NCBI GenBank assembly: GCA_049519175.1
Contig: JBEKQZ010000002.1
Coordinates: 6,782-70,781, forward strand
Source of the DNA: Candidatus Levyibacteriota bacterium
GTDB taxonomy: Bacteria; Patescibacteriota; Microgenomatia; Levybacterales; UBA12049
Reading direction: 5' to 3'
Length of the DNA: 64,000 nt
In this document: one piece after another, positions 1 through 64,000 of the stretch
How the letters are laid out: every line of letters starts with the position of its first letter
Position numbering within the stretch: position 1 is the first letter of the stretch
Made by a program: the position numbers and the translations under genes
The notes under the pieces: generated by a model
Databases searched by the model: none
The model's input: the letters and a program-made list of their open reading frames with translations, nothing else
What the model was told of the DNA's origin: nothing

Positions 1-465
1 ATTGGAGGTTTTGAATCGGTTTCTGCAGTTTTTCTTCCTTCCGGCGGAGTCAAAACAATATAACGGGCCATTTGTTCTCCTAGCTCGCCCATATCAACGC
101 GCACTTCTTGTTGATTAGTCATAAATTGCTCAGCAAGCTCATCTCTTGCGTGTCCAGCTTCTATGATTCTCCCTCTTTCGCTTTTTGGGGTTTGCTTTAT
201 TTGCTCCACTAACTCTCTTCGCGTTCTTCTTAGAGCATCTGGACGAGGTGAACCCAAGGTATTTTCACCCACAGCGGATTGATCATTTTTTATGGCAAGC
301 GTAGACTCACCGTGACGTTTTATTCTGCTTCTAGCGGATAACGCACGCCTTGCTTCTAAAATCCGTCTAACTCCAAAAAAATCGGAGCCTTCAGGATATT
401 GCGGAAATGGCCCTTTCTTAGCCGCTTCGCTTGGAGGTTTTATTTCAACTGGTCCTTCTGGCATA
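1..465 (-). CDS. hypothetical protein, N-terminal ~155 aa; the ORF runs off the window start
   Basis: My own translation of the minus strand from the ATG at 463-465 (MPEGPVEIKPPSEAAKKGPF...) shows no stop before position 1. The RBS is weak. It is absent from the ORF track only because it is truncated. Confidence 0.3.
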
Positions 466-503
466 ACTTAAGCCAATTATATCATTTTTTCCTCCTGAAG
501 CTA

Positions 504-1247
504 TTATTTGAAAGGTTTAAACTCCTGGCCGCCCATTTTGTAGTTATAGAACTTTTTGTAGATTGGGCCCTTAAAGATGAAGTGCAGCGCCGCGTAAATA
601 TTAAAATAAAAATATCCCAAAACACCGTCTTTTTCAACTCTTCTTAGGGAAAAATACATTTTAACTTTTCCGTCATGCTTAATTTTTAATTTATGCTTTG
701 CGGCAACTTCAAAAAAATATTGGTCCTCAAACGTAAACACCGTTTGATTATATCCCCCGGTTCTTAAGAAAGCTTCTTTGGTAACCAAATTTCCCGGTCC
801 GTTACCAAACGGTTTGCCCAAAGATGACGACGCTGCGCAAGCAAAGTTGATAATGGAGAAATAAACATTCCAAAGCCAATTTACGGCAATCGGAATAGAC
901 GTCGGTATCAGTAAATCCGCCTTTGTTTCCTCCATCTCTAGAAAACAAGACCTAACAAAGTCGTCTTTAACAGTAAAATCGGCATCCATAAAAGCAATGC
1001 AGTCCCCTCTTACATTATTTGCCCCAACGTTTCTTTGATACGCGACATTTCTTTTTTCTGCCTCTATTACTCTTAAATTTAATTTATTTTTAAAACTATT
1101 GGCTATCTTAACCGTGCTGTCTTCGGATTTTCCATCCACGACAATTACTTCGAAGTTTTTTTCGGTTTGGTTTACAAGTGAATTAAGAAGCAGCGGTAGA
1201 TATTTTTCTTCATTTAAAGCCGGAATAACTATCGACAGCAATTTCAC
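504..1247 (-). CDS. glycosyltransferase family 2 (dolichyl-phosphate mannosyltransferase-like)
   Basis: The N-terminus SIVIPALNEEKYLP...EVIVVDGKSEDST and the DAD motif (FMDADF) are typical of GT-A fold GT2 enzymes. Confidence 0.8.
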   Translation of the reverse strand: MKLLSIVIPALNEEKYLPLLLNSLVNQTEKNFEVIVVDGKSEDSTVKIANSFKNKLNLRVIEAEKRNVAYQRNVGANNVRGDCIAFMDADFTVKDDFVRSCFLEMEETKADLLIPTSIPIAVNWLWNVYFSIINFACAASSSLGKPFGNGPGNLVTKEAFLRTGGYNQTVFTFEDQYFFEVAAKHKLKIKHDGKVKMYFSLRRVEKDGVLGYFYFNIYAALHFIFKGPIYKKFYNYKMGGQEFKPFK

Positions 1248-1322
1248 CTTAAATCTATTCTAACAATAACCAAATTGCTTTACAATTGGCGAATAAAGAC
1301 TTTCTCTTGTATAATAACGTAT

Positions 1323-2009
1323 ATGAAAATCTCTGTTATTATACCTGCCTACAATGAGGAAAAAAGGATTGAAACGTGTCTTAAAAATATTGTTACCCAG
1401 ATTGAAAAACCGTTCGAAGTGATCGTGGTGGATAATAACTGCACAGACAAAACCGCAGAAATCGCCAGAAAGTTTGGCGCAAAAATTGTTAAAGAAAAGG
1501 AGCAAGGAACAAGGTCGGCAAGGGACGCTGGGTTCAACGCCGCTAAGGGAGACATAATTGCCAGAACCGACGCCGATACATTGGTTCCATTAGATTGGAC
1601 TAGGAAAATCAGAGAGTCTTTCGAGCAGGATGATGCCTTACTTGGGCTTTCCGGACCTGGACGATACTATGACATTCCTTCGTTTATCCAGTATAAAAAT
1701 TGGATATCTTCCATGGCGCCGCAATTCCTAAGATTTTTCATGAAGCATGACGGGCTGCTCGGATTTAATTTGGCGATTAGAAGAGAAACTTGGAACTTAG
1801 TAAAAAAGGAGGTGTGTTTAGACGATAAAAATATCCACGAAGACGGCGATTTAGCAATCCATATCGCAAGGCATGGGAAGGTCAAACTGGATCGCTCGAT
1901 GGTTGCGCGCACTTCCCTAAGGCAGCTAAAAAAAATCGAAAAACTTTATGATTATTTAATTAGGAGAAGTTTCCAAACAGTTTCCCGGAAACGCCATCCA
2001 AGAAATTAA
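1323..2009 (+). CDS. glycosyltransferase family 2
   Basis: The ORF begins at 1275, but the canonical GT2 N-terminus MKISVIIPAYNEE starts at the internal Met at 1323. It has EVIVVDNNCTDKT and a DxD motif (RTDADT). A TATAAT lies at 1309-1314. Confidence 0.8.
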   Translation: MKISVIIPAYNEEKRIETCLKNIVTQIEKPFEVIVVDNNCTDKTAEIARKFGAKIVKEKEQGTRSARDAGFNAAKGDIIARTDADTLVPLDWTRKIRESFEQDDALLGLSGPGRYYDIPSFIQYKNWISSMAPQFLRFFMKHDGLLGFNLAIRRETWNLVKKEVCLDDKNIHEDGDLAIHIARHGKVKLDRSMVARTSLRQLKKIEKLYDYLIRRSFQTVSRKRHPRN

Positions 2010-2431
2010 AGATTTTTCTTAAACTTATCTATCGCACCGTAAATCATTTCAGAAAACCTTTTCTCGAAAATCTTGTTGAACATCGGCCCGAATATGGGTC
2101 CGTAGCTGTAGGTAATTAAGCCTTTGATATAAGTTTTTTTATCTTTTTCTTCAAAGTCAACTGTTTCCCTGATTCCGCCTATCAATGGCAGCGGACAATA
2201 AAACTCGAGCGTTTTTTCTTTTTCAAACTTGGTCACTTGATGTAAAACCAGTGCGGGAAAATAAACAACCGTCGCCAAATCAAACCACCTATAGCCCAAT
2301 TTCATTTCGCCTTTGTAAAAAACCGCGTGGACGAATTTAAAATATTTGGGATAATTTTCGGGATTAATAAATAATTGCCAGACCTTTTCCACGGGCAAAT
2401 CGACTGTAGCTTCAATGTTTATCTGTTTCAT
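2006..2431 (-). CDS. hypothetical protein, SRPBCC/Bet v1-like fold candidate
   Basis: 141-aa ORF with a mixed alpha/beta pattern and no catalytic motif I recognise. The assignment is weak. Confidence 0.45.
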   Translation of the reverse strand: MKQINIEATVDLPVEKVWQLFINPENYPKYFKFVHAVFYKGEMKLGYRWFDLATVVYFPALVLHQVTKFEKEKTLEFYCPLPLIGGIRETVDFEEKDKKTYIKGLITYSYGPIFGPMFNKIFEKRFSEMIYGAIDKFKKNL

Positions 2432-2649
2432 TAGCTGATTATAACAGGTTCATTTTAAGATTCCAGTTCCAGCCACCAAAAAATCACCCCGTAGGTGGTT
2501 TTTAAATGAAAAGTACTTTTTAACCAAAAAGTGGTAGGAAAAGCGAATGGAGATATTTTACAAGCGCCATTCACGCTTGGTGTTACGAGTTCGTTAGCAG
2601 TCATGAAAAATCATTTTACTAACTTCGCCGTTCTTCTCCTACTCCTACT

Positions 2650-2675
2650 TTTAAAATAGGGACGCGCCCTATTTA
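2650..2675 (-). terminator. hairpin (AATAGGG-cgcgt-CCCTATT) followed by a U-rich tract immediately 3' of the 16S rRNA
   Basis: Perfect 7-bp inverted repeat at 2653-2671. On the minus strand it is followed by TTTTAAAAG. The 16S is not followed by a 23S gene, so a terminator or processing stem here is plausible. Confidence 0.3.
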
Positions 2676-2726
2676 ATTTTAGAAAGGAGGTGATCCATCC
2701 CCACCTTCGGGTAGGGATACCTTGTT

Positions 2727-2937
2727 CATATTGTTCCACCTATTACTAGGGGTATGGACTATATCTTCATCCTTAAAAAATGACTTTTAAGGCGTCAACG
2801 TTTAGTCTCTACGGGGTCAATCCGTTAAAAACGGACGACTTCCCTCGGTATTGTCCCTTGATAATTATATCAAGTAGGAGTTCACCGATACAGTTGAGGT
2901 TTTCTATGCCGTTACCGACATAGGTCGCAACATTTAT
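2727..2937 (-). other. 16S rRNA intron 1 (~211 nt, no ORF) inserted between ...AAGTCGTA and ACAAGGTA... (E. coli ~1506 region)
   Basis: Conserved flanks ccttgtt|...|acgactt on the plus strand. The intervening 211 nt have no rRNA counterpart. Confidence 0.6.
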
Positions 2938-3024
2938 ACGACTTAAGCCTTATCGCCGATCTTTATCTCTCCCGACAGAATCGAAATTCGATAATTACCG
3001 ACTTTACTGCCTTGACGGGCGGAT

Positions 3025-3870
3025 TGGGATAAATGAAAGTTTTTTCCCGTTCCCACCCGGCGAGCGGATTTCCCGCACCGGGCGAGCCCTAATGATGCAT
3101 AGATAATTTTAATTGTCTGATTATATCTATTCCCTTTTGATTAAAATGATCTTTATTAATAATCATTTTAGTGACTTGAGAAAAAATCTCAAAATCACGT
3201 TGTTTTTTTGGGCTTTGAAGAGAATGTTTATTAAAAAAGTCAATCAATTTTAACTTATCTGTATTTGAATTTACTTCAAACCTATAACAAGATGAATGAT
3301 TTTTTCTTGTTTCTTTTTGAAAGTAAATAAAACCGAATTTTAAAAAATCTTTAATTTTCTCTAAAACTAGAAGATCATCTTCACGTAGTTTTATATAAAA
3401 ATGAGATTTTGCCCTTATATGAGCATTTGGATTCTTAGTTTTATCTCTTTCAGTAAGATTGACATAAAAACATCCTTCTCCGTCAGTTAATCCAACAATA
3501 TAATTTGCATCTATCATTAGGTTGTTTCCTTCATCACCGCAGCGGTAATAATTTTACTTTAGAGTAAAATGTTCTACTTGTCAATGATTACTATGAAAAC
3601 AGCTGACTTCTCTTAAAGCAAATGCTTTCTATCCTTAAGAGATCTCCCAAGGTCACTTACGAAACATTTCCAAACATCCTAACTAGATTTTTTCATAGTT
3701 CTTCTCCTAGACACACCGTTAGGATCGAACATCTATTTTTTTGTTAGGCTGCCTTTTGCTTCAGGCCCTCCAGGACATCTGTCACCAGTATTGTCCCTGC
3801 CATATCTTTTTAGCTACAAGAGTGGATTTTAACCACTTTGCTAAGTAAGCTGCTTGGCGCGCATTTATTC
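3025..3870 (-). mobile_element. 16S rRNA intron 2 (~846 nt) carrying a LAGLIDADG homing endonuclease gene; inserted between ACACA and CCGCCCGTC (E. coli ~1397)
   Basis: Plus strand gacgggcgg (3016-3024) and tgtgtacaag (3871-3880) are contiguous in every 16S rRNA but lie 846 nt apart here. The intervening sequence contains ORF 3089-3517. Confidence 0.75.
3089..3517 (-). CDS. LAGLIDADG-family homing endonuclease (intron-encoded)
   Basis: N-terminal motif IVGLTDGEGCFYV is a LAGLIDADG variant. The 142-aa basic protein lies wholly inside the 16S insertion. Confidence 0.8.
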   Translation of the reverse strand: MIDANYIVGLTDGEGCFYVNLTERDKTKNPNAHIRAKSHFYIKLREDDLLVLEKIKDFLKFGFIYFQKETRKNHSSCYRFEVNSNTDKLKLIDFFNKHSLQSPKKQRDFEIFSQVTKMIINKDHFNQKGIDIIRQLKLSMHH

Positions 3871-4170
3871 TGTGTACAAGACCCGAGAACGTATTCACCG
3901 CGGCTTGCTGATCCGCGATTACTACCGATTCCGACTTCATGAGGTCAGGTTGCAGACCTCAATCTGAACTGAGGCGAAATTTAAGGGATTCGCTTGCCAT
4001 TGCTGGCTTGCAGCCCGTTGTTTTTCGCCATTGTAGTGTGTGTGTAGCCCAGGGTATAAGGGCCGTGCTGACTTGACGTCTTCCGCTCCTTCCTTCCCAG
4101 TAAAACTGGGACCGTCTCCAATGAATATTCAACATTGGACGCGGGTTGCGCTCGTTTCCCCACTTAAGGG

Positions 4171-4214
<44 letters not shown>

Positions 4215-4322
4215 GTACCATCCTTGCGGATTTCTCTCCATTTCTGGAAAAATAAACGGTATCATGTCAAACCCTGGTGAGGTTTTTCGTTTTGTCTCGA
4301 ATTGAACCACACGCTCCACCGG

Positions 4323-4382
<60 letters not shown>

Positions 4383-5423
4383 TCTGCTTAACGTGTTAAC
4401 TTGCGCCTCATCGTTACCGAAAAAGCTAGCAGACATCGTTTACGGCTAGGACTACACAGGTATCTAATCTGTTTCGCTCCCCTAGCTTTCGTGCCTCAGC
4501 GTCAGGAAAATCCCAGATACTTGCCTTCGCCTTTGGTGTTCCAGTTAATATCAACGCATTTCACTGCTACATTAACTGTTCCAGTATCCCTGACAATCCT
4601 CAACATCGAAAGTATCATACCCACTCCCAAGGGTAAGCCTTGGTCTTTAAGGTATGACTTTTCGATGAGCCTACGCACACTTTACGCCCAATGAATCCGG
4701 ATAATGCTTGCATCCTACGTATTACCGAGACTTCTGGCACGTAGTTAGTAGATGCTTATTCTATAAACCGTGAAAGATTTATCAAAAGAAGTTTACGACC
4801 CTAAGGCCTTCTTCCTTCACGCGGCGTCGCTGCGTCAGACTTTCGTCCATTGCGCAATATTCCTAGTTGCTGCCATCCGTAGATGTACTGCCCGTATCTC
4901 AGTGCAGTTGTGGCTGATCGACCTCTCAGTCCAGCTACCCGTCATCGCCTTGGTGGGCTTTTACCCCGCCAACAAGCTGATAGGACGCAGGCTCATCCCT
5001 TGGCGCGAAGTTAATCGCTTTACAATAAATTGATTATGAACTATTACCCCAGCTTTCGCTGAGCTATGGTCCACCTAGGGGTAGATTCCTACGCGTTACT
5101 CACCCGTCTGCCATTTGGTCCTTGCGGACCCCATTCGACTTGCATGCCTAAGGCACGCCGCCAGCATTCATCCTGAACCAGGATCAAATTCTCAAAAAAA
5201 TTGTTCGGATTATCTTTAGGGAATTAATCCGAAAGAATTCCTACCACTTTTTGATCGAGAAGTTGTGACACTTCTTCACAAAAAGCTATCCTTTTCATTT
5301 TGTGCTGTACTTTTAAATTATCAAAGTGCAAAAACTTTTAAGAACCCCTATAAGACCAAAAATCCCGCCAAAGGCGGGGTGCAATCCCAAACTTATGGCG
5401 AAAGGTCTTACATATCTTTTACC

Positions 5424-5451
5424 ATTATAGATTAATTTTTAGCTTTGTCAA
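5424..5451 (-). promoter_or_regulatory. sigma70-like promoter for the 16S rRNA (TTGACA-N16-TATAAT on the minus strand)
   Basis: The reverse complement of 5424-5451 reads TTGACAaagctaaaaattaatcTATAAT, about 230 nt upstream of the mature 16S 5' end. Confidence 0.5.
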
Positions 5452-5473
5452 GGAGAAAAGGAAGAATTGAACT

Positions 5474-5929
5474 CTACTCGGTATTTGCTCTTTCGTCTGA
5501 AATGTCATGCCATAAATCAGGATCTATCTCGCCGTTTGCAACCGCCTCTTCGTCTCTAGCAGTATTGACCACTTCTTCGTCATCCAAAACTTCAACTCTT
5601 TCATCTTCCGCAGAAACTCCGCGCGGCGCGGGAAACGAAGCCTCAAAAACAACTTCTTCTGCCAACTCTGCCGCAGGGGCTAGTTTTAATTCTCTGTCAA
5701 TATCAAATTCTGCAGGAGCACCTTGATCCAATCTGCTTAAAGCACTTTCAACCATAAGACCAGGAAGAGCGTCGACAACATCGGCGATTCCCAAATCTAT
5801 TCCGCCAGCAGCCCAAAGCTCCTCAATTTCCAGTCTTCTTGTCAATCCCGTAGCTACCGGAAGTTCTCCTGTTAATTGCGCGCTAAACGGTACTTCTCTA
5901 CTTGGTCTAAAATCTGCTCTTTCTGTCAT
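5474..5929 (-). CDS. hypothetical acidic protein (151 aa)
   Basis: The ORF is D/E-rich. The overlapping plus ORF 5445-5726 is Ser-rich low complexity, so I prefer the minus ORF. There is no motif support. Confidence 0.35.
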   Translation of the reverse strand: MTERADFRPSREVPFSAQLTGELPVATGLTRRLEIEELWAAGGIDLGIADVVDALPGLMVESALSRLDQGAPAEFDIDRELKLAPAAELAEEVVFEASFPAPRGVSAEDERVEVLDDEEVVNTARDEEAVANGEIDPDLWHDISDERANTE

Positions 5930-5965
5930 AGGATGTTTCGTTTATATCACTGGGAAATTTGATTG

Positions 5966-6568
5966 TCAAACTTTTCCCAACAGCAACATGGTCCAGGCAA
6001 AAGGAAATCTTCTGGCGAGGATTTTGACTTTTGGACCGACGTTTTTCTTCACAAACTGTGGAAAGCTAAACATTGTCCAGTGGTTAATGTGTTCAATGTC
6101 GTTGCCAAATCTTGACCAATTCTTGCCCCGGACGAGCTGAGCCAACATAAAAAATGGTTCGTTGGGAACGGAAATAACCAAGTACTTTTTCGAAACCCTA
6201 ACCAGCTCTTTTAAAGCCTTCTCTGACTCTTCTAAGTGCTCTAGAACCTCCGTGCATAAGACTAAATCGAATGAATTAGCTTTATAAGGAAGCGCGTAAA
6301 TACTCCCTTGGGTTATTTTAATGTCGGGGTAAGTTTTTTTGCCCAAGAGAATCGCGTCTTTTGAATATTCCAGACCTTCCAGCTTCTTGCCAATCCCGTG
6401 TTCTTTTAGGCGGTTGAGAGTGAAACCTTCGCCACAACCAACATCCAGAATTGAATCCACCTTCTTTGAAGCCGTGAGGTTAACCAGCTGCCGAAAGAAA
6501 TTCCAGAGCAATAGTCTCTGAATCGGGTTTTTGCTGGTATGCTTTCTGTAATTATCGGTTGTATTCAT
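5966..6568 (-). CDS. class I SAM-dependent methyltransferase
   Basis: Motif I is ILDVGCGEGF, with a downstream acidic residue and a DLVLCTEVLEHL motif II/III pattern. Confidence 0.8.
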   Translation of the reverse strand: MNTTDNYRKHTSKNPIQRLLLWNFFRQLVNLTASKKVDSILDVGCGEGFTLNRLKEHGIGKKLEGLEYSKDAILLGKKTYPDIKITQGSIYALPYKANSFDLVLCTEVLEHLEESEKALKELVRVSKKYLVISVPNEPFFMLAQLVRGKNWSRFGNDIEHINHWTMFSFPQFVKKNVGPKVKILARRFPFAWTMLLLGKV

Positions 6569-7099
6569 TTATAAATTCCTCGCTGCGTAATAAATAACTA
6601 TACCAAGTGAAACTATAACATTCAAGCTTTTGTTTACGCCCCACATCGGAATTTCGGCGATTTGGTCGGAAGCTTTTAAAGTTTCGCGTGAACAGCCGTC
6701 GGTTTCGTTGCCAACCACAAACGCCAGCGGCAATTTGTAGTCAATTTCCGTATAGGGAACGCTTTTTTTATCCTGCTCAATCGCAATTATTTGAACATCT
6801 TTAATCTTTAATCTTAAATCTTTAATCGCTTCTACTGCAGTCTCTGCATACTTCCACTTGACCCATTCGGTGGTATTAATCGAAGCTTTTTTAATCCGCG
6901 TATTTGGCGGCGTTTCCGTTACTCCGCACAGATAAATCTTTTTTACGCCCAGCGCATCCGCCAAACGAAAAATTCCGCCGGTGTTATAAGTATCTAGAAT
7001 ATTATCGAGAATAAAATAAATCTCCCGTCTTTTAATTTTTGCCAGCTCTTCTTTTGTCGGCTCGCTGACTCGAAGTTCTGCCGCCTTTAGTTTTATCAT
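6569..7099 (-). CDS. SpoU/TrmH-family RNA 2'-O-methyltransferase
   Basis: The SPOUT motifs are FVVGNETDGCS and IPMWGVNKSLNVIVSLGIVIY, with an NTGGIFR motif. Its stop abuts the next start (6568/6569). Confidence 0.8.
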   Translation of the reverse strand: MIKLKAAELRVSEPTKEELAKIKRREIYFILDNILDTYNTGGIFRLADALGVKKIYLCGVTETPPNTRIKKASINTTEWVKWKYAETAVEAIKDLRLKIKDVQIIAIEQDKKSVPYTEIDYKLPLAFVVGNETDGCSRETLKASDQIAEIPMWGVNKSLNVIVSLGIVIYYAARNL

Positions 7100-7164
7100 T
7101 GTCGTATTATACTAAAATTGAAAGCCAATTAGAAATTTCAACCTAGAACCTGTATAATACCGCC

Positions 7165-8742
7165 ATGCTTTCAGATACCGAGCCTTTTTCACATCTTGCC
7201 ACAGCACTACTTAAAACCTTTGAGCCGAAAGCGGCTTACGACACCGGAAATAAGATTTCCGTCAATATTTTGGTTTCCAAAGTCGCCTCCTACTACGAAA
7301 AACTAAGAACCGCCATGGACTACGGCGGCGAAGAAACAATTTTACGAAGGACCATCGAAAGGACTTTAAAACGAATGTTGTTCTTGGAAGCCGAACCAAA
7401 CTCTATTGCTAAGGATCTTGTGCGGGAACTTATTTGGGCAGGTTATTTTGCCGATGCCACCGTCCCCGAGTCAATTGTCGCTAAAGTCGCTTCCTCAATT
7501 ACACTTTATTTGAGATTAAAAAATGACATTTTGGCACAAAAACTGCTGCCAAAAGTCGACATTTATAGCTATATTGTGCAACTTTTGTCCTGCGAAATCG
7601 ACTCGATTCTTTTGCCAAATCATGAAAAAGAGGCGTTGTGTAATTTTATGTTCCATATTCTTAAAGATTCGGTCGAAATTACCGACGACTCGGTGCAAAC
7701 TAAAGACGTCCAGGTGTTTATTGCCGTTCGGAAAAATTTTGCCCGCGACGATTTGGCTTTTTTAAGATACCGGCTGTTTTTGCAGATTTTTGGCCGGCTG
7801 ACGGAAGAAAATTTTGCTAAAGTTGTCGGTGGTTTTGTTGACGGCTATAAGGAAATCGAATACGAGTTGCAATACCCTAGGAAAGACCGCATTTTTAACC
7901 ACGTCAAAAAGAAAACCCCACCATTTTTAATTCTTTACGATCTACTGCTTAGGGAGCATACGACCATCAAAACTTTAGTCAAAGACCCGGAGAAATTCAA
8001 AGCACAGGTGTTTGCGATTTGCGAAACCCGCTATAAAAGCATAGGCAAGAAAATCCGCACCGCCATTATCCGTAGCTTTATTTTTATTCTTTTTACCAAA
8101 GCTTTCGTGGCACTGTTTATCGAGGGCACTTTTGAAAGACTTTTCTACGGACAGGTTCAATGGATGTCAATTGGACTAAATACCGTTGTCCCACCGCTTT
8201 TGATGATTGTCTCCGGGCTTTTGATTAAAACGCCAAACGCGCAAAATTCCAACCGCATTTATCTGGATATCCGCGAATTGCTGTTTACCGAAAATCCCCA
8301 AATAATTCCGACGCTACAGCTGAAACTAAAAAAAGACAGCGGTCACGCGGTTAAAGATTACGTCTTTTCAATTCTCTGGTTTTTGAGTATCGGCTTAGTT
8401 TTCGGACTGATTATCTGGGGACTCACGCTTTTGCATTTTAATCCTTTAAGTCAAATTATTTTCCTTTTCTTCGTGGCGATTGTTTCTTTTTTGGCCTACC
8501 GCATTTATCAAACCGCCAACATTTATTCCGTCATTTCCAAAACCAGCCTGTTTGGGCCGGTTTTTGACTTTTTCTTTGTGCCGATTGTGCGCGTCGGGCG
8601 AAGATTAACCGAGGGCTTTTCGCAAATCAATTTCATTTTGCTGTTTATTGACTTTCTAATTGAAGCCCCGTTTAAAGGACTGTTCGGATTTTTCGAACAA
8701 TGGTTTCTATTTTTAGCCAACAAGCGAGAGGAACTAGAATAG
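7165..8742 (+). CDS. hypothetical membrane protein (525 aa; soluble N-domain, ~6 TM helices C-terminal)
   Basis: Long ORF with C-terminal hydrophobic segments and no recognisable catalytic motif. Confidence 0.6.
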   Translation: MLSDTEPFSHLATALLKTFEPKAAYDTGNKISVNILVSKVASYYEKLRTAMDYGGEETILRRTIERTLKRMLFLEAEPNSIAKDLVRELIWAGYFADATVPESIVAKVASSITLYLRLKNDILAQKLLPKVDIYSYIVQLLSCEIDSILLPNHEKEALCNFMFHILKDSVEITDDSVQTKDVQVFIAVRKNFARDDLAFLRYRLFLQIFGRLTEENFAKVVGGFVDGYKEIEYELQYPRKDRIFNHVKKKTPPFLILYDLLLREHTTIKTLVKDPEKFKAQVFAICETRYKSIGKKIRTAIIRSFIFILFTKAFVALFIEGTFERLFYGQVQWMSIGLNTVVPPLLMIVSGLLIKTPNAQNSNRIYLDIRELLFTENPQIIPTLQLKLKKDSGHAVKDYVFSILWFLSIGLVFGLIIWGLTLLHFNPLSQIIFLFFVAIVSFLAYRIYQTANIYSVISKTSLFGPVFDFFFVPIVRVGRRLTEGFSQINFILLFIDFLIEAPFKGLFGFFEQWFLFLANKREELE

Positions 8743-8769
8743 TTATTCTTCTGTAAGGCTTGACAAGAA

Positions 8770-9249
8770 TTGGCCTTAGTGAATTATAATAAGGATTACA
8801 TGACCGCAACCGGACACGCCCTAGTAGGCACAGTTATCGCCGCCAAAGTTGGCAACCCCGCCCTCGCCATTCCCGTTGCCCTTGCTTCACATTTTTTATG
8901 TGACGCACTTCCCCACTGGGACACGGGCTACGCCAGAGAAAAGAAGAGCAAAGCTAGATTTGTCACGGAAAGCGCCATTGATGTCCTTTTGGGTTTTGTT
9001 TTAGCTTATCTTTTGATAGTGCTGTTTTTCCCCTCAACCAGTCTTTTCTACGCGTTTTTGATAATTATCGTGGCCCAGTTGCCAGACTGGCTAACCGCGC
9101 CTTATCTTTTCTTAGACTGGAACTTTCCGCCATTTACTTGGATCTATGAATGTCAGAAAAAATTTGATTCTTCAATCGGTCTTCCCTGGGGAGCTATAAA
9201 TCAGGTAGTCGCAGTCGTCGCCCTCGTTTTTCTCGCCAAAGTTTTCTAA
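8770..9249 (+). CDS. hypothetical polytopic membrane protein (possible membrane-bound metal-dependent hydrolase-like)
   Basis: Four hydrophobic helices and conserved His/Asp (HFLCDALPHWD). The assignment is weak. Confidence 0.5.
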   Translation: MALVNYNKDYMTATGHALVGTVIAAKVGNPALAIPVALASHFLCDALPHWDTGYAREKKSKARFVTESAIDVLLGFVLAYLLIVLFFPSTSLFYAFLIIIVAQLPDWLTAPYLFLDWNFPPFTWIYECQKKFDSSIGLPWGAINQVVAVVALVFLAKVF

Positions 9250-9257
9250 AAATTAAT

Positions 9258-9968
9258 TCAAGCAACAGGAGTTTCAGGAGAGTCTTCCGAAGTAGGTTTA
9301 TTCCTTGCTTCATCCATCGGATAGAGTTTAACCCTACCGCTTAACCAGCCATCTAATTCAGACATCTCGTAATCGTATTTTAATGGAGCAAGTTGGTCAA
9401 GACTATCAACGCTAACCTTTTGCAAGTGTACTTTCGAACCAATATTGGTTATACGTAGATAATCTTCTAAAGATGCTCCTGTTAATTCTACATAGCCTAA
9501 GTTTAATAAAGCGCTTGCCACAGGCGAATCTTCTAAGCGCCCCGAAACTTGTTGCCCTTCTTTGATTTCGTGCGTCTGCGGATCGATAAATTGACAAAAC
9601 GAAATATCAACCAGAAACTTTTTTCCTCCGACAGTAACTATATTAAATCCGTGCCCAAATGAATCAATATTTCTACCCCCTAAGCTTTCGTGGACATCCA
9701 TTGCCTGATATGATTTTGCGTCAAAACCTTTATTTTCGGCTGCTCTTTTAACCAGGTCAACTGCCAAATTACAAACTCCCTTTCTACCGCCGGCTACTCT
9801 TGGATCACCCGCTTTATCAAAAACTCTATCGACCTCCTGAATTATTTCCCCGATGGGCGCTTCCGGCGATTGAACCCCCTCATGTTTAGCTGAAAAACCT
9901 GGAGGAGCATCTAAAAGAACATCTACCATAACACTATTGACGCTAACATTCTTCTTAACTGATGTCAA
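9258..9968 (-). CDS. hypothetical protein (236 aa), translationally coupled to topA
   Basis: Its start overlaps the topA stop in an ATGA arrangement (9965-9968). No motif recognised. Confidence 0.55.
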   Translation of the reverse strand: MTSVKKNVSVNSVMVDVLLDAPPGFSAKHEGVQSPEAPIGEIIQEVDRVFDKAGDPRVAGGRKGVCNLAVDLVKRAAENKGFDAKSYQAMDVHESLGGRNIDSFGHGFNIVTVGGKKFLVDISFCQFIDPQTHEIKEGQQVSGRLEDSPVASALLNLGYVELTGASLEDYLRITNIGSKVHLQKVSVDSLDQLAPLKYDYEMSELDGWLSGRVKLYPMDEARNKPTSEDSPETPVA

Positions 9969-12046
9969 GATTTTTGCGAAGCTTTATTTTCCAAAGAGGG
10001 TTCTTCTGTTTTTTTCGGCATAGCTTCTTCTGCATTTTCTGCTTTGGGATTTTTGATTCCTTCCAAATTCCAACTGGCAAAGTCGCATTTTGGGTAATTC
10101 GAACAACCATAGAAACGGCGGCCTTTCTTGGTCTTTTTGAATATAATTTTTCCTCCATCTTTCGGACAGATTAAATTGGTTTCTTGTACCAAAGGTTTTG
10201 TAAATTTACAGTTGGGAAAGTTTTCGCAAGCCATAAATTTTCCGAACCGGCCAATTCTGATAATTAAATGTCCCCCGTCTTGCGGGCAAATCTCAGCGGT
10301 TTTTTCAACTTCAATTTTTACTCTTGCCGCTTCCCCTACTTTTTCCAGAGTTTTTGAAAAAGGGTCATAAAATTCTTTGATTACTGGCGGCCATTTCTTT
10401 TTACCATCGGCTATTTCATCCAACTCGTCTTCCATTTGCGCGGTGAAAGGAATATCGTCGATCGTTGAAAAGTTAGCGACTAAAAAGTCGTTAACCGCAA
10501 AACCAACGCTGGTCGGTAAAAATTTTCCTTCGTTTCTTTCAATATATTGCCTGCTCTCAATGGTAGAAATAATCGTCGCGTAAGTCGACGGCCTGCCAAT
10601 TCCTTCTTCTTCTAAAGCTTTTATAATCGACGCGTCGTTGTAGCGCGGCGGCGGCATGGTTTCGTGCGCTTCCGACAACGAGCTGATGTATGACAATTCC
10701 TCACCGACCACAAAATCGGGCAACTTATTATCGTTTAGCGCCAACGGATTTACTTTAAGAAACCCATCAAATACCAAAATCGATCCATTGGCTTTTAAAG
10801 TGTAATTTGAATTCGAAGCATCAACTAGAACAACCGTCGACTGCGTTATAGCATCGGCCATCTGCGCTGCCACTGCTCTTCGCCAAATAATTTCATATAG
10901 CTTTGCAAACTGCGCCCCTAACTTTTCACTGATGACTGCCACTTGAGTATTTACACTGGTTGGTCTAATCGCCTCATGCGCTTCCTGCGCCAGCTTTTGT
11001 TTTGCTTTGTAGAATCTTGGCTTGTCAGGAATATATCTTCCACCGTAACTTTTTTCAACAAAATTTCTGATTGACGTTACCGCCGAAGTCGCCATCGAAA
11101 CCGAATCGGTTCTGTGGTAAGTAATAAAACCTTCTTCGTAGAGTTTTTGTGCCAAACTCATTGTCCTTTTGCCCGACAGTCCCATTCTTCTGGCTGCGTC
11201 CTGCTGAAGAGTGGAGGTAGTGTATGGCGGCGGAGGCGTGCGGCGCATTTCTTTTTTGGTGACATCCGAAACTTTAAATTCTTTGGTTTTTAAATCGGTT
11301 TCAATCGTTTTTGCTTTTTCCTCCGTGTCAATGCTAGTTTTGGCAAAAGTGTATTCCCCATCGTATAATTTGAGCTTTTCCGAAACCTCAATTTTCTCAC
11401 CATTAACTTCAATCAGCTCAAAAACTGTCTCGCCCGAATCTTTTTTAAGAGTGGCCGTAATCGTGTAGTATGGCTCTTTTCTAAACTTCTCAATTTCTCT
11501 TTCTCTCTCCACAATTAACCTTAGCGCCACTGACTGCACACGCCCGGCCGACAAGCCGCGGCGTACTTTTCGCCATAAAATTGGCGACAGTTTATAACCG
11601 ACTAACCTATCCAACACTCTCCGGGCAGTTTGTGCGTCAACCAAATTTTCATCAATCTCCCTTGGTGTTTTTAGCGCTTCCTCGATCGCTTCTTTAGTAA
11701 TTTCGTGGAAAGCAATCCGCTGGAATGTTTGCTTTTTGAGTTTTGCGTCTTTACTTAACAATTCTTTGACATGAGCAGCGATAGCTTCTCCTTCACGGTC
11801 AGGGTCAGTCGCCAGAATTATTTTCCCGGCAGCTTTGGCAGCAGATTTTAACTCGGAAATAATTTTTTTCTTATCCGCCATTACTTGATAATCGGGCGCG
11901 AAGTCTTTTTCCAAATCAATACCCAACGTCGATTTTGGCAAATCCATAATGTGCCCCATCGAAGCTAATATTTCATAGCCGTCTCCAAGAAATCTCGAAA
12001 TGGTTCGTGCTTTCGTCGGGCTTTCTACCACTACTAAAGTCTTCAT
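9965..12046 (-). CDS. topA: DNA topoisomerase I
   Basis: TOPRIM N-terminus MKTLVVVESPTKARTI, an active-site Tyr region, and C-terminal Cys4 zinc ribbons (CPQDGG...CENFPNC; CPKDGG...CSNYPKC). Confidence 0.95.
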   Translation of the reverse strand: MKTLVVVESPTKARTISRFLGDGYEILASMGHIMDLPKSTLGIDLEKDFAPDYQVMADKKKIISELKSAAKAAGKIILATDPDREGEAIAAHVKELLSKDAKLKKQTFQRIAFHEITKEAIEEALKTPREIDENLVDAQTARRVLDRLVGYKLSPILWRKVRRGLSAGRVQSVALRLIVEREREIEKFRKEPYYTITATLKKDSGETVFELIEVNGEKIEVSEKLKLYDGEYTFAKTSIDTEEKAKTIETDLKTKEFKVSDVTKKEMRRTPPPPYTTSTLQQDAARRMGLSGKRTMSLAQKLYEEGFITYHRTDSVSMATSAVTSIRNFVEKSYGGRYIPDKPRFYKAKQKLAQEAHEAIRPTSVNTQVAVISEKLGAQFAKLYEIIWRRAVAAQMADAITQSTVVLVDASNSNYTLKANGSILVFDGFLKVNPLALNDNKLPDFVVGEELSYISSLSEAHETMPPPRYNDASIIKALEEEGIGRPSTYATIISTIESRQYIERNEGKFLPTSVGFAVNDFLVANFSTIDDIPFTAQMEDELDEIADGKKKWPPVIKEFYDPFSKTLEKVGEAARVKIEVEKTAEICPQDGGHLIIRIGRFGKFMACENFPNCKFTKPLVQETNLICPKDGGKIIFKKTKKGRRFYGCSNYPKCDFASWNLEGIKNPKAENAEEAMPKKTEEPSLENKASQKS

Positions 12047-12217
12047 ATCCCAAAATTGTAGCTTAAATTATACAGTAGGTGTCAAGAGGCAAGTTGGAAA
12101 AGGCCGTCGGAATTTTTGCTAATTCCGTTCCTCCATAAATTTATGGTGTCTGATTTATAGCTTCTGCACAAACTTTCCTTGACAACTTATAGTTTTATAT
12201 GCTATCCTTCTCACGCT

Positions 12218-12637
12218 ATGACAGAGCTAGAAGGAAGAAGCGAATTTAAACCAGTTTATGAAGTTATTCCCCCCTTAGTATTGCATCTTAATCAACTTGT
12301 AAATTTAGTTGCTGTCGAGAAAGCATTAAGAGATCCTGACACAGAAGATCCTAACAAAAAACGTTATACGCCTAAATATATCATCAGAATTAACCCCACT
12401 TACACCTTAGACCCCTCAGTGGATAAACCACTCATGACACAAGATTTCAAGGGAACCGAACGAGACTTTACCATCGCTCGCAGATGGATCGAAACAGCAC
12501 TTATAACGGGGATTCCCGATGCACTACGAATAGATTTAAGTAACGTAACAACCAACCTGTCATTAATAAAACAGGCTTTGCTAAAAGTTCATAAGGAAGG
12601 ACACACGGTTCGGTTATCTTCTAAACCAGCTGTCTAG
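12218..12637 (+). CDS. hypothetical protein
   Basis: The track ORF starts at TTG 12179. The first ATG is at 12218 (MTELEGR...). Its 3' end overlaps convergent mrdA by 24 nt. There is no motif. Confidence 0.3.
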   Translation: MTELEGRSEFKPVYEVIPPLVLHLNQLVNLVAVEKALRDPDTEDPNKKRYTPKYIIRINPTYTLDPSVDKPLMTQDFKGTERDFTIARRWIETALITGIPDALRIDLSNVTTNLSLIKQALLKVHKEGHTVRLSSKPAV

Positions 12638-14389
12638 GATTTGCTTGGCGATTGGGCCGGCGACATTACTTCCTTCCCCGCTATTTTCCGAAAGCACTGT
12701 GACTACAATTTGCGGCTTGTAAGCCGGCGCAAACAGTGTAATCCAGGCGTGTGCTAAAGTATCGTTTCCGCCGTTTTCCGCCGTTCCGGTTTTACAAGCC
12801 AAAACTACGTGGCGCATGTCGGCGGAGCCGGAAGCCGGATCAACGCCTAAAATGTTTTTGCCGTCAATCGGCAGTTTGGCGTTTTTGATTTCGTAATTAA
12901 ACAGCGGCCAGGCCACCCCGCCGGGGCTGCACGCCTCCACCATTCCCTCTTTAATCAAATCCGAAGAATGCGCGTCCAAAAGATTGGAGCTGGTAATCTG
13001 CGCTGGTTGGTTCATTAGCAAATGTGGGCGGTATAAATTGCCATTGTTGGCAATCGCTTGTGTCCAGGCATTAACTTGCAGCGGCGTCGTCAGTAAATAT
13101 CCCTGTCCGATTCCGTAATGATAAGTATCGCCTAAATACCACTGTTCACCGATATTTTTTAATTTCCATTCCTCGGTCGGCACCAAGCCTGCTTGCTCGC
13201 CTTCCAAATCAATTCCTAATTTTTGGCCCAAGCCAAACAGTTTGGCCGTCGCCGAAACCTGGTCAACGCCCACTTTTGCCGCCAATTTATAAAAGAAAAT
13301 ATCGTTTGAACGCTGAATGCCCTTAACAATATTTACCTGCCCGTCGGTGCCGCCATAATCGGTATAATACCAGTTGGAAAAAGAAAAATCGCCGACTTTT
13401 AAAATTCCCGTGTCGTCGATTTGCCAATTTTCATCAATGATTTTATTTTTGAGTGCCGCCGACGCCACAATTAGTTTAAAAGTTGAACCGGGCGGATAAA
13501 CTCCGCCGATTGCCCGGTCCAAAAGCGGCTGATTTTGCGAATCCGAAAGCACATCCGAAACGGTTAAATAGGCGCTGTCGCTGGCAATTTTGTAACCCTG
13601 CCCCATCGTAAACATATTCGGGTCAAATGAGGGTTTGGAAACCAACGCTAAAATTTCGCCTTGCGGCGTAGAAACTATCGCCGCGCCTTTTTTCACACTG
13701 GCCATAGCAGCAAAAACCGCTTCCTGAAGTTTGGAGTCCAGCGTTAAAGTGATATTTTGCCCGGCAATTGGGTCCTGTTGGCCAAGCTTTCTGGTTAAAT
13801 TGCCCCGGGCGTCGACTTCGAACAATTCTTTTCCGTCCACCCCCCGAAGTTTCGGCTCATATTGCTGTTCAATACCGCTTCGTCCAACAATGTCGCCCGA
13901 ACTGTAATCCGAGAACAACGGATTTGCTAGCTCGTCTTGGGAAATTTGCCCGACATAGCCCAAAACGTGGGCAAAAGCATCTTTGTAAGGATAATTACGT
14001 AAGCTGTCAACTTCCAAATCGTTTTTGCCAGCGGCAATTAAATTAAGCGCCTGGTCCTGTGGAATTAATACCGTTTTGCCGTTGACATTTTCCCTAAATC
14101 CGGGCACATTATAAACCAACGGAGTGCCGTTTCGGTCAAAGATGATGCCCCGCGGCGCGTGAATTGTCACTGTTTTTGTCCGATTGCTGTCGGAAAGGTA
14201 TCTATAATAGTATCCCTGAATTATCTGTAAGAAAAACAGCCGAACAAAAATTACGGCAAAGAGAATTATGGCAAAAGCAGGCAGGAAAAAATTCCGAGCC
14301 GAATGATTTTCTCCCTCATAATCCCAATTCTTTCTTTTACTACTGTCTTTAAAAATATAATCGCCGAAGGCGACTCCGGGCTTTACCAT
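12614..14389 (-). CDS. mrdA: penicillin-binding protein 2 (peptidoglycan D,D-transpeptidase)
   Basis: N-terminal TM, SxxK (GSTFK), SxN (RSNDIFF) and KTG (KTGTAE) motifs. It follows mreD as in canonical mreBCD-mrdA operons. Confidence 0.9.
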   Translation of the reverse strand: MVKPGVAFGDYIFKDSSKRKNWDYEGENHSARNFFLPAFAIILFAVIFVRLFFLQIIQGYYYRYLSDSNRTKTVTIHAPRGIIFDRNGTPLVYNVPGFRENVNGKTVLIPQDQALNLIAAGKNDLEVDSLRNYPYKDAFAHVLGYVGQISQDELANPLFSDYSSGDIVGRSGIEQQYEPKLRGVDGKELFEVDARGNLTRKLGQQDPIAGQNITLTLDSKLQEAVFAAMASVKKGAAIVSTPQGEILALVSKPSFDPNMFTMGQGYKIASDSAYLTVSDVLSDSQNQPLLDRAIGGVYPPGSTFKLIVASAALKNKIIDENWQIDDTGILKVGDFSFSNWYYTDYGGTDGQVNIVKGIQRSNDIFFYKLAAKVGVDQVSATAKLFGLGQKLGIDLEGEQAGLVPTEEWKLKNIGEQWYLGDTYHYGIGQGYLLTTPLQVNAWTQAIANNGNLYRPHLLMNQPAQITSSNLLDAHSSDLIKEGMVEACSPGGVAWPLFNYEIKNAKLPIDGKNILGVDPASGSADMRHVVLACKTGTAENGGNDTLAHAWITLFAPAYKPQIVVTVLSENSGEGSNVAGPIAKQILDSWFRR

Positions 14390-14394
14390 AATCG

Positions 14395-14814
14395 TTAAGA
14401 GCTAGCAACTGATGACCGTGGTAGTCTTTGCATTATTTTGAATAGTAATAACCCGATAATAACACTTAGAATTGACTCTAAAATAATCGAGCGCGTGTAT
14501 CCTTGCAAAAATAAGAATAGCAAGCTACCTAAAAATGACGCGATAAGCATAAAATAGCCGGTGGTGATTTCAAATTTACTTTGGTACAAAAGCACCAAAA
14601 ATAAAAATAGTACTAAAAAAGCACTCGTTACGCCAAGCGTCTTGAATGATAATAAGTCAAACAGCAACCCGAAAATAAATGCCAGCACAAACAACCAATT
14701 TTCCCTAAGTATCACCATTAAGCAAAGCAAAACCAAAAAAATTAAAGGGAGAGTAGTCAAGCTTGCTTCTAAAACTAACGCTAACGATAAAAGAATAACT
14801 GCCAGAAATTTCAT
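14395..14814 (-). CDS. mreD: rod shape-determining protein MreD
   Basis: 139-aa polytopic membrane protein immediately downstream of mreC, overlapping it by 4 nt. Confidence 0.7.
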   Translation of the reverse strand: MKFLAVILLSLALVLEASLTTLPLIFLVLLCLMVILRENWLFVLAFIFGLLFDLLSFKTLGVTSAFLVLFLFLVLLYQSKFEITTGYFMLIASFLGSLLFLFLQGYTRSIILESILSVIIGLLLFKIMQRLPRSSVASS

Positions 14815-15611
14815 TGGTAATTAACGACGACAAAAACAGTTTTTAAATTATTAAAATCGATCAAAGGCTGGATGTCCGCTTTTTGAAATAAATCACTTGG
14901 GTTTTTGCTGATAGAAATTATTTTCCCCACCGTTAAGTCAGGCGGAAAACCGTTGTTTTGTAGATTAATGTCTCCTGCGGTTACCACCAAATCATCTTTT
15001 TTGAGGCTGTCCGACAAAATAACGTTGTCCAAAATTACCTCATTGCCGCCTTGACCTTTAATCACGCCTTGTGCTTTCGTTTCCAAGGTTTCGGCAATAA
15101 ATTGCGACGAAGGGTTTGTCAAAAGCATAACGCTGGATAAATTGGCGCTTACTTGCGTTATTTTGCCAACCAGATTATTTTCGTAAACCACCGCGTCACC
15201 ATTCTTGACACTATCATTTGTCCCTCGGTTAAGAATTAAGATTTCGGGAACGGAAAGCCCTGGCACAAATCCAGGCGCGCCGACCACATCCGCCGGCAAC
15301 AAGTTGGGACTTTTCGGATTGGCGGTCTGAAACTGGTCTCTTAAAGCTTTATTGTCACCGATTAATTTATTTTGGTCGATTAGCTGCTTTGCTAAAGTCA
15401 AATTTTCTGCTTTGAGGGACTGGATTTGGGCATTTTGCCCAAAACCCGTCACTTTTGTAAAAGCTTGATAAGTTATCGACTGCACCGGCGAAAAAATGTC
15501 TTTGAAAAATGCATCGAGTGGATTTAAAAGGCCGATTTTCGAAGCTCCGATTAGCAAAAGTGAAAGAGCGAAGAAAACTAAAAAATAGGAAGTAAAACTA
15601 CTTTTGCGCAT
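14811..15611 (-). CDS. mreC: rod shape-determining protein MreC
   Basis: N-terminal TM, a coiled-coil (QIQSLKAENLTLAKQLIDQNKL), and a C-terminal beta domain typical of MreC. Confidence 0.85.
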   Translation of the reverse strand: MRKSSFTSYFLVFFALSLLLIGASKIGLLNPLDAFFKDIFSPVQSITYQAFTKVTGFGQNAQIQSLKAENLTLAKQLIDQNKLIGDNKALRDQFQTANPKSPNLLPADVVGAPGFVPGLSVPEILILNRGTNDSVKNGDAVVYENNLVGKITQVSANLSSVMLLTNPSSQFIAETLETKAQGVIKGQGGNEVILDNVILSDSLKKDDLVVTAGDINLQNNGFPPDLTVGKIISISKNPSDLFQKADIQPLIDFNNLKTVFVVVNYQ

Positions 15612-15649
15612 GCAACCATTTTAAACTTTTTGCTAAAAGTATACAAGAT

Positions 15650-15964
15650 TTAGGAGGATTCGTAGGGCTCAAGCCACATATTAGTCTTTAAAGTTGGAGT
15701 CGCGGTTGGCTTAATTCCTAAACTTACAAGCGGCAAAGGGACGTCACGCTTTACGGGAGTGGCAATTTCAAAATCCGCAAAATCTATACCGTATTTATTT
15801 AAACGGTATGGAGGTCTTGCTACGGTTACCAGTTCACGACGGTATATTTCTCCCTCCGGAGTAGCACTAACTAACCAAAATACAGCGCCCTTCTTAACTT
15901 CGCCGTTTTGCATAACCCTTCTAGGGCTTTCTTCTTGAGATGCATCTGTTTGCTCTGTTTTCAT
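15650..15964 (-). CDS. hypothetical protein (104 aa)
   Basis: Lies between the inserted cassettes and mreC. No motif. Confidence 0.45.
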   Translation of the reverse strand: MKTEQTDASQEESPRRVMQNGEVKKGAVFWLVSATPEGEIYRRELVTVARPPYRLNKYGIDFADFEIATPVKRDVPLPLVSLGIKPTATPTLKTNMWLEPYESS

Positions 15965-16023
15965 GATGGAATTTTAATTGAAGAAGCAAATTAAGTCTGT
16001 AAGCGAAATTACTCGAAGAATAG

Positions 16024-16326
16024 TCAAGCAGTTTCCTTATTAATTGCTTTCGGACGGATAAAATGTAAACCGGCCAATGCTTCAGGAGCTAATTTTAATT
16101 CGGGTTGACCATTAAAGGGCTTTTCTCCGTCAGAATAATCAATTTTCAATCTTATTCCTCGCTCATTAATATCCAGAACCGTCACCGGCCACCAAGGAGG
16201 TTCGTCAATATCCGGATTGCCGGACATAACGAGCAGATAACTTCCCCCTTGGGTGAGCCTTTTAAAAGCAATTTCTTCACCCATACCTTGACGGTATCTT
16301 TTTTGACCTTCAGATTCTAACCGCAT
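16024..16326 (-). CDS. hypothetical protein (100 aa)
   Basis: No motif. Confidence 0.45.
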   Translation of the reverse strand: MRLESEGQKRYRQGMGEEIAFKRLTQGGSYLLVMSGNPDIDEPPWWPVTVLDINERGIRLKIDYSDGEKPFNGQPELKLAPEALAGLHFIRPKAINKETA

Positions 16327-16375
16327 AAGGTATTTATTATAGCTGAAACTTAGTTATTCGTCAAACTATGGGTTT

Positions 16376-16400
16376 TTATTTGAGGCCGCCGATGACTTTA
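16376..16400 (-). repeat. direct repeat DR3: a non-coding remnant encoding ...LIKVIGGLK*, a duplicate of the mreB 3' terminus
   Basis: The minus-strand sequence aaagtcatcggcggcctcaaataa (KVIGGLK*) is preceded by an in-frame stop. 19 of 24 nt match the real mreB end at 17547-17570, and 16 of 18 match the Ndt-like gene end. Confidence 0.65.
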
Positions 16401-16401
16401 A

Positions 16402-16836
16402 TTAGCTATTGATGACTTCTTTTAACTCTATATTCTCCTTATCGTATTCAAATCTAATTCTCCATTTGTCAAAAAATCCATCTTGACCTAATATTCCGTA
16501 TGGTAAAGATTTCATTTCGTAACTAAATCCAATATAGGCTTTGTGCTCTATTCCGCCAATTTTGAACGATACGTTATGAAAGTATGCTTTTTGTGCTTCT
16601 CCCGAAGTGCCGTGGAATGTTAGCTCGTCTCCTTTGGTAACATCAAACCCCAACCTTTCCCCTATTTCTCCATGGAATACACAAAAATCTGCTCCGGAAT
16701 CTATTAAAACAAGATAGCTAAAATTTCCCTTCTTTGTTTCAAAGTCAATTTGGATGATTGGTCTTAGTGATGATTTTCGTTTAAAGTTTGGGTTTTCTTT
16801 GGGATTAAGGGGAAACTTACGATATCTAAAATTCAT
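16402..16836 (-). CDS. retropepsin-like aspartic protease (clan AA, DSG active site)
   Basis: LVLIDSGADFCVF carries the D-S/T-G-A signature, and the ~140-aa size fits single-domain bacterial retropepsin-like proteins. Confidence 0.7.
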   Translation of the reverse strand: MNFRYRKFPLNPKENPNFKRKSSLRPIIQIDFETKKGNFSYLVLIDSGADFCVFHGEIGERLGFDVTKGDELTFHGTSGEAQKAYFHNVSFKIGGIEHKAYIGFSYEMKSLPYGILGQDGFFDKWRIRFEYDKENIELKEVINS

Positions 16837-17030
16837 AAGATGTATGCACCGTAGTTTTTGGGGGCGCGAGTAACAATTGGATTAGAAATGCCTTTTTCAA
16901 TTGCTTTGTCCATAACATTATTGAAATTTTTGCCGGAGGCAACAACTTTTAGGTCATTTGGAGATAATACAACCCACTCATCAGAATACTTTTGTAATTT
17001 ACTTGATAGATCATTTAGTCTTGCTTTCAT
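16833..17030 (-). CDS. small hypothetical protein (65 aa), translationally coupled to the retropepsin-like protease
   Basis: The stop and start overlap in ATGA at 16833-16836. The protein is basic and has no motif I recognise. Confidence 0.5.
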   Translation of the reverse strand: MKARLNDLSSKLQKYSDEWVVLSPNDLKVVASGKNFNNVMDKAIEKGISNPIVTRAPKNYGAYIL

Positions 17031-17069
17031 AAATTTATGATATCACTTTTTAGATTAAAAACCAAATTT

Positions 17070-17090
17070 TTACTTGAGGCCGCCGGATTT
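17070..17090 (-). repeat. direct repeat DR2 (forms the last codons ...SGGLK* of the Ndt-like gene)
   Basis: ttacttgaggccgccggattt matches DR3 at 15 of 16 positions in its 5' part. Confidence 0.6.
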
Positions 17091-17546
17091 AGTTTTCAAT
17101 TTTGAGAAATAATTAAGATCCCCTTTTAAAAAGACAGGATTAATGCCAAAAATTTCCTCTTTGATTGGTAAATCAGCGGCGATGTCGTTGAGAATAAAAA
17201 TTGGCTTTTTGAAAAAATACGCCAAGGTAATTTCCATTAAAGTATTTCCGCCGATGTAGCCTTTGACGCCATTTTTGGCAAAATTTGTGACTAAAATTGC
17301 ATCCCCTTTGATAATTTTTTGAAAATGTTTATCTATCAAGGCTCTTTTTTTATGGTAATCCCCGGGATTTTTATACCATGTCTTGTGCGCGGCGACATCA
17401 AAATTATTATTTCGCTTCATCACTTTGGCAGTGGATGGCAAAATAACCTTGTAGCCAAGTTTTTTGAGCATTATTTGAATTGGAAAAAGGTCTTTATAGA
17501 ATGAGGCGCTGGAGCAGATAACAATGGTTTTTATCTTTTTCATCAA
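17070..17546 (-). CDS. nucleoside 2-deoxyribosyltransferase-like (Ndt/Rcl/DNPH1 fold) protein
   Basis: GYIGGNTLMEITLAYFFKKPIFIL matches the Ndt-family G-x-x-x-E-x-G-x-A-x-x-x-KP catalytic-Glu motif. The Rossmann-like N-terminus is KTIVICSS. It abuts the mreB stop with 0 nt spacing. Confidence 0.55.
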   Translation of the reverse strand: MMKKIKTIVICSSASFYKDLFPIQIMLKKLGYKVILPSTAKVMKRNNNFDVAAHKTWYKNPGDYHKKRALIDKHFQKIIKGDAILVTNFAKNGVKGYIGGNTLMEITLAYFFKKPIFILNDIAADLPIKEEIFGINPVFLKGDLNYFSKLKTKSGGLK

Positions 17547-17570
17547 TTACTTTAATCCGCCGATGACTTT
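17547..17570 (-). repeat. direct repeat DR1 = the genuine 3' end of mreB (…KVIGGLK*)
   Basis: ttactttaatccgccgatgacttt. The core ccgccgatgacttt is shared with DR3. Confidence 0.6.
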
Positions 17571-18638
17571 GACCCGTTGCAACAGCGAATCCTCTTCCAA
17601 CACTTTTCCGGTGCCGCGGACGACCGAAGTCGTTGGGTCTTCCGAGCGGATAACCGGTAAATGCGTTCTTTCCACGATTAAATTATCAAAACCCGGCAGC
17701 TGCGAACCCCCACCGGTTAGTAAAATGCCGTGCGTTAAAATATCGCTGGTTAATTCCGGCGGCGCGTCTTCCAAAACAGCGGCGATGGCATCAATAATTT
17801 GCGTTAATACCGGCGACAAAGCCTCTCTAACTTCCACTTCGGAAATCCTTAAACTTTTTGGCAAGCCTGTTTCAATATCGCGGCCCCTGATAATAGCTAC
17901 CTTTTCCTCGTCTTTTGGCTTATCGCTTGTGATTTGGGATTTGTGATTTGGAGCTTTCGCATAAGCACTACCGATTCTAATTTTTAAATCTTCTGCCGTC
18001 GCTTCACCAATCAACAACCCATGCCTTAACCTTATGTAATGAATAATTGCCGCATCCATCTCGTCTCCCGCCACTCTTAAGGATTTAGAAACGACAATTC
18101 CGCCCAACGAAATAACGGCAATTTCGGTGGTTCCGCCGCCGATGTCCACCACCATAATTCCGGTTGGGGCAAACACCGAGATATTTTCGCCGATGGCCGC
18201 CGCCATCGGCTCTTCAATTAAATAAGCCTGCCTGGCCCCGGCCGACAGTGCGGCTTCCCAAACCGCCCGTCTTTCTACCTCGGTCACTGAAGATGGAATA
18301 CCGATGACAACGCGCGGCCTTGAAAAATTGGCCGACAAAGGACTGTCCACTTCGTGCACTTTTTTAATGTAATGGGAAATCATCGCTAGCGTCGCGTCAA
18401 AATCGGAAATTACTCCGCCGCGAAGCGGCCTGACGGTGATAATCGAAGCCGGCGTTTTACCAATCATTTTTTTTGCTTCCGCCCCTATTGCAATTACTTT
18501 TTTAGTTTTTTTGTGCATCGCCACCACCGACGGTTCGCGGATAACAATCCCTTTGCCCCGGACAAAAACGAGCGTGTTGGCGGTGCCTAAATCAATACCA
18601 ATGTCATGGGAAAATAAAGAGAATATCTTATTAAACAT
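17547..18638 (-). CDS. mreB: rod shape-determining protein MreB (actin homologue)
   Basis: The phosphate-1 motif IGIDLGTANTLV and the actin-fold motifs DIGGGTTEIAV and LTGGGS are present. Confidence 0.95.
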   Translation of the reverse strand: MFNKIFSLFSHDIGIDLGTANTLVFVRGKGIVIREPSVVAMHKKTKKVIAIGAEAKKMIGKTPASIITVRPLRGGVISDFDATLAMISHYIKKVHEVDSPLSANFSRPRVVIGIPSSVTEVERRAVWEAALSAGARQAYLIEEPMAAAIGENISVFAPTGIMVVDIGGGTTEIAVISLGGIVVSKSLRVAGDEMDAAIIHYIRLRHGLLIGEATAEDLKIRIGSAYAKAPNHKSQITSDKPKDEEKVAIIRGRDIETGLPKSLRISEVEVREALSPVLTQIIDAIAAVLEDAPPELTSDILTHGILLTGGGSQLPGFDNLIVERTHLPVIRSEDPTTSVVRGTGKVLEEDSLLQRVKVIGGLK

Positions 18639-18641
18639 AAC

Positions 18642-18748
18642 TTAGAATTCCTAATTTAAAATTTCTAATTTCTAATCAAATCCAAATGTTCTAATTTTAA
18701 AATTTAGGCATTGAAACATTCATTAAAAATTAAAAATCGAGAATTTCC
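18642..18748. repeat. AT-rich intergenic repeat family 3 (TTTCTAATTTCTAATCAAATCCAAATGT...AAAATTAAAAATCG)
   Basis: The near-identical block recurs at 52892-52975 and 61661-61705, and as a reverse complement at 36185-36228. Confidence 0.45.
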
Positions 18749-18811
18749 TTTCCATAATAGCATCTTGCTCAAAGTTTGCCAATATGCTAGGATTACTTGT
18801 AATTACCACCA

Positions 18812-21313
18812 ATGAGATTATTTAATTTTTGCAACAAAGTCATCGAGTATTCATTTTACTTTCTTTTCTTTCTAATTCCTCTTGCTTTTACCAGTGACAC
18901 CTCGGAGCTATTTGAATTTAACAAACTTTGGCTCACTTTTATTATTACTATTATTATTGGTCTGGCCTGGGCTACTAAGATGATTATCCGCAAAGAGTTC
19001 AAAATCCAGCGCACGCCTTTGGATATTCCCATCGTGCTTTTCTTGATTTCGGAAATTATCTCAAGTTTTCTCTCTTTGGATATGCACGTTTCGCTGTGGG
19101 GCTATTATTCCCGCTTTAACGGTGGACTGTTCTCGATTTTTGCCTACGTTTTTCTCTACTACGCTTTCGTTTCCAATTTGAAGGATGAGGCAAAAGAGGA
19201 AAAGAAAAGTTTTGAATTTAAAAAAGTTTATTTATTTTTAGTCGCTATCGCGGTTTTTATCATCGGGCTGTTGGTTTCTTCACAGATCAAAAATCCGGAT
19301 TTGGCAGGAGTTCCCTACCAGGCAATGGCAACTTTAGTCACGGTTATGGCGTCGTTTGCGGTGTTTATGCTGGCCGCGCCGCTTGGAATTTTAAGACGTT
19401 CTCTTTACGCCGTTTTAACTTCCTGTCTGTTGGTAGTTTTGTGGGGATTGCCATCACATTTCGGCTACGACCCAACCTGTCTTTTGTTCCGAGGCACTCT
19501 TGATGTTTCCTGCTGGACTAGTGACTTCCAACCAAAAATCCGCATTTTCTCCACCCTTGGCCAGCCCGACTGGATGGGTGCCTATGTCGCCGCGCTTTTG
19601 CCTTTAATTGCCGCTTTGTTTATTAATTCCCTAAACGACGTTAAGCTGACTTTCAATAGAACATTTTCCTTTTTCAGAACTCACAGTTTTTGGTTGGGTG
19701 TTTCGCTGTTTGCGTTTTTTGCCGCCACTTATGTTGCTTTGATGTATACTCAGTCGCGCTCGGCGATTTTGGCGGTTTGGGCAATTTTGCCGTTATTCAT
19801 ACTCATCTATGGCTGGTTTTATCTTAAACCAAAATTTGACCGCAAAAAATTAAGTTTGAATTTTAAAGTGGCGGTGCTAATTTTCTTATCTGTCGGTATT
19901 ATTCCATTCCTCTTTGGCCAACCTTTTACACAATTAACTAAACTGACGTTGCCCGGCATCGTTGCGGAGATTACCGCCAAACTTACTCCGCCGTCCAAAA
20001 CTACTGTCAAAGCCGCGCCGGCACCTGCGCCGTCGCCGGTTTCCACCGGTGAGCTGGGCGGCACGGATTCCAGCAAAATCAGGCTTTTGGTTTGGAAAGG
20101 CGCCATTGACATTTGGTTGCATAATCCAATTTTTGGCTCTGGTCTGGAAACTTTTGCCTTTGCCTATTATCAATATCGTCCGGCGGCCCACAATATGACT
20201 TCGGAAGCACAATTTCTTTACAACAAGGCACACAATGAGTACTTGAATTATTTAGCTACCACCGGAACCGTCGGTATTGTCACTTATCTTTTAATGATTG
20301 GCGGATTTCTGTTTATTTCTCTTCAGACTCTATTTAAGCGCAGAAAAAACCTGACAGGAGAAGATTTGCTCGCTTTATCACTTTTGGCCGGATACGGAGC
20401 AATTCTTGCGACTAACTTTTTTGGCTTTTCGGTTGTGATGGTTAACATTTTATTTTACCTTTTCCCCGCTTTTGTCTTTATCCTTCTAGGTAAAATCAGT
20501 TATGACAAAGCCCTTTCTTTTTCTTTAACCAAGAAAGAAAACTATGATTTTAACCTTATACAAAAGATTCTAATAGCGGCCTCTATTTTACTTTGTGCAT
20601 ACTTAATTTATACACTTGTTACTTACTGGAATGCCGACCGCGATTATTATTATGGACTCGGTTATGACAACCCCAGTATTGCTGCTTACGATAAAGCTTA
20701 TCCTTTCTTAAAACAGGCGGTTGCCCAAAGACCAAGCGAACCGACTTTTCTTGATGAATTCGCCTATAATAACGCCGTTTTGGGAGCATCATTTTTACAA
20801 GAAGCCGGACAGCCAAATCAACAGAACCAATCCCAAAACTTGCAAATCGCCCAGCAATTAATCAATACCGCTATCGCCGACACCAACCAAGTGACTATGG
20901 AACATCCTAATGACGTTGTTTTCTGGAAAACCAAAGTTCGGATTTTTTATACTCTCTCGCAAGTTAATCCTGCCTATTTTCCGCAGGCGCTTGCGGCAGT
21001 TAAAAAAGCTGCCCAACTAGCTCCGACCGACGCCGTTGTTTCCTATAATCTAGGCATTATTTATGGGCAAAATGGTGATTTTAAAGACGCCGTCGCCACT
21101 TTGCAAAACACGATTAAATTAAAACCGGACTATAACGAAGCCTATTACGCCTTGGGAATTTTCTATCATCAGCTAGCAATTGATAAAAACGGCAAAGTTG
21201 TCAACCAAAATTACAACCAAAAAGCCATTGCCGAAATGAAACTCCTGATTAAGTATTTCGGGCCAAACCAACAAGCGTCCGAAGCCATCAAAACCTGGGG
21301 CGGAGGAAAATAG
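18812..21313 (+). CDS. O-antigen ligase (Wzy_C) family polytopic membrane protein with a C-terminal TPR-repeat domain
   Basis: It has more than 10 TM helices and the Wzy_C-like motif KAHNEYLNYLATTGTVGIVTYLLM. A Pro/Ala-rich linker (AAPAPAPSPVS) and C-terminal TPR repeats (AYYALGIFYHQ) follow. Confidence 0.7.
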   Translation: MRLFNFCNKVIEYSFYFLFFLIPLAFTSDTSELFEFNKLWLTFIITIIIGLAWATKMIIRKEFKIQRTPLDIPIVLFLISEIISSFLSLDMHVSLWGYYSRFNGGLFSIFAYVFLYYAFVSNLKDEAKEEKKSFEFKKVYLFLVAIAVFIIGLLVSSQIKNPDLAGVPYQAMATLVTVMASFAVFMLAAPLGILRRSLYAVLTSCLLVVLWGLPSHFGYDPTCLLFRGTLDVSCWTSDFQPKIRIFSTLGQPDWMGAYVAALLPLIAALFINSLNDVKLTFNRTFSFFRTHSFWLGVSLFAFFAATYVALMYTQSRSAILAVWAILPLFILIYGWFYLKPKFDRKKLSLNFKVAVLIFLSVGIIPFLFGQPFTQLTKLTLPGIVAEITAKLTPPSKTTVKAAPAPAPSPVSTGELGGTDSSKIRLLVWKGAIDIWLHNPIFGSGLETFAFAYYQYRPAAHNMTSEAQFLYNKAHNEYLNYLATTGTVGIVTYLLMIGGFLFISLQTLFKRRKNLTGEDLLALSLLAGYGAILATNFFGFSVVMVNILFYLFPAFVFILLGKISYDKALSFSLTKKENYDFNLIQKILIAASILLCAYLIYTLVTYWNADRDYYYGLGYDNPSIAAYDKAYPFLKQAVAQRPSEPTFLDEFAYNNAVLGASFLQEAGQPNQQNQSQNLQIAQQLINTAIADTNQVTMEHPNDVVFWKTKVRIFYTLSQVNPAYFPQALAAVKKAAQLAPTDAVVSYNLGIIYGQNGDFKDAVATLQNTIKLKPDYNEAYYALGIFYHQLAIDKNGKVVNQNYNQKAIAEMKLLIKYFGPNQQASEAIKTWGGGK

Positions 21314-21363
21314 TATTTTCCGAGCCCGCTTGCAAACCCGCAGGTTTGACAAGGGAGGGGAAA

Positions 21364-21400
21364 ATAAACCTCCGATTAGAAAAAAGTGAGGCTATCGTGT
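21364..21400 (+). promoter_or_regulatory. def-fmt promoter candidate with an extended -10 (TGTATAAT)
   Basis: TTAGAA-N18-TGTATAAT ends 13 nt before the def ATG. Confidence 0.4.
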
Positions 21401-21412
21401 ATAATCTAAAAC

Positions 21413-21955
21413 ATGTTAGCAATCGTCAATGCTCCCAACCCTGCTCTGTCCCAAAAAGCCAAGCCGGTTGCCAAGGTCGACCAAACAATTTTGAATTTGG
21501 TTAGACAGATGGAAGAAGCGTTAGATGTCGCTATCGACCCGATTGGTGTAGGACTGGCCGCTCCCCAAGTCGGCAGAAATCTGGCGATTTTTGTAATAAA
21601 ACCCTCGCCAAAGTCTAAGCTGCAGGCCTTTATTAACCCCAAAATTACTAAGATTGAAAATCAAACAGTCGGCAAAACTAAGGGTAAATCAAAAAAGCTG
21701 GAAGGTTGTCTATCACTTAAGGATATTTGGGGTGAAGTAGAAAGAGCCAAAGCGGTTTGGCTGGAATATACGGATGAAACCGGAAAAACGCACCACAAAA
21801 AATTTACAGGTTTTATTGCTACCATTATTCAACACGAGGTTGACCACTTAAACGGGGTTTTATTCCCCAAAAGAGTTTTGGAACAAAAAGGCACGCTTTA
21901 CGAATCAAAGAAAAATTCTAAAGGCGAAGACATATTTGAGGAACTTACAATCTAG
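21413..21955 (+). CDS. def: peptide deformylase
   Basis: GVGLAAPQVG, EGCLSL and HEVDHLNG metal-binding motifs. Confidence 0.95.
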   Translation: MLAIVNAPNPALSQKAKPVAKVDQTILNLVRQMEEALDVAIDPIGVGLAAPQVGRNLAIFVIKPSPKSKLQAFINPKITKIENQTVGKTKGKSKKLEGCLSLKDIWGEVERAKAVWLEYTDETGKTHHKKFTGFIATIIQHEVDHLNGVLFPKRVLEQKGTLYESKKNSKGEDIFEELTI

Positions 21956-21987
21956 AATATTGACCACTGATTGTTTATAATTGACTA

Positions 21988-22806
21988 ATGAAAATTGTCT
22001 TTTTCGGCAATACTAAACACTCATTGATTGGCGCAAAAATTCTTCATAAAGAACTTGCGTTGTCTTTGGTTGTAACAATTCCCAATAGTCCTTTAGAAAA
22101 ATTTGCCAGTGAAGAAAATATTCCCTGCTTGCTTGTAACCAAATTGAACGACGAGGAAATTGCGAAAATTGCGGCTGTTGAACCAGATTTTCTGGTAGTT
22201 GAAGATTACGGTTTAATTCTACCAACTAAACTGCTTGAGCTACCAACATATGCCAGCTTAAATATTCACCATTCGCTTCTGCCAAAATATCGAGGACCAT
22301 CACCTGCTCCGGCGGCAATTTTAAATGGCGATAAAATTTCTGGAGTTTCGATAATAAAAATGAGCGCCAAAGTTGACGCCGGAGATATCTTTGCACAAAC
22401 AGAATATGTTTTAAAATCAAATGAAACAACTGATTCCCTACTGAACGAGTTAAATTTATTGGGCGGAGAATTGGCGGTTTTAGTAATTAACAACATTTTA
22501 CAAAACAGGGCAAAAGCAATTCCACAAGACGAAAGCAAAGCTACTTTTACCAAATATATGCAAAAATCCGACGGTTTTATCGACTTATCAAATATTGAAA
22601 TTGAAGAAATTGATAGAAAGATAAGAGCTTATTTCCCCTGGCCGGGAGTCTGGAGCAAGGTGGCTTTGAACGGAGATGAACAGAAAATCGTTAAGTTTTT
22701 GCCAAATAAACTGATTCAAGTGGAAGGAAAAAAAGAAATGAGCTATAAAGATTTTTTAAACGGCTATCCAAACACCGACAAAAACCTGATTGAGTTTCTA
22801 AAATAA
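21988..22806 (+). CDS. fmt: methionyl-tRNA formyltransferase
   Basis: The N-terminus is MKIVFFGN, with the formyltransferase motifs NIHHSLLPKYRG and KVDAGDI. Confidence 0.95.
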   Translation: MKIVFFGNTKHSLIGAKILHKELALSLVVTIPNSPLEKFASEENIPCLLVTKLNDEEIAKIAAVEPDFLVVEDYGLILPTKLLELPTYASLNIHHSLLPKYRGPSPAPAAILNGDKISGVSIIKMSAKVDAGDIFAQTEYVLKSNETTDSLLNELNLLGGELAVLVINNILQNRAKAIPQDESKATFTKYMQKSDGFIDLSNIEIEEIDRKIRAYFPWPGVWSKVALNGDEQKIVKFLPNKLIQVEGKKEMSYKDFLNGYPNTDKNLIEFLK

Positions 22807-22810
22807 CAGA

Positions 22811-22911
22811 GGGGTGGTGCGACTGGAAGGGCTCCCGACAGCGTGGATCGCATTCGCCGCGAAGCAAGACCGCGAGAACCCTGGCGGGAATGAAATCGAC
22901 GACAGGACCCC
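22811..22911 (+). ncRNA. structured repeat family 1, copy A (GGGGUGGUGCGA...GGAAGGGCUCCCGACAGCG...CUGGCGGGA...GACAGGACCCC)
   Basis: It shares conserved blocks with copies at 48194-48285 and 53914-54004. It sits in the convergent gap between fmt and rpmB. Its P2 and P4 regions diverge more than the other two copies. Confidence 0.55.
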
Positions 22912-22917
22912 GAGAGG

Positions 22918-23160
22918 TTAAGCTGCGGCTACGACTGGAGTGACTTCTGGAGCAATATCTATAGATTTGATATTAGCAGTTGCGCCTTTAAATTTTCGCA
23001 CGCACTTGGTGCAAAGTCTGACTTTCTTGGCTGTTCCGCCGACAATAATCCGAGCGCTGTGCAAGTTCGGTTTAAAGATTTTTCTGGTTCGGTTTTTGGC
23101 ATGGGAAACGTTGTGTCCATACATTACTCCCTTGCCGCAATTAAAACATATCGCTGCCAT
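22918..23160 (-). CDS. rpmB: 50S ribosomal protein L28
   Basis: C..CGK...G.NVSHAKNRTRKIFKPNLHS matches the L28 signature. 80 aa. Confidence 0.85.
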   Translation of the reverse strand: MAAICFNCGKGVMYGHNVSHAKNRTRKIFKPNLHSARIIVGGTAKKVRLCTKCVRKFKGATANIKSIDIAPEVTPVVAAA

Positions 23161-23208
23161 AGATAATTTCCTAGGTTAATAGTATACTAAAAAATAGGAA
23201 ATTTTACA

Positions 23209-23856
23209 ATGGACTTACTGTTAGGACTAGTTACTTTAATAATTTTGGTCTACTCGGCGATTTTGCATGAAATCGCCCACGGCTTTGTGGCGGAAAGATT
23301 AGGTGACCCGACCGCCCGGCTGATGGGCAGGCTGACTTTGAACCCAAAAAGCCACATTGATCCGTTTATGAGCATTTTGGTTCCGCTACTGCTGATTATT
23401 TCCGGCTCGCCGGTCATTTTCGGCGCCGCCAAACCGGTGCCTGTTGACCCGTTTAATTTCCGCGAGCCCAAAAAAGATATGGCTTTAGTTTCGCTGGCCG
23501 GTCCGGGCACCAATTTATTGATTGCACTTGTTTTTTCGCTAATCTGTCATTTGCTTTTCCCCGGACTTTCTTTTGACGTCATCAGAAGCGGCGGCATAAT
23601 CGGTTTTCTCTTGGGAACGGTTGTCTATATCAACTTGCTGCTGGCGATTTTTAATTTAATTCCAATTCCCCCACTCGACGGTTCAAAAATTTTTGCACTG
23701 ATACTTCCCGACCGCGAAGCAGCAGTTTATTTATCTATCGGCACGTTCGGAATTTTGATTATCTTTTTACTGCTGGTTTTCCCCATCGGCGGCCTTTCTT
23801 TAGGAGACTTGATGTCGAATTTACTTAACTTCTCCTTGCGGTTGCTGGGGCTGTGA
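23209..23856 (+). CDS. site-2 protease (peptidase M50) family membrane metalloprotease
   Basis: HEIAHG is the HExxH zinc motif inside a TM helix. The second motif is NLIPIPPLDGSKI. Confidence 0.8.
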   Translation: MDLLLGLVTLIILVYSAILHEIAHGFVAERLGDPTARLMGRLTLNPKSHIDPFMSILVPLLLIISGSPVIFGAAKPVPVDPFNFREPKKDMALVSLAGPGTNLLIALVFSLICHLLFPGLSFDVIRSGGIIGFLLGTVVYINLLLAIFNLIPIPPLDGSKIFALILPDREAAVYLSIGTFGILIIFLLLVFPIGGLSLGDLMSNLLNFSLRLLGL

Positions 23857-24546
23857 TAGAACACTTCTAACTCTTTCCCATCTACTTGGTTTGGCTGACT
23901 GTAGTTTTGTTTCCGGAATCGTTTGGACTTCTACCGGTGGTTGCTCGGTCGTAATCGGTCCATCCGCTTTAATAAAAGAGGCAACTGTATCTTGAAGTAT
24001 TTTATCTTCCGGCAACAATTTTATATCCGTCACATCTCTTACGGGTATTGGTTTCCCGATATCTCCCCTGTTAATTCCGAACGTTGGACCAACCCCTAGC
24101 GAGCCTGCTCCGACAATTCCTACTGCCTGCGTTCTATTTTTTTCATCACAAAAGATGAAAGTCTTTCCCGCGCCGACGTGAAACTCAAAATTTTCTACTG
24201 AAAAAGGCCAAGGTAAGATATCTTCTGGATGGGCCGCATGATAATCATTCGCCTTGAAAACATCCGGAGCATGCGAGCCAGAGCGATATTTTTCACCTAT
24301 AACCTCTGATCCGGGCCCAAAAGCATCTCCGTCAGACATTTTGGCCGGACGGATAAGTCCCCTTCTTTCCAAAACCACGTCAAGCATATGGTTTGTACCT
24401 TCGATGTAAGCCACAACTTCACGGTCTCTTTCTGGTGCTTTTACTTCTTTTGGATGTTTGTTGATATCTTGAGGTCTAAGACCTAAAGCTATGTCTGCCT
24501 TCGTCAGCTGTCTTGGTGATGACCCGGCCGGTTTAGTTTCTGCCAT
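23821..24546 (-). CDS. hypothetical protein (241 aa)
   Basis: The ORF overlaps the M50 gene 3' end by 36 nt, convergently. No motif. Confidence 0.5.
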   Translation of the reverse strand: MAETKPAGSSPRQLTKADIALGLRPQDINKHPKEVKAPERDREVVAYIEGTNHMLDVVLERRGLIRPAKMSDGDAFGPGSEVIGEKYRSGSHAPDVFKANDYHAAHPEDILPWPFSVENFEFHVGAGKTFIFCDEKNRTQAVGIVGAGSLGVGPTFGINRGDIGKPIPVRDVTDIKLLPEDKILQDTVASFIKADGPITTEQPPVEVQTIPETKLQSAKPSRWERVRSVLSQPQQPQGEVK

Positions 24547-24641
24547 AGCACTATCTTAAACAAATCTTATAGCTAATGTCAATTAGCAGGCTACTGTTCA
24601 TGCTCGCTACGTTAACGAGCGACTGCGAGCTGAACGCGTAG

Positions 24642-24712
24642 CAGGCCAGGAGGGAATCGAACCCCCAACAGAGGTTTTGGAGACCTCAGTTATGCCATTT
24701 AACTACTGGCCT
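24642..24712 (-). tRNA. tRNA-Trp (anticodon CCA)
   Basis: Reverse complement AGGCCAGTAGTTAAATGGCATAACTGAGGTCTCCAAAACCTCTGTTGGGGGTTCGATTCCCTCCTGGCCTG. The 7-bp acceptor is AGGCCAG/CTGGCCT, the anticodon loop is CUCCAAA, the T-loop is TTCGATT, and the discriminator is G. Confidence 0.9.
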
Positions 24713-24761
24713 ATGCTGCTATTATACTGGGAATAAAAGAATCTATCAATCGCGGAGAGAA

Positions 24762-24938
24762 CTATTTTAACTTTTCGTTTTCTTTGTGGTCGGTAACTTT
24801 TCTGCAGTGCTTGCAATATTTCTTTAATAATAACTTTTCCTCCGTATTAAGCTTATTTCTGGTCGTGACATAATTCCTGTTTTTGCAAACAGTGCAAACA
24901 AGACCTAAAGTTACCCTGTGTTCTCCCTTTTTTGCCAT
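24762..24938 (-). CDS. rpmG: 50S ribosomal protein L33 (58 aa; below the ORF-track length cut-off)
   Basis: My own translation is MAKKGEHRVTLGLVCTVCKNRNYVTTRNKLNTEEKLLLKKYCKHCRKVTDHKENEKLK*. It has the Cys4 zinc-ribbon pattern of L33. Position between tRNA-Thr and tRNA-Trp matches the common tuf-rpmG-trpT-secE arrangement. Confidence 0.85.
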   Translation of the reverse strand: MAKKGEHRVTLGLVCTVCKNRNYVTTRNKLNTEEKLLLKKYCKHCRKVTDHKENEKLK

Positions 24939-24986
24939 AATCGCTATCTTAGCAGAAACTCCTCTGAATTTGAAGAGCTAATATTG

Positions 24987-25058
24987 AGCCGGCTGTGGGA
25001 ATCGAACCCACGATCTAGTCATTACCAATGACTTGCTCTGCCACTGAGCCAAGCCGGC
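24987..25058 (-). tRNA. tRNA-Thr (anticodon GGU)
   Basis: Reverse complement GCCGGCTTGGCTCAGTGGCAGAGCAAGTCATTGGTAATGACTTAGATCGTGGGTTCGATTCCCACAGCCGGCT. The arms are canonical and the anticodon loop is AUUGGUAA. Confidence 0.9.
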
Positions 25059-25073
25059 CCGTCCCACGGTCAG

Positions 25074-25157
25074 TGCTGGGTGAGGGACTCGAACCCCCGC
25101 AGACCTTACGGTCATCTGGTCTACAGCCAGAGGCGATTGCCGCTACGCGAACCCAGC
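25074..25157 (-). tRNA. tRNA-Tyr (anticodon GUA), class II with a long variable arm
   Basis: Acceptor GCTGGGT/ACCCAGC, anticodon loop CUGUAGA, and a 15-nt variable arm TGACCGTAAGGTCTG. Confidence 0.9.
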
Positions 25158-25197
25158 AAGCCTACTAATTCTACACAATTTATGACTAAAAGTGAAG

Positions 25198-25971
25198 TTA
25201 ATTCTCCCAAAAATCAATAAGAGGTTTATAATTAGCTTCAATTTCTTTATATTCAACTTTAGATAATATTTCAAGTTTTATCTTGGGAAATTTCTTCCGG
25301 AATAATTTATCTCTTTCCAAAGAATAGTTATTCATAAAATTTTTTACTTCTATATACAAATCTTCAATCGGTAAATAAAAATCGGGTCTGTAAGTGTGTT
25401 GCCCAAGATCAAAAATCTTAGGCCCGTATTGCCACGTAACTCCTACTAAATTAAAAACGCGTGCGATATTGGCTTCCCAAGTACTATAAAAGCATATGCT
25501 TGAGTTTATATCGAGCCTTATGCCGGGTTTGCCTTTAGAGGCTTTTGGAGAGGTAGTTAATCTCCCAATTGTATATATTGCACATTTATTGCTGCAATAT
25601 TTTCTTTTAGAAGCAACGTAGGGTAGAATTGTAAATTCCTTTTTGCAACATAGGCAAACTTTTGTAATTCGTTTAACTTTTTTCAATCCCTTGAGCGGAC
25701 TATGAAAGCCTTGCAAAGCTAAAGAAATCTTTCTTTTTGTTTCTTCTGTTTGAAGCCGTTTCGCATTATTAAAAGAGGTGGCGCAGTTTTTGCTACAAAA
25801 TATTTTGGGGTCGCGTGGTTTAACCCAAAACGAGTTCGGACAGTTACCGTTCTTGCAATTTCTAGTCTCAAAGGGCTTTATTTTCTTGGCATATATTCCT
25901 TTTCGCCAATTAGTTTTGCTTATTGCTGACTGTTTTTGCCTGTATCTTAAGTCTGAATAGAAAGAATGCAT
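25198..25971 (-). CDS. homing-endonuclease-like protein: tandem Cys-rich zinc ribbons + NUMOD3-like motif + C-terminal PD-(D/E)XK (Vsr/DUF559-like) nuclease domain
   Basis: Two zinc ribbons: CKNGNCPNSF...CSKNCATSF, and CLCCKKEF...CSNKCAIY. ETKRKISLALQG resembles NUMOD3. The C-terminus YRPDFYLPIEDLYIEVK carries a PD...(D/E)xK motif. The gene sits between tRNA-Thr(UGU) and tRNA-Tyr. Confidence 0.6.
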   Translation of the reverse strand: MHSFYSDLRYRQKQSAISKTNWRKGIYAKKIKPFETRNCKNGNCPNSFWVKPRDPKIFCSKNCATSFNNAKRLQTEETKRKISLALQGFHSPLKGLKKVKRITKVCLCCKKEFTILPYVASKRKYCSNKCAIYTIGRLTTSPKASKGKPGIRLDINSSICFYSTWEANIARVFNLVGVTWQYGPKIFDLGQHTYRPDFYLPIEDLYIEVKNFMNNYSLERDKLFRKKFPKIKLEILSKVEYKEIEANYKPLIDFWEN

Positions 25972-25990
25972 ATACCACTAGCTCAAAATG

Positions 25991-26062
25991 AGCCGATGGG
26001 GAATCTTGCAATCCCGACCCATGCTTTACAAAAGCATTGCTCTACTTCTGAGCTACATCGGC
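25991..26062 (-). tRNA. tRNA-Thr (anticodon UGU) with a non-canonical T-loop, possibly a pseudo-tRNA
   Basis: Reverse complement GCCGATGTAGCTCAGAAGTAGAGCAATGCTTTTGTAAAGCATGGGTCGGGATTGCAAGATTCCCCATCGGCT. The acceptor, D and anticodon arms are good (loop UUUGUAA). The T-loop is UGCAAGA (G at position 55) and the D-loop lacks GG. Confidence 0.5.
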
Positions 26063-26396
26063 TGACGCTTTGATTTTATCAAAAACAGTACGAAGAAGAA
26101 AGCCCTCGGGGGCAAAAAGCAGAAATTACGATAAATTCGTCCTCGGTATCGAGATAAATTGATGTTTCCCCGAACTTATAAGCGGGTGGGCTCAATCTGT
26201 TCCACACGAGAACATGATAATTCGCCCTGTCTTCCGAAAATCGGAATACCCCAAGCTCAGTGAACCTGTAGAGGAAAATCTTACCAACTACCTCAAATAC
26301 CAAAGAACATATTTAGTATAAAGTGAACTTTCCACGCTGTCAACTTGACAATGGGTGTATAATCAAAAACTTTCTGTGTTATAATCGTCTTGCAAA

Positions 26397-27848
26397 ATGC
26401 TTGAGAGAGAAGATTTCTCCAACTTTGCCCGCGATAACCGCTTCGCACGGGAAGCTCCAAGGGAACTAAATGAAAAATGCGCAGTTTTCGGCATTATTAA
26501 TAAAGACGCAGCAATGCTGACCAACATGGGACTGTTTGCCCTCCAGCACCGTGGACAGGAAAGTTCGGGAATTTCCGTTTCGGATGGCGATGAAATCAAA
26601 ACGCGTAAAGCAGGTGGGTTGGTTGCTCAAGTCTATAGCGAACAAGATTTGGCAAGGCTTGAAGGTTCAATGGCCGTCGGACACAACCGCTACGGCACTT
26701 CCACAAAAGAAACTGCCGAGAAACACGCTCAACCCGTTCTTAATGACTCTCAAACTTTAGCTTTAGTTCATAATGGCAACCTGCCCGATACAACCAAATT
26801 GGAAGCATTTTTAAGCGAACAAGGCATTTCTCCCGACAGACTAAATGATAGCGAAATGATGCACGCGGCAATCGCCTATTTTGTTGACAGAGGAGCAACT
26901 TTAGAAAATGCAGTTTACGACGCTGTTCCATATTTTACCGGCTCTTTTTCTTTTTTGGCGATGGATAAGGAAAAAATTGTGGCTGTCCGCGACCAGCGCG
27001 GTATCCGGCCGCTTTCGATTGGACTGCTAAACGGCGGCTATATTTTTTCTTCGGAAACTTGCGCCATTGACATGCTGGGCGCCAAATACGTTCGCGATGT
27101 TGCTCCCGGAGAAATGGTTATCGCTCCCAAAGACGGCGGATTATTTTCAACCAATTTTGCAAAGGGAGAACAAAGACTGGACATTTTTGAATTTGTTTAT
27201 TTTTCCAGACCCGACAGTTATCTTTTAGGACAAAATGTCGACATAGTAAGAGAAAAGTTTGGCGAAACCCTATGGGAAGAAAACCACGTTAGAGGCGATA
27301 TTGTTGTTTCCGTTCTTGATTCCGGCACGCCGGCCGCCCAAGGATATGCGGCTGCGTCAGGTATTCCCTACAGAGATGGTCTTGTGAAAACCCGTTATGC
27401 GCCCCGGACTTTTATTCAACCCGGACAAGACCAACGCGTGCAAGCAGTCAGGATGAAACTTAATCCATTAAAAGAGGTTATCAAAGATAAAAGTTTAATC
27501 GTTGTCGATGACTCAATCGTCCGGGGCACAACGGCTCGGGCAATCGTCGCGCTTTTACGCCAAGCCGGCGCAAGAGAAGTGCATATGATGATTACTTCCC
27601 CACCGGTAAAATTTCCCGATTTTTATGGCATCGACACACCCAGACAAAGCGATTTAATTGCCGCTCAAAGAAGCATCGATGAAGTTCGCCGCTTTATTGG
27701 CGCCGATTCGCTTAACTATCTATCTTATGACGGAATGATTAAAGCCACAGGAATTCCCGAAGAGCGCTTCTCTACTGCTTGCTTTACAGGCATTTACCCA
27801 ATCGACATCGGCAAAAGAAAACAAGAAATTAGTTTCCATCCTCAATAA
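26397..27848 (+). CDS. purF: amidophosphoribosyltransferase
   Basis: Ntn-amidotransferase N-terminus with the catalytic Cys in EKCAVFGI after a propeptide. Also LQHRGQESSGI and the PRTase motif VVDDSIVRGTT. Confidence 0.9.
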   Translation: MLEREDFSNFARDNRFAREAPRELNEKCAVFGIINKDAAMLTNMGLFALQHRGQESSGISVSDGDEIKTRKAGGLVAQVYSEQDLARLEGSMAVGHNRYGTSTKETAEKHAQPVLNDSQTLALVHNGNLPDTTKLEAFLSEQGISPDRLNDSEMMHAAIAYFVDRGATLENAVYDAVPYFTGSFSFLAMDKEKIVAVRDQRGIRPLSIGLLNGGYIFSSETCAIDMLGAKYVRDVAPGEMVIAPKDGGLFSTNFAKGEQRLDIFEFVYFSRPDSYLLGQNVDIVREKFGETLWEENHVRGDIVVSVLDSGTPAAQGYAAASGIPYRDGLVKTRYAPRTFIQPGQDQRVQAVRMKLNPLKEVIKDKSLIVVDDSIVRGTTARAIVALLRQAGAREVHMMITSPPVKFPDFYGIDTPRQSDLIAAQRSIDEVRRFIGADSLNYLSYDGMIKATGIPEERFSTACFTGIYPIDIGKRKQEISFHPQ

Positions 27849-27897
27849 TTTTTGCCGCAAACTTTCTTTTCTTTTGCAAAAGTTCTAAACTAGTATT

Positions 27898-28710
27898 ATG
27901 GCTGTTCGGCATTATCACCACCATTATCATTTTAGCTATTTGACTTCCAAAAAACGCCATTTTTCTTCGACTTTAATCGTCATCGCGGTTTTGACGTTGA
28001 TACTACTGGTTTTGTTCCATTACGTCACGCCCCAGCGTGCTTTGAACTTAAATCAGCTCTCCCCAACGATTATTCTTTTAGCTTCATTTAACACTCTTTT
28101 CCGGTTGTTAGTGGCTTACGCTTTATCTTTAGTTTTATCTCTTCCGATTGCGCTTTTAATTACCAAAAGTGAACGGATAGAACGGATTCTGCTGCCGATT
28201 ACCGACATTCTTCAATCGGTGCCGGTGCTAGCTTTTTTCCCAATTATCGTTTTGGTGTTTATTAAACTAAACGCCAGCGAAGGCGCAGTTATTTTTATTT
28301 TGTTTATGGCAATGCTCTGGAATTTGGTTTTTTCGATGATTGGCGGTTTAAAAACCATTCCCAAAGACATTCTGGACGCCGCCACCATTTTTAAAATTAA
28401 AGGTTTAATGAAACTGCGATACGTCACCATTCCGGCCATTTTTCCGTTTATTATTACCGGTTCGCTGTTGGCTTGGGCGCAGGGCTGGAGCCTTTTGATT
28501 GTCGCCGAAGCTCTGCATACCTATATTCCCGGCGGCGTAATGAATAATGACCCGTTAGGCTTGGGCAGTTTATTGGTAAACGCTTTTTATCAGGGACAAA
28601 ATTCCGTTTTTCTGGGCGCTTTGATTACGATGATTATTTTGATTACCTTGATTAATTTTTTTGTCTGGCAAAAACTGCTGCGTCTGGCGGAAAGGTTTAA
28701 ATTTGACTAA
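27898..28710 (+). CDS. ABC transporter permease (NitT/TauT/SsuC-like family)
   Basis: Six TM segments and an EAA-like loop (ILDAATIFKIKGLMKLRYVTIPAI). Confidence 0.8.
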   Translation: MAVRHYHHHYHFSYLTSKKRHFSSTLIVIAVLTLILLVLFHYVTPQRALNLNQLSPTIILLASFNTLFRLLVAYALSLVLSLPIALLITKSERIERILLPITDILQSVPVLAFFPIIVLVFIKLNASEGAVIFILFMAMLWNLVFSMIGGLKTIPKDILDAATIFKIKGLMKLRYVTIPAIFPFIITGSLLAWAQGWSLLIVAEALHTYIPGGVMNNDPLGLGSLLVNAFYQGQNSVFLGALITMIILITLINFFVWQKLLRLAERFKFD

Positions 28711-29413
28711 AATTATTGATTTTAAAAGTGTAACGCGCGCTTACGAAACGGCCAAAGTCACCGCCATTTCGGATGTTAGTTTTACGGTTGATGAAGGCGA
28801 ATTCTTTTGTCTGGTTGGCCCCTCAGGCTGCGGCAAATCGACGACATTGAGGCTAATCGGCGGCATTGAACCGGCAACTTCGGGGACAATGGAAAAGCCA
28901 AGCGAAGTCTCAATGGTCTTTCAATCCGGCGCGCTTTTGCCCTGGATGAGCGTTGAAGAAAATGTTTCGTTTGTTAATAAAGTCCGTAATATGTCACAAA
29001 TGAAAATTGATGAGCAAACCACCAAATATCTAAAAATGGTGGATTTGGAAGCTTTCCGTTTTAGATACCCAAGAGAACTTTCCGGTGGGCAAAGACAAAG
29101 AGTTGGTATTGCCCGAGCCTTAGCGGTTGAGCCGAAAGTACTCCTTCTTGATGAGCCGTTTTCGGCGTTAGATCCGGTGACGACTGACGAATTACACGAG
29201 TGTCTATTAAAAGTCTGGCAGGAGACAAAAAAGACCATCGTGATGGTTTCCCATTCCATTGAAGAAGCGCTCTTCTTGTCCGACAGAATTGCAGTGATGA
29301 AACAAGGCGGCATTAAAGAAATCTTGGCAGTGGACCTAAAACGCCCGCGAAACGAAGGGGCAAAAGACTTTTTACAACTCTTAGATAAAATAAAATCCCT
29401 CCTCGAAAATTGA
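28661..29413 (+). CDS. ABC transporter ATP-binding protein (NitT/TauT family)
   Basis: Walker A GPSGCGKST, ABC signature LSGGQRQRV, Walker B LLLDEPFSALD. The real start may be the TTG at 28703 overlapping the permease stop, rather than the ATG at 28661. Confidence 0.85.
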   Translation: MSGKNCCVWRKGLNLTKIIDFKSVTRAYETAKVTAISDVSFTVDEGEFFCLVGPSGCGKSTTLRLIGGIEPATSGTMEKPSEVSMVFQSGALLPWMSVEENVSFVNKVRNMSQMKIDEQTTKYLKMVDLEAFRFRYPRELSGGQRQRVGIARALAVEPKVLLLDEPFSALDPVTTDELHECLLKVWQETKKTIVMVSHSIEEALFLSDRIAVMKQGGIKEILAVDLKRPRNEGAKDFLQLLDKIKSLLEN

Positions 29414-29454
29414 TTAATATAGGACTTTTTGTTATAATTATCCCGCCTAAGAAT

Positions 29455-29877
29455 ATGAATATAGCAGAAACGCAATGTCAAAAATGTCCGGTCAGACAAG
29501 ACTGTGCGGAAGAACTACAGACAATGCCTGACGAAGATAAAACAGTTAGGGCACAAACTTGTCCGCCTCAAACCAAAACAGTTAGACTTTACAAAGGATA
29601 TGCTCAAAACGAAATTTCTTTTAAAGACGCGTTAAGCGGATTATCAAATATTAGACAGGACGTTTACGTTAGATACCATTGCCCTCTTGGCGAGCGAAGA
29701 CTATTTGTTGATACGCTAGAAAAACTGATTACTCCGCGACGAGACCAATTGGTTATTTTTCCTCCAACTCCATTAGTCGATGTTTATGTAAAAGGAGAGA
29801 TCCAATCAGCTAATGCCACTCGCCAAGAGATGCGAAGGTTTGCTAGAGAAAGAAGAACACACGGGAGCGGGCGCTAG
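29455..29877 (+). CDS. hypothetical Cys-containing protein
   Basis: The track ORF starts at 29410, but the likely start is the Met at 29455 (MNIAETQCQKCPV). No motif. Confidence 0.4.
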   Translation: MNIAETQCQKCPVRQDCAEELQTMPDEDKTVRAQTCPPQTKTVRLYKGYAQNEISFKDALSGLSNIRQDVYVRYHCPLGERRLFVDTLEKLITPRRDQLVIFPPTPLVDVYVKGEIQSANATRQEMRRFARERRTHGSGR

Positions 29878-30509
29878 AATAAAAATAAAGTTGAGAATAA
29901 ACCCATTGCCAAACCTAACAGCGAACCCCCGATAACGTCCGACAGCCAGTGCTCTCCCAGATAAATTCGCGAAGTAAACATTGCCACATCAAAAACAATC
30001 ACCAACAGATAAATTAAATTCCGGCTCTCTTTGGAAAGCTTTTTGGAATAATGTGTTAGTAACAAGATAATAATTGAAATAAACATCGTTCTGGCTAAAT
30101 GTCCCGACGGATAAGAAGACCCCGGCTGGATATACGACGACGGAAAAACAAACCCTAAATCGTATTTAAAAAACAAAAACGGCGGCCCCGGATGGGATAC
30201 AAAGGCTTTACTACAAAACTCAATCAAATGAATTAAGCCAAAAAAGAAAAGAACAAAAATAAACCTCAATTTCTTAATAAATACCCAAAAAATAAGCAAT
30301 ATTACACTTACAATTTCTAGACTTCCGACGAGACTCAACAGTGAAAACGGAGTCGTAAAAATCTCCGGGATCTTATTTTGCAAACGGGATGTTGTATCAA
30401 AATCTAGCTGGGTAAAAATATTCCCGCGAACAAAATATGAGAATATAATAAAGATTATAAAAATAGCTATTCCACACCAGAAGACGGACAGACGGCGGTT
30501 TTTCATCAC
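29874..30509 (-). CDS. PAP2-superfamily membrane phosphatase (undecaprenyl/phosphatidate phosphatase-like)
   Basis: PAP2 motifs YPSGH and GEHWLSDVIGG. Six TM helices. Confidence 0.75.
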   Translation of the reverse strand: MMKNRRLSVFWCGIAIFIIFIIFSYFVRGNIFTQLDFDTTSRLQNKIPEIFTTPFSLLSLVGSLEIVSVILLIFWVFIKKLRFIFVLFFFGLIHLIEFCSKAFVSHPGPPFLFFKYDLGFVFPSSYIQPGSSYPSGHLARTMFISIIILLLTHYSKKLSKESRNLIYLLVIVFDVAMFTSRIYLGEHWLSDVIGGSLLGLAMGLFSTLFLF

Positions 30510-31387
30510 TCTAGATTTAGTTCCTTTAAAAACTGTTTCAGTTCCCCACCAATGTCGGGATGTTTTAATCCTAGTTCAATTGCAGTCTTCATATACTCTA
30601 GCTTATTCCCCGTATCGTAATATTTAGCATTTTCAATTTCAACTGCGAAAACTGGCACTCCTTTATTTTTTAGGATGTTGATAGCATCGGTTAACCAAAT
30701 TTCTCCACCTTTACCAGGATTTAAATTTTTTAATGCTTCAAAAATTTCCGGCGGCAAAATATATCCCCCATGAGTAGCTAAATTTGAAGGCGCTTCGTCC
30801 GGCTCCGGCTTTTCGACAATAGCATTGATTTTATAAACATTTCCTTCAACCTTTGTGACATCGGCAATTCCATACCTTTTTAGATCTTCTTTCTTTTTGA
30901 TCCGCACCCCCGAAATTACAATGCCACCATATTTTTCGTAAACATCCACCATCTGCTTAAGTCTTGGCGGCGTGGAATAAATAAATTCATCTCCCCACAA
31001 AACTGCAAACGCTTCGTCTTCAATTGCCGGCTCGGCCGACAAAATTGGGGTTCCGTTACCATAAGGGCCTTTTTGCCGAATGTAAATAAAGTTGGCCATT
31101 TCCGAAAGCCTGGTGATTTGTTCAACGAAATTTGTTTTTCCGCTCTCCACTAAATTTCTTAAAAGTTCGGCGTTAGGAACATCAAAATGATCCTCAATCG
31201 CCCGCTTTGCCGAACCGGTAACTATAATAACGTCGCGGATTCCCGAGTCAACTGCTTCCTCAACCACATATTGAATAACCGGCTTATCGACAATCGGCAA
31301 CATTTCCTTGGGCATGGCTTTGGTCTGGGGCAAAAAGCGGGTTCCGAAGCCTGCCGCGGGAATTACCACTTTTCTAATTTTCTTCAT
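30506..31387 (-). CDS. galU: UTP--glucose-1-phosphate uridylyltransferase
   Basis: The N-terminus KVVIPAAGFGTRFLPQTKAMPKEMLPIVDKP is diagnostic of GalU. Confidence 0.9.
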   Translation of the reverse strand: MKKIRKVVIPAAGFGTRFLPQTKAMPKEMLPIVDKPVIQYVVEEAVDSGIRDVIIVTGSAKRAIEDHFDVPNAELLRNLVESGKTNFVEQITRLSEMANFIYIRQKGPYGNGTPILSAEPAIEDEAFAVLWGDEFIYSTPPRLKQMVDVYEKYGGIVISGVRIKKKEDLKRYGIADVTKVEGNVYKINAIVEKPEPDEAPSNLATHGGYILPPEIFEALKNLNPGKGGEIWLTDAINILKNKGVPVFAVEIENAKYYDTGNKLEYMKTAIELGLKHPDIGGELKQFLKELNLE

Positions 31388-31433
31388 GCGTATATTTGAT
31401 TGTAAAGCCTGCGCCTCTCCCTGTCAACTTCTA

Positions 31434-31462
31434 CTTTACATGCTACTAAATTTCTGTTAAAA
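31434..31462 (+). promoter_or_regulatory. secE-nusG-rplKA promoter candidate (TTTACA-N17-TAAAAT with a TG extension)
   Basis: TTTACAtgctactaaatttctgtTAAAAT lies ~48 nt upstream of secE. Confidence 0.5.
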
Positions 31463-31509
31463 TGTTGACAAATCCCATAAACTCTTTGTTAGGTTAGGGA
31501 TTTTAATTT

Positions 31510-31698
31510 ATGGCGACTACACCAGTAGTTTTCTTAAAAGAAGTTCGGGATGAACTTAGAAAAGTGGTTTGGCCCACCCGGGACGAAGTAATCAGACTAA
31601 CGGGCGTAGTTATTCTAATCAGCGTTGGCGTCGGACTCTTTTTGGGCGCGGTCGACTTTATTTTGACAAAACTAGTCGGACTGTTAATCACCAGATAA
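31510..31698 (+). CDS. secE: preprotein translocase subunit SecE
   Basis: 62 aa, one TM helix, and the EVRDELRKVVWPTRDE motif. It lies upstream of nusG. Confidence 0.9.
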   Translation: MATTPVVFLKEVRDELRKVVWPTRDEVIRLTGVVILISVGVGLFLGAVDFILTKLVGLLITR

Positions 31699-31701
31699 AC
31701 T

Positions 31702-32520
31702 ATGGACGATACAAATAAAACACCAGCAGAAAAAGTGGAAGAAACCGCAAAAACGGAAGAAATACCAGTTGCTGAACAACCGGTTGCGGAAGCTCCCGCG
31801 GTGAAGGAAAAAGTTGAGCCTGAACCAGCTGCCGCAGAAACTCCAGTTGAAGAGAAATTGATTGAAGCTCCTAACGAACCTGAAATCGAAACTAAAGAAG
31901 GAGAGGGCGAGGTTGCTCCCGCCGAAGAAGTAGTTTTACAAGAAACTGAGCCAAAAGAAACAAAAGCCGCAACGAATGAACCCAAATCCCCTAGCGATCT
32001 AGCGAAATGGTATATTGTGCATACTTACTCCGGTCACGAAAATAAAGTTTCCAAATCTTTAAAGCAAAGAATTGAGTCGATGGGATTTGAAAACCGCATT
32101 TTCGACATTATTGTTCCGGTCAGAGATACAGTTAAAGTTTCGCAAGGCAAAAAAGAAAACGTCAAAGAAAAAATTTTCCCCGGCTACGTTCTGGTGAAAA
32201 TGATTCTGGACGACGAATCGTGGCTGTTGGTTAGAACCACTCAGGGCGTGACCGCTTTTATCGGCGCCGGCAACAAACCAACCCCGATTTCCGACAAAGA
32301 AGTCGCGGCGATTCAGAAGTTTATGGCCACCGAAGAGCCGCTATACAAAACCGCTTTTGTCACCGGCGAAGCAGTTAAGATTACCGACGGGCCGTTTACC
32401 GATTTTCTTGGCACTATCGACAACATCGACGAAGCCAAAGGTAAACTCAAGGTTTTAGTGAGTATTTTCGGACGCGAAACACCGGTTGAACTAGACTTTT
32501 TACAGGTCAGCAAACTCTAA
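31702..32520 (+). CDS. nusG: transcription termination/antitermination factor NusG with a ~95-aa acidic N-terminal extension
   Basis: NGN domain KWYIVHTYSGHENKV and a KOW motif (GEAVKITDGPFTDFLGTI). The extension is E/P-rich. Confidence 0.9.
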   Translation: MDDTNKTPAEKVEETAKTEEIPVAEQPVAEAPAVKEKVEPEPAAAETPVEEKLIEAPNEPEIETKEGEGEVAPAEEVVLQETEPKETKAATNEPKSPSDLAKWYIVHTYSGHENKVSKSLKQRIESMGFENRIFDIIVPVRDTVKVSQGKKENVKEKIFPGYVLVKMILDDESWLLVRTTQGVTAFIGAGNKPTPISDKEVAAIQKFMATEEPLYKTAFVTGEAVKITDGPFTDFLGTIDNIDEAKGKLKVLVSIFGRETPVELDFLQVSKL

Positions 32521-32624
32521 AATGGTTCTTTCCAAATTTCGCAGAAATTTGAGAGGAGAAATTTGCCGAAAAGCCGAAATTCGAACAAAGTGAGAATGCA
32601 AGCGCTAGGCAATATTTTGACGAT

Positions 32625-33047
32625 ATGGCCAAAAAAATTAAAACATTAATTAAAATCAATATTCCCGCGGGAGCGGCCACGCCTGCGCCACCGGTTGGCA
32701 CGGCGCTTGGTCCGCACGGGCTGCCGATTATGGAATTCGTCAAGGCGTTTAACGACCGCACTGCCGATCAAAAAGGCACCATTGTACCGGCTGTGATTAC
32801 TGTTTACGAAGACCGCACTTTTTCGTTTATCGTTAAAAAGTCACCGATTGCCGAAATGATTAAGAAAATAATGAATTTAGAAAAAGGTTCGGGCAAACCG
32901 GGCAATGAATCGGCCGGAACGCTGACAAAAGCGCAAGCCGAGCAAATTGCCAAAGACAAATTGGAAGACTTGAACACCGATGAAGTCAGTCAGGCAGTAA
33001 AAATTGTGGAAGGAGTTGCCCGTTCAATGGGCATTAAGGTAGCGTAA
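32625..33047 (+). CDS. rplK: 50S ribosomal protein L11
   Basis: PAGAATPAPPVGTALGPHG and the conserved L11 N-terminus. Confidence 0.95.
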   Translation: MAKKIKTLIKINIPAGAATPAPPVGTALGPHGLPIMEFVKAFNDRTADQKGTIVPAVITVYEDRTFSFIVKKSPIAEMIKKIMNLEKGSGKPGNESAGTLTKAQAEQIAKDKLEDLNTDEVSQAVKIVEGVARSMGIKVA

Positions 33048-33048
33048 T

Positions 33049-33861
33049 ATGGGAAAGATTAGAGTTAAAACTTTCGGCGACGAAGAGTTAGAACAAAAAC
33101 AACAGGCAAAAGCCCAAAAACGCAAAGAGGCCAAAAAAGCCGCTAAAGGCGTGGTGGCTGAACCAAAGGTTGAAGAAGTTGAAAAGAAAGTTGAGGAAGA
33201 AATCAAAGCTGAAGAAGCGCCAAAAGAAGAACGGAAAATCGTGGCAGAACCCCGCAAAAAACAAAAAGAACAAGCTGCTTTCCGTTCCCAGAAATATCAG
33301 GCGCTTTCCGGTCAGTTTGACAGAATTAAAACTTATTCCATTAAAGAAGCTTTGGAGCTTTTGGAAAAGCTACAACGCAAATCCTTTGACGAAACAGTCG
33401 AATTGCATTTAAACACGCTTACAAGCGGTATTTCCGGACAGATAACGCTCCCCCACGGCACCGGCAAAACCACCCAGGTTGCCATTACCACCGACACCTT
33501 AATTGCCGAAGTGGAAAAAGGGATTATCAATTTTGATGTTTTGGTGGCCGAACCGGCGATGATGGCAAAATTAGCCAAAGTCGCCAAGGTTTTGGGACCA
33601 AGAGGTTTAATGCCAAATCCGAAAAACGGCACTATTACGCCAAAGCCGGAAGAAGTCGCCAAAAAATACGCCGGCGGACAAATTAACTTTAAAACCGAGG
33701 CTAAAGCGCCGATTATGCACTTAACCGTCGGCAAAATGTCGTTTGGCCCGGAAAAACTGTCGGAAAACATTGAAGCTTTAATCGCCGCTGTCAAAAAACC
33801 TAACATCGTCAACGCCACTTTGAAATCAACGATGTCCCCGGGTCTAAAAATACGCATCTAA
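33049..33861 (+). CDS. rplA: 50S ribosomal protein L1 with a Lys/Glu-rich N-terminal extension
   Basis: L1 core VELHLNTL...PHGTGKT...GPRGLMPNPKNGT. The N-terminal ~60 aa are KE-rich. Confidence 0.9.
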   Translation: MGKIRVKTFGDEELEQKQQAKAQKRKEAKKAAKGVVAEPKVEEVEKKVEEEIKAEEAPKEERKIVAEPRKKQKEQAAFRSQKYQALSGQFDRIKTYSIKEALELLEKLQRKSFDETVELHLNTLTSGISGQITLPHGTGKTTQVAITTDTLIAEVEKGIINFDVLVAEPAMMAKLAKVAKVLGPRGLMPNPKNGTITPKPEEVAKKYAGGQINFKTEAKAPIMHLTVGKMSFGPEKLSENIEALIAAVKKPNIVNATLKSTMSPGLKIRI

Positions 33862-33871
33862 TCTCGGCCTA

Positions 33872-33900
33872 TTGACAAAAAGGGTACTCCGCAGTAGAAT
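33872..33900 (+). promoter_or_regulatory. sigma70-like promoter (TTGACA-N17-TAGAAT) driving the inserted hypothetical genes
   Basis: TTGACAaaaagggtactccgcagTAGAAT lies 10 nt upstream of the ATG at 33910. Confidence 0.5.
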
Positions 33901-33909
33901 CTCTCCAAT

Positions 33910-34515
33910 ATGCCAAGTTCCCTAGCGGAAACAGAAGCAGTAACGGCATTAGGAGGATACCATGCCACTCGCCACGATGACAGCCCGCAACCGCCACCTC
34001 AAGGAGAAATTAGCTTTGGCTTTGCTCCAACACCTGTTGCTAAACCGGAAACTTTACCGTTTTCAGAAACTGAAATTGTAGTCCAAAATCAGATTAGGAC
34101 AGCGATAACCGGTTTAAGGACCGGCTTACCTTCGGGTCTCCGCTTTCCAGGCTGCGTTTTTTGCTATACAGGCGAGAGAACTACAGGCGAGCATCGGCAA
34201 CCGGGTGAGAGAATAGCAATTGTAGATAACGCCGGCAAAATGGTGATGATGGAAGCTTTTGAACAGAATTGTTGGGGAGAATGGGACCTTGATACTGCTA
34301 AGACTGTGCCTACGACAGGCATGGACGTCCGTTGTTATGCTATCGAGCTTATGACTATAATAGCTGATAGGTTTAAAAAGGTAAAGTTACCGATAGCCAA
34401 AGACAGGAAAACTCTAAAAGCGGTAAAGCGAGATTTAAGAACAATCACAGAAGCTAAACAAGCTATTTCAGATTTGCTAGCCAGACCTGTTCAATCCGAT
34501 GATTTCGCCGCGTAA
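33910..34515 (+). CDS. hypothetical protein (201 aa) inserted between rplA and rplJ
   Basis: No motif. It has its own promoter. Confidence 0.5.
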   Translation: MPSSLAETEAVTALGGYHATRHDDSPQPPPQGEISFGFAPTPVAKPETLPFSETEIVVQNQIRTAITGLRTGLPSGLRFPGCVFCYTGERTTGEHRQPGERIAIVDNAGKMVMMEAFEQNCWGEWDLDTAKTVPTTGMDVRCYAIELMTIIADRFKKVKLPIAKDRKTLKAVKRDLRTITEAKQAISDLLARPVQSDDFAA

Positions 34516-34555
34516 AATTTGACAAATTCCCCTTTTTGCCCTATTATCCGAAGCT

Positions 34556-34777
34556 ATGGAAAGAGGACTTGGTTTTGGCAGACTTATTGAACAAACAGCT
34601 AATAAGTTAACTCATCTTAGCTCACGAGAGAAAAATAACTTGGGCGAAGGTCTTTTGGCAGTTGCCGCTTTTATTCTCGTGTGCTCGACTGCTGGATTTG
34701 GCAATTTAGGCGGATACGTAGCGCTTGGAACAGCAGCTTTGACCGCTGTCGCCGGAGCAGCAGTAAGACTTAGATGA
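34556..34777 (+). CDS. small hypothetical membrane protein (73 aa)
   Basis: One or two hydrophobic helices with a Gly/Ala-rich zipper (GAAVRLR). Confidence 0.35.
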   Translation: MERGLGFGRLIEQTANKLTHLSSREKNNLGEGLLAVAAFILVCSTAGFGNLGGYVALGTAALTAVAGAAVRLR

Positions 34778-34819
34778 TTTCTTGACACCTAAATCAATAT
34801 AGGATATAATTCTTTTCTT

Positions 34820-35026
34820 ATGGCAACGTCACCCGAAAACCGACCTTATGGCTTAATGGATAATACGGCTGCCTTTCTGTCTGCCTTAATAACTCCATTC
34901 ATAGCTATTTATATTGCTTACTACGATACTAAAATCGCTTTATTAAGTTTAGCTGCCGGAGAAATCGCCGCAAGGACAATTTATGTCGTAGGAAAAAATC
35001 GACACAAAAACGCTTCCCACTCTTAA
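34820..35026 (+). CDS. small hypothetical membrane protein (68 aa)
   Basis: Hydrophobic core FLSALITPFIAIYIAYY. Confidence 0.35.
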   Translation: MATSPENRPYGLMDNTAAFLSALITPFIAIYIAYYDTKIALLSLAAGEIAARTIYVVGKNRHKNASHS

Positions 35027-35033
35027 TTCCCGA

Positions 35034-35987
35034 ATGGCCCTTCTGCCTAAATTTATGCACGAAAAACCACAGCCAAACCCAAATCCCAGCCGGATTGATA
35101 AAGCGGTTGGAAATATTTTATATGAAGCCGCAACAGCTGTTGCTCAGTGGAAAATAATTGACCCCAACCACTATCTGGATATGGCGATTGATGTTTTATA
35201 TCCATGGCCGAAAGATTTAAAAACGCCCGGCGGAGTAATAATCGGCATAAATCATACCAGCATGAAAGACGCGATAATTGGAGCAAGAATTATAAGCGAA
35301 AAACTAACTAATCCTAACCGTGGTATGGGAGTTGTCACTGTAAAATATTTTGACGAAACCAGAAAGGATTTCCGCTTTGGCAAGGCTTTCGCATGGGCAA
35401 CTTCTAAAATACAAGTTGGTGTCGGTTTCGAATTAACACATGTTGTGCGACCGGGAGAAGAAAGTGCATATTACGCAATGCCCGAACATGCCGCAATTAT
35501 TGATAACAAAACACCGGATGAGTTTAATTTTGCTTCCAACATGAAAGCTGTAAGAAGAATTAGAAAAGGCACAGTAGAGGTTATTGCTCCGGAGACAACC
35601 AGAAGCGCCACCGGGGAGCTTGCTAAAACCAGTGAGATAGATGCGATGCTACGATTATCGGGAGACAAAAGTGTTTTTCTGCCACTTGGACTGGTTCCTG
35701 TCCCTCATGAAAAAGGAATCATTGGCGAAATTAAACGTCTTTTAACAAAAGTCGAAGTAAGAGTTGGCAGACCGATGACATATCAAGAATTAGTGGACGA
35801 AACAGAAACTAACAATGCATACCTTGCACCTTTACTTGTCAAAATAAACGCCGGAAGGGATGAAGAACATCAGCTTACACCATTAACCGTTAGCGACACG
35901 ATGATGTTGCAGATTGCTAAATTGCTTCCGGAAAATTACCGGGGATATTACAAAAAATACGTAAGTCTCTTAAAAGAGATTAACTAA
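35034..35987 (+). CDS. hypothetical protein with a PlsC-like acyltransferase HX4D motif (GINHTSMKD)
   Basis: NHTSMKD resembles the NHxSxxD motif of lysophospholipid acyltransferases. Otherwise unassigned. Confidence 0.45.
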   Translation: MALLPKFMHEKPQPNPNPSRIDKAVGNILYEAATAVAQWKIIDPNHYLDMAIDVLYPWPKDLKTPGGVIIGINHTSMKDAIIGARIISEKLTNPNRGMGVVTVKYFDETRKDFRFGKAFAWATSKIQVGVGFELTHVVRPGEESAYYAMPEHAAIIDNKTPDEFNFASNMKAVRRIRKGTVEVIAPETTRSATGELAKTSEIDAMLRLSGDKSVFLPLGLVPVPHEKGIIGEIKRLLTKVEVRVGRPMTYQELVDETETNNAYLAPLLVKINAGRDEEHQLTPLTVSDTMMLQIAKLLPENYRGYYKKYVSLLKEIN

Positions 35988-35991
35988 CCCT

Positions 35992-36020
35992 TGACGCAAG
36001 TGAATTCTTCTGGTAAACTA
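35992..36020 (+). promoter_or_regulatory. rplJL promoter candidate (TTGACG-N17-TAAACT)
   Basis: Lies ~210 nt upstream of rplJ, consistent with a long L10 leader. Confidence 0.35.
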
Positions 36021-36146
36021 CTAAAACCTAAGACAGCGGGTTGAGCAAAGCAAAATCCTGAGCGAATAACGAAGGACAAACTTTAATCTATAAATCCCAC
36101 CGAGGCAACATTAGTATTTAGAATCAAGTATCTAGTATTAAGTATT

Positions 36147-36168
36147 GCGCTCGGATGAGCGCTTTTTT
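36147..36168 (+). terminator. leader hairpin + U6 (GCGCUCGGAUGAGCGC-UUUUUU): candidate attenuator in the rplJ (L10) leader
   Basis: Perfect 6-bp stem with a GGAU loop followed by TTTTTT, 60 nt upstream of the rplJ start. This is analogous to the L10 leader attenuator known in other bacteria. Confidence 0.5.
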
Positions 36169-36228
36169 AATGTTTGAAAATTAAATCATTCATTAGAAAT
36201 TAGGAATTAAAAATTAGAAATTAAACTT

Positions 36229-36927
36229 ATGGACACAAAAGTTACAGCTAACAGACAAAAGAAAATCGCCATCGTTGCCGGACTAAACGAAAAAATCGCC
36301 CGTTCTAAAGCGATTATTTTTACCAATTTTGAAAAAGTCACCCACAAACAACTCGAAACTCTAAAAAAAGCCATCAAACCAATGGAAGCCGAATACGTCG
36401 TTGCCAAAAACTCTTTGATTTTAAGAGCTTTGGAAGAAAATAAGATTAAATTAGAAGGCGAAAATCCGCTCGTTGGCCCAACCGGCACGCTTTTACTTTA
36501 CGGAGATGTTGTCTCTCCATTAAAGCAATTGGCCAAAACCATTAAGGAATTGGGATTATTGAACGTTAAATTAGGGATTATGGAGAATAAATTTTTAACC
36601 GGAGAGCAGGTTCTAAAGATTTCCGCTCTTCCCACGCGAGATGTTTTACTGGCGCAAATCGCGGCCGGACTATTGTCCCCAATTTCGGGATTGCACCGCG
36701 CTTTAAATTGGAATTTGCAGAAATTAGTGATGACTTTGGGCGCAGTGGCTAAGAATAAACCCGCCGTTGCAGTTGTCGAAAAGAAAATTGAAGAAGTGAA
36801 AGCAGAAATGCCGGCAAGTGAACCGGAAACAATTTTGGCTGAAACTGCAGAAGAAAAAGCCGCAGAAGAACCAGCTCAAACAGAAGAAGTTAAAGAAGAA
36901 GTGAAAAGCGAAGGGGGTGAGAATTGA
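36229..36927 (+). CDS. rplJ: 50S ribosomal protein L10 with an acidic C-terminal extension
   Basis: L10 core ([35 protein letters not shown]...). It overlaps rplL by 4 nt. Confidence 0.9.
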
Positions 36928-37319
36928 TGGCAAAAATATCGCAGGAAGATTTATTAAAAACAGTTGAAGAAATGTCAGTTCTCGAACTCTCTGAATTCGT
37001 TAAGAAATTGGAAGAAAAATTCGGAGTTAGTGCCGCCGCAATGGCAGTTGCCCAACCGGCAGCAACAGGCGCTCCCGCAGAAGCCGGAGAGCCAGTTGAA
37101 GAACAAACCGTTTTTAATGTTGTAATTGCCAACGGAGGAGCAACTAAAATCGCAGTTATTAAAGCTTTAAGAGAATTAGTTCCAACTTTGGGACTCTCGG
37201 AAGCCAAAGGACTGGTCGACAGCGCTCCAAAGGAAGTAATGACAGCGGTCAACAAGAAAACAGCAGAAGAAGCTAAAGAAAAATTAACAGCAGCGGGCGC
37301 CACCGTTGAATTAAAATAG
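36924..37319 (+). CDS. rplL: 50S ribosomal protein L7/L12
   Basis: N-terminal dimerisation helix, an Ala/Pro hinge, and the C-terminal domain [24 protein letters not shown]. Confidence 0.95.
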
Positions 37320-37343
37320 TTTCACTCTATTTTCTACAATTTT

Positions 37344-37383
37344 CCCCTCTCACAATAATTGTGAGGGGGATTTTTGTATTTTT
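37344..37383 (+). terminator. rho-independent terminator after rplL (CCCCUCUCACA-auaau-UGUGAGGGGG + U-tract)
   Basis: 10-11 bp GC-rich stem followed by atttttgtattttt. Confidence 0.7.
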
Positions 37384-37452
37384 GAACAAAATTGCCTCTT
37401 GACAATTATGTTATACTTTGTTACTTTATAGCTACTTACTTAGCATATTGAT

Positions 37453-37662
37453 ATGGCAGAACAACAACTTTCAATTAACAACCTACCCGACCTATTAACC
37501 GTTAGGGAAGTTGCGCAAATTTTAAGAGTCTCCCCTCTCACCATTAAACGCTGGGGCAAAAGAGGCAAACTTCCGGCCATCAGAATTAACAGTCGCGGCG
37601 ATCGAAGATACAAAAAAGAAGCCGTCCTCTGGCTCCTCGGCATCCAAGCAAAAGAAGAGTAA
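37453..37662 (+). CDS. excisionase/MerR-superfamily helix-turn-helix DNA-binding protein (69 aa)
   Basis: LLTVREVAQILRVSPLTIKRWGKRGKLPAIRIN is a winged-HTH excisionase-family pattern. A paralogue lies at 47913. Confidence 0.7.
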   Translation: MAEQQLSINNLPDLLTVREVAQILRVSPLTIKRWGKRGKLPAIRINSRGDRRYKKEAVLWLLGIQAKEE

Positions 37663-37663
37663 A

Positions 37664-38755
37664 TTAATGCTTCTTCCCATTAATTGAAGGAATTAGTTGC
37701 CCAACAGATTCTCCAGTATGAATTCTTAGCATCGCTTCTGCAAACATATCCACTATTGAAACAATTTTTATACGTGGGTGATTAACTACTGCCGGAGGTT
37801 GCTTTATGGAATCCGTAATAATTATTTGGTCTATCGGCGATTCGTCTATTTTTTGTAAGGCGGGAACACCATACTTATCAGTTGAAAATATCCCGTGAGC
37901 AGCGGCCACAAAAATTCTTTTTGCGCCACACGCCTTTACCGCTTTCGCTACGTCGACTATGGTACCAGCAGTATCGATTACGTCTTCTGCTATAAACGCA
38001 TCCTTACCCTCTAAATCTCCTACCACTCTTAGAACTTCAACTTCATTTGCTCTTGGTCGAATCTTATAGGCTACCGCAATATTGCTGTTGCCGACCGTTA
38101 AATTTTGGAAGGCCACTGCTCTTTTTACTCCTCCTGCATCTGCAGCAACAAACACCAAATCCTCAAGCCCCATTTTTTCGACTTCCTCTAAAATTACCGG
38201 GCGGGCATAAATGTTATCCCAAGGAATATCAACCATCCCTACCGTTTGTTCCGCATGAAGGTCCATCGTAAGAATTCTATTGGCGCCTGCTAACTGGATT
38301 TCTTTGGCTGCCAGAGCCGCAGCAATGGTAACCCTGGATTTATTTTTTTGATCTCCTCTCCCATACCCGAAATACGGAATAACAGCATTTACCTCATCTG
38401 CGGATGACAACTTTGCAACATTTACCATATGACATACTTCTTGCAATGAATCATTCACGGAGCCAATTATATGCCCCTCCTCATCGATAATACGCGACGT
38501 AGGTTGAACAACATACACATTTTTTCGTCTTAAATTATGTGATGCTTCTGCGTTAATTTCTCCATCGGCAAATAACGTTACAGGCTCGTCAACCATAAGC
38601 CCAAGTCTGTCGCCTATCTTTCTTGCTAATTCGGGGTTTGATCTACCAGTTAGAATCTCTAAAGATTCTGTCTTTAAAACTGCTTCGATTGCAGGTCTGG
38701 AACGAAGCGTCTCTACAGTCCAAATTCTCGATGATGGGCGTCGTCTTTCAGGCAT
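37664..38755 (-). CDS. prs: ribose-phosphate pyrophosphokinase (PRPP synthetase) with an N-terminal extension
   Basis: Motifs RSNPELARKIGDRLG, FADGEI, DLHAEQ...DIPWDN and the PRPP-binding loop DVIDTAGT. Confidence 0.9.
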   Translation of the reverse strand: MPERRRPSSRIWTVETLRSRPAIEAVLKTESLEILTGRSNPELARKIGDRLGLMVDEPVTLFADGEINAEASHNLRRKNVYVVQPTSRIIDEEGHIIGSVNDSLQEVCHMVNVAKLSSADEVNAVIPYFGYGRGDQKNKSRVTIAAALAAKEIQLAGANRILTMDLHAEQTVGMVDIPWDNIYARPVILEEVEKMGLEDLVFVAADAGGVKRAVAFQNLTVGNSNIAVAYKIRPRANEVEVLRVVGDLEGKDAFIAEDVIDTAGTIVDVAKAVKACGAKRIFVAAAHGIFSTDKYGVPALQKIDESPIDQIIITDSIKQPPAVVNHPRIKIVSIVDMFAEAMLRIHTGESVGQLIPSINGKKH

Positions 38756-38766
38756 TTTGTCTCGGG

Positions 38767-38795
38767 CAAGGCATAACCATATTACAGAAACAAAA
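38767..38795 (-). promoter_or_regulatory. prs promoter candidate (TTGACA-N17-TAATAT, minus strand)
   Basis: The reverse complement reads TTGACAacatttttttgtttctgTAATAT, ending ~10 nt before the prs start. Confidence 0.45.
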
Positions 38796-38821
38796 AAATG
38801 TTGTCAATTAGGAAAATGGGG

Positions 38822-39583
38822 CTATTTGACAAAATCTGTGCCGAGGATTACCAGAATATCCGCGCCGGAGTTTACTTCGCCTGCCGGAACCGCAGTTGCC
38901 ACGTTACCGCCCAAAAGCTTGGCAATTTGCGCCGCAACTGCTGCATTACTGCCGCTTAAATCAATCACTTGGGTTTTGGAATAGTTGCCTTTGGCGTCGC
39001 CTTTTTCGGTAATCGAAGCGTTGGACATTCCTTGCGTAATGGTAGCGTCGGCTTTAGCCGCCAAACCCGCAGTCGTCGTCCCATTATAAATTGCGACTGT
39101 GACGGTTGCCGGAGTCGGTGTTGGCGTCGCGACAGCCGCGTTTGTCGCGGGCGACGGATTGGCAACCGGCGCACTTGAACCCAAATTAACTGGCGCTACC
39201 TGGATAATTTTGTTAATACTTTCCCGGTAGAGAATTGCTTCCTTGGCCCCAGTAAAAATTAGCACCTTGTCGCCATTTTTGGCATTGGCAAAAAATGCCT
39301 GACCCGCCAGCTTGGTAATATCCGAAACCGTGGCAATCTTCGGCGTTTCATTGGTCGGCAGTTCAATCAGCTTACCGACTTTATCAACCAAAGCTTTGAC
39401 TGTTGCATCCGCTGAAGTGTTGGGATTTTGCAAGAGCATTTGTTCCTGCTTATATTGGTTGTAATAATAGTAGGTAGGAATGGCGGCGACAATCAAAACA
39501 ACAATCACCACGATTAACCAGAGACTTTTATTGGCTTTGAGTTTGCTCAATTGCTTTGAGTTTTTCGGAGCAGGGTTTTTCAT
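38822..39583 (-). CDS. LytR_C (LytR/CpsA/Psr C-terminal)-domain membrane-anchored protein
   Basis: N-terminal TM. VTVAIYNGTTTAGLAAKADATI plus a second degenerate copy resemble LytR_C repeats. An ATPTPTPATV linker joins them. Confidence 0.55.
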   Translation of the reverse strand: MKNPAPKNSKQLSKLKANKSLWLIVVIVVLIVAAIPTYYYYNQYKQEQMLLQNPNTSADATVKALVDKVGKLIELPTNETPKIATVSDITKLAGQAFFANAKNGDKVLIFTGAKEAILYRESINKIIQVAPVNLGSSAPVANPSPATNAAVATPTPTPATVTVAIYNGTTTAGLAAKADATITQGMSNASITEKGDAKGNYSKTQVIDLSGSNAAVAAQIAKLLGGNVATAVPAGEVNSGADILVILGTDFVK

Positions 39584-39807
39584 CTACAGTTAGCATAGAG
39601 AGTTTCCCAACTTCTTGTCAAGCAGAGTATATTAATTTGATGCTAGACGATGGAAACTAGATGCTGGATTTTGAGATTAGAGAATAGAAGCTAGAAAAAT
39701 AATTATCAAACTTCCATCATCCAACTTCAAGTTCTAACTTCGAGAATCTATTGTCTAACATCAAGCGTTGAACCTAGACTGATTTTGTTGTAAAGTTAAT
39801 GTAGGTA

Positions 39808-42600
39808 ATGAATAAAAAAATAATCTTTCTGTCCTTATTTTTTTTACTGGCCGGCTGCCTTTGGAAAATCCCGCAGGCTAAGGCGTCAACTTTTACCGAC
39901 GGCTACATCCGGCTTGACAATCAAACCGCCAACGCTCCCCTCTCCGGCACAATTTGCGCCCAACCATCGTCCGCCGGCGCCGGAACAGAAGCCAAAATCA
40001 GCGTTGCTTTTCCCAGCGACTTTTCTATTTCGGCCAACACGAGCAACTGGACGACCAACGTCAGTGGTCTTCCTGACGGCGCGACCAGTTGGCCAAGCAT
40101 TGGGAGTTCGGCTACCAGCGTATCCGGTCAAACAGTCACGTTTGCCAGCGGCGATTTAACCGCCGACACACTTTACTGTTTTAATTTTACCGGCAGTTCG
40201 TCCACCACAGGAGCGGCTGGAACCAACAAAACCGGCACACTCACCAGTAAAAATGCTTCCAACGCGACCATTGATCAGACGACTTATTATCTGGCAATCC
40301 TGAATAACAACCAAATTGAGGTAACAGCGACGGTTCCGCCGAATGCCACTTATCTGCCAGTTTCGCTTAAATCGACTAACACCGGCAGCAGTTTTCCGCA
40401 AAATACCGTTTTAAACTACAAAATTAATTACGGGCTTTTAAGTATCGGAGCTTTTCCGTTAACCATTCAGGCACAGTGGAACCAAGGAACAATCGCCGGC
40501 AGTCCGGCACCTTCGGTGGACATCGTCAATTATGTCGTCGGCAGCGCTACTAACGGTTACGGCGGAACCGCACCGGTCGTTGACACGGTAGACGGAACAG
40601 TTACCTGGACTTTTACCTCTTTTCCGGGCAACACCACTAACCAAACCGTCGGTTTCCAACTTGAAACTAATAATTCTTATACCGGAAACAGCTCGGTCAG
40701 TTTTACTGTCGCCGCCAGAGCAATGTCTTTGTCCACCGTGACGCCTGATCAAACTGTCACCCAAGATTATTTGTATAGCGGTTCGCTGGCGCCAACACCG
40801 ACACCAACACAAGCGCCGACGCTGACGCCAACGGTTACCGTTACTCCAACTCCGACGCCAACACTCACACCTCAATCTTTTGCGTTTGGCAACGTCAATG
40901 TTTACGCAGTAACGCAATCCCAAGCGCAAATTCGGGTTGTTACCACCCGTAACGCCACTTCGACGATTACTTACGGCACTTCCGCTTCCAAATTAACCCA
41001 AAGTGTTTCTAGCACGACGCCTTTAACCGACGCTGTGCTGACTTTGCCAAATCTGACGCCGGATACGACTTATTATTTTAAGACCACCGCCACCGACAGC
41101 TACGGAAACTTAATTAAGTCGGATATTTTTACCCTTAAAACCGCTGTTGTCTCCGAAGTGGTGCTCGTTGACCCGCAAAGCGTGATTGTCACCAGTAACA
41201 GTAACGTTTTAGTCAATCCTGAAGCGCAAAAAGCCAGCGGGCAACCACAGAAGATTGCGATTGTTGTTCCTCTCTCAACCGATTTTGAAATCCAATTCTC
41301 GCTGGCCAAGCAAATTCCGGTCAAAAGTATTCAGGCAATTGTCAGAAATAAAAATGTCTTGGGCGCTAATACTTTTTCGGTTCCGGTCGCCGAAGCGGCT
41401 TCAAACTATGTTGATTTGGTCGAAACCCAACCGGGAGTTTATACCGGCAGATTAAAGAGCTTGCCCAGTCCCGGTTTTTACGAAATTTATGCGCGCATCG
41501 TCGATTATAATGGTAATATCTACGAGCAGAAAATTTCGGATTTGACTGTCACTTCCCACTTTATGGTCTACGACAAAAGCAATAATCAAGGAGTCGATAA
41601 CGCTAAAGTTTTGCTTTACCTATATAATCCAATAGCCAAAATCTATGACCTAATTTCTCCACTAATCCTGCCGATTCCAAATCCGGCCTATTCCTTAAGC
41701 GACGGCACGGTGCAAATAGTTTTTTCTCCGGCTAAATATAAAGCTGAAGTCTCCGCCATTGGCTATAAGCCGCAAACGATAGAGTTTGAAATTAATCCCC
41801 AGTCAATTTATTATCCGACTGTCTATCTTCAGCCCGAGCCGTTTAATCTAGTCAATTTTGTGCAATACCTCGGTAAAAACTTTACGGATCTCATCTCCTT
41901 AAACCAGCAATACTTAAGCGAAATTTCCGCTTCGAGCAGACTGTTCGTTGTTTTGGAAAGCCTGACGCTTTTGGTGTTTGTCGGTCTAACCTTTTTCTCT
42001 TTTTCCGCCAGAACTCATATTCCCATTCTTTATTTACCTTACTTTTTCATTCACAAGCTAAGACAGCTTTTCTGGAAAAATAATTCTTTGCTTATCGGCA
42101 AAGTTGTCGACACGGTTACACAAAATCCGATTTCCAGAGCAAGAGTAAACCTTATTGATGCCAAGAAAAATAAATTGCTGGCAGAACTAAAAACCAACCG
42201 CCTGGGTGAATTTTATTATAAAAGCGCTAATTTCGAGCATTTGCAGATTACGGTGACAAAAAAAGGCTTCCTCCCCACTCCGACCATGAACTTTATTAAA
42301 GAAAATTTGCAAAAGATGCCACTCGTTTTAAGCGTCGTTAGGGATGAGTCGTACTTGCGGTCGGTGTCGGAACTTATAATTTTAGTCTTGGAAAATGTGA
42401 TTGGTGCTCTCTTAGAGTTTCTGCTTGTTTTTACGATCATTCTTGAACTCTACTTTATTCCCCCGCTTGGCATTTTGCGGATCTTACCATTCTTGTTTTT
42501 GTCTATTTTGAACGTGACACTTCTGATTTTTTACCTTTATAAACCGCGTCACCTGATTTTGAATGCCCCCTCGATTAAACACGGCTTTACGGCTGCTTAG
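39808..42600 (+). CDS. large secreted/membrane-anchored surface protein (930 aa): paralogous N-terminal domain, Thr/Pro linker, carboxypeptidase-regulatory-like domain, C-terminal TM helices
   Basis: It has a signal peptide. The N-terminal ~130 aa (YIRLDNQTANAPLSGTICAQP...TLYCFNFTGSSSTTGAAGT) are clearly homologous to the N-terminus of the 50100 gene product. The linker is TPTPTQAPTLTPTVTVTPTPTPTLTP. The CarboxypepD_reg-like segment is GKVVDTVTQNPISRARVNLID...LGEFYY. Three or four C-terminal TM segments follow. Confidence 0.7.
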   Translation: MNKKIIFLSLFFLLAGCLWKIPQAKASTFTDGYIRLDNQTANAPLSGTICAQPSSAGAGTEAKISVAFPSDFSISANTSNWTTNVSGLPDGATSWPSIGSSATSVSGQTVTFASGDLTADTLYCFNFTGSSSTTGAAGTNKTGTLTSKNASNATIDQTTYYLAILNNNQIEVTATVPPNATYLPVSLKSTNTGSSFPQNTVLNYKINYGLLSIGAFPLTIQAQWNQGTIAGSPAPSVDIVNYVVGSATNGYGGTAPVVDTVDGTVTWTFTSFPGNTTNQTVGFQLETNNSYTGNSSVSFTVAARAMSLSTVTPDQTVTQDYLYSGSLAPTPTPTQAPTLTPTVTVTPTPTPTLTPQSFAFGNVNVYAVTQSQAQIRVVTTRNATSTITYGTSASKLTQSVSSTTPLTDAVLTLPNLTPDTTYYFKTTATDSYGNLIKSDIFTLKTAVVSEVVLVDPQSVIVTSNSNVLVNPEAQKASGQPQKIAIVVPLSTDFEIQFSLAKQIPVKSIQAIVRNKNVLGANTFSVPVAEAASNYVDLVETQPGVYTGRLKSLPSPGFYEIYARIVDYNGNIYEQKISDLTVTSHFMVYDKSNNQGVDNAKVLLYLYNPIAKIYDLISPLILPIPNPAYSLSDGTVQIVFSPAKYKAEVSAIGYKPQTIEFEINPQSIYYPTVYLQPEPFNLVNFVQYLGKNFTDLISLNQQYLSEISASSRLFVVLESLTLLVFVGLTFFSFSARTHIPILYLPYFFIHKLRQLFWKNNSLLIGKVVDTVTQNPISRARVNLIDAKKNKLLAELKTNRLGEFYYKSANFEHLQITVTKKGFLPTPTMNFIKENLQKMPLVLSVVRDESYLRSVSELIILVLENVIGALLEFLLVFTIILELYFIPPLGILRILPFLFLSILNVTLLIFYLYKPRHLILNAPSIKHGFTAA

Positions 42601-42626
42601 CCGCTTTTGCCTGAGGACCATTGGAG

Positions 42627-43622
42627 TCAGTGATACATTACAATAGCGTCTTTATAGATTTTGTCGGAAATTTGCTCAATGGTTTTTGATAAGTCATTAA
42701 AGTCCGGCCCTTTGGTCATAATACACAACAGATATGGACGCTTTGGGTAATAAATTATGCCGCAGTCATGCAGCTGGTGAATTCCGTTGCCCACTTCTCT
42801 TTCACCAAACTTATGCGCAATTGGGATATTTTTGGGCAAATCATCCACCAATCCCTGTTTAAATTCCGCTTGCGCTAAAAGTTCGAGCGCTTGCTCGGAA
42901 TAATCTTTATTTAAATAAGTGGCATAATATAAAACCCTAAACAGCGTTGAATATTCAGACACGTCCATAAAATCATCAGGAGTCGAATTGGTGGCGGTGG
43001 TAATACCCAAATCAAGCGTTACCTGATTAATCTTGCGGCTATCGATGTTATTTTCCAAAAGCGCCAAGGCTGCGTTATCGGAGCCGATAATCATACTTTC
43101 GATTAGCTGCTCAACCGTATAGGTTTGCCCTAAAACAAGCGGATGGCTCGGCGGATAATTTTGCGCGATTACTCCGGAAGGCTCTGCGCTATATTTTATT
43201 TTTTGCTCAAGAATTGCCGGAGCTTCTTCTGCTTCTTTGTAATAAGCCATCATTACCGGCACTTTTAAGAGACTCGACGGCGCAAAAACATCGTGCTCAT
43301 TAATGCCAAACCACGATCCGTTATTCAAGTCACGGTAATAAACCGACACGCTGGTCACCGAATTATTGGTGGTTAATTGATTAATGTAAGTGCTAATGCT
43401 ACTTTTTAATTTGGACAGTTCTTTGGTATCATAGCTTTCACCCGTATTGCATTCGTACAACGGATTAATGAACTGATAACCGCCGGCGTGGAATTCTGAT
43501 GGAATATTTGCAAGATCAGGAAATTGACCGGGCAGTAAATAGCCGATAAAACCGCCAACCGCTAGTCCGAGGATTAAAAATGCCAGACAAAAATAAAACC
43601 ATTTATTTCGGAGAATAAACAT
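42627..43622 (-). CDS. class A beta-lactamase-fold serine hydrolase, membrane-anchored
   Basis: SxxK (APSSLLK), SDN (GSDNAA), and a KTG-like triad HKFG. N-terminal TM. Confidence 0.55.
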   Translation of the reverse strand: MFILRNKWFYFCLAFLILGLAVGGFIGYLLPGQFPDLANIPSEFHAGGYQFINPLYECNTGESYDTKELSKLKSSISTYINQLTTNNSVTSVSVYYRDLNNGSWFGINEHDVFAPSSLLKVPVMMAYYKEAEEAPAILEQKIKYSAEPSGVIAQNYPPSHPLVLGQTYTVEQLIESMIIGSDNAALALLENNIDSRKINQVTLDLGITTATNSTPDDFMDVSEYSTLFRVLYYATYLNKDYSEQALELLAQAEFKQGLVDDLPKNIPIAHKFGEREVGNGIHQLHDCGIIYYPKRPYLLCIMTKGPDFNDLSKTIEQISDKIYKDAIVMYH

Positions 43623-43663
43623 AAATTAAATAGTATCGTAAAGAAAAAACTATTGCAAGAGGC

Positions 43664-46600
43664 TTATTGCGTTGGAGTTGGCGTGATGTTTAGTTGATTA
43701 ATGATTGATTGAAACGCCGCCGAGTCGGTCGCGGTTGGAATTGGCGTGACGTCCAAATTAAGCCCCGAAGTTTGCGCATCCCGCACTGATAATGCTACCC
43801 AGGAGAAACTAATATCTTCCGGCGCCGGTTTATTTAGCTTGATGACAAAACCTGTCGTGGTTCTTTGCGTAACCACGTAGGAAATATTATTATTAAGAAT
43901 TGTATCTTCCAGAGTTTGCTGCGTGGCGCTGTCCCCTGTTTTGTCCATAGCAATGCTGGCGGTGACCACCGGCGTGTTCACATATTCCTGATTGAAATTA
44001 ACTTGCACGCTGTCCAAGCCCTGTTGGATAACCGCAAATCCGGCGGTATCATTATTAAAGGTCGGCGTGGAATCAAAACGGACATTGCCTTTGAAAACCA
44101 CGTCCTGAATAAAGTAAGCAAACTGCGAAACCAAAAGGTTTTGGGTGGTAAGATTATTTAGAACATTCAACGCTCCCTGAATAAGGCCGTTGCCCCCAAC
44201 ATTTAGGTCGGCCGAAATAGTGGCTAAGCCGTCGACATTAAGACTGGTAAGAGTAAGCACTGTTGGAAGCTGTGCCGAACCGGTGGCCAGTTCCGCGCTC
44301 CCCGTCGCGTCCGCCAAAACCGCCGTGTTGTCATTAAGCGGTAGGGTCTGATCGGTGGGAATTTCCAATCCCCCGACTATTTCGTCGGCAATTAGCTTTT
44401 CGACGTGCAAAGTTCCGCTGATGGTGGCATCGCCGGTGTTCAAGCTATTTGAAGTTAATTGTCCGCTGAAACTGGCGTTCCCCTGATTATCAATGGTAGC
44501 AACCGCCAAACCCGAAGCTGAATTGCTATTCAAAACGGACAGCTGATTGCTATTTAGCTTTAAAGCGACATTTGCATTATCGTCTATTGGAACAATCAGA
44601 CTCGTCTGCAAAGTATTAACTGTTGCTAGCGGCGAAATTATAGTTTGACCGTTAGAAAGTGCAAATTGTGAATTCGAAATAGCGCTGGTAACAATACCGG
44701 TAATATAGTCTCTGACATTTTGTCCATTGATGGTGATATTTTCGCTGGCAACGCTTAAAGCATTAGTGGTAATTTGCCCGGCGTTGACAAATCCTACCCG
44801 CAAATTGGCAATCGCCGCGTCGGAAAATTCTCCGACTCGGGCAATCGGATTTCCTAAAGCATCATTTAGCGTAAAGTAATGCGGAATTGTGTAGTTGGTG
44901 TTGCTCGCGGTCTGGTCAACCAGATTCAAATTTCCGCTTGAAGTTAGATAAACCTGCGGATCATACCAAGTGGGATTGACATAAACCTCTATTTCTCCGC
45001 TGGTTCCAGCGTCAACCGCCATTCCGATTACCGGTCCGGCTTTAGTGGCTTTGACGGCAACTCCGGATGTGCTTGAATAAGTTAGATAGTCTCCTGGATT
45101 GATAGCGCCGTTTTGCGAATTTATCTCGGTCCTTAGCTGTCCTAGTAAACCGACGGTTACATAATCAGGGTCATCTTCGTGAGAATCATTTCCTAAAACA
45201 ATGTAAGAATTAGAAATAACGCCGAGTATTTGAGTATTATTGTTGTCGCATTTTATAACTCCACCATTTGTATCAATGCAAACCAAATCTCCCGGATTCA
45301 ACACGTCATTTGCATTTGCTTTTTTAAACCATTCGGCATAATCCCCGCCCGTTGAGCTAAGAGTTACACTGCTTCCGGTGCCCAGAATTTTTCCGATTAT
45401 TGTTCCGTTTCCGGTGGCAAAGTTAATATATCTGTCTGCAGAACCGGGTAATGCTCCGTTATTTGTCCCTAGTCTTAGCGATAAAGCAGTATGACAAGTT
45501 GAGTTGGTACAAGCGGCGTTGCCGGTATTTGGAAAGGCATTCCAAATTTGTGCCGAAGCCGTTGAAGAGCTGGAGCCAATCACCTGAAATTTAATGTTTC
45601 CCGAAGTGGATGCTGAAGCACCAAGCAGTAATTGGTTAGCACCTATGGATACTGTAGATGCCAATCCCGCGAAATTCAAAGTTCCGGTTAATCCGGTATT
45701 GAATAACGCTAACGTTCCTGAGGTTTGGTTTGTAGCAAGGGTTGTACCATTTAGCGTTATTGTTGCCGAAGAAGCTCCTAGAGTTAAGGCTGTTGCCGCC
45801 CCACCATAAGTTATTGTTGTCGGAGTCCCAAATTCCGTCAGCGTTGTAGCAGTTGTGTTTAGTGTATAGCTTGCCCCGGTATTCGGATTTAAACTCAAAG
45901 AGGTTGACGAAGTTAAAGTAGATAGCGAATTAGCCGTTATCGACGCACCGCTCGCGGTAATATTTCCGGTGTTACCTACCGTAAACATAGTCCAGCCGGA
46001 AGCGGAAGCGGTGAACAAATCGCCTACGCCATTATTATTAGCAACCAAAGCGGCAAAGGAAGTTCTACCCGAGACCGAAGCCGCCGGAACGGTTCCGTTC
46101 ATTGCCCGCACATCTAATGTGCTAGCGGGAGTAGTGGTGCCGATACCGACATAACCGGTATTATCCCGGACGGTCATGGCCGTTCCCCAAGTATTGAGTC
46201 CGGATTTATAACCAAAGTTTAAAGTGCCGTTGCCCGGTTCAATGGTGGAGCTGGTAGCTCCTCCAAGGACTAGTGTTGCCGACAAAGAGGCACTGCCGGT
46301 GGGAGCTCCCATGTTTAAGGTAGTAGCAGCTCCACCATAAGTTATTGTTGTCGGAGTCCCAAATTCCGTCAGCGTTGTAGCAGTTGTGTTTAGTGTATAG
46401 CTTGCCCCGGTATTCGGATTTAAACTCAAAGAGGTTGACGAAGTTAAAGTAGATAGCGAATTAGCCGTTATCGACGCACCGCTCATAGTTAGAGTGCTGG
46501 CTATGGTTAGCGCTCCGCCTGAACTCAAAGTATTACTTGAAGAAAAGAATTGGATGTTGCCGGTTGAACCGGAGTTAAGGGTTAAAGTATTTGAGCCGGT

Positions 46601-47806
46601 GTTGGCGAATGACGGATTTGTCCCAAGGTTAATTGTTGCAGCATTAAGATTGATTACTCCTCCGGTGCCATTGTTTGGGGAAAGTGTAATATTGCCGGTG
46701 GTATTACCACCAATGGCTAAGAGTTGATTGTTGGTAGATTGAATTGCACTGGCTGCAAATGCACCGATAGTCAAGCTTCCCGCAACGGAAGCGCTGCCGC
46801 CGTAGCCGTTATTGGGCATTAATACCAATTGCCCGCTGAACGAAGCCTGGGTTTGGTGAGTTGAAGAAGCAAGCCCGGTAAAAGCAAAAACTGCTGACGC
46901 GGTTGATTGTCCACCAATTAAAAGATCCGCGGTTGAATTAATTGGGGTTATATATCCGCCACCGGTGGTTCCATAACCATTAACTAAATTCCAATAGTTG
47001 GTTCCAGTTCCGCCGGTTCCGCAACTTCCCCAAGCTGCAGTAGCGCCACCGACTAGACAATGTGAAGAATCGGAGGTTGTCCCTCCAAGTGAAATTCCTC
47101 CGGACGCAAGAGTAATTCCAGCAAAAGACGGATTAGAACTTAAAACTAAAGTTGTGCCTGTTCCGGTCGTGCTGTTTCCCAATGCTGTTACGGTTCCCGA
47201 GGTTGGCAAAGTAAGCGTGGTTGTTCCTGAAGTTGAAAACGTCAAATTTTGTGTACCCAGATCAACCGTAATTGGGCTTGTCCCGCTCGTTCCAATTCTA
47301 AGCGTTGCAGAAGTAGAACCGGCGGTGCCCGTAGCCGAGTCTTGAACCGTTAAGCCCGCTACCTGCTGGGCGTTAAAGGCAAACGGCACCGCTGTCATTT
47401 GAATTCTCGGCGTCATTTCCGAATCGCTTACCGGTGAAGTAACTTGAATGCCCAAATAAAGTCCATCCCAGTTAAAATTAAAGCTCGTTGGAATTGATGT
47501 TACTGAACCCAACGCCACCCGGAAAATTCCGTCGGTGGTAGTTACTGTTTGCGTTTCCGTCCACAGCGCTGTTCCGCCGCTGGAAACGTTATACAGGCTA
47601 AACACCACTGTGTAGCTTCCGTTGGAAACGTTTAATCCGGTGCTTCCGGCCACGTTGCTGACTAACCTACCTTGAAAGTTGATGGTGCGGTTAATCCCTG
47701 TTGCAGCTAAAACCGGCTTTGTGAAAACCGCAGAGAAGCTTAGCGAAAAAGAGGCTATTGCTAAAATGACTAAAAGTTGTTTAAAATTGAAATGGACAGT
47801 CAACAT
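43664..47806 (-). CDS. giant secreted Gly/Thr/Ser-rich repeat protein (1380 aa); putative adhesin or fibre-like surface protein
   Basis: It has a signal peptide and long low-complexity beta-rich repeats. A ~177-aa unit is duplicated internally. A central domain (GDYAEWF...PGDLVCID) is reminiscent of fibre/tail-fibre-like proteins, but that comparison is weak. Confidence 0.7.
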   Translation of the reverse strand: MLTVHFNFKQLLVILAIASFSLSFSAVFTKPVLAATGINRTINFQGRLVSNVAGSTGLNVSNGSYTVVFSLYNVSSGGTALWTETQTVTTTDGIFRVALGSVTSIPTSFNFNWDGLYLGIQVTSPVSDSEMTPRIQMTAVPFAFNAQQVAGLTVQDSATGTAGSTSATLRIGTSGTSPITVDLGTQNLTFSTSGTTTLTLPTSGTVTALGNSTTGTGTTLVLSSNPSFAGITLASGGISLGGTTSDSSHCLVGGATAAWGSCGTGGTGTNYWNLVNGYGTTGGGYITPINSTADLLIGGQSTASAVFAFTGLASSTHQTQASFSGQLVLMPNNGYGGSASVAGSLTIGAFAASAIQSTNNQLLAIGGNTTGNITLSPNNGTGGVINLNAATINLGTNPSFANTGSNTLTLNSGSTGNIQFFSSSNTLSSGGALTIASTLTMSGASITANSLSTLTSSTSLSLNPNTGASYTLNTTATTLTEFGTPTTITYGGAATTLNMGAPTGSASLSATLVLGGATSSTIEPGNGTLNFGYKSGLNTWGTAMTVRDNTGYVGIGTTTPASTLDVRAMNGTVPAASVSGRTSFAALVANNNGVGDLFTASASGWTMFTVGNTGNITASGASITANSLSTLTSSTSLSLNPNTGASYTLNTTATTLTEFGTPTTITYGGAATALTLGASSATITLNGTTLATNQTSGTLALFNTGLTGTLNFAGLASTVSIGANQLLLGASASTSGNIKFQVIGSSSSTASAQIWNAFPNTGNAACTNSTCHTALSLRLGTNNGALPGSADRYINFATGNGTIIGKILGTGSSVTLSSTGGDYAEWFKKANANDVLNPGDLVCIDTNGGVIKCDNNNTQILGVISNSYIVLGNDSHEDDPDYVTVGLLGQLRTEINSQNGAINPGDYLTYSSTSGVAVKATKAGPVIGMAVDAGTSGEIEVYVNPTWYDPQVYLTSSGNLNLVDQTASNTNYTIPHYFTLNDALGNPIARVGEFSDAAIANLRVGFVNAGQITTNALSVASENITINGQNVRDYITGIVTSAISNSQFALSNGQTIISPLATVNTLQTSLIVPIDDNANVALKLNSNQLSVLNSNSASGLAVATIDNQGNASFSGQLTSNSLNTGDATISGTLHVEKLIADEIVGGLEIPTDQTLPLNDNTAVLADATGSAELATGSAQLPTVLTLTSLNVDGLATISADLNVGGNGLIQGALNVLNNLTTQNLLVSQFAYFIQDVVFKGNVRFDSTPTFNNDTAGFAVIQQGLDSVQVNFNQEYVNTPVVTASIAMDKTGDSATQQTLEDTILNNNISYVVTQRTTTGFVIKLNKPAPEDISFSWVALSVRDAQTSGLNLDVTPIPTATDSAAFQSIINQLNITPTPTQ
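45800..45953. repeat. 154-bp perfect internal direct repeat, copy 1, inside the giant gene
   Basis: It is identical to 46331-46484. The flanks are diverged but alignable, so this is a 531-bp (177-codon) in-frame tandem duplication. Confidence 0.9.
46331..46484. repeat. 154-bp perfect internal direct repeat, copy 2
   Basis: See copy 1. Confidence 0.9.
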
Positions 47807-47864
47807 TTAATTAATATTACTACGTAATATTAATTACACCAAGTATACAGCCACGGGTCAAGTC

Positions 47865-47895
47865 TTGACAAAGCTTGTATACTTGTGCATATAAT
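47865..47895 (+). promoter_or_regulatory. promoter candidate (TTGACA ... TATAAT, spacer ~19)
   Basis: TTGACAaagcttgtatacttgtgcaTATAAT lies upstream of 47913. The spacer is long, so confidence is low. Confidence 0.3.
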
Positions 47896-47912
47896 TATAT
47901 ATAATTGCATAT

Positions 47913-48191
47913 ATGGAAAATCTTTTGAACATCCGACAAGTTGCTTTTATTTTAAAAGTTCATCCGTTAACCGTTCGCCGTTATATTAAGGACGGTCGCT
48001 TAAAAGCGGTTAGAGTTGGCGGCAACGTCCGGATTAAAGAATCGCAGTTGTTGGACTTTAATAAAGATTTCTCTTCTGCCCCATCGAAAAAGCAAGTTGT
48101 GAAAAATAGCCTTAAACCGGCCAAAGTCTTTACCTTGGATGATCCGATTTTTCGGTTGAGAGGCAAAGGCGCAAGTCTTACCCTAAGTTAA
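47913..48191 (+). CDS. excisionase-family HTH DNA-binding protein (92 aa)
   Basis: LLNIRQVAFILKVHPLTVRRYIKDGRLKAVRVGGNVRIKESQL is paralogous to the 37453 product. Confidence 0.7.
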   Translation: MENLLNIRQVAFILKVHPLTVRRYIKDGRLKAVRVGGNVRIKESQLLDFNKDFSSAPSKKQVVKNSLKPAKVFTLDDPIFRLRGKGASLTLS

Positions 48192-48193
48192 GA

Positions 48194-48285
48194 GGGGTGG
48201 TGCGATTGGAAGGGCTCCCGACAGCGCGCAAGCCAGTGAGTCGTGAGTGAGCACTGGCGGGAGGGAAAAATCGCGACAGGACCCC
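48194..48285 (+). ncRNA. structured repeat family 1, copy B
   Basis: GGGGUGGUGCGAUUGGAAGGGCUCCCGACAGCGCGCAAGCCAGUGAGUCGUGAGUGAGCACUGGCGGGAGGGAAAAAUCGCGACAGGACCCC. Four nested helices: P1 GGGGU/ACCCC, P2 GCGAUU/AAUCGC, P3 CUCCCG/CGGGAG, P4 CCAGUG/CACUGG. Confidence 0.6.
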
Positions 48286-48302
48286 ACCAAAGGGAATTAT
48301 TT

Positions 48303-48722
48303 ATGATTAGTAAGAAAGTTTACATTGAACCAAGCGGATTTTTTGCTTTTATTGACAGAGCCAATCCTAAGTATGAGCAAGCCGCGGCCTATTTTCGCTA
48401 TTTTGCGCAGGAAGGATACGCACTTTTCACAGATTACCAAACCATTACTGAAAGTTATAACCATATTTACCGGGAGATCAGCCCATCGTTGGCCAAAGAT
48501 TTTTTGCGCACGGTTTTTTTAAGCGACATCAACATTATCTATCCGGAAGAACGAGATATTAAGGCGGCTTTAAAAACGTTGGTGAACTTTCAATCGACAG
48601 AATTAACTTTCTCGAAAGCAATTAAAGCGGTTTTAGCCAACCGCAGAGGTATCGGGCAGGTTTTTACTTTTGAATATTTACATCCGTTGTTTGGCCAGAA
48701 CACATTTTATTTGCCAATCTAA
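48303..48722 (+). CDS. hypothetical protein, possible degenerate PIN-like domain (139 aa)
   Basis: The track ORF starts at 48243 inside the repeat, so the likely start is the Met at 48303 (MISKKVYIEPSGFFAFID...). Acidic residues are spaced like a PIN domain, but the first Asp is replaced by Glu. The call is weak. Confidence 0.4.
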   Translation: MISKKVYIEPSGFFAFIDRANPKYEQAAAYFRYFAQEGYALFTDYQTITESYNHIYREISPSLAKDFLRTVFLSDINIIYPEERDIKAALKTLVNFQSTELTFSKAIKAVLANRRGIGQVFTFEYLHPLFGQNTFYLPI

Positions 48723-48740
48723 AACAAGGATTAAGGATTA

Positions 48741-50036
48741 ATGATTAAAGAATTAAGAAAAATAACAAAAGGAGGCAATTCACTTTTAAACGAATCGAAA
48801 GTCGTCAAGATTAACGTTGATTTTATGTCTAAATTGCTAAAAAGACTTTCGTTAAGCGAGCAAAGGCTAGGTAATTCTTACCAAGAACTGAAGCGAGCGA
48901 CGTTTGAAAAGTGTGATTGCCGACTGTTGTTGAAAAGATTTTCGTTAGCAACGATATTATTTTCTATAGCAATTTTGAGCCTATTTTTTGCACCACGGGC
49001 GCTTGCCGGACCGACCAGCACCACCTACCAAGTGGTTGACTATGGTTTTGGCGCCGGCGGAATTGCTACTACTTCGGGCGCCAGCAACAAATATATGCTA
49101 CAAGGAATTGCCGGAGAATTGGAATTTGCCAGTCCGAGCTCTTCTAACTATATGGCTTGGCCGGGTTTAACTTATACCGAACAACCGGCTGTCCCGTCAG
49201 CGCCGACTTTTACCAACCCTTCCAACTACTATAACAAACTGCATATTACTATAAATCAAGGCAGTGAACTATCTGATACTGTATACGCCATTTCTATCTC
49301 AACTGATAATTTTGCTAGCAACATTAAATATGTTCAAGCCGACGAAACTGTCGCGTCGGTGGCAGTTTGGCAGTCTTACGGAACATCCGGCGGCTCCCCA
49401 ACTGCCTGGCACGGTTCCGACGGAATTGATATTATTGGTTTAACTCCCGGCACTACTTATTACGCCAGAATAGTTGCCGGACGAGGAACTTTTACGCAAG
49501 GCGTTCCCGGTCCGACGGTTTCGGCGGCCACTGTTAATCCAAAATTAACTTACTCTTTAACCACTACCCGTTTTAGCGCTCCACCTTATGTGGTTGTCAT
49601 TAATAATATTGACCCCGGCGGCGCGGTTAAAACTTCCGACGACCAAATTACCGCCAACATTTCCACCAACGGCGCTAATGGCGGATCAATTTTGGTTTCC
49701 AGCGCCAACGGAGCATTGGTTAGCACCAGCGTTCCGGGAAATCCGATTACCAGCGCCACCAACAATTTAGATAGCGTTTCACAAGGATATGGCGCACAAG
49801 GAGTAAGCGTTTCGCAAAGTTCCGGCGGACCACTGGCGCTAGTTTCACCATACAATACTACTACCGGCAATAATGTGGGAATTCTTGATACCAATAAACG
49901 GGTTTTTGCCAGCTCGACCGTTCCTGTTACCAACGGTTCGGCAACTTTTGTTTTAAAAGCTAAAGTCGCCGCCGGCTCCAGTCCGGCAACCGACTACACT
50001 GATAAATTAATTATTTTGGCCAACGGCGCATTTTAG
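48741..50036 (+). CDS. secreted surface protein, paralogue family A (C-terminal motif ...PATDYTDKLIILANGAF*)
   Basis: The signal-peptide-like segment is at aa ~66-88, so the start may be the downstream TTG at ~48927. An FN3-like strand is TPGTTYYARIVAGRG. The C-terminal 17 aa are nearly identical to the C-terminus of the next gene. Confidence 0.65.
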   Translation: MIKELRKITKGGNSLLNESKVVKINVDFMSKLLKRLSLSEQRLGNSYQELKRATFEKCDCRLLLKRFSLATILFSIAILSLFFAPRALAGPTSTTYQVVDYGFGAGGIATTSGASNKYMLQGIAGELEFASPSSSNYMAWPGLTYTEQPAVPSAPTFTNPSNYYNKLHITINQGSELSDTVYAISISTDNFASNIKYVQADETVASVAVWQSYGTSGGSPTAWHGSDGIDIIGLTPGTTYYARIVAGRGTFTQGVPGPTVSAATVNPKLTYSLTTTRFSAPPYVVVINNIDPGGAVKTSDDQITANISTNGANGGSILVSSANGALVSTSVPGNPITSATNNLDSVSQGYGAQGVSVSQSSGGPLALVSPYNTTTGNNVGILDTNKRVFASSTVPVTNGSATFVLKAKVAAGSSPATDYTDKLIILANGAF

Positions 50037-50099
50037 ATAAAATGGCCTATTGACAAAAGTTTTAAAAAATGTTTTGCTTAATTATAGCAATAACTATTT

Positions 50100-51224
50100 A
50101 TGGATTTATCCAAATTCAGAATAAATAAAGATCCTAAAGCTGCCTTAAGTATTCTTCTGCAGTTGTCTCTCCTTCTAGTCAGTGTTTCCTACGCTTTACT
50201 TTATCCGCCAAAAGCTAACGCGGCGACATTTGTCACGCTTAGACTAGACCGGCAATATGCCAGCGTAGCACTAGCCGGAGTAGCTTGTATTAAACCAACC
50301 GCCGCCAGTCAATCCGACACCAAAGTGATTATTACTTTTCCTTCAACTTTTACGCTTGATACAACAGTCGCCAATTGGTCGGTTGATACCACTGCCACCA
50401 ACTTACCTAGCACCACTACCGGCGATGCTTTTACCGCTACCGCTTGGACGGGCATTTCTGCCAAACCAATGCTGGTTGACAATTCCACCAAAGCCGCCAT
50501 TTTTACCAGCACCCAATTAACTTCATCTTCTAACTATTATTGTTTCCATTTTAACGGCGGCGCCAGTTCGAATGTCGGAGCGGCGGGCAATGACGAATAT
50601 GGATATATCCAAACCTGGAAATCACCTGGAGTAAATGTCGAAAACGATCAGTATGCGGTTTCTATTGTCAGCGGCACCAACGGTGAGCAAATCGAAATTA
50701 AAGCCACTGTCTCTGCCGCCTTTACTTTTTCTTTGTCCGGCGGAGCCGGAGCTGGAGCCACCGCTGCTGCATCATTACCGCTTGGTATTATTTCGGCCAG
50801 CACCGTCACGACAGCTCCGTATACTGCAACAGCCACTATTTCGACCAACGGCACGAACGGGTTCTTAGCTTGGATTAAAGACGGCAACGCTGCCTTATAT
50901 TCAAACACCACCGGGCAAAATATACCTACTGTAGCTTACAATGGCGGTTCGCCAACGACGCTTACAAACGGCAGTAACGGTTATGGTGTTTGGGCAGCCA
51001 CCGGAACAAATTCTCCAACTATTGCTACGATGTATAATACCGGGCAAACAGGAACATCAGTTGGCGCAATTAGTGATACTGCTTTTTCGCTGATTGCCAG
51101 TAAAACCGGCGCTTATTCGGGAGAGACATTTCTTTTTGGCGTCCGTGCTGCGCCTGCCTACACAATTACGCCTGCCACCGACTATACCGACGTTTTAACC
51201 GTCGTTGCATCCGGCTCTTTCTAA
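50100..51224 (+). CDS. secreted surface protein, paralogue family A (C-terminal ...PATDYTDVLTVVASGSF*); its N-domain is homologous to that of the 39808 product
   Basis: It has a signal peptide, the shared N-terminal domain, and the shared C-terminal beta-strand-like motif ending in Phe. Confidence 0.7.
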   Translation: MDLSKFRINKDPKAALSILLQLSLLLVSVSYALLYPPKANAATFVTLRLDRQYASVALAGVACIKPTAASQSDTKVIITFPSTFTLDTTVANWSVDTTATNLPSTTTGDAFTATAWTGISAKPMLVDNSTKAAIFTSTQLTSSSNYYCFHFNGGASSNVGAAGNDEYGYIQTWKSPGVNVENDQYAVSIVSGTNGEQIEIKATVSAAFTFSLSGGAGAGATAAASLPLGIISASTVTTAPYTATATISTNGTNGFLAWIKDGNAALYSNTTGQNIPTVAYNGGSPTTLTNGSNGYGVWAATGTNSPTIATMYNTGQTGTSVGAISDTAFSLIASKTGAYSGETFLFGVRAAPAYTITPATDYTDVLTVVASGSF

Positions 51225-52272
51225 CATGAACCATGGCAAAAAATTATTGCTTCTGCCAATACTCTTCGTTTTGGCGATTTTATTTTTGCCGGTAAAAACT
51301 TTTGCCCAAACCCCCGGCGGTTATGATGTCACAGTCTCCCCCATTTTCTTTGATTTATCTACCACTCCGGGGGGTAATGTGTCTGGCACCATTAAGATTA
51401 GAAACAATACCGCCTATCCTTTACCGCTTAAATTGGGAGTGCAAAGATTAACCGGAGATTTAAGTGGTAATTACAGTTTAAAAGCCGACAAGAATGATGA
51501 AACACTGTCCTGGGTTAGTTTCTCCCAGCCCACCTTTGTCGCCAACCCTCTGGAGTGGACCCAAATTCCCTTCACCATCAATGTTCCCAAAGATGTAGCT
51601 TATGGTTACTACTGGACCATTACCTTTGCCCAGGATACTACCAATCCTCTCTTCAAAAGCGGAGTCAGTTTAACCGGCGCCGCCGGAGTGCCAATCCTGT
51701 TGAACGTACTAAAGCCCGGGGAGAAAGCCGACGCCAAAATCACTCAATTTAGCGTCGGGCAATTTGTCAATGAATATTTGCCGATTAACTTTACGGTTAA
51801 AATTGAAAATTTAGGTAACATCCACGTTCAGCCCCACGGCAGCATTTTCATTAGTGACGGCCGTAACAAAGATTTGGCGGTTTTGGATGTCAATCCGGGG
51901 CTTGGCAACGTTATTCCGCAGTCTGCCCGGATTTTCAACGCTTCCTGGGACGACGGATTTTTAGAAATGGAGCCGGTCACGCAGTTTGGTCAGCCAAAAC
52001 TGGATAAAAACGGCAAACCGTTGGAGACTTTACAGATTAACTGGGATAAATTAACCGAGTTTAGAATCGGTCGCTACACCGCCAATCTGGTGATGGTTTA
52101 TGACAATGGCAAAGTCGATGTCCCGCTGGAATCAACCATTACTTTTTGGGTTTTGCCTTGGAAAGCGATGGGCGTAATTCTGATTTCGCTAATCGTGATT
52201 TTCCTGGTCGGCAGATTCTTGATTAGAACTTACATTAAACGCGAAATCGCCAAAAGAACCAGAGCCGCTTAG
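51205..52272 (+). CDS. secreted protein with a C-terminal TM anchor and basic tail, paralogue family B (DUF916/DUF3324-like architecture)
   Basis: It has a signal peptide and two beta-rich domains. The C-terminus VLPWKAMGVILISLIVIFLVGRFLIRTYIKREIAKRTRAA is a TM helix plus a Lys/Arg tail. The architecture is shared with 52945-53877. Confidence 0.7.
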   Translation: MHPALSNMNHGKKLLLLPILFVLAILFLPVKTFAQTPGGYDVTVSPIFFDLSTTPGGNVSGTIKIRNNTAYPLPLKLGVQRLTGDLSGNYSLKADKNDETLSWVSFSQPTFVANPLEWTQIPFTINVPKDVAYGYYWTITFAQDTTNPLFKSGVSLTGAAGVPILLNVLKPGEKADAKITQFSVGQFVNEYLPINFTVKIENLGNIHVQPHGSIFISDGRNKDLAVLDVNPGLGNVIPQSARIFNASWDDGFLEMEPVTQFGQPKLDKNGKPLETLQINWDKLTEFRIGRYTANLVMVYDNGKVDVPLESTITFWVLPWKAMGVILISLIVIFLVGRFLIRTYIKREIAKRTRAA

Positions 52273-52868
52273 TCCGCAAATTTAATTGTGGGAATTAATA
52301 AATTGAATAAATCGTTTTCCGCCTGCTGGTCCGGACTTTCGAAAACAAAAGTATAGATTTTTCCGTTGAGCAAAAAGAAAACCGTTTTTTCGTAGCCGGC
52401 TGTCATATCATATTTTGAGAACTCTAAACCCTGCTGGTTATCGACGGAGACTGTAGTTTGCGTGTAAGTGGTCGTATCTTCCCACCTTAAGCGTACACCG
52501 GAATAATCACTTAGTGTCTGCGCGCTGGGATAAGCTATCACTTCACTAAAAAAATGCGTGTGCGAATCGCTTAAATCAAAACCAAAATGTTCCAAATCAT
52601 TATACTGATACGGCTGTCCATTAGTGTATAAAATGAACGCTTTTGCCGCCTTCGGATAAAGAAACGACACGTATTTACCCTGGTGCAAGACGTTTCCGGT
52701 AATTACCGGCGCCGCTTTCAGCACCACTTGCCTGCCCAAAATATTTTCTAAAGCCTGTTGCTTTTGGGCCGCGGTTAACGTTGCCTGCGGGCGGTTAAGA
52801 ATAAGAAAAGCAGCTACAAACAGCCCGAGAATCACTAGGAGAAACACTGATAATATTATCTTCTTCAT
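52269..52868 (-). CDS. hypothetical membrane-anchored protein
   Basis: The track ORF extends to 52895, but the likely start is MKKIILSVFLLVILGLFVAAF at 52868. N-terminal TM. Confidence 0.5.
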   Translation of the reverse strand: MKKIILSVFLLVILGLFVAAFLILNRPQATLTAAQKQQALENILGRQVVLKAAPVITGNVLHQGKYVSFLYPKAAKAFILYTNGQPYQYNDLEHFGFDLSDSHTHFFSEVIAYPSAQTLSDYSGVRLRWEDTTTYTQTTVSVDNQQGLEFSKYDMTAGYEKTVFFLLNGKIYTFVFESPDQQAENDLFNLLIPTIKFAD

Positions 52869-52891
52869 GAATTTATGATACCATAAAATAG

Positions 52892-52975
52892 GCAAATTTC
52901 TAATTCTTAATTTTTAATTTCTAAACAAATCCAAATGTCAAAAAATGAAAATTAAAAATCGCAAATTAAAAATCG
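52892..52975. repeat. AT-rich intergenic repeat family 3 copy (includes a tandem AAATTAAAAATCGC x2)
   Basis: Matches 18642-18748. Confidence 0.45.
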
Positions 52976-53877
52976 CAGTATTCTTAATACTTACTACTGG
53001 CTACTTAGTACTTGCTACTGGCAAAGCGCTTGCCCAAACACAAAAAGGGATTACGGTTGAGCCCTCGATTATGCACATTGATCTTTCCACCGACCAGCCG
53101 GAATATGATTTAACCTATATCAACAGCACCAATTACGCCGTCGGGCTAACCATAAGCGTCCAGGATTTTTCGGCGCTTAGCGACACTTATCAAATTGATT
53201 ATCTTTCGCCTGCCGATGCCGCCAACTACAAATATTCGCTGTCATCTTGGCTGACATTTGAAAATAAAAATTTTGATTTAAATCCCGGCGAAAAAAAGAG
53301 CATCAAAGTTTACATCGATAAAACCAGAATCACCAAAGGCGGCCATTACGCCGCTATTTTGGCCGAAATCGGCGCCCCCAACGGCGGACAAAATTCTAAC
53401 GTCAAAGCGGTTCTTTCCAGCTTGTTGTTTGTGCGTGCCGACACCGGACAGGAAATTGAAGACGGCAAAATCGTCACTTTTGAGCCCAACCGCGACTGGC
53501 TGGAATTTCCGGACAGCTTTATCGTGCGTTTCCAAAACAACGGCAACGTCCACGTCATTCCTTATGGCTTGATTAAAATTTACGACCCGCTGAATAATCT
53601 TGTTACCCAGGGCACTTTTAATATGGACTCTTTGGACGCCTTGCCAGAAAGTATCCGCCGCTACGATACCGATATTGAAGTTTACCAAAAAGTGCTTCTG
53701 CCGGGAACTTACACGGCCAAAATTGCTCTGCATTTTGGCGACACCAACCGAAAAACTTCCGCCACGGTCCAGTTTTATTCCGAAGGAATGTTTGATTTCC
53801 CCAAAATCGGCCTGGGACTGATTATAATTTTGTTAGTGAGCCTTTACCTCCGCAAAAAACTGTCCAAAAAATCTTAA
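52945..53877 (+). CDS. secreted protein with a C-terminal TM anchor, paralogue family B
   Basis: It has a signal peptide. The C-terminus IGLGLIIILLVSLYLRKKLSKKS is a TM helix with a basic tail. The two-domain beta architecture matches the 51205 product. Confidence 0.7.
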   Translation: MKIKNRKLKIAVFLILTTGYLVLATGKALAQTQKGITVEPSIMHIDLSTDQPEYDLTYINSTNYAVGLTISVQDFSALSDTYQIDYLSPADAANYKYSLSSWLTFENKNFDLNPGEKKSIKVYIDKTRITKGGHYAAILAEIGAPNGGQNSNVKAVLSSLLFVRADTGQEIEDGKIVTFEPNRDWLEFPDSFIVRFQNNGNVHVIPYGLIKIYDPLNNLVTQGTFNMDSLDALPESIRRYDTDIEVYQKVLLPGTYTAKIALHFGDTNRKTSATVQFYSEGMFDFPKIGLGLIIILLVSLYLRKKLSKKS

Positions 53878-53885
53878 ACAAGCGC

Positions 53886-53909
53886 AGTGAGCTTGCAAAA
53901 TTTTCGCTG
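53886..53909 (+). repeat. partial copy (24 nt) of repeat family 2, abutting family 1 copy C
   Basis: agtgagcttgcaaaattttcgctg matches the 5' arm of the 157-nt elements at 56248 and 61727. Confidence 0.5.
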
Positions 53910-53913
53910 ATAA

Positions 53914-54004
53914 GGGGTGGCAGGAGTGGAAAGGCTCCCGACAGCGCGCAGATCAGTGAGTCGTGAATGAGCACTGGCGGGAGGGAAACTCCTGACAGGA
54001 CCCC
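53914..54004 (+). ncRNA. structured repeat family 1, copy C
   Basis: GGGGUGGCAGGAGUGGAAAGGCUCCCGACAGCGCGCAGAUCAGUGAGUCGUGAAUGAGCACUGGCGGGAGGGAAACUCCUGACAGGACCCC. P2 is CAGGAG/CUCCUG, a full compensatory change against copy B. Confidence 0.6.
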
Positions 54005-54068
54005 GAAATGATAACAAATTCCGTGAAAAGTTGCATTTCACAAAACTATATGAGTATGATATAGTTGG

Positions 54069-56213
54069 ATGAAAAATCACTGCCTTAGGTTGGCGCTTTT
54101 TGTAATTGTTGGGACAACTTTACTGTCTGTATTCTCAGCAAAAGCGCTGGCCAAAGATTCTTACGGCTTTACTTGGACCATTGCCGCTACTCCTTCCGCC
54201 GTAGTCGTTGACTCTGCTAACAATATTTATTACGCCGGCTATTTGGCGAGTGGCTCCGCCACGCAAATGAATCCCAATTTTAATCTTGGCGCCGGACAGA
54301 TAAGCGATTTAAAAACTGCCACTACCGGCGCTATCTTTTTGACCAAGATGAATCCGGATTTAACCTATAACACCAGCTATATTATTGAAGCCGACAATCC
54401 ATACGTTGTGAGCGGTCAAAACATTTCCGTAACGCTGACCAAAATTGCCACCGACAGCGCCAACAATGTCTATTTGCTGGGTACTTTTACCGGCAATGTC
54501 AATTTTAATCCGACCGGCAGCCTGGATTTCCATTCTTCAAAAGGACAAACTTGGTCCTTTTTGACGGAAATTACAGCCGGCGGACTTTATGGCGGCACTT
54601 ATTTGTGGGGAAACGGCAATATCACCGTCCGCGACCTGACTATTGATAAAGATAATAATCTCTTTTTGCTTGGGCAGGCCGTAAATAGTAGCGGCGGTCC
54701 GATTACGGTTAATTTAAATCCTGTGGGAGGCATAGATAATAAAACTGTCAATGCCGGCGACACCATGGGTTTCTACACTGAACTTGTGGCGGGAACTCCC
54801 AATGCTTACGGTTATTCGAGAACCTTTAAGAATACCAGCTCACAATATCTCGAAGTGGATCATATCGCTACGTCTTCGGCCGGCAAAATTTTTCTTTACG
54901 GTGTTTTTGCCGACACCATGAATTTTAACGGTTCCGGCGGAACCGACAATAAAACCTCTGACAATAGCTCCGATGATCTATATTTAAGTGAATACGATGC
55001 CAGCGGAAATTATGTCTTAACCTACATAATTGGAGGCACCGGTGATGAATCCGCCGAGAGTCTGGCGATAGATAATAACAGTAACGTTTATTATAGTGGC
55101 GGATTTAACAATACGGTCAATTTTGACCCGACCGGCGGAACCGATAGCCAAACCGCTACTCTTCCCGGCCAGCGCTTTTTGTCAAAATTAAACAGCGACG
55201 GAAGTTATGGTTGGACGCTTATTTGGAATTCAAATACTCTGGACATTAACAAAATTGCTTTTGACCAAAACAATTTGATGTATTTGGTTGGAATAAGCGC
55301 CGGAACCATTAACTATGACCCGATCGGCGCCACCGACAACCAAACCGGCTTTGGCGGCAACGATGCTTTTATGACGGTGATAAATCCGGACAAAACTTAT
55401 GACTACACTTACGTTTGGGGCGGAACCGATGACGAAAAAGCGCTGGACGGCTCTTTCGATTCTTTAAATAACTTTTATATTGCCGGCTCGACCCAAAGTC
55501 TAAGCGTCAATTTTGATCCGACCGGCCAAACCGATTTTCCGGTCACTTTTACGGGCGGCGAAAACGGTTATATCACTCAGTTTTCATCCACCCAACTGGT
55601 AGTAGCTCCTCCGACGAATAATTCCAACAACGCAGCGTCAGGACCGGGCCCGCAAGGCTTTAGCTGCACCAATCATGTTCCCGTGGCGCCGCAGATTTTC
55701 CAAATCTGGGCCACCCAAACTACGGCGACCATTTATTTTGTCCCCAGCGCCGACCCGCAGAATTCTTACACCATTAGCTACGGTCTCTATAGTGACGCAG
55801 GAATGTATAACGTTACCTTTAGCTGGTCTGATAAAAGCGGCGCGATTCCCTACACCATAAACGCACTTAGCGCCGGCACGCCCTATTACTTTAAAGTGCG
55901 CGCCAACAATGGTTGTATGCCGGGAGAATGGTCAAACACTCTAGCTCTTAGCACTGCCTATTCTGTTAATGGAGGAAGTAATGCTTATGCTCCAAGCGCT
56001 GTTTTGAGTAGTAACACCGCTGCCGGCGCCACAGGCGGCAGTTGCTCGCAATATACGGTTTTGCCTGGTGATTCGTTCTGGTCAATTGCCCAAAAACTTT
56101 TGGGCGCCGGCACCAAATACCTGCAGATTTGGAATGCTAATAAAACCGCTTTCCCCAGTCTCAATTATTCCTCTATTATCCGTTCGGGCTGGACTCTCTC
56201 CGTGGGCTGCTGA
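54069..56213 (+). CDS. secreted SBBP beta-propeller-repeat protein with an FN3-like domain and a C-terminal LysM domain
   Basis: It has a signal peptide. At least 6 repeats fit the pattern N.VY..G.F.GNVNFNPTG (SBBP-like). The FN3-like segment is PQIFQIWATQTTATIYF...YYFKVRANN. The C-terminal LysM is YTVLPGDSFWSIAQKLLG...WTLSV. Confidence 0.7.
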   Translation: MKNHCLRLALFVIVGTTLLSVFSAKALAKDSYGFTWTIAATPSAVVVDSANNIYYAGYLASGSATQMNPNFNLGAGQISDLKTATTGAIFLTKMNPDLTYNTSYIIEADNPYVVSGQNISVTLTKIATDSANNVYLLGTFTGNVNFNPTGSLDFHSSKGQTWSFLTEITAGGLYGGTYLWGNGNITVRDLTIDKDNNLFLLGQAVNSSGGPITVNLNPVGGIDNKTVNAGDTMGFYTELVAGTPNAYGYSRTFKNTSSQYLEVDHIATSSAGKIFLYGVFADTMNFNGSGGTDNKTSDNSSDDLYLSEYDASGNYVLTYIIGGTGDESAESLAIDNNSNVYYSGGFNNTVNFDPTGGTDSQTATLPGQRFLSKLNSDGSYGWTLIWNSNTLDINKIAFDQNNLMYLVGISAGTINYDPIGATDNQTGFGGNDAFMTVINPDKTYDYTYVWGGTDDEKALDGSFDSLNNFYIAGSTQSLSVNFDPTGQTDFPVTFTGGENGYITQFSSTQLVVAPPTNNSNNAASGPGPQGFSCTNHVPVAPQIFQIWATQTTATIYFVPSADPQNSYTISYGLYSDAGMYNVTFSWSDKSGAIPYTINALSAGTPYYFKVRANNGCMPGEWSNTLALSTAYSVNGGSNAYAPSAVLSSNTAAGATGGSCSQYTVLPGDSFWSIAQKLLGAGTKYLQIWNANKTAFPSLNYSSIIRSGWTLSVGC

Positions 56214-56247
56214 AGTTAACTGAGAGTAACAAACTGCCAACATGCAG

Positions 56248-56404
56248 CCGAATGCATGAAAACTTGAGCGAGCTTACAAAATTTTCGCTGCTTTCCTTAG
56301 AATTCATTAACGAGGAGCGTGCGATATTTTAGCATGAGCGGAAAGCGAGAAAATTTTCTGCAAGCGAGCGTCATTTGCAAAGTGTGATACCGACTGAAGA
56401 TAGT
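56248..56404. repeat. repeat family 2, 157-nt element with long internal inverted repeat arms (~31 nt each)
   Basis: ~85% identical to 61727-61883. The arms gagcgagcuuacaaaauuuucgcugcuuucc / ggaaagcgagaaaauuuucugcaagcgagcg can pair. It lies in the convergent gap between the SBBP gene and galT. Confidence 0.7.
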
Positions 56405-56417
56405 CCCCGAACTTAAA

Positions 56418-57293
56418 TCAGACCGCTCTTTTGTAGTTTGCCCTGTGGATCGTGCGGATTTTTTCTTCGTCGGGGCTTTCGAAATGTTCTTTGATAAAAG
56501 CGATCGTCTCTTTCGGGTCTTGTGTGTTGACCGAAACGCCCGTTCCAAGCTCAAACCCCCCCAGACTCTTGAGTCTTGGAATAATTCTTAAATACCAACC
56601 AAGGTTTGGCGAAATATAGAAATTGAACGGAAATTCGTGGTTGTGGCGCAAATCAAAAATCTGAATTAAGCGGTAAAGAATTTTTGCTAGGTCTTTGATT
56701 TCGGCGTCGGAAATTTGTGAGAAGAAAACATTTTGAGCCTTAGGAAGAATCCAAACTTCATCCGGCCATTCCGAAGAAACAGGACAAAAGATTTGAAAAT
56801 ACTCCGTTTCCTGACTCTCTTCTTCCGTTTTGGAAAAGCTAACCGGCGCGATTTCCAGCTTGACAAAGTCAGGAATGACAGCGAGTTGACTGTGCGGGTG
56901 TGGTAAACTCTCACCGCCGGCCTCGCCGTGGTTATGAAAAATGTAGACTTGACCTTTATCTTGATGTGTCTGAAAACGTTGGCGGTAAGTTTTTAGCACC
57001 AGCTCTGACTGCGAAAGAGGTAGCTCTTCGAAGTTTTTGTGGTGGTCCGGCGAGTGAATAATTACTTCATGAATCGGCGCAAATGGAAATTTATTGTCAA
57101 CTACTCTTACCAACCAGTTTCGATCGTTATTTTCTCCACCAATACGGTAAACTTCCTTATCTTTTAGCTCATTCCCCGGACAAAACGGACATCGCGGTTC
57201 TTCCCCTTTGGCAATATCCGGCCTATCGGCACGTCTTGGCGCCGAAATAATCCAACGTTTTGAAATTGGGTTTTCGACAAACTTAAAATCCAT
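56418..57293 (-). CDS. galT: galactose-1-phosphate uridylyltransferase (short HIT-family form)
   Basis: The zinc site is CPFCPGNE and the HIT-like active site is HPHSQL. Confidence 0.85.
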   Translation of the reverse strand: MDFKFVENPISKRWIISAPRRADRPDIAKGEEPRCPFCPGNELKDKEVYRIGGENNDRNWLVRVVDNKFPFAPIHEVIIHSPDHHKNFEELPLSQSELVLKTYRQRFQTHQDKGQVYIFHNHGEAGGESLPHPHSQLAVIPDFVKLEIAPVSFSKTEEESQETEYFQIFCPVSSEWPDEVWILPKAQNVFFSQISDAEIKDLAKILYRLIQIFDLRHNHEFPFNFYISPNLGWYLRIIPRLKSLGGFELGTGVSVNTQDPKETIAFIKEHFESPDEEKIRTIHRANYKRAV

Positions 57294-58213
57294 CTCTTTT
57301 AATTAAACAACAATTAGGAAACAACATGCAAGAAAAACAATTTAATTACCTCTTGATAATTCAGGACTAAGAGCATAAAATGGTTTTTAAGAGTAACCTA
57401 TAATTTATTACCAACAAACACTTTCTGAGTAGGTTTGCGAAGAATTGAGATTTTTAACTAATTGAGCGACAAGCGAAAATCGGCACAAATTGATACGAAA
57501 ATAAAACGAAACCACATCAAGAAGGCTACATTTACCCACCTTGATTATGAAAGCGAAGCAATTAAATACTAAAGGATAAATTTTGGCAGTTGAAAATGCT
57601 ACATGCTACGTATCGGAAATGAACATTTAGCACTATCAACGTTAGAAAATTAAAAATCTTTTGCTAACAAAGTGCTTACTTTACTTGTTAGAATTATTAA
57701 ATTCCATTCTAAAGCTTATGTTTGTGAAAATAAATTAATGACTACAGAAATTTCCTATTGCTTATTGCGGTAAATACTCGGTAAATTTTACTATTTAGCT
57801 TCAATTATACTAGAAAAATTTTAGAATGAGCATAATCTTGTTTTTTCACGAACTTTTCTAAGTCCACCAGTAAAGCTTTTTCAAGATAATTTACTGTGTA
57901 TCTACTCTGTTCTATATCATTCTATATATTTTACTATCTTTTGCTATTTTACGTTTTTAGCATTTGAATGAAAACATTTTCTATCGTTTTCTTTCAAATT
58001 AGAATATCTTATAATAATCGCTAGTATTTATTGACTATGGCATCGGATACAATTACCTCTATGTAGTTTTTCCTTGGACTTTTTGGATTAATTCCTTTAT
58101 ATAGTATCCACCTTGCCGCATTAGTAATGGAGTTTTAATTTAGATTTAATGAAAAGTTAATGAACGGTTCTTGTTTATTTATTTACTACCGTTATTGATA
58201 AAGTTCGGGAACT
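57294..58213. other. ~920-bp AT-rich region with no ORF of 60 aa or more on any strand
   Basis: There is a marked drop in GC relative to the flanks, no periodic repeats, and no rRNA/tRNA signatures. Confidence 0.5.
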
Positions 58214-58927
58214 TTAAGAGCTAAACTTTGCTTTTAAAACCAGGAAGATAAACTTTATTAAAGATAGTTGCCGCTTAATCCTCCAGGGTTGAACAATTAG
58301 TCTAAATAACCATTCCAACCCCAACTTTCTTAGAATCAGAGGCGCTCTAGTGACTTTGCCGCTTAAAAAATCAAAAGCGCCGCCTACTCCGACGACAACT
58401 TTTGCCGGGAGAGTATCTAAGTTGTCAGCGATCCAAATTTCCTGTTTTGGCGACCCAAAAGCCACAAAAAGAAGGTCTACTTTTTTATCTTTTAAGCCTT
58501 CCGACCATTCACTTGCAACCATGCCAACTTTTAAACCCGGGTACTTTTTCTTTAAGCACTCCACTGTTTTCTCTGCTACGCCAGGCCCGGCACCGAGAAA
58601 GCCCACCGTTATAGGCCGATCTGATACTTCCTTACAGAGGTTTTCCATTAGGTCAACTCCCTGAATTCTTTGCTCTAATGGTTTTCCGACTACTCGAGCT
58701 CCAATCATGATACCGATGCCGTCGGGTAAGGCTAATTTTGCCCCATTCAAGATGTCTCTATACTTAGCGTTACTGTTGGCAATGACCAAAAGTTCAGGGT
58801 TTGGAGTAACGATGTAGTATTTTTTCGTCTGTTGCCCTAGACCTGTAACAATAAACTCTAGGATTTCTTTCTCTGTTCCCTTTGTCAGCCCTACTCCGAG
58901 CAATGATATTTTCTCAAAATTCTTCAT
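58214..58927 (-). CDS. WecB/TagA/CpsF-family glycosyltransferase
   Basis: ISLLGVGLT...IVTPNPELL...ALPDGIGIM...FLGAGPGVAE...FVAFGSPKQEIWI is the TagA/WecG family pattern. The track ORF extends to 59032, but the family N-terminus points to the Met at 58927. Confidence 0.8.
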   Translation of the reverse strand: MKNFEKISLLGVGLTKGTEKEILEFIVTGLGQQTKKYYIVTPNPELLVIANSNAKYRDILNGAKLALPDGIGIMIGARVVGKPLEQRIQGVDLMENLCKEVSDRPITVGFLGAGPGVAEKTVECLKKKYPGLKVGMVASEWSEGLKDKKVDLLFVAFGSPKQEIWIADNLDTLPAKVVVGVGGAFDFLSGKVTRAPLILRKLGLEWLFRLIVQPWRIKRQLSLIKFIFLVLKAKFSS

Positions 58928-59160
58928 TTTGCTATAAGACTTTTTTCTGATTTTTGAAAACTGAAAAACGTCTTTTATGAGCATTTTTATTGTCCAGGAT
59001 TTCTTCCTTGACATTTCGCATGAGCATTCCAAACTTGCCCATTTTACAAAGAACTGTCAGTTTAAATACTATAATCCTTATTACTGTGAAAAATTTGTTT
59101 AAAAATGGCTTTCTTTTTAGTATTTATTGTTGTCTCTAAATTAATATAAGACATTATTAT

Positions 59161-60180
59161 TTATTTTTTGGCAATGCTTCTTTTATACAATTCTATATTC
59201 TCCAGCGCTACGCCGGTTCCCCGGACAACGCATAACAGCGCGTCTTCCGCCATATGGCACGGGACGCCGGTAACTTTGGTCATTAGTTTATCAAAATTGG
59301 TCAGAAGCGATGTGCCGCCCGACATCACCACGCCTTTGTCGATAATGTCGCTGGCCAATTCCGGCGGAGTTTGTTCCATGACGCCTTTGACCGCCGAAAT
59401 AATATCGATTAAAACCGGATAGATGGCTTCGTTAATTTGGCCTTCGTTTAACTCGACTGTCCGGGGCAAACCGGTAATCGAATCCCGGCCACGGATTTCC
59501 TTTTTGAGTTGATCGGAAACCTTTTTGTCGTCTAAATACGCGTTGGCCATCTCAATTTTAATTTCTTCGGCTGTGCGCTCCCCAATTAACAAATTAAACT
59601 TCTTCTTGATATAGTTAGCGATCGCCTCGTCAATTTTATTGCCACCGACGCGCACGGAATTGTGCACCACTACGCCGCCCAAGGAAATAACCGCCGCCTC
59701 GGTTGAACCACCGCCGATATCTACCACCATATGCCCTGCCGGTTGAGCAATCGGCACTTTTGCGCCAATGGCGGCGGCCAATGGCTCTTCGATTAGATAA
59801 GCCACTTTTGCCCCGGCTGCCATCGTCGCATCCAAAACTGCTCTTCTTTCTACCTGTGTCACGCCCGACGGAATACACACCATCACTTCGGGTTTAAAAA
59901 AACGCGACTTGCCGGCCGCTTTATCGATAAAATAAGACAGCATCGCTTCGGTAATGGTGTAATCGGCAATGACGCCGTCGCGAAGTGGCCTTAAAGCAAT
60001 GATATTCCCCGGAGTTCGCCCAAGCATTTCCTTGGCTTCTTTGCCGACGGCGACGACGCGGTTTTCTTCAACCGTGACTGCCACCACAGTTGGTTCGTTC
60101 AGAACAATTCCTTCTCCGGCTACATAAACCAGAGTATTAGCAGTCCCTAAGTCAATACCAATTCTCTTAGAGAATGCCAT
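59161..60180 (-). CDS. MreB-family actin homologue, second paralogue
   Basis: IGIDLGTANTLVYV, DIGGGSTEAAVISL and MSGGTS motifs. A strong SD (GGAGG) lies 8 nt upstream. Confidence 0.9.
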   Translation of the reverse strand: MAFSKRIGIDLGTANTLVYVAGEGIVLNEPTVVAVTVEENRVVAVGKEAKEMLGRTPGNIIALRPLRDGVIADYTITEAMLSYFIDKAAGKSRFFKPEVMVCIPSGVTQVERRAVLDATMAAGAKVAYLIEEPLAAAIGAKVPIAQPAGHMVVDIGGGSTEAAVISLGGVVVHNSVRVGGNKIDEAIANYIKKKFNLLIGERTAEEIKIEMANAYLDDKKVSDQLKKEIRGRDSITGLPRTVELNEGQINEAIYPVLIDIISAVKGVMEQTPPELASDIIDKGVVMSGGTSLLTNFDKLMTKVTGVPCHMAEDALLCVVRGTGVALENIELYKRSIAKK

Positions 60181-60414
60181 AGAACCTCCTTAAGCTATTT
60201 CCAGCTTGCCCCGCATGAATGCCCTTGCGATACGTGGATGTAAGCCACGAGAGCAAGAAAGTTTCGTGTGGGGTTCCCAAGTCTATACCGATGCGTTTTG
60301 AAAGCGCCATAAAAATTAAAACGCGCGAAAAAACCGTATCAAAATATATAGTTAATCTATCAAAATTTAACTACAGCTTCCGGCTTTTTTGATTATAGAA
60401 CTCCTTCATACTTC

Positions 60415-60444
60415 TTGCAAGAGCTACTTAGCAAGTTGTATAAT
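60415..60444 (+). promoter_or_regulatory. promoter TTGCAA-N18-TGTATAAT for the PEGA/TolB-like gene (near-leaderless)
   Basis: The -10 ends 12 nt before the ATG at 60457. Confidence 0.45.
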
Positions 60445-60456
60445 CCAAATTGCGCT

Positions 60457-61662
60457 ATGAAGAAATTAATCATTCCCATCTTAATCGTTTTGTTTTTACT
60501 GACAGGAACGGTCGTCGTCGTATTGCTTGGTCGGGGCTATGGTTTAAATCTTAATGGCAGCGGCCCAATTTTATCGGGAACCGGCCTGCTGGTAGCTACG
60601 AGCTCGCCTGACGGCGCGCAGGTGATTATTAACGGTCATTTGACCACCGCCACCGACAACACCATTAATCTCGTGCCGGGCAATTATGACGTTAAGATTT
60701 ACAAAGAGGGCTATTTCCCGTGGGAAAAAAATATTATTGTTAAAAAAGAAGTTGTCAGCAAGGCCGATGCTCTGCTTTTTCCAACCGCTCCACAGCTGGT
60801 CAGCATTACCAATGTCGGCGTTTTAAATCCGGTCATTGACCCAAGTCTTAGTAAAATTGCTTATGCCGTCGCCAGCCAATCGGCGGTCAAAAATGGCATT
60901 TATGTTTTGGATATGAGTGTTAGGCCGATTTTGACTTTGCAAAATGCTTCCTCGCAAATCGTTCAGGACGTCACCAATGATTTTTCGACTTCCACTTTCA
61001 CCTGGTCACCAGACAGCGTCCAAATTTTAGCCACTAGCAACAAAGGTGATACTGTTACCAAATATCTTTTGGATACGAATACGCTTAACCAAGATCCGCA
61101 AGACGTCACGGAAACTATCGACTCTGTCAACAACTCCTGGCAAAAGATGCAGTCTGATAAAGACACCGCTCAATTAAACAGTCTCCCTAAGGCTTTACGT
61201 ACAGTTGTCACCCAAAACTTTAATATCTTGCAATGGTCAGCCGACGAAACCAAAATTTTATATCAGGCGTCGCAGTCGGCCACAATTCCACTGATAATTA
61301 ACCCGCCATTGATTGGCACCGACTCGACACCTCAAGTCAGAAATATTAATAAAGGCGAAGTTTACGTTTACGATATTAAAGAAGACCGAAATTATTTGAT
61401 TTTATCCGCTCTGCCAACGCCTCAATTTGACAATGGCGAATTACCGATTATGTGGTATCCGGATTCCAAACATTTGGTTTATGTTCACGACGGCCGGATT
61501 GATATGATGGAATACGACGCAGGCAACCAAACCACGGTTTACGCCGGACCGTTTGTTGATGATTATGTTTTTCCGTGGCCAGACGCAACCCAATTGGTAA
61601 TTTTGACTAATCTTGGCAACCCCAATATCGTCCCAAATCTCTACACGATTGGCTTAAAGTAA
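60457..61662 (+). CDS. membrane-anchored PEGA-domain + TolB-like (PD40 beta-propeller) protein
   Basis: N-terminal TM. The PEGA motif is SSPDGAQVIINGHLTTATDNTINLVPGNYDVKIYKEGYFPWEKNI. PD40-like repeats follow (WSPDSVQILATS, WSADETKILY, WYPDSKHLVYVHDGRIDMMEYDAGN). The track ORF begins at TTG 60415. Confidence 0.6.
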   Translation: MKKLIIPILIVLFLLTGTVVVVLLGRGYGLNLNGSGPILSGTGLLVATSSPDGAQVIINGHLTTATDNTINLVPGNYDVKIYKEGYFPWEKNIIVKKEVVSKADALLFPTAPQLVSITNVGVLNPVIDPSLSKIAYAVASQSAVKNGIYVLDMSVRPILTLQNASSQIVQDVTNDFSTSTFTWSPDSVQILATSNKGDTVTKYLLDTNTLNQDPQDVTETIDSVNNSWQKMQSDKDTAQLNSLPKALRTVVTQNFNILQWSADETKILYQASQSATIPLIINPPLIGTDSTPQVRNINKGEVYVYDIKEDRNYLILSALPTPQFDNGELPIMWYPDSKHLVYVHDGRIDMMEYDAGNQTTVYAGPFVDDYVFPWPDATQLVILTNLGNPNIVPNLYTIGLK

Positions 61663-61726
61663 ATTTCTAATTTCTGATTCTTAATTTCTAATCAAAACTC
61701 AATTCTCTATTTTGCCAACACATAAG

Positions 61727-61883
61727 CCGAATGCCTGAAAACTTGAGTGAGCTTGCAAAATTTTGGATGCTTTCCTTCGAATTCCTTAACGAGGAACGTG
61801 CGTTATTTTAGTATGAGCGGAAAGCGAGAAAATTTTCTGCAAGAGAACGGAATCTGCAATACGTGTTTACCGACTGAAGCTAG
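61727..61883. repeat. repeat family 2, second full copy
   Basis: See 56248-56404. It lies in the convergent gap between the PEGA/TolB gene and the sortase gene, and is preceded by a family-3 AT-rich repeat at 61661-61705. Confidence 0.7.
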
Positions 61884-61894
61884 AATTGCATCAA

Positions 61895-62602
61895 TTATTT
61901 TGGTTGTGCAAACACCAATAATCTCTGCAGAGTAGTTCCTGGCGGCCAGCAGGTTTGCAAGATGAGTTGTTGTTTATCTTGATTTTGAGAATTGACCAAA
62001 TAAGATACATCCGACGGGCTGACGATTTTTGATCCAGTTACGATATAGTTGTAGCGCTTATTTTGGTAGAAAATGACTACTTCATCCCCTTTATTTAAGT
62101 CTTTGAGTAGGTAAAAAACGGCGTTGTAGCGTCCGACATCCCAAAAGTTATCGGTAGAATGCGCAAACAGATAAACATTGCCATTCATGCCCGGAAAAAC
62201 TGTTCCCGCGGCATGCGCAACGCCTTGCATTAGAATTGGCAAGAAGACATTTTGATTGCTAATATCCACGTTCGGAAACACCTTGGCGCTGGCACCAATT
62301 TTAGGAATTATGATCGAAAAATTAGGATCTTTGGGAACAAGCACCTGCTCTTGCGGACCGGCTAGCACATCGGCAAAACTGGCTGTTCCACCAGATAATT
62401 GTGTTGTTTGAGCTTGAGTTATTGGCAGTTGAGGAGTCTGACTGACAACATAATGCACTCCCCTCGCCTCAACTATATGGAAAGCTACTTCGTAATAAAT
62501 TGCCGGACCAAAAGTAGCTAAAATGCCGAAGATGGCAAACAGAACCAAAAAATTCCCAATGGTTCTAAGTATAAAAAACCTAAGCATTTCTTTTCTCGTC
62601 AT
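61895..62602 (-). CDS. sortase-family transpeptidase
   Basis: N-terminal TM, His in NVYLFAHST, the catalytic Cys in LILQTCWPPG (TLxTC-like), and a downstream Arg. Confidence 0.65.
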   Translation of the reverse strand: MTRKEMLRFFILRTIGNFLVLFAIFGILATFGPAIYYEVAFHIVEARGVHYVVSQTPQLPITQAQTTQLSGGTASFADVLAGPQEQVLVPKDPNFSIIIPKIGASAKVFPNVDISNQNVFLPILMQGVAHAAGTVFPGMNGNVYLFAHSTDNFWDVGRYNAVFYLLKDLNKGDEVVIFYQNKRYNYIVTGSKIVSPSDVSYLVNSQNQDKQQLILQTCWPPGTTLQRLLVFAQPK

Positions 62603-62632
62603 AAAAATAAAATATTATTGTTTACCAACAAG

Positions 62633-62704
62633 TGCCCTTGAGGGGAATTGAACCTCTATCTGCGCCTTAGGAGTGCGCTGCTCTATCCGTTGAGCTACAA
62701 GGGC
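62633..62704 (-). tRNA. tRNA-Arg (anticodon CCU)
   Basis: Reverse complement GCCCTTGTAGCTCAACGGATAGAGCAGCGCACTCCTAAGGCGCAGATAGAGGTTCAATTCCCCTCAAGGGCA. The acceptor is GCCCTTG/CAAGGGC and the anticodon loop is CUCCUAA. Confidence 0.85.
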
Positions 62705-62739
62705 TTTTTACTTACACAAGTTTATCCAAATTCATTAAC

Positions 62740-63369
62740 CTATGCAATAGCTAGAGCAAATGCTTTATTAATTCCTTTTACCTGCTTAAGCAGGTCTCCA
62801 CCTTTTAATACTCTCACTCTACACATTCCGTATTCCAATTTTCCCTTTTTTTTGCCGTGCAGCACATCAACATTTATAAATTTTTCTTTTTTTATGCCCA
62901 CTATTCGTGACCAAAAATTTAAACACCTATCTCTATCCAGATCCTCATATATTCTGATACTTATACGCAATCTGTCATTTTGAATATTAAAAACGTTTCT
63001 TAAAACATTTATAAATGATTTAATTAATTCTGGATCTGTGTTAGATAAACCGAAATCCTTTTTGCTTCCCTCACCCCAATATAATGCGCAGGCAAACAGC
63101 ATTTTTTCTTTTGAAGACAAGTTCTCTACAACCTTACGTCCGTCTAAAAATGCCTGCTTTTCTTTTAGTATTTTTCTGTATCTACTACCAACTCGTTTGG
63201 CTTCCCAAAGCTTTATAAATTCCGGTAAGATTTGTACATTTTTTATATATCTAAATACCGTAGTCTTCGGAACTTCTAACTCCCTGCTAATCTCAGGCAA
63301 GCTGTATCCTAAAGATCTTAAATTCTTAATTTTTAGCACTTTATCATTATCCAAAGCAGGTTTACCCAT
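62740..63369 (-). CDS. HTH-domain protein with a possible degenerate LAGLIDADG-like motif (putative free-standing homing-endonuclease-like gene between two tRNAs)
   Basis: The N-terminal HTH is LRSLGYSLPEISRELEVPKTTVFRYIKN. A central ALYWGEGSKKD resembles the intron HE motif GLTDGEGCF. The gene is flanked by tRNA-Arg and tRNA-Pro. Confidence 0.45.
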   Translation of the reverse strand: MGKPALDNDKVLKIKNLRSLGYSLPEISRELEVPKTTVFRYIKNVQILPEFIKLWEAKRVGSRYRKILKEKQAFLDGRKVVENLSSKEKMLFACALYWGEGSKKDFGLSNTDPELIKSFINVLRNVFNIQNDRLRISIRIYEDLDRDRCLNFWSRIVGIKKEKFINVDVLHGKKKGKLEYGMCRVRVLKGGDLLKQVKGINKAFALAIA

Positions 63370-63472
63370 AAACTCAGAATATAGTATTGGAATTAACTTG
63401 TCAATCTAAGAAGTGAACCTATTCCCAATTGCACTTTATCCATTATTAAATGATAAAATGGTTATTGTAAAA

Positions 63473-63544
63473 CGGAGTGTAGTGAATCGGCATCACGCTG
63501 CGTTCGGGACGCAGAAATAGAGGGTTCAATTCCCTCCACTCCGA
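63473..63544 (+). tRNA. tRNA-Pro (anticodon CGG)
   Basis: CGGAGTGTAGTGAATCGGCATCACGCTGCGTTCGGGACGCAGAAATAGAGGGTTCAATTCCCTCCACTCCGA. C1-G72, anticodon loop UUCGGGA (G37), and T-loop TTCAATT. Confidence 0.85.
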
Positions 63545-63594
63545 CAAGTTGTAATATCTTTCAAAACCTGTTTAAATAAATTAGAGGATAAATT

Positions 63595-64000
63595 ATGGCA
63601 GAAGGAAAAGGCGATGTCGTAAACCCGTTTCTTGTAGGTGAAGGAGGAATAGCACTTAGAAAACGCCTGCTTGGAGAGGACGCTGATGTTGAAGCTCCAA
63701 AAACTCCAGTGGAAAAACCTTCATCCCCAGAGACTCATCCCGCTTCAGAACTCTTAGTTGAAAAGTCTTTGGGTACCTCTCCCGTTCCGGGAATGTCGCC
63801 GAAAGAATTAGCCCGCAGGGCCCGTGAGCGCCAAGATCGTACGCTTGACCAAGACCTGGCAAAAATAAGAGAACCGAACCTGATCCAGAAAGTGATCGGC
63901 GGAGCTATTAGAAGTTTTCAGGAAAGAAGAAAGCTTATTAAAACAGTTGGCACAACTCCATCAGCCGAATTTACAACTATCCCTCCACTAGTAGAAACAG
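63595..64000 (+). CDS. hypothetical protein (partial; runs off the window end)
   Basis: ATG at 63595 with an upstream GAGGAT RBS. MAEGKGDVVNPFLVGEGG... stays open to the window end. Confidence 0.45.
   Translation, partial: MAEGKGDVVNPFLVGEGGIALRKRLLGEDADVEAPKTPVEKPSSPETHPASELLVEKSLGTSPVPGMSPKELARRARERQDRTLDQDLAKIREPNLIQKVIGGAIRSFQERRKLIKTVGTTPSAEFTTIPPLVET

Follow-up and report, generated by a model that had tools for sequence, protein, structure and literature searches.

Copies of the mreB coding end bound serially stacked gene cassettes at the mreB-mreC junction of Levybacteria and may serve as a recombination site

In the Levybacteria genome studied here and in its relatives, the junction between mreB and mreC carries genes bounded by direct copies of the end of mreB itself. 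The repeat, hereafter R, is made up of the final 8 mreB codons together with the stop (24-27 nt) and is present in three copies in the window, that is, the whole stretch of 64,000 nucleotides that was analysed, where each copy forms the 3' edge of one gene unit. The same repeat architecture recurs independently around unrelated contents, other genomes have the site empty, cassettes are mobile, and the breakpoints of exchange lie inside R. We suggest, as a reading with an even chance of being right, that the junction is a cassette array in which R recombines with R through a site-specific recombinase encoded elsewhere and acting in trans.

The neighbourhood (a divergent Wzy_C/TPR gene, mreB, the variable region, mreC, mreD and PBP2) is conserved in relatives, and in all loci the upstream neighbour of mreB is the divergent Wzy_C/TPR gene, followed by peptide deformylase. 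The features of the window locus are the following:

17547..18638, minus strand: mreB, the anchor gene, 363 aa, ending in ...QRVKVIGGLK* (Pfam MreB_Mbl, E 5.5e-130)
17547..17573, minus strand: R1 (DR1), GTC AAA GTC ATC GGC GGA TTA AAG TAA, the functional last codons and stop of mreB
17070..17543, minus strand: Ndt-like gene encoding 157 aa (ATG at 17543), starting 3 nt past the mreB stop
17067..17090, minus strand: R2 (DR2), AAA TCC GGC GGC CTC AAG TAA + AAA, the in-frame Ndt-like C-terminus KSGGLK*
16402..17066, minus strand: DUF5678 + retropepsin cassette, with leader 17031-17066, DUF5678 16833-17030 and protease 16402-16836
16373..16402, minus strand: R3 (DR3), (ATT) AAA GTC ATC GGC GGC CTC AAA TAA + AAA, non-coding, closing the cassette
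16336..16372, minus strand: conserved flank CCCATAGTTTGAC and a promoter-like site (promoter scan, 11/12 match)
15650..16326, minus strand: two small ORFs of 100 and 104 aa, between the last R copy and mreC
12614..15611, minus strand: mreC, mreD and PBP2, the conserved distal operon (Pfam MreC, tblastn synteny, precomputed Pfam)

The promoter-like site, TTGACG-17-TATAAT after CCCATAGTTTGAC, is the best sigma-70-like match of the region and would serve the downstream genes. The two small ORFs (16024-16326 and 15650-15964), which an earlier sequence-only reading of this DNA had omitted between DR3 and mreC, gave no Pfam or NCBIfam matches and represent variable content, being missing from other loci and replaced in L178 by a different 100-aa ORF.

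That reading had placed the three repeats correctly. DR1 (17547-17570, minus strand, AAAGTCATCGGCGGATTAAAGTAA) reads KVIGGLK* and is the genuine mreB terminus, DR2 (17070-17090, AAATCCGGCGGCCTCAAGTAA) reads KSGGLK* and terminates the 157-aa Ndt-like ORF, and DR3 (16376-16399, AAAGTCATCGGCGGCCTCAAATAA) lies outside the ORFs and overlaps the final base of the retropepsin stop codon. In pairwise comparison DR1 and DR3 match at 20/24 positions, the 4 differences all being synonymous; DR2 and DR3 match at 18/19, and the match extends 3 nt beyond the stop (TAAAAA), to 16373 and 17067. The corresponding peptide, (K/R)V(I/T/V)GGL(K/R)*, is conserved in Microgenomates MreB. R3 has the same sequence as the L180 mreB end and matches the R copies of L178, L088 and L099 at 23/24. 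It had been proposed that DR3 is a chimera of the other two copies: it is compatible with the product of a crossover but, since it equals the L180 mreB end, its assembly in situ is unnecessary.

Scans across the window and across the loci led us to reject chance, as well as a C-terminal motif common to unrelated genes, as the source of the repeat. Two half-patterns of R, with chance expectations of 0.27 and 0.45 in 64 kb, matched there only at the R sites and, with one mismatch, once within an unrelated ORF. When 78 ORF 3' ends were tested in the window, a downstream copy at 20/24 was found for mreB only, with one other match at the chance level of 18/24 and one match in the control; a genome-wide duplication of gene 3' ends was rejected on the same grounds, mreB alone showing a copy within the 64 kb. 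The second mreB paralogue (59161-60180) ends differently, and no copy of its end was found in the window. The pattern GG[LIVM][KRQ]* occurred 31 times in 967 kb of six-frame translation, and in the 25 listed loci plus the window 20/27 occurrences were mreB ends and 3/27 were R copies. The best off-target match to a locus's own mreB end reached 14-16/24 in most loci and 19/24 in L020. The R structure was present on 7 contigs, and the three that were read come from different samples, so that an assembly artefact was rejected; in all 7 contigs of the window species the mreB-mreC site is filled identically. A known RNA or tRNA target was dismissed after an Rfam search without a match at the site, and a phage or viral origin of R after 2.9 million viral contigs returned one match (L089), within a phage ORF on the opposite strand, which was judged to be chance. 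R showed no hairpin (DNA folds of six R contexts, three of them on both strands, z from -0.3 to +1.0) and no dyad symmetry as judged by eye, and no terminal inverted repeats were found at the cassette ends.

The first unit after mreB is the Ndt-like gene. A search for Pfam domains gave no significant match (best PF05014-type E-value 0.035, in 6/30 members), nor was there a sequence match in the PDB. The AF2 model has a pLDDT of 91.4, with tail residues 154-157 below 50, and its best Foldseek matches, 8rh3 (NDT), 8rpt (DNPH1), 2a0k and 8of6 (YtoQ), have a probability of 1.00 and TM values of 0.46-0.62 (approximately 0.56-0.60 for the best nucleoside 2'-deoxyribosyltransferase, DNPH1 and YtoQ matches); the protein is thus predicted, with support at fold level, to have the Rossmann-like fold of the nucleoside 2'-deoxyribosyltransferase/DNPH1 type. 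Its family (1323 homologues) is typically 147-152 aa long and mostly lacks an SGGLK-type tail, and for this reason the SGGLK* of the window protein is attributed to the end of mreB, as had been suggested. A GGLK-like tail is limited to the closest subgroup, more distant members being tailless, and the close relatives end in AIGGLK, SPGGLK, VAAGLK, TSRSLK and TTDLK; the tail is a decaying in-frame copy of R. The gene adjoins mreB directly in L084, L085 and L179, follows an inserted Ldh_2 gene in L088, and its divergence between genomes tracks that of mreB, a pattern pointing to an old, vertically inherited resident of the junction.

The second unit pairs a small ORF (16833-17030) assigned by Pfam to DUF5678 (E 1e-7) with a 144-aa ORF (16402-16836) assigned to Asp_protease_2 (E 3e-8), behind a promoter-like leader at 17031-17066. 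Relative to the Ndt-like gene, the pair is downstream in the window and upstream in L178; in L180 it comes straight after mreB. Between the window and L180 the cassette is 89.9% identical over 664 nt, uniformly along its length, and identity elsewhere is 75.8% in mreB, 67.7% in mreC and 69.1% in the Wzy_C gene. The homology starts at CGGCGGCCTCAA and ends at AAAGTCAT, with its boundaries at R and its breakpoints between AAAGTCAT and CGG, and the R type of the cassette moves with it from genome to genome (L178, L180). By these comparisons the pair is a discrete mobile cassette. That it always travels with R was rejected: L170-L176 hold DUF5678 + retropepsin in unrelated contexts without R. A possible 11-15-nt repeat flanking the pair in L173 and L174 was unconvincing.

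The flank after DR3 (AAACCCATAGTTTGAC) is also found behind the Ndt-like stop of L085 and L088, placing the entry of the retropepsin cassette in the R at the end of the Ndt-like gene. The window accordingly holds two separately acquired units, in agreement with the two successive insertions that had been proposed; the insertions are serial, instead of nested as had been claimed.

Across Microgenomates at least 15 different contents are found between mreB and mreC, and the arrays are made of 1-3 units. The window array, mreB-R, Ndt-like gene, DUF5678 + retropepsin, can be set beside that of L088 (mreB-R, Ldh_2, then the Ndt-like gene with R), in which the Ldh_2 tail KIIGGLK* matches the mreB end at 22/24; among 120 Ldh_2 homologues a tail of the KIIGGLK type was present in L088 and one 94% relative only. 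The Ldh_2 and Ndt-like tails are accordingly additions to their proteins. In L179 mreB-R is followed by the Ndt-like gene with R and then mreC, and in L177 the order is ORF, R, Ndt-like gene, R, the partial ORF upstream of R having been guessed by eye to be a dehydrogenase, an assignment dropped after Pfam gave no match. L180 carries mreB-R, the retropepsin cassette, R, a HAD gene on the opposite strand, R and mreC, and in L001 an opposite-strand Trypsin_2 gene lies between R copies that are 20/21 identical. Two inserts between R copies are non-coding, of 222 nt in L099, for which similarity to any cassette was sought and none found, and of 51 nt in L112. Empty junctions, with mreC 10-80 nt past the mreB stop, were found in L002, L005, L006, L010, L017, L022, L024, L094, L095, L098 and L109, and the proposal that the junction is an insertion hotspot was borne out. 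Many relatives have insertions at the junction without a detectable R (L003, L004, L009, L090, L091, L092 and others); therefore either entry through R is not the sole route or R decays quickly. Throughout, mreB keeps a valid ...GGLK* end.

The R copies around a given insert are informative on how it entered. In L180 the mreB-side R has the right half of the cassette type, and the distal R2 and R3 are of the other type, GGGGGGCTGAAGT; the proximal R equals the cassette-type R of other genomes, the distal R equals the third L180 copy, and the two copies flanking the retropepsin cassette differ at 5/15 right-half positions, R1 being a hybrid. The L099 copies have 7 differences, all at third codon positions, and the distal one uses codons that are rare in L099 mreB (e.g. 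CTC, 0/31 Leu codons); those of L112 differ only by synonymous or conservative changes. The copies flanking one insert thus look like different valid alleles of the mreB end. Such distinct alleles, with breakpoints inside R, argue for conservative recombination over target-site duplication, and the allele differences together with the cassette-borne R type suggest that the repeats are recombination products (attL/attR-like hybrids); the earlier claim that each insertion duplicated its target is not supported. Around Ldh_2, L088 and L085 show no step in identity, either where mreB ends or where the Ndt-like gene begins, a comparison in which a close donor would leave no trace. Ldh_2 and R meet at a short common sequence, CTAAAA/GTAAAA, which may also reflect joining through microhomology.

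In the mechanism that we propose, the docking site would be R, taken as the last 8 (sometimes 9) mreB codons plus the stop with the core GTCATCGGNGG...TAA, and each cassette would bring a short leader, one or two genes and an R of its own that adjoins the last gene at its 3' end or is fused to it there. Entry would occur by conservative (reciprocal) recombination between the cassette R and a chromosomal R, either the true mreB end or an R left by an earlier cassette, yielding gene-R-cassette-R with both R copies hybrid and the ...GGLK* end of mreB preserved. The downstream R would remain non-coding or be translated as a C-terminal extension of the cassette protein, and repeated entry would lead to serial accretion and shuffling. 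The intermediate may be a circle with one R, in which this R would link the retropepsin 3' end with the leader of DUF5678 (junction ATCAATAGCTAATTAAAGTCATCGGCGGCCTCAARTAAAAATTTGGTTTTTAATC), and the enzyme would be a site-specific recombinase supplied in trans from elsewhere in the genome or from a helper element. For the window, this would mean an ancient Ndt-like insertion, inherited vertically with a decaying R tail, into whose R a DUF5678 + retropepsin cassette, acquired horizontally, recombined more recently. Taken further, the array could be a previously undescribed, integron-like form of cassette capture in CPR with its attachment site in the mreB coding end and with minimal cassettes of one gene plus a 24-27-bp site, which we hold tentatively and as somewhat short of probable; its recombinase, if any, would be an unlinked host enzyme or belong to a helper element, and would act on a site without hairpin or obvious dyad.

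The search for a recombinase covered the window and the fetched stretches of related contigs. As the sequence-only reading had noticed for the vicinity, no integrase or transposase is nearby: no recombinase family was found among approximately 27 window ORFs scanned with Pfam or among the called genes of the relatives' stretches, including approximately 12 arrays with 5-10 kb flanks. No cognate integrase was found in approximately 25 insertion-bearing junctions, including inserts of 3.5-3.8 kb scanned with Pfam (those of 5-7.5 kb were examined as ORF lists only), and an integrase hidden in the larger related inserts was rejected, their genes being NYN, NUDIX, DHODH, OMP decarboxylase, PRTase and others. 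In none of the genomes examined was there an integrase-bearing element at the mreB-end site, and Cas1 and transposases were likewise absent from the loci examined. One window ORF resembling a NUMOD3 homing endonuclease lies among tRNA genes, far from the locus. The missing recombinase counts against the mechanism proposed above, as do the lack of a hairpin and of visible dyad symmetry in R, the R-less insertions at the junction and the possible microhomology join of Ldh_2 to R.

The lack of a recombinase at every locus examined fits with a rival account in which no dedicated enzyme is needed and the same architecture results from natural transformation with RecA-dependent or short-homology recombination, R being a portable homology arm of 24-27 bp; circles could here too loop out by R x R and re-enter at another R, and new genes would gain R by rare microhomology joins. 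The length of R is close to that of the minimal substrate for RecA recombination, the most identical copies look recently active (AAGTCATCGGCGGCCTCAAATAA in the window, L178, L180, L088 and L099), the Ldh_2-R junction lies at 5-6 nt of microhomology, and the R-less insertions at the junction recall Neisseria minimal mobile elements (PMC3787668). On the other hand, the R copies that recombined are mismatched at 15-25% of positions and so make a poor substrate for RecA, the longer and better homology of mreB shows no co-transfer or mosaic, the breakpoints are restricted to a few bases of R, and at least 7 unrelated contents with R exactly at the 3' edge are hard to obtain by chance joins. We consider this account less likely than not.

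A true target-site duplication, in which a transposase, a casposase or a Cas1-like integrase would make staggered cuts approximately 21-27 nt apart at the mreB stop and the gap would be filled, has several features to recommend it. Casposons insert at gene 3' ends, and during CRISPR adaptation a repeat about as long as R is duplicated; moreover, the right edge of every R is the stop codon, the length is fairly constant (21-27 nt), the L001 copies are nearly identical (20/21), and inserts vary freely in content and in size (51 nt to approximately 1 kb). Such a duplication is, however, at odds with the 5/15 right-half differences between the flanking copies of L180 and with the synonymous or conservative changes that alone separate those of L099 and L112; the cassette ends have no terminal inverted repeats, no Cas1 or transposase was seen at any locus examined, and the retropepsin cassette carries R along, which together make this explanation improbable.

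Finally, the idea that R and its flank are a kept or convergent expression signal for the next gene (termination-reinitiation or promoter-proximal) and not a recombination footprint, suggested by genes that often begin 2-7 nt past the R stop and by the strong promoter-like site after DR3, seems an unlikely origin of the repeats, and in our estimate a highly implausible one, as synonymous positions in R vary freely in empty-site genomes, the Ndt-like tails decay, signals create no duplicates, and neither the permuted cassette order nor the 90% identity of the cassette vs 76% of mreB is accounted for.

To our knowledge, the way in which CPR bacteria acquire accessory genes is poorly understood. 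Genomes of CPR/Patescibacteria are very small (PMC6509639, PMC11809585), and here one site of 24-27 bp at the end of an essential gene gathers and exchanges single-gene cassettes across Levybacteria species from groundwater, among them metabolic enzymes, proteases and a two-gene module of selfish appearance. If the work is done by a recombinase acting in trans, R would define an att site of a new and highly compact kind, together with a cassette format that engineering might exploit, and would offer a testable handle on horizontal transfer in uncultured bacteria; if the integron-like reading is true, the arrays would hold micro-cassettes of a new, trans-mobilised class and would be a way for genes to enter genomes regarded as poor in mobile elements. 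Should no enzyme be required, a portable homology arm of 24 bp would suffice for cassette traffic. Either way, odd C-terminal ...GGLK tails on unrelated proteins find an explanation, and annotators are warned of recombination scars.

Neither an mreB-end attachment site nor cassette arrays of CPR turned up in the literature searches. Among known systems, the nearest are integrons, dif modules and integrase-less elements that accrete in tandem at housekeeping-gene 3' ends; ICESt1 targets the fda 3' end. DDE transposons and casposons differ from the arrays described here, which have no identical target duplication, terminal inverted repeats, transposase or Cas1. Fungal mitochondrial mobile ORFs (e.g. 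Allomyces atp6), which duplicate the C-terminal coding end of the host gene and encode homing endonucleases, are similar in that they supply a replacement 3' coding end and leave the native end downstream, but no cassette here encodes a homing endonuclease. The minimal mobile elements of Neisseria (PMC3787668, PMC1797815) are likewise alternative whole-gene cassettes that differ from strain to strain between conserved genes, without mobility genes; they are exchanged, however, by homologous recombination in the flanks and without a duplicated gene end, whereas here the breakpoints fall within R.

As in integrons, single-gene cassettes have their recombination site immediately at the ORF 3' end, are stacked beside a fixed anchor, reordered and exchanged between genomes, and the proposed intermediate is a circle with one site. 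Unlike integrons, the array has no intI beside it, the upstream neighbour being the conserved Wzy_C/TPR gene, and its anchor is the end of an essential gene and not attI; R, at 24-27 bp, lacks the imperfect inverted repeats and the hairpin of attC, the cassette of L001 runs the opposite way, and the retropepsin cassette comes with a promoter-like leader of its own. Sites of the pdif type are 28 bp long, with 11-6-11 dyads, alternate in orientation and are found on plasmids. By contrast, R copies are direct, at one chromosomal gene end and without an obvious dyad by eye, and on inspection neither R nor its flanks resemble the dif consensus. What is shared with the Xer-dependent dif modules of Acinetobacter plasmids (PMC6449649, PMC13141974) is the format of small accessory modules without their own recombinase, bounded by short sites and moved among replicons, presumably through a host enzyme that acts in trans.

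[quoted passage not shown] Unlike these, the units at mreB are 0.05-1 kb long with none, one or two genes (vs islands of 10-30 kb), have no integrase-bearing member at the site in the genomes examined, and place R within protein-coding sequence, often with cassette ORFs fused in frame. As in ssrA islands and CIMEs, the direct repeat is the last 20-27 bp or so of an essential single-copy gene that remains intact, the tandem units each end with the repeat, some units lack an integrase, and conserved differences set the repeats apart from the end of the gene proper; as in ICEs, IMEs and CIMEs, exchange is confined to the att core and gives hybrid sites, such as R1 of L180.

Downstream of mreB in contig JBEKQZ010000002.1, the last eight codons of the gene with their stop, a unit of 24-27 nt that we call R, recur twice before mreC; the sequence-only reading had placed the three copies correctly, and its anatomy of the locus was right. 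The window belongs to a Levybacteria-type CPR bacterium (Microgenomates): the closest MreB among species-representative genomes, from Candidatus Levybacteria, is 75% identical, and NCBI lists the retropepsin-like protein under 'Candidatus Levyibacteriota bacterium'. On the minus strand, mreB is followed by an Ndt-like gene (157 aa, named for the nucleoside 2'-deoxyribosyltransferase (NDT) fold), a DUF5678 ORF, a retropepsin-like ORF, two small ORFs, mreC, mreD and PBP2.

Features of the mreB locus in the window
17547-18638, minus strand, mreB
17547-17570, minus strand, R1, AAAGTCATCGGCGGATTAAAGTAA, the true mreB end, reading KVIGGLK and stop
17070-17543, minus strand, Ndt-like gene
17070-17090, minus strand, R2, AAATCCGGCGGCCTCAAGTAA, giving the Ndt-like ORF its final codons
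16833-17030, minus strand, DUF5678 ORF
16402-16836, minus strand, Asp_protease_2 (retropepsin-like) ORF
16376-16399, minus strand, R3, AAAGTCATCGGCGGCCTCAAATAA, non-coding, overlapping the retropepsin stop codon by its last base
16024-16326 and 15650-15964, minus strand, two small ORFs, function unassigned
12614-15611, minus strand, mreC, mreD and PBP2

R1 and R3 are identical at 20 of 24 positions, R2 and R3 at 18 of 19, counting three bases past the stop. The repeats exceed chance: among 78 ORF ends tested in the window, that of mreB alone has a downstream copy, and the half-patterns of R occur elsewhere in the 64-kb window only as one 1-mismatch match within an unrelated ORF. When the mreB end of each locus is compared with the rest of that locus, the strongest off-target hit reaches 14-16/24 in most loci, and 19 in L020 (L numbers denote loci or contigs of related Levybacteria and Microgenomates). 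The identical R structure is present on seven contigs, and the three contigs read represent different samples. The second MreB paralogue of the window (339 aa, 59161-60180, minus strand), ending YKRSIAKK, has neither an R-like end nor a downstream copy, so the operon-linked mreB alone is the docking site. Upstream of the latter (18639-18697) there is a reiterated CTAATTTCTAAT-type motif, which in other Levybacteria precedes mreC or lies within the junction (L099 9460-9505, L003 7472-7502, L095 7843-7881) and may be a common regulatory element of mre genes.

The mreB-mreC junction is an insertion hotspot, as had been proposed, and duplication of R recurs there independently. In many Microgenomates the junction is empty, with mreC starting 10-80 nt past the mreB stop (e.g., L002, L005, L006, L010, L017, L022, L024, L094, L095, L098 and L109); in others it is filled by inserts of 0.3-7.5 kb with widely differing gene content, only some of which show the design of the window, with R copies flanking the units. 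We call a leader with its gene(s) and own R a cassette, and a stack of such units an array; in every array R ends on the right at the stop codon and on the left 21-27 nt upstream.

Arrays at the mreB-mreC junction of relatives (in the direction of mreB, a hyphen joining adjacent features; tails run up to the stop codon)
L179: mreB-R, Ndt-like gene with tail IKVAAGLK, 52 nt, mreC
L084, L085: mreB-R, Ndt-like gene with tails KSPGGLK and KTSRSLK, respectively, other genes, mreC
L088: mreB-R, Ldh_2 gene ending KIIGGLK (22/24), Ndt-like gene ending EVTTDLK
L177: ORF without assigned family, R (out of frame), Ndt-like gene ending KAIGGLK
L178: retropepsin, R, Ndt-like gene, decayed R, 100-aa ORF, mreC
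L180: mreB-R, DUF5678 and retropepsin (both pseudogenised), R, HAD (opposite strand), R, mreC
L001: mreB-R, Trypsin_2 peptidase (opposite strand), R (20/21), mreC
L099: mreB-R, 222 nt non-coding, R
L112: mreB-R, 51 nt, R

Two close relatives with MreB 80-81% identical have very different junction contents and no R copy there: L091 (2189-2708), whose mreB ends GGLS, carries a Phd/ParE toxin-antitoxin pair, and L090 (5339-6379) a low-molecular-weight phosphatase and a gene of unassigned function. The insert of L099 (9171-9392) contains a perfect 20-nt palindrome, cctgcctgccggcaggcagg, and has no similarity to cassettes seen elsewhere; that of L112 (9051-9101) has a GTCATCCTGAGCGAA...CGAAGGATC-type sequence between the R copies, which may resemble a kind of short repeat that many environmental genomes contain. 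The slot is also used for stable operon growth, multi-gene blocks occupying it in distant Microgenomates: pyrimidine-synthesis genes in L012 (DHODH, OMP decarboxylase and a phosphoribosyltransferase, by Pfam), and similar-looking blocks, known as ORFs only, in L011, L013, L014, L107, L108 and L113.

Comparison with homologues identifies the GGLK-type tails as scars. The Ndt-like family (1323 homologues) has a typical length of 147-152 aa, and the extra tail of about 8 residues is confined to the closest subgroup, in which SGGLK, AIGGLK, SPGGLK, VAAGLK, TSRSLK and TTDLK trace the decay of KVIGGLK. The AF2 model has a pLDDT of 91.4, with values under 50 over its final four residues; the predicted structure supports the Ndt-like identity at fold level only (NDT, DNPH1 and YtoQ, TM ~0.5-0.6), and sequence profiles give it no support. 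Among 120 Ldh_2 homologues compared, the tail appears in just two, the L088 protein and one 94% relative; other relatives end YKELKALSTKPTTS. The R associated with this gene, AAAATCATCGGCGGCCTCAAATAA, has a single match in the viral collection (24/24; viral contig L089, IMGVR_UViG_3300039437_000107, 7600-7623); it falls within a phage ORF of 187 aa that is read from the opposite strand, and is probably chance.

The insertions, previously described as nested, are instead serial, the first old and the second recent. In three comparisons the identity of the Ndt-like gene tracks that of mreB (75 vs 77%, 73 vs 74% and 85 vs 86%), which makes it an old, vertically inherited insertion; the flank after R3, AAACCCATAGTTTGAC, is what L085 and L088 carry past the stop of their Ndt-like gene, so the retropepsin cassette entered the R ending the Ndt-like gene. 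This second cassette is demonstrably mobile. The DUF5678-retropepsin unit and its promoter-like leader lie at a different place in the array in each of the window, L178 and L180, and between the window and L180 its 664 nt are 89.9% identical, evenly over the length, vs 75.8% for mreB, 67.7% for mreC and 69.1% for the upstream Wzy_C gene (nucleotide identities).

The same pair was observed in unrelated genomic contexts of other Levybacteria (L170-L176; e.g., L173 1037-1707 and L176 3797-4438), always as a compact pair whose genes overlap or all but abut, and with the leader conserved in the copies compared (L170, L171 and L174); by analogy, it looks like a selfish module spreading in the manner of toxin-antitoxin systems. 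In L173 and L174 it is flanked by a weak 11-15-nt repeat, CCCAGCTTTAC. In L180 DUF5678 has an in-frame stop and the protease ORF is truncated or disrupted; the annotated start of the HAD gene crosses the third R copy (7190-7219; N-terminus MFSLQPPDDFDPA), and translation probably begins at a more internal site.

The mechanism is resolved in part, in that recombination takes place at R. The homology between the window and L180 starts on the left within R, at CGGCGGCCTCAA, and ends on the right at AAAGTCAT; the mreB-side R of L180 is identical to R3 of the window, and another type, GGGGGGCTGAAGT, is common to its two distal copies, the pattern expected of a reciprocal crossover between cassette-borne and chromosomal R. 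The differences between the R copies around one insert are of the kind expected for alleles constrained by MreB coding: all four differences between R1 and R3 are synonymous, 7/7 in L099 lie at third codon positions, the distal L099 copy uses codons rare in that genome's mreB, and the L112 copies read KVTGGLR and RITGGLR. Neither the 3' end of mreB nor the 5' end of the Ndt-like gene shows an identity step around the Ldh_2 insertion, where a closely related donor would leave none. These observations favour conservative recombination, which would be confined to R, likely through a circle with one R.

The window ORFs scanned, the related arrays (precomputed Pfam) and two larger inserts, L009 and L012 (Pfam scan), yielded no recombinase, and R has no hairpin or obvious dyad. 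A serious rival to the conservative exchange is recombination by short homology or by RecA, following transformation. Duplication of the target by a staggered cut is a weaker one: the earlier claim that each insertion duplicates its target is not supported, since local duplication would not yield the R types of L180, which, like the allele-like differences, point to recombination products. R as an expression signal leaves cassette mobility unexplained.

Elsewhere in the window, Rfam identified a group I intron (2736-2947, minus strand) next to a 142-aa ORF (3089-3517, minus strand) whose N-terminus, LTDGEGCFYV, resembles a LAGLIDADG homing endonuclease; it is right beside the 16S rRNA gene (3821-5199, minus strand; a match of only 1379 nt of DNA vs a 1533-position model) and probably an intron of the adjacent rRNA gene. 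A 257-aa ORF (25198-25971, minus strand) between tRNA genes (24987-25157 and 25991-26062) has a NUMOD3 motif, as is usual in free-standing homing endonucleases. Two long-range direct repeats (48193-48268/53913-53988, 76 nt, 88%; 56246-56380/61725-61859, 135 nt, 89%), with copies ~5.5-5.7 kb apart, lie close to genes that encode large secreted or surface proteins and may represent a leader, promoter or RNA in common; a 181-nt repeat (45773-45953/46304-46484, 95% identity) within a 1380-aa surface-protein gene (43664-47806) is an internal protein repeat.

The R cassette feature is real and recurrent, and our literature search found no description of an mreB-end site or of CPR cassette arrays. 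The arrays share the cassette logic of integrons but fail on intI and attC; with dif modules (PMC6449649) they share the idea of a small module and a host enzyme, but not the site structure; and with Neisseria minimal mobile elements (PMC3787668) a variable slot between core genes, although those lack the duplicated gene end. What comes closest among known systems is accretion in tandem at a housekeeping gene's 3' end. In Dehalococcoides, a 20-bp repeat of the end of ssrA bounds the ssrA islands; some units are without integration genes, and the repeats show consistent differences from the gene's own sequence (PMC3146451). CIMEs, which are decayed elements, retain attL and attR, and newly arriving elements join them (PMC5704250). 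In contrast to these, no integrase-bearing member was found for the mreB arrays, which are smaller, with zero to two genes in a unit, have ORFs fused to the site, and use another target gene in another host group.

Follow-up and report, generated by a model that had tools for sequence, protein, structure and literature searches.

Organization of the locus

The window (the whole 64,000-nucleotide stretch of DNA that was analysed, from a Candidatus Levyibacteriota bacterium) carries a pair of small overlapping genes, the features of which are collected in Table 1. An earlier note on this DNA had described a basic 65-amino-acid protein joined through an ATGA junction to a protein with a D-S-G-A site, and both ORFs, the junction and the site were found at the positions listed there. 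At the junction, the ATG of the protease gene (16836-16834) shares bases with the last codon and the TGA stop (16835-16833) of the small ORF. A profile search, which the note had put forward as a check on both proteins, gave a match above the Pfam gathering score for each: the small ORF matched DUF5678 (PF18929; E=1.1e-7; score 31.9 bits, cutoff 23.2) and the protease matched Asp_protease_2 (PF13650; E=2.8e-8; score 34.8 bits, cutoff 24.3). Homologues of the small protein number 659, with 1,467 representatives at 50% identity, and those of the protease number 177; given these numbers, and given the adjacency of the two genes in all 78 assessable loci from other genomes (see below), the ORFs are real genes whose pairing goes beyond chance.

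Table 1. Features of the two-gene locus and its boundaries (positions are those of the window).
Feature	Position	Strand	Basis
Small ORF, DUF5678 family, 65 aa, ATG start, pI 9.6	16833..17030	minus	ORF call, Pfam
Retropepsin-like aspartic protease, 144 aa, ATG start, single domain, without predicted membrane segment	16402..16836	minus	ORF call, Pfam, AF2
ATGA stop/start overlap, 4 nt	16833..16836	minus	sequence
C-terminal tail of the small protein, T54-R-A-P-K-N-Y-G-A-Y-I-L65 (proposed cleft-binding element)	16836..16871	minus	
Catalytic motif D46-S-G-A-D50	16687..16701	minus	sequence
Predicted flap hairpin, residues 72-84, tip G76-T-S-G79	16585..16623	minus	AF2 model, covariation
Second retropepsin signature G114-I-L-G-Q-D119 (hydrophobic-hydrophobic-Gly)	16480..16497	minus	
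Putative extended -10 promoter element TGATATCAT, ends 6 nt 5' of the small ORF ATG	17037..17045	minus	motif, conserved position
Direct repeat copy 2 (..GGCGGCCTCAAGTAA), copy of the mreB 3' end, upstream cassette boundary	17067..17085	minus	
Direct repeat copy 3 (AAAGTCATCGGCGGCCTCAAATAA), orphan copy of the mreB 3' end, downstream cassette boundary	16373..16399	minus	

It had been proposed that the pair was acquired as one cassette between two direct repeats, and this was borne out by the two copies of the mreB 3' end that flank it: homology to a related genome begins and ends exactly at these copies. Copy 2 also provides the last codons and the stop of the preceding 158-aa ORF. The GC fraction of the cassette is 0.35, as against 0.48 for mreB. 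The description of the pair as lying inside the cell-shape operon holds by position only; functionally the location appears to be incidental, being common only to the closest relative (L001). Because the pair appears to have its own promoter, it is probably not a functional part of the cell-shape transcription unit, and its location in the mreB-mreC gap is best read as a lineage-specific accident of insertion. No flanking repeats were found in other lineages, for example 3' of groEL in Gottesmanbacteria, and no presence/absence polymorphism was seen at the mreB-mreC site among contigs with an exactly matching MreC. The neighbouring ORFs of the cassette (158, 100 and 104 aa) had no match in Pfam, NCBIfam, PADLOC, PHROGs or the PDB.

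The protease

On profile, motifs and predicted fold alike, the 144-aa protein is assigned to the clan AA retropepsin-like aspartic proteases. Its AF2 model (pLDDT 91.8, pTM 0.84) has a retropepsin fold that is all-beta with one short helix, and the top Foldseek matches in the PDB are APRc and the proteases of HIV-1, FIV, SIV and foamy virus, each with a probability of 1.0; the fold that had been suspected from the D-S-G motif was thus confirmed by structure prediction. D-[ST]-G-[AS]-D occurs in 122/122 non-redundant homologues, which, together with the retropepsin-fold model, argues for an active enzyme, and structure and covariation suggest that it would be soluble and would work as a homodimer. 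Every protease starts with its own conserved Met, followed by a conserved motif, M-[NK]-F-x-Y. Several more specific assignments were not obtained. Against the NCBIfam models TIGR02281 and TIGR03698 the protease scored 15.6 and 14.6 bits, respectively (cutoffs 57.95 and 57.35). An N-terminal transmembrane region or membrane domain of the APRc or SpoIIGA type is absent from the 144-aa protein, the model of which has no hydrophobic helix. A Ddi1-type layout was likewise not found, there being no fusion proteins and no ubiquitin-like PDB match for the model of the small protein. The protease is ~60% identical across Microgenomates, a degree of conservation that is unusual for a toxin and that could point instead to a conserved cellular role.

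The small protein and its C-terminal tail

PF18929 is the sole domain in the homologues of the small protein. The AF2 model of the protein alone comprises a helix (residues 9-13), two strands (19-22 and 29-33), a second helix (36-45) and a further strand (52-55), followed by a tail modelled with low confidence (pLDDT ~50). This tail is the best-conserved segment of the protein: it is invariant in close relatives, P57 and Y63 are almost invariant across the whole family of DUF5678 small proteins, and it is kept at the peptide level whilst synonymous change is free. In all of the best 150 of the 1,467 representatives it lies at the extreme C-terminus. The fold of the small protein has no significant PDB match, either by sequence or by Foldseek, and matches in BFVD were to other DUF5678 or uncharacterized proteins only. 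A ubiquitin-like, AbrB-like or other known fold was rejected since the PDB sequence and Foldseek searches gave no significant hit. Weak signals to MreB were seen (E=0.005 for the small-protein HMM against the MreB of the window; probability 0.23 for an MreB chain in Foldseek) and were put down to chance, the hhalign probability being 4.9% over 24 columns. No DNA-binding or antitoxin fold was matched in the PDB sequence, Foldseek or BFVD searches, and autoregulation by the small protein is unsupported because its fold matches no known fold of either kind. A palindrome, TGATATCA, overlaps the -10 element of the window.

Expression of the pair

At 48 of 77 homologous loci the motif TGnTAnnnT ends 6-9 nt 5' of the ATG of the small ORF, with only 0-4 loci in each of the other 10-nt bins. 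An extended -10 element so close to the start codon implies that the module has a promoter of its own and that the mRNA is leaderless or nearly so; leaderless transcription that begins within the module is strongly supported by the position of this motif. The translational coupling suggested by the earlier note holds in most loci: all 58 junction offsets that were measured fall between -35 and +17 nt, the mode being -4 nt (20/58). A Shine-Dalgarno-like motif precedes the protease start at only 4 of 58 loci, and none is present in the window. The protease cistron lacks a separate ribosome-binding site, and its start codon coincides with the stop of the small ORF or lies close to it. From this layout we infer that the protease depends on the ribosomes of the small ORF and is probably translated only by those that have just finished the small protein.

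Pairing and distribution across genomes

In 78/78 assessable protease-anchored loci from other genomes, the small gene lies directly upstream on the same strand. Anchoring on the small gene in metagenomes gave a protease gene downstream at 73 of 79 assessable loci, 4 of those 73 being frameshifted. The conservation of the small ORF and its co-occurrence with a retropepsin-like gene, which the earlier note had named as a test of the pair, were found in every assessable protease-anchored case. The module was found in Patescibacteria, Chloroflexota and Actinomycetota, and on the sequences collected it is a widespread two-gene module of the ultra-small (CPR) bacteria. No description of a DUF5678-protease pair was found in the literature searched, in agreement with the note's remark that no function is known for such pairs.

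The genes around the pair vary. The 145 flanking genes are spread over 153 Pfam families, none of them dominant, and no conserved third gene was found among them. The pair is mostly single copy and sits amid housekeeping genes such as groEL, gyrB and glyA. Classical toxin-antitoxin genes adjoin it at two loci: at L057 a HicB/HicA module is flanked by two paralogous pairs, and at L155 an orphan small gene adjoins a DUF4258/DUF2283 pair. The module is accessory and patchily distributed, with variable contexts and transfer across phyla. Amongst 2.9 million viral contigs the pair was found in 1; PLSDB plasmids and INPHARED phages gave no tblastn match, and PHROGs gave no significant match to either protein. 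A phage or plasmid origin was rejected on this near-absence. In PADLOC-DB v2 there was no significant match, the best hits of the protease being to the candidate models PDC-M08B (E=0.014) and PDC-M52B (E=0.042), with no match for the small protein.

One-way decay of the protease gene

It was found that the protease gene is frameshifted, interrupted by a stop codon, truncated or deleted at 13 loci (L012, L027, L035, L104, L112/L116/L118, L124, L138, L143, L154, L155 and L160), which represent ~10 independent events; some of the frameshifts could reflect misassembly of the metagenome-assembled genomes concerned. At all 13 loci the small ORF has remained intact. The reverse, an intact protease without an intact small gene, was seen at none of the assessable loci (0/78). 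The asymmetry is statistically modest: if ~10 events fell at random on a protease gene of 435 nt and a small gene of 195 nt, all of them would spare the small gene with a probability of ~0.02.

Covariation of the tail with the active-site cleft

Mutual information between the two proteins links the tail to the cleft of the protease, the cleft being defined as the protease positions homologous to the substrate-contact residues of HIV-1 protease. Tail columns were coupled to these positions with an observed value of 0.052 against a null of 0.007 +/- 0.0105 (p=2e-4), in a test that was not blind, as the cleft set was chosen after the first mutual-information list had been seen. For the globular part of the small protein there was no enrichment (p=0.97), and that of the tail persists when a single tail subclass is considered (p=6e-4). 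Coupling to the tail is strongest for protease residues 111, 75, 82, 72, 109, 108, 112, 77 and 78, which correspond to the flap and to the equivalent of the '80s loop' of HIV-1 protease; the latter, residues 108-112, shows the strongest covariation of all. With ~99 effective sequences the mutual information is noisy, and the strongest intra-protein signals are gap or clade artefacts. Taken together, the evidence narrows the probable role of the partner to binding, by way of its C-terminal tail, in the active-site cleft. Such a position of the tail would suit a substrate no less than an inhibitor.

Proposed function and alternatives

We propose that the pair is an autonomous, horizontally mobile bicistronic module that resembles a toxin-antitoxin system, in which the small protein plugs the cleft of the protease; this may well be so, although we hold it short of an even expectation. 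That the DUF5678 protein is made first, and the protease after it, is strongly supported. The folded alpha/beta domain of the small protein would dock on the protease, and the otherwise disordered tail (P57-x5-Y63-[IV]-[LG]) would thread into the substrate cleft under the flap, where, as a pseudo-substrate or product-like plug, it would keep the protease inactive. In the subfamily of the window the chain ends exactly at Y-I-L-COOH, so that nothing would be left on the primed side to cleave. The protease would then be a potentially harmful effector and the small protein its neutralizer, as in a type II toxin-antitoxin or immunity pair, and depletion or displacement of the small protein would release the protease. 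The inhibitor or antitoxin-like role is suggested by the combination of a conserved and poorly ordered tail, its covariation with the cleft and the one-way decay.

The most serious rival is an enzyme-substrate pair, in which the protease would cut in or after the tail, and the small protein would be matured, activated or destroyed by the cut; we consider it rather unlikely, and the evidence favours an inhibitor or antitoxin over it. Covariation of the tail with a substrate cleft is just what such a pair would produce, and many subfamilies have a variable extension of 0-8 residues after Y-[IV]-[GL] that resembles a processing site. Operons of a protease with its substrate are also known for retropepsin-like enzymes: SpoIIGA, which is retropepsin-like, shares an operon with its substrate pro-sigma-E, and ImmA/ImmR offers another protease-substrate precedent. 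However, cleavage of the protein encoded in the window, which stops at Y-I-L, would remove at most one or two residues, and the lengths of the extensions correspond to how far the small ORF runs on into the protease gene (-11, -17 and -35 nt), which makes them look like by-products of gene overlap. The survival of small genes after loss of the protease, and never the reverse, would be unexpected if processing were needed for function, and no neighbouring gene is conserved that could serve as the target of a matured product.

Two further readings bear on the same evidence. The small protein could be an activator, assembly factor or adaptor that aids folding, dimerization or substrate delivery of a physiological, non-toxic protease, and the strict co-occurrence and coupled translation, the high conservation of the protease and the usual single copy among genes of the groEL, gyrB and glyA type would all suit it. 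We regard it as unlikely: such a role sits poorly with an accessory gene pair that is patchily distributed, moves between phyla and changes context, and an activator kept repeatedly after its enzyme is lost would be useless. Moreover, the tail is coupled to the active-site cleft and not to the terminal strands that form retropepsin dimer interfaces, and the pairs at L057 and L155 have classical toxin-antitoxin modules as neighbours. A Gag-Pro-like fusion, in which ribosomes would undergo programmed -1 frameshifting close to the 3' end of the small ORF and the protease would then release itself, is highly improbable. In the window the protease is indeed read in the -1 frame with respect to the small ORF, CCC AAA AAC occurs shortly 5' of the stop, and no stop codon interrupts the protease frame over at least the 8 codons that precede its ATG. 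Across homologues, however, junction offsets of -35 to +17 nt place the protease in all three frames, the nucleotides of the A-rich stretch are not conserved, each protease has its own conserved Met start and N-terminal motif, and no fused protein exists among the 659 homologues or the best 150 of the 1,467 representatives; the varying frames and the lack of a conserved slippery site effectively refute it.

Were the inhibitor reading correct, a family of at least ~1,470 sequence clusters, annotated only as 'DUF5678' and 'retropepsin-like aspartic protease', would gain a function, and an aspartic protease would join the effectors of toxin-antitoxin and immunity systems. The small protein would be a naturally occurring, gene-encoded protein that inhibits a retropepsin at its active site, of relevance to protease regulation and inhibitor design. 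CPR bacteria are not yet routinely culturable, and the pair would offer a compact and testable handle on their accessory-gene biology. It is possible, though we would not count on it, that the pair is the first example of a toxin-antitoxin or abortive-infection family that combines a retropepsin-type effector, a separate protein whose product-mimicking tail occupies the cleft and restrains the effector, abundance in the reduced genomes of CPR/Patescibacteria and spread as a leaderless cassette carrying its own promoter.

Comparison with known systems

In its layout the module resembles type II toxin-antitoxin systems such as HicAB and VapBC, with two small overlapping genes of which the smaller comes first, coupled translation and, it appears, a promoter of its own. 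It also shares their patchy and cross-phylum distribution, their variable contexts and some clustering with classical pairs. In its partner protein the N-terminal part is folded and the C-terminal segment, which is conserved, is predicted to be disordered when alone, as in the C-terminally disordered antitoxins of VapBC systems, and orphan neutralizer genes remain after loss of the effector, with no effector found without its neutralizer. Unlike type II systems, the small protein has no recognizable DNA-binding fold, and PADLOC models miss the module. We know of no toxin of a toxin-antitoxin system, nor of any defence effector, that is a retropepsin-type aspartic protease.

The pair is also comparable with SpoIIGA/pro-sigma-E and ImmA/ImmR in that the genes for a protease and for a small protein are neighbours and share a transcript, specific binding being proposed here. 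SpoIIGA is, however, a membrane protein with its substrate gene downstream, and ImmA is a metalloprotease, neither of which applies to the module. The partners of SpoIIGA and ImmA are DNA-binding regulators with known targets, which was not seen for the small protein.

To our knowledge, bacterial retropepsin-like proteases are almost uncharacterized. The prokaryotic clan AA groups COG3577 and COG5550, and TIGR02281 and TIGR03698, comprise short retropepsin-like ORFs of which 'little is known' (PMC2642776), and retropepsin-domain proteins of ~100 aa accompany type III CRISPR loci in Sulfolobales (PMC3973734). The protease of the window resembles the COG and TIGR groups as a short prokaryotic single-domain ORF, and differs from these groups and from the Sulfolobales proteins in that no CRISPR genes lie near the pair and a DUF5678 partner has not been reported for any of them. 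Its best structural match is APRc (RC1339) of Rickettsia conorii (PDB 5c9f; Foldseek E=1e-4, probability 1.0), and both are single-domain clan AA proteases with one catalytic Asp per chain. APRc has been characterized structurally and is membrane-embedded through an N-terminal transmembrane region, autoprocessed and active at the cell surface (PMC4140852). Sequence identity between the two is only ~22%, with no sequence-level PDB match for the protease of the window, which is predicted to be soluble; no DUF5678 partner has been described for APRc.

With HIV-1 protease the protein shares the retropepsin fold and the D-[ST]-G-A and G-R/Q-N/D signatures. In HIV-1 the transframe peptide, p6*, is encoded upstream of the protease, and its C-terminal residues act in the active site as a competitive, product-like inhibitor, which would make it a direct mechanistic analogue of the tail plug proposed here. 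The inhibitory segment of retroviruses is covalently part of a polyprotein from which it is removed by autoprocessing, whereas in the module of the window the tail would be carried by a separate folded protein, made with no frameshift fusion.

The pair and its distribution

The two genes meet in the ATGA stop/start overlap that the earlier note had described: the ATG of the protease gene (16836-16834) shares bases with both the final codon and the TGA stop of the small ORF upstream. The small ORF encodes a basic protein (pI 9.6) that matches the Pfam family DUF5678 (E=1.1e-7, above the gathering score). Its partner matches Asp_protease_2 (E=2.8e-8, above the gathering score), with below-threshold Pfam matches to gag-asp_proteas and RVP. 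The signature motifs (D46-S-G-A-D50 and G114-I-L-G-Q), profile score and fold identify it as a member of clan AA/Asp_protease_2; it scores far below the cutoffs of two NCBIfam clan AA subfamily models, TIGR02281 and TIGR03698, and belongs to neither. The retropepsin fold on which the earlier reading depended is predicted with confidence (AF2 model, pLDDT 91.8, pTM 0.84): the best PDB matches of the model are APRc of Rickettsia conorii and the HIV-1, SIV, FIV, EIAV and foamy virus proteases (probability 1.0), and no PDB relative was found at the sequence level. The model of the small protein (pLDDT 82) starts with a short helix and a beta hairpin, followed by a second helix and a third strand, and its final nine residues are at pLDDT ~50. 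Nothing significant was found for it in the PDB by sequence or by model, and in BFVD it matches solely DUF5678 or uncharacterised proteins. These matches include the Pandoravirus proteins A0A2U7UG46 and S4VV29, annotated or folding as DUF5678 (probability 0.99, TM ~0.63), so that the fold is present in giant viruses as well. A derivation of the small protein from MreB was tested and rejected.

Features of the pair and its surroundings in the window
Feature	Position	Strand	Remarks
mreB	17547-18638	minus	
mreB 3'-end repeat, copy 1	17547-17570	minus	
158-aa ORF	17070-17546	minus	directly after mreB; GC 0.35
mreB 3'-end repeat, copy 2	17067-17085	minus	
Extended -10 element	17037-17045	minus	TGATATCAT; upstream of small ORF
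Small ORF	16833-17030	minus	ATG start; 65 aa
Tail of small protein	16836-16871	minus	residues 54-65
Protease ORF	16402-16836	minus	ATG start; 144 aa
mreB 3'-end repeat, copy 3	16373-16399	minus	
Sigma-70-type promoter	16336-16364	minus	TTGACG-17-TATAAT; 11/12 matches
100-aa ORF	16024-16326	minus	acidic
104-aa ORF	15650-15964	minus	acidic

Homologues of the protease (n=177) are mostly 141-146 aa long, share ~60% identity and align with 35 invariant columns. For the small protein there are 14 close homologues and 659 by profile search, all of ~65 aa with PF18929 as their sole domain. Searched exhaustively with a profile, a set of 1.84 billion representatives yielded 1,467 small-protein clusters at E<=1e-3, the representatives of which are all short, always carry the DUF5678 domain at the C-terminal end and include no protease fusions. 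The small ORF is conserved and co-occurs with the protease, as the earlier reading required. When 80 loci from species-representative genomes were anchored on the protease, a small-ORF homologue was found directly upstream on the same strand in 78, the other two being cut by contig ends; when 80 metagenome loci were anchored on the small protein, 73 of the 79 small ORFs with room downstream were followed by a protease gene (frameshifted in four), and five of the six orphans retained recognisable protease remnants. The pair is almost certainly a functionally linked, autonomous module; the original observation is confirmed and its interpretation supported.

Proteins identical or nearly so to those of the window carry source names that put it in Candidatus Levyibacteriota, a lineage of the CPR/Patescibacteria. 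Mobile as well as autonomous, the module is found in many CPR lineages and also on large Chloroflexota and Actinomycetota contigs. Many contigs with typical CPR gene content and near-identical modules bear the labels ‘uncultured Gammaproteobacteria bacterium’ or ‘Candidatus Saccharibacteria’ (e.g. loci L008, L010, L022-L024, L011 and L013); these metagenome-assembled-genome taxon labels look unreliable, and both were left out as host-range evidence.

Genomic context and cassette boundaries

On the minus strand of the window the gene order is mreB, the 158-aa ORF, the pair, the 100-aa and 104-aa ORFs, mreC, mreD and PBP2. The last ~6 codons and stop of mreB are present in three copies, and the same repeat recurs in the closest relative, L001 (4009-4034, 4742-4767 and 5433-5458), the only other locus in which the pair lies between mreB and mreC (MreB 89% identical). 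The triple repeat indicates that cassettes separated by this repeat are arrayed between mreB and mreC, and in both contigs copies of the mreB 3'-terminal codons delimit the cassette with the pair. From copy 2 through copy 3 the two sequences share ~91% identity, and directly outside this stretch they are unrelated, which supports the proposal that the pair was acquired as one cassette. This second cassette is common to both, whilst cassette 1 of L001 holds another gene, in opposite orientation, encoding 232 aa without a Pfam match. No integrase or recombinase is visible near the mreB-mreC cassettes, and the repeat is found nowhere else in the window. At 0.35, the GC fraction of the pair is below that of mreB (0.48) and of the window as a whole (0.43).

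At the other loci, the 145 genes directly adjoining the module are spread over 153 Pfam families, none of them dominant (e.g. GroEL 6, GNAT 5, HicB 2), and one abundant Parcubacteria variant of the module sits amid shuffled accessory genes. The module is not obviously phage- or plasmid-borne; plasmid, phage and PHROG searches gave no match for it, and a single viral contig carries the pair. In six Gottesmanbacteria-type loci (L017, L018, L022, L023, L024 and L026), groEL and a terminator hairpin lie directly upstream of the pair, a position that echoes the insertion after mreB, as both lie where a conserved housekeeping gene has its 3' end. In the two groEL loci checked, L017 and L026, the pair is not flanked by direct repeats. 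Locus L057 carries two paralogous pairs 3 kb apart that bracket HicB/HicA, with a GIY-YIG nuclease gene next (1419-2023, 2268-2768 and 4804-5426; genes confirmed by Pfam), and its proteases have the catalytic motifs DTGAD and DSGAD. In L155 (798-1511) an orphan DUF5678 gene, without a protease remnant, is followed directly by a Pfam-confirmed DUF4258/DUF2283 pair.

Other genes of the gap were also considered. The 158-aa ORF, whose last codons (..GGLK) and stop are supplied by repeat copy 2, is without a match in any of Pfam, NCBIfam, PADLOC, PHROGs and PDB; visual inspection suggests a possible likeness of its sequence pattern to nucleoside 2-deoxyribosyltransferase-like Rossmann proteins. Just past repeat copy 3, a near-consensus sigma-70-type promoter precedes the 100-aa and 104-aa ORFs, for which no family was detectable; since both are absent from L001, the two may constitute yet another separate cassette.

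Expression of the module

In the 90 nt upstream of the small ORFs of loci L001-L080, the extended -10 element TGnTAnnnT ends 6-9 nt before the ATG in 48/77 loci, compared with 0-4 loci in each of the other 10-nt bins; this placement implies that the module is transcribed from a promoter of its own, as an mRNA without a leader. Few loci have a Shine-Dalgarno-like motif ahead of either the small ORF (11/78) or the protease (4/58). The element at 6-9 nt, without a Shine-Dalgarno sequence, is the arrangement of CPR hosts, and Chloroflexota/Actinomycetota hosts (L015, L046, L057, L072 and L074) have a GGAGG-type ribosome-binding site instead; the module thus appears, from these upstream sequences, to be adapted to two modes of translation initiation. 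All 58 measured junction offsets lie between -35 and +17 nt (mode -4, n=20), a geometry suggesting that translation of the protease most likely relies on ribosomes that terminate at the small ORF. A Gag-Pro-like frameshift fusion is excluded: junction frames vary, the nucleotides are not conserved and fused proteins are absent.

Proposed mechanism and its rivals

The catalytic motif is kept in 122/122 non-redundant pairs, and the protease is probably active, judging from sequence. Residues R25-P26, which we take to correspond to R8-P9 of HIV-1 protease, are invariant in the 24 closest homologues (R 72% and P 99% across the 122 pairs). In the small protein the most conserved stretch is the tail, TRAPKNYGAYIL in close relatives and P-x5-Y-[IV]-[GL] family-wide. 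Conservation is at the amino-acid level (three codons are used for Thr, four for Pro and six for Leu), and, together with the low confidence of the tail when the protein is modelled alone, it is the hallmark of a segment that takes up its structure on a partner. The P-K-N-Y-G of the tail can also be found in the N-terminal part of eukaryotic eL8 (ribosomal protein L7a; PDB 7oyc_G1, hmmsearch E=0.3), a match taken to be coincidence.

Covariation points to the active-site cleft as the likely place where the tail would bind. Across 122 paired sequences (~99 effective), the tail columns show an excess of coupling to those protease positions that match the substrate contacts of HIV-1 protease (observed value 0.052, null 0.007 +/- 0.0105; p=2e-4), a value to be read with the low depth, the dominance of clade and gap effects in intra-protein signals and the fixing of the cleft residue set after the first coupling list was seen. 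The enrichment persists when the Y-[IV]-G subclass of tails is taken by itself (p=6e-4) and is absent from the globular part of the small protein (p=0.97). The residues coupled most to the tail (111, 75, 82, 72, 109, 108, 112, 77 and 78) lie in the predicted flap (residues 72-84) and the equivalent of the ‘80s loop’. We consider it somewhat more likely than not that the tail engages the cleft. In the proposed mechanism the small protein would bind the protease, set its tail in the cleft and keep the enzyme off, in an antitoxin- or immunity-like relation; as the chain ends at Y-I-L-COOH in the subfamily of the window, the tail there would fill the non-primed subsites only, in the manner of a product.

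The main alternative is a substrate, for which a cleft-bound tail would be just as much expected, but the chain of the small protein stops at the tail motif, orphan small genes persist and a conserved downstream function is absent. Decay runs one way. The protease gene is interrupted by a premature stop in L012 and by frameshifts in L027, L035, L104 and L112/L116/L118; the copies in L138, L154 and L160 are truncated or internally deleted, just a C-terminal stub survives in L124 and L143, and L155 lacks the gene altogether. The small ORF is intact at all of these loci, and no intact protease without an intact small gene was found among the loci compared. An activator or adaptor of a housekeeping protease would fit the high conservation, but neither this decay pattern nor the accessory distribution. 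Together, the conserved catalytic motif, the conserved tail, the tail-cleft covariation and the one-way decay favour inhibition by a tail plug, with mild support from the HicB/HicA context in L057 and the DUF4258/DUF2283 context in L155. An inhibitor or antitoxin role for the small protein is nonetheless a tentative assignment, judged slightly less likely than not when set against the substrate and activator readings.

Comparison with known systems

Little is known of prokaryotic single-domain clan AA peptidases (PMC2642776), and small retropepsin-domain proteins have been found to adjoin archaeal type III CRISPR loci (PMC3973734). APRc and SpoIIGA have a membrane region and Ddi1 a UBL domain, whereas the window protease has neither; the small protein belongs to DUF5678, a family without an assigned function. 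The earlier statement that no function is known for such pairs agrees with the full-text literature searched, in which no description of a DUF5678/retropepsin pair was found. In organisation, distribution and decay pattern the module resembles a type II toxin-antitoxin pair. The toxicity, neutralisation by binding and autoregulation that define such pairs would here be putative properties, and no DNA-binding fold is detectable in the small protein; the module is therefore best described, on its sequence features, as toxin-antitoxin-like and not as a toxin-antitoxin system. To our knowledge, a protease effector class of this kind is not known in toxin-antitoxin-like two-gene modules. Both domains had individually been catalogued already, and what is new is their association as a pair and its likely logic.

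Follow-up and report, generated by a model that had tools for sequence, protein, structure and literature searches.

A covarying hairpin repeat dispersed between and within genes of Patescibacteria

A 64,000-nt stretch of DNA from a Candidatus Levyibacteriota bacterium (hereafter the window) carries three copies of a structured repeat. The initial annotation had reported three intergenic copies, and all of them proved to be real: a covariance model run over the window returned copies A, B and C with no further match, there are exactly three occurrences of the 14-mer GGCTCCCGACAGCG, and an HMM trained solely on metagenome copies recovered the same three (3/3). These are the only copies in the window, and all lie on the + strand.

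22807–22915, + strand: copy A, full unit; core from P1 to P1 at 22811–22911; neighbours the convergent genes fmt (21988–22806, +) and rpmB (22918–23160, –)
48190–48289, + strand: copy B, full unit; core at 48194–48285 (106.2 bits); neighbours an HTH_17 gene (47913–48191) and a 139-aa gene starting at 48303
53910–54008, + strand: copy C, full unit; core at 53914–54004 (116.8 bits, the top match to the family model); neighbours a 310-aa gene (52945–53877) and an SBBP/fn3/LysM gene (54069–56213)

Copy C adjoins a fragment of a second repeat family, as had been annotated, and its folding z value was –3.5. Gene callers begin ORFs within the element, as in a 159-aa call across copy B. The helices of copies B and C were assigned as follows.

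48194–48198/48281–48285, + strand: copy B, P1
48201–48207/48269–48275, + strand: copy B, P2
48215–48220/48258–48263, + strand: copy B, P3
48222–48227/48251–48256, + strand: copy B, P4
48228–48250, + strand: copy B, apex P5
53914–53918, + strand: copy C, 5΄ strand of P1 (GGGGU), with its partner ACCCC at 54000–54004
53921–53927, + strand: copy C, 5΄ strand of P2 (CAGGAGU), with its partner ACUCCUG at 53988–53994
53928–53934, + strand: copy C, conserved purine-rich internal loop GGAAAGG, facing GGAA at 53984–53987
53935–53940, + strand: copy C, 5΄ strand of P3 (CUCCCG), with its partner CGGGAG at 53978–53983
53942–53947, + strand: copy C, 5΄ strand of P4 (CAG-C-GC), with its partner GC-A-CUG at 53971–53976
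53948–53970, + strand: copy C, apical module P5 (GCA, the hairpin UCA-GUGAGUCG-UGA, and GA)

The nested helices with double-sided changes that the initial annotation had described were borne out in an alignment of about 100 sequences, in which 95.6% of cells were paired, compared with 83.9% in shuffles (0/500 shuffles reached the observed value), and 261 double-sided changes were observed, compared with 65 in shuffles. When the 3΄ partner was slid by 1–3 columns as a control, only 27–43% of the cells were paired, and a separate MAFFT/RNAalifold run gave an identical fold. Across the family, P2 is fully variable and covaries, and so does the outermost pair of P1 (GC 63, CG 26, AU 4, UA 4, UG 3). 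The proposed pairings of P1, P2 and P3 were retained, including the exchange of GCGAUU/AAUCGC in copy B for CAGGAG/CUCCUG in copy C. In contrast, the proposed P4 (CCAGUG/CACUGG) lacks family support: CACUG pairs with the CAG.GC of GACAGCGC, and the family P4 consists of CAG/CUG plus GC/GC. Because CAGUG belongs to the variable apical hairpin P5, the C-G to U-G change that had been cited for P4 falls outside any real pair. G-U pairs outnumber A-C mismatches (44 versus 8; 11 versus 1 among host-antisense copies alone), which favours the + (element) strand as the folded one.

Two pattern scans returned about 150 homologues in 144 sources, and every family match belongs to Patescibacteria (Microgenomates). 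The repeated unit is a closed hairpin, typically of 99 nt, made up of a core of 79–118 nt that is flanked outside P1 by 4 nt at either end (N N G A ... G A N΄ N΄). Among 120 copies, A.G and G.A predominate at positions –1/+1 and –2/+2, and the outer positions pair in 84 (–3/+3) and 70 (–4/+4) copies, compared with about 36–38 Watson–Crick pairs expected. The layout accordingly runs from P0 (two base pairs plus the tandem G.A) through P1, P2, P3 and P4 to P5, with conserved purine-rich internal loops between, although the internal loop is less invariant among copies found by a pattern that left it unspecified. The apical module varies in length and type, with at least three types. A comparison with Rfam, suggested together with the initial annotation, gave no match of Rfam 15 covariance models at the gathering score anywhere in the window, and when the threshold was relaxed to E ≤ 10, copies A, B and C gave chance-level matches only. 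The family is previously undescribed, none of the three window copies matching an Rfam family.

Near-identical copies occur in unrelated flanks, with identity stopping 4–5 nt beyond the core on either side. The repeat also appears able to generate chimeric metagenome contigs (L148). Insert-free orthologues of occupied genes exist, including at least four genes in the window, two of which are given here.

21645–21691, + strand: window def loop, the unoccupied counterpart site, within def (21413–21955)
33043–33858, + strand: window rplA, unoccupied; the L010 and L113 orthologues carry a sense-oriented copy in an N-terminal extension

A sense-oriented copy or a remnant fills the same Def loop in L103 and L156, as well as in roughly a dozen further Def homologues, and the homologues form a graded series from the full element to short remnants. 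Decay is also seen at copy A, which is a diverged member of the family in the course of decay, with a disrupted P2 and C.A as the first pair of its weakened P3; its covariance-model score is 77.9 bits versus 106–117 for copies B and C. Its apex is the long 'type iii' hairpin, and the L156 orthologue keeps a perfect P2 (UGUCGAU/AUCGACG). Sites that are filled in some genomes and empty in others, near-identical copies set in unrelated flanks and decay by degrees all typify a dispersed repeat element. We lean towards placing the three copies in a new RPE/REPIN-type family of palindromic repeats, coding-compatible and found in Microgenomates/Patescibacteria, which would spread through a folded single strand. 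Against it, no clean empty/filled junction was found, and the closest pair, the window versus L156, differs by a replaced, diverged segment.

A further difficulty for this repeat-family reading is the conservation of intact copies, which is unexpected for purely selfish, neutrally decaying DNA. In 42 of 46 orthologous pairs, intact copies showed higher conservation than the coding DNA flanking them, and in one pair the element was identical at 91/91 positions, compared with 62% at flanking third codon positions, without a co-conversion gradient. Moreover, the same site in orthologous genes can hold the same subfamily in opposite orientations, which requires in-place inversion or site-specific re-insertion and also weighs against simple dispersal. 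A possible, if doubtful, alternative is that the element is a structured single-stranded module actively maintained in essential CPR genes, either as a strand-specific genome-wide signal in replication, priming or recombination, or as a structure-guided 'homing' substrate; in the latter case, the same hairpin would be repeatedly installed or flipped at the same orthologous site and the flanks would not be co-converted.

We also considered a host-level structured nucleic-acid signal, domesticated or never selfish, for which tolerance of coding frames would be a side effect; a strand-specific ssDNA or cruciform site serving replication, priming, recombination or chromosome organization would be one case, like the roles proposed for REP/BIME. 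The conservation just described speaks for such a signal, as do the 4–5 compensatory double changes between orthologous RecJ copies (L015 versus L109) and the location of same-locus copies on one strand in 10 of 12 loci. So does an orientation bias towards the C-rich strand that is independent of gene direction: the GC skew of the element strand was negative in 52 of 68 de-duplicated loci (P = 1.4e-5), with a gene-independent component of –0.061, and the window is consistent with this bias. However, stem changes between orthologous copies comprised 26 pair-breaking changes versus 24 double compensations, among pairs that are detectable only because both members remain intact. Many sites are empty in close relatives, copies decay to remnants, copy A has lost P2, and no positional regularity of the copies was seen. 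We consider a host signal unlikely.

Of 139 copies, 60 (43%) are embedded in long ORFs of unrelated housekeeping genes, including those for RecJ, Tgt, MetAP, PrsA, L1, LeuRS, TrxB, Def, DnaX and TopA, and the remainder are intergenic. Pfam confirmed hosts from at least 13 families (RecJ, TGT, P-type ATPase, RadA-like, transketolase, M24, PrsA, L1, 6PGD-like, DUF2298, GT2, TrxB-like and WecG). Forty-eight of the 60 embedded copies are antisense to the host gene, 47 of these 48 share one reading frame, and the core length is 1 mod 3 in 49/60, so that the full unit is a multiple of three. In intergenic copies, each of the three antisense frames is about 70% open, so the frame preference is not accounted for by stop codons alone. 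The peptide read in the antisense frame is conserved (RGPV..FPPASA..LRAVGSPS..TP), and sense-oriented copies encode unrelated peptides. In alignments, the insert sites fall at length-variable loops, and in the one filled Def modelled with AlphaFold2, the insert had a pLDDT below 50 and the core 85–97. Judging from the frame statistics, embedded copies appear to be translated as a disordered Pro/Gly/Ser/Ala-rich segment.

These results do not support the reading of the initial annotation, which had preferred an ncRNA, a 3΄UTR/terminator element or a riboswitch-like motif to a mobile element. A structured ncRNA or cis-regulatory 3΄UTR element (sRNA, ribozyme, riboswitch-like RNA or mRNA stabilizer) transcribed from the + strand would account for the strong covariation, the invariant internal loops and the excess of G-U pairs on that strand, and the three window copies do follow + strand genes, copy A ending a convergent pair. 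This placement, which had been stated for all copies, holds within the window but not family-wide: the genes on either side of intergenic copies may be co-directional, divergent or convergent, and no neighbouring gene recurs across copies. Furthermore, most embedded copies lie antisense to the host mRNA, and because they are constrained in frame and in multiple-of-three length, they appear to be read as protein. No promoter, terminator or U-tract was found to accompany the copies, T-runs not being enriched at +1 to +15 across 120 copies and copies B and C lacking any terminator-like site, and an Rfam match is likewise absent. An RNA of this kind is quite improbable.

Direct repeats were sought for k = 2–6 at all offsets, and no target-site duplication of 3 bp or more was found at any offset; the only exception among direct repeats was palindromic dinucleotides, which are accounted for by P0 pairing. 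A classical MITE, that is, a deletion derivative of a DDE-transposase IS moved via its terminal inverted repeats, would likewise be small, multi-copy, hairpin-forming and found both between and within genes. However, the sequences of the P0 termini and of P2 are variable and those of just 5 bp of P1 are conserved, so that a conserved terminal inverted repeat is lacking; conservation is concentrated in the internal loops rather than the arms, and about 1 Mb of loci yielded no version with cargo. We regard a MITE origin as very improbable. Least credible of all is a peptide insert selected for host-protein function with an incidental DNA palindrome, for although the single frame and conserved peptide motif of the antisense-embedded copies would fit it, over half of the copies lie between genes, the peptides from sense-oriented copies are unrelated, synonymous positions and base-pairing are also conserved, the insert is predicted to be disordered, and the host proteins are functionally unrelated.

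Under the preferred reading, a family of dispersed palindromic repeats, the whole hairpin would have been copied to new places, in the past or at present, without target duplication, and copies would persist where they are harmless, in short intergenic spacers or in protein surface loops. Survival within a gene would be possible for units whose length is divisible by three and which lie in a stop-free antisense frame or an open sense frame. Propagation would probably pass through a folded single strand, of DNA more likely than of RNA, and a structure-specific enzyme might recognize that strand, by analogy with REP/RAYT, IS200/IS605 or attC. No transposase or other partner enzyme linked to the element was identified, which counts against this scheme: 6 loci contain a total of seven Y1_Tnp ORFs, but nhmmer gave no match to the element in their ±500-nt flanks at E ≤ 10, and other small hairpins flank these genes.

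If this reading is correct, ultra-small CPR genomes carry a hairpin repeat within the coding sequences of core enzymes (RecJ, Tgt, LeuRS, MetAP, DnaX, TopA, L1), and the RPE phenomenon would have a second, independent origin in another group of reduced genomes. It would bear on the persistence of selfish or semi-domesticated DNA under extreme genome streamlining, and may point to a structure-specific mobilizing enzyme. In practical terms, low-complexity inserts of 31–37 aa would inflate or split domain matches. Covarying stems combined with invariant loops also provide a test case for structural selection at the DNA versus the RNA level. Should active maintenance, by 'homing' or as a genome-wide signal, prove true instead, the element would represent a type of replicator or signal so far undescribed in bacteria.

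The element shares features with several known systems. Conserved loops, covarying helices and a variable apical stem recall cis-regulatory RNAs and ribozymes of the Rfam type, but the element has no consistent gene association or position, and copies inside ORFs are constrained as coding sequence. With attC and IS200/IS605, it shares conserved structure with free stem sequence, one active strand, conserved unpaired bases and the lack of target-site duplications. The attC sites have R΄΄/R΄ core sites (RYYYAAC/GTTRRRY) at the hairpin base and lie in cassette arrays beside intI. In contrast, the present element lacks the R΄΄/R΄ GTTRRRY boxes, ends in NNGA-GGGGU...ACCCC-GANN, and occurs in copies kilobases apart or inside genes; no integrase or TnpA/TnpB adjoins it, and its two ends pair together, whereas the left-end and right-end hairpins of those systems are separate. 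As in the REP/REPIN–RAYT system, hairpins are kept by compensatory change, are strand-specific, lack target-site duplications and persist at orthologous sites, and Y1_Tnp genes are present in genomes carrying the element. REPs and REPINs are extragenic, and the repeats flank a cognate single-copy RAYT (Y1 HUH) gene. The present element differs in being 43% intragenic, in that the Y1 genes are flanked by other, simpler hairpins, and in forming one multi-loop hairpin instead of a doublet of 20–40-nt REPs.

Rickettsia palindromic elements (RPEs) are reported to have been described by Ogata et al. in 2000. As summarized in two other reports, RPEs are dispersed palindromic repeats of about 100–150 bp in small reduced genomes; a large fraction lie in frame in unrelated housekeeping ORFs and encode a conserved peptide, the rest are intergenic, the protein fold accommodates the inserts, and no mobilizing enzyme is known (PMC10969869, PMC1458961). 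The present element is likewise a dispersed palindromic repeat, in frame in housekeeping ORFs with a recurrent peptide, the likeness considered here being one of kind rather than of sequence. It differs in its unrelated lineage (CPR/Microgenomatia), its shorter length (~99 nt), its defined architecture of five helices, in which the internal loops are invariant and the stems covary freely, its mostly host-antisense placement, the conservation of intact orthologous copies beyond that of the host gene, and an orientation bias like that of replication strands. By analogy, the element nevertheless resembles Rickettsia palindromic elements more than a riboswitch-like RNA.

The three copies of the repeat named in the initial annotation are present in the window, which contains three occurrences in all of the 14-mer GGCTCCCGACAGCG. 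Their mean column identity in a MAFFT alignment was 77%, and their cores (P1 to P1, with the unit extending 4 nt on each side) are located as follows:

22811-22911, plus strand: copy A, between fmt and the convergent rpmB
48194-48285, plus strand: copy B, between a HTH_17 gene and a 139-aa gene
53914-54004, plus strand: copy C, between a 310-aa gene and the gene of a SBBP/fn3/LysM surface protein

On the plus strand, the nested helices were formed in copies B and C (folding z-scores of –2.0 and –3.5, respectively), and copy A folded no better than shuffled sequences. A covariance model applied to the window returned the three copies and no weaker match, and all three were recovered by an HMM trained on metagenome copies only. 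A comparison with Rfam, proposed in the initial annotation, was run and left the element unmatched: no family was found at the gathering score for the whole window, nor at E ≤ 10 for each of the copies A, B and C. Promoter and terminator scans around copies B and C gave no signal on the element. Public gene calls place the start of a 159-aa ORF (48243-48722) at a GTG within copy B, and the same start was called in two fetched loci (L144:1886-2365 and L145:3331-3810). The ATG at 48303 (139 aa) is more likely to be the start; gene callers are misled by the stop-free frames of the element.

A pattern that contained the putative loops only, and so left the helices unbiased, was run against a single genome of each species and gave 25 loci, comprising 22 true homologues, all from MAGs of Patescibacteria (Levybacteria, Roizmanbacteria and WWE3), and 3 chance matches. 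A second scan, with an independent pattern on metagenomes, yielded at least 118 loci, in the first 100 of which the covariance model found 107 copies; with all sources taken together, nhmmer found at least 150 copies of the element. The consensus fold obtained with RNAalifold from a plain MAFFT alignment is as follows:

P1: GGGGU paired with ACCCC
Internal loop between P1 and P2: GG on the 5' side, ACAGG on the 3' side
P2: 6-7 bp, of wholly variable sequence
Internal loop between P2 and P3: UGGAARGG on the 5' side, GGGAAA on the 3' side
P3: CUCCCG paired with CGGGAG
P4: CAG-C-GC paired with GC-A-CUG, after an A.G mismatch
P5: variable apex

The claim that the copies form nested helices with compensatory changes proved right. 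In the larger alignment, 95.6% of the cells in paired columns were paired, compared with 83.9% after shuffling of columns (none of 500 shuffles was as high), and double-sided changes were observed in 261 cells, compared with 65 in shuffles. When the 3' partner was shifted by 1-3 columns as a control, the paired fraction fell to 27-43%. Even the outermost pair of P1 takes five forms across the family. The helix P4 as first drawn is not the conserved one: the partner of CACUG is the CAG.GC directly after GACAG, and CAGUG lies in the optional apex. On the plus strand of the element, G-U pairs outnumbered A-C pairs 44 to 8, and in copies antisense within genes 11 to 1. The fold is thus selected on the strand of the element itself, irrespective of host-gene direction. 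In one class of P5, a variable hairpin is enclosed by a further conserved internal loop (GUUCG ... RAGACUA), and a second class has a conserved 8-nt loop, GUGARUCG; apex classes were noted in copies of L006, L013, L017, L020 and L021 and in window copy A (22844-22879). These apical classes look like swappable sub-modules.

Near-identical elements were found in unrelated flanks, including two within a single contig (L058), and their identity stops 4-5 nt beyond P1. Positions –3/+3 were paired in 84 of 120 copies and positions –4/+4 in 70 of 120 (approximately 36-38 Watson-Crick pairs expected), with chiefly A.G and G.A at positions –1/+1 and –2/+2. The outer pairing and the boundary of identity together indicate that the unit is a closed hairpin consisting of the core and 8 nt (91 + 8 = 99). 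The 'UGA' ahead of many sense-oriented copies thus belongs to the element, and accounts for the apparent start of copies exactly at a stop codon.

Both ends were defined in 139 copies, of which 60 were embedded in ORFs (no stop for 40 or more codons to either side), 48 of them antisense to the ORF and 12 sense. The proposal of a 3'UTR or riboswitch-like ncRNA is therefore unsupported as a general explanation. Hosts confirmed by Pfam were RecJ, TGT, P-type ATPase, RadA-like ATPase, transketolase, M24 peptidase, PrsA, ribosomal protein L1, 6PGD-like dehydrogenase, DUF2298, GT2, TrxB-like reductase and WecG; leucyl-tRNA synthetase (with three copies in it), TopA and DnaX were assigned by eye. A single reading frame, with the peptide RGPV..FPPASA..[apex]..LRAVGSPS..TP, was used in 47 of the 48 antisense copies, and core length was 1 mod 3 in 49 of the 60 embedded copies, compared with 34 of the 79 others. 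Since each of the three antisense frames is stop-free approximately 70% of the time in intergenic copies, stop codons alone are insufficient to account for the single frame. The frame used encodes a peptide rich in Pro, Gly, Ser and Ala, and the remaining two encode hydrophobic or Cys-rich peptides. Given the restriction to one frame and to lengths divisible by three, embedded copies would, as far as sequence can tell, be translated through and read as protein; an intron or translational bypass was rejected for the same reason. In an AlphaFold2 model of one filled Def, the core had pLDDT values of 85-97 and the insert was unstructured (pLDDT < 50). When a profile of the insert peptide was compared with 5.8 billion proteins, only 4 matches were significant, the query being too short for a database of this size.

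Many hosts have orthologues without the insert; in the window, def, rplA, the WecG-like (58217-58942) and TopA-like (10586-11194) genes and the Wzy_C/TPR gene are insert-free. Among the best 120 homologues of Def, approximately 76 have a loop of 15-16 residues and approximately 13 have a recognizable sense-oriented element in the same loop, and progressively shorter remnants connect the two states. Likewise, P2 is lost in window copy A and perfect in its orthologue on the contig L156, which is syntenic with window 18753-23840. No target-site duplication of at least 3 bp was found at any offset, and exact-protein look-ups with the genes beside copies A and B revealed only filled sites on related contigs. 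In the closest filled/empty def pair (L156 and the window, 89-96% identity), the junction is a replaced, diverged segment, so that exact insertion boundaries are unreadable there. Genes on L156 are fragmented (Wzy_C/TPR into four ORFs, fmt into two), which suggests assembly indel errors, and its single-base details accordingly need caution. Locus L148 (981-1081) matches the window across the HTH_17 gene and into copy B, whose 5' half it shares; within the repeat it switches to another copy, present as its 3' half (P2 3' strand UCGGCG), and continues into unrelated downstream DNA; this junction is either a recombinant of two copies or a repeat-induced assembly chimera.

While intact, orthologous copies were more conserved than their mostly coding flanks in 42 of 46 pairs (flank identity < 97%; only pairs with both members still detectable could be compared). 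In one pair, the element was identical at 91 of 91 nt, compared with 62-72% at third codon positions of the flanks; in a second, the values were 88% and 46%. Concerted evolution between copies was rejected as the cause, as P2 and P5 differ freely within one genome, and flank identity around orthologous copies showed no gradient indicative of co-conversion. Between L015 and L109, the RecJ copies show 4-5 double compensations; stem changes overall comprised 26 pair-breaking changes and 24 double compensations, with breaks overstated by the fixed-offset mapping. Orthologous GT2 genes carry the same subfamily at the same site in opposite orientations, and in this subfamily the helix outside P1 (P0) forms a longer stem of Watson-Crick pairs that varies in sequence from genome to genome; the Tgt site is occupied by different subfamilies. 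GC skew was negative on the element strand in 52 of 68 de-duplicated loci (P = 1.4e-5), and after partitioning by gene direction the gene-independent component was –0.061, with negative values in 35 of 43 loci. Copies at the same locus lay on the same strand in 10 of 12 loci. The plus strand of the window, which carries all three copies, is C-rich throughout, and its GC skew over 1-64000 is negative in 14 of 16 4-kb bins without a switch over 64 kb, a pattern reminiscent of the monotonic skew described in certain genomes of Microgenomates (PMC7143001). Such conservation, compensation, differing occupants at one site and strand bias are not predicted by plain junk DNA.

The paired ends, free stems with invariant loops, strand preference, absence of target-site duplications and composition-tied orientation resemble systems acting on folded single-stranded DNA, and this anatomy suggests that the element may be mobilized in such a form, as in REP/RAYT, IS200/IS605 and attC. 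Protein clustering across all loci for a partner enzyme brought up Y1_Tnp and GIY-YIG genes, neither adjoining the element. Y1_Tnp genes occurred in 6 of approximately 137 loci, 1-8 kb away from elements, and in no part of the window; their flanks contained small hairpins of their own (for example, ATTCCACCTCTAAGGTGGAAT and AAAAAATGCACCTCGCAGGTGCATTTTTT) and no trace of the element. The following are IS200-like, RAYT-like Y1_Tnp genes whose flanks carry short REP-like hairpins of their own:

L056:3529-5719
L118:11725-12417
L085:1468-2181

These genes and hairpins form a REP/RAYT system distinct from the element within the same genomes. A search for cargo between split halves of the element yielded no cargo-carrying version; its matches were variant full copies and, in high-GC contigs, 4 chance matches. 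The element was absent from phage and plasmid collections, two IMG/VR pattern matches having been rejected as chance matches.

Other repeats occur in the same DNA. Family 2 of the initial annotation is approximately 135 nt long, with full copies at 56246-56380 and 61725-61859 (89% identical to each other), and the reported fusion to copy C holds, as the DNA immediately upstream of that copy (53886-53910) contains an 18-25-nt piece of family 2 (GAGCTTGCAAAATTTTCG). It had no Rfam match and was absent from all 156 fetched loci, and thus appears to be specific to this genome. A 181-nt direct repeat (45773-45953 and 46304-46484; 95% identical, 531 nt apart) in a minus-strand 1380-aa ORF is an internal protein repeat. 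Further features are:

2736-2947, minus strand: group I intron match (57.8 bits)
3821-5199, minus strand: bacterial 16S rRNA gene, aligning over only approximately 1380 nt
18646-18704, 36189-36229 (inverted), 52895-52953 and 61662-61720: AT-rich motif (AATTTCTAATTT...), repeated in intergenic DNA just 5' of genes

The intron match, approximately 900 nt from the 16S rRNA gene, presumably lies inside the neighbouring rRNA gene; introns within rRNA genes are common in CPR. The AT-rich motif may represent either a promoter/UP-like element or a further repeat.

The observation of a structured repeat is thus confirmed, with corrections, and the most suitable classification of the element is a new family of coding-compatible palindromic repeats, in several respects a new variant; our literature search, which was incomplete, found no description of it, and an earlier one may exist. 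It differs from MITEs in lacking target-site duplications and conserved terminal inverted repeats, and from REPIN/RAYT in being neither confined to extragenic DNA nor found flanking a RAYT gene. The nearest known phenomenon is the Rickettsia palindromic element (RPE), approximately 150 bp long with dozens to hundreds of copies per genome; many of them lie in frame within unrelated genes, where they encode a conserved peptide that is predicted to be tolerated by the protein fold (PMC10969869, PMC1458961). In-frame insertion is common to both; however, the present element occurs in CPR bacteria, is shorter, combines strong covariation with a defined multi-loop architecture, lies mostly antisense to its host genes and is unusually conserved while intact.
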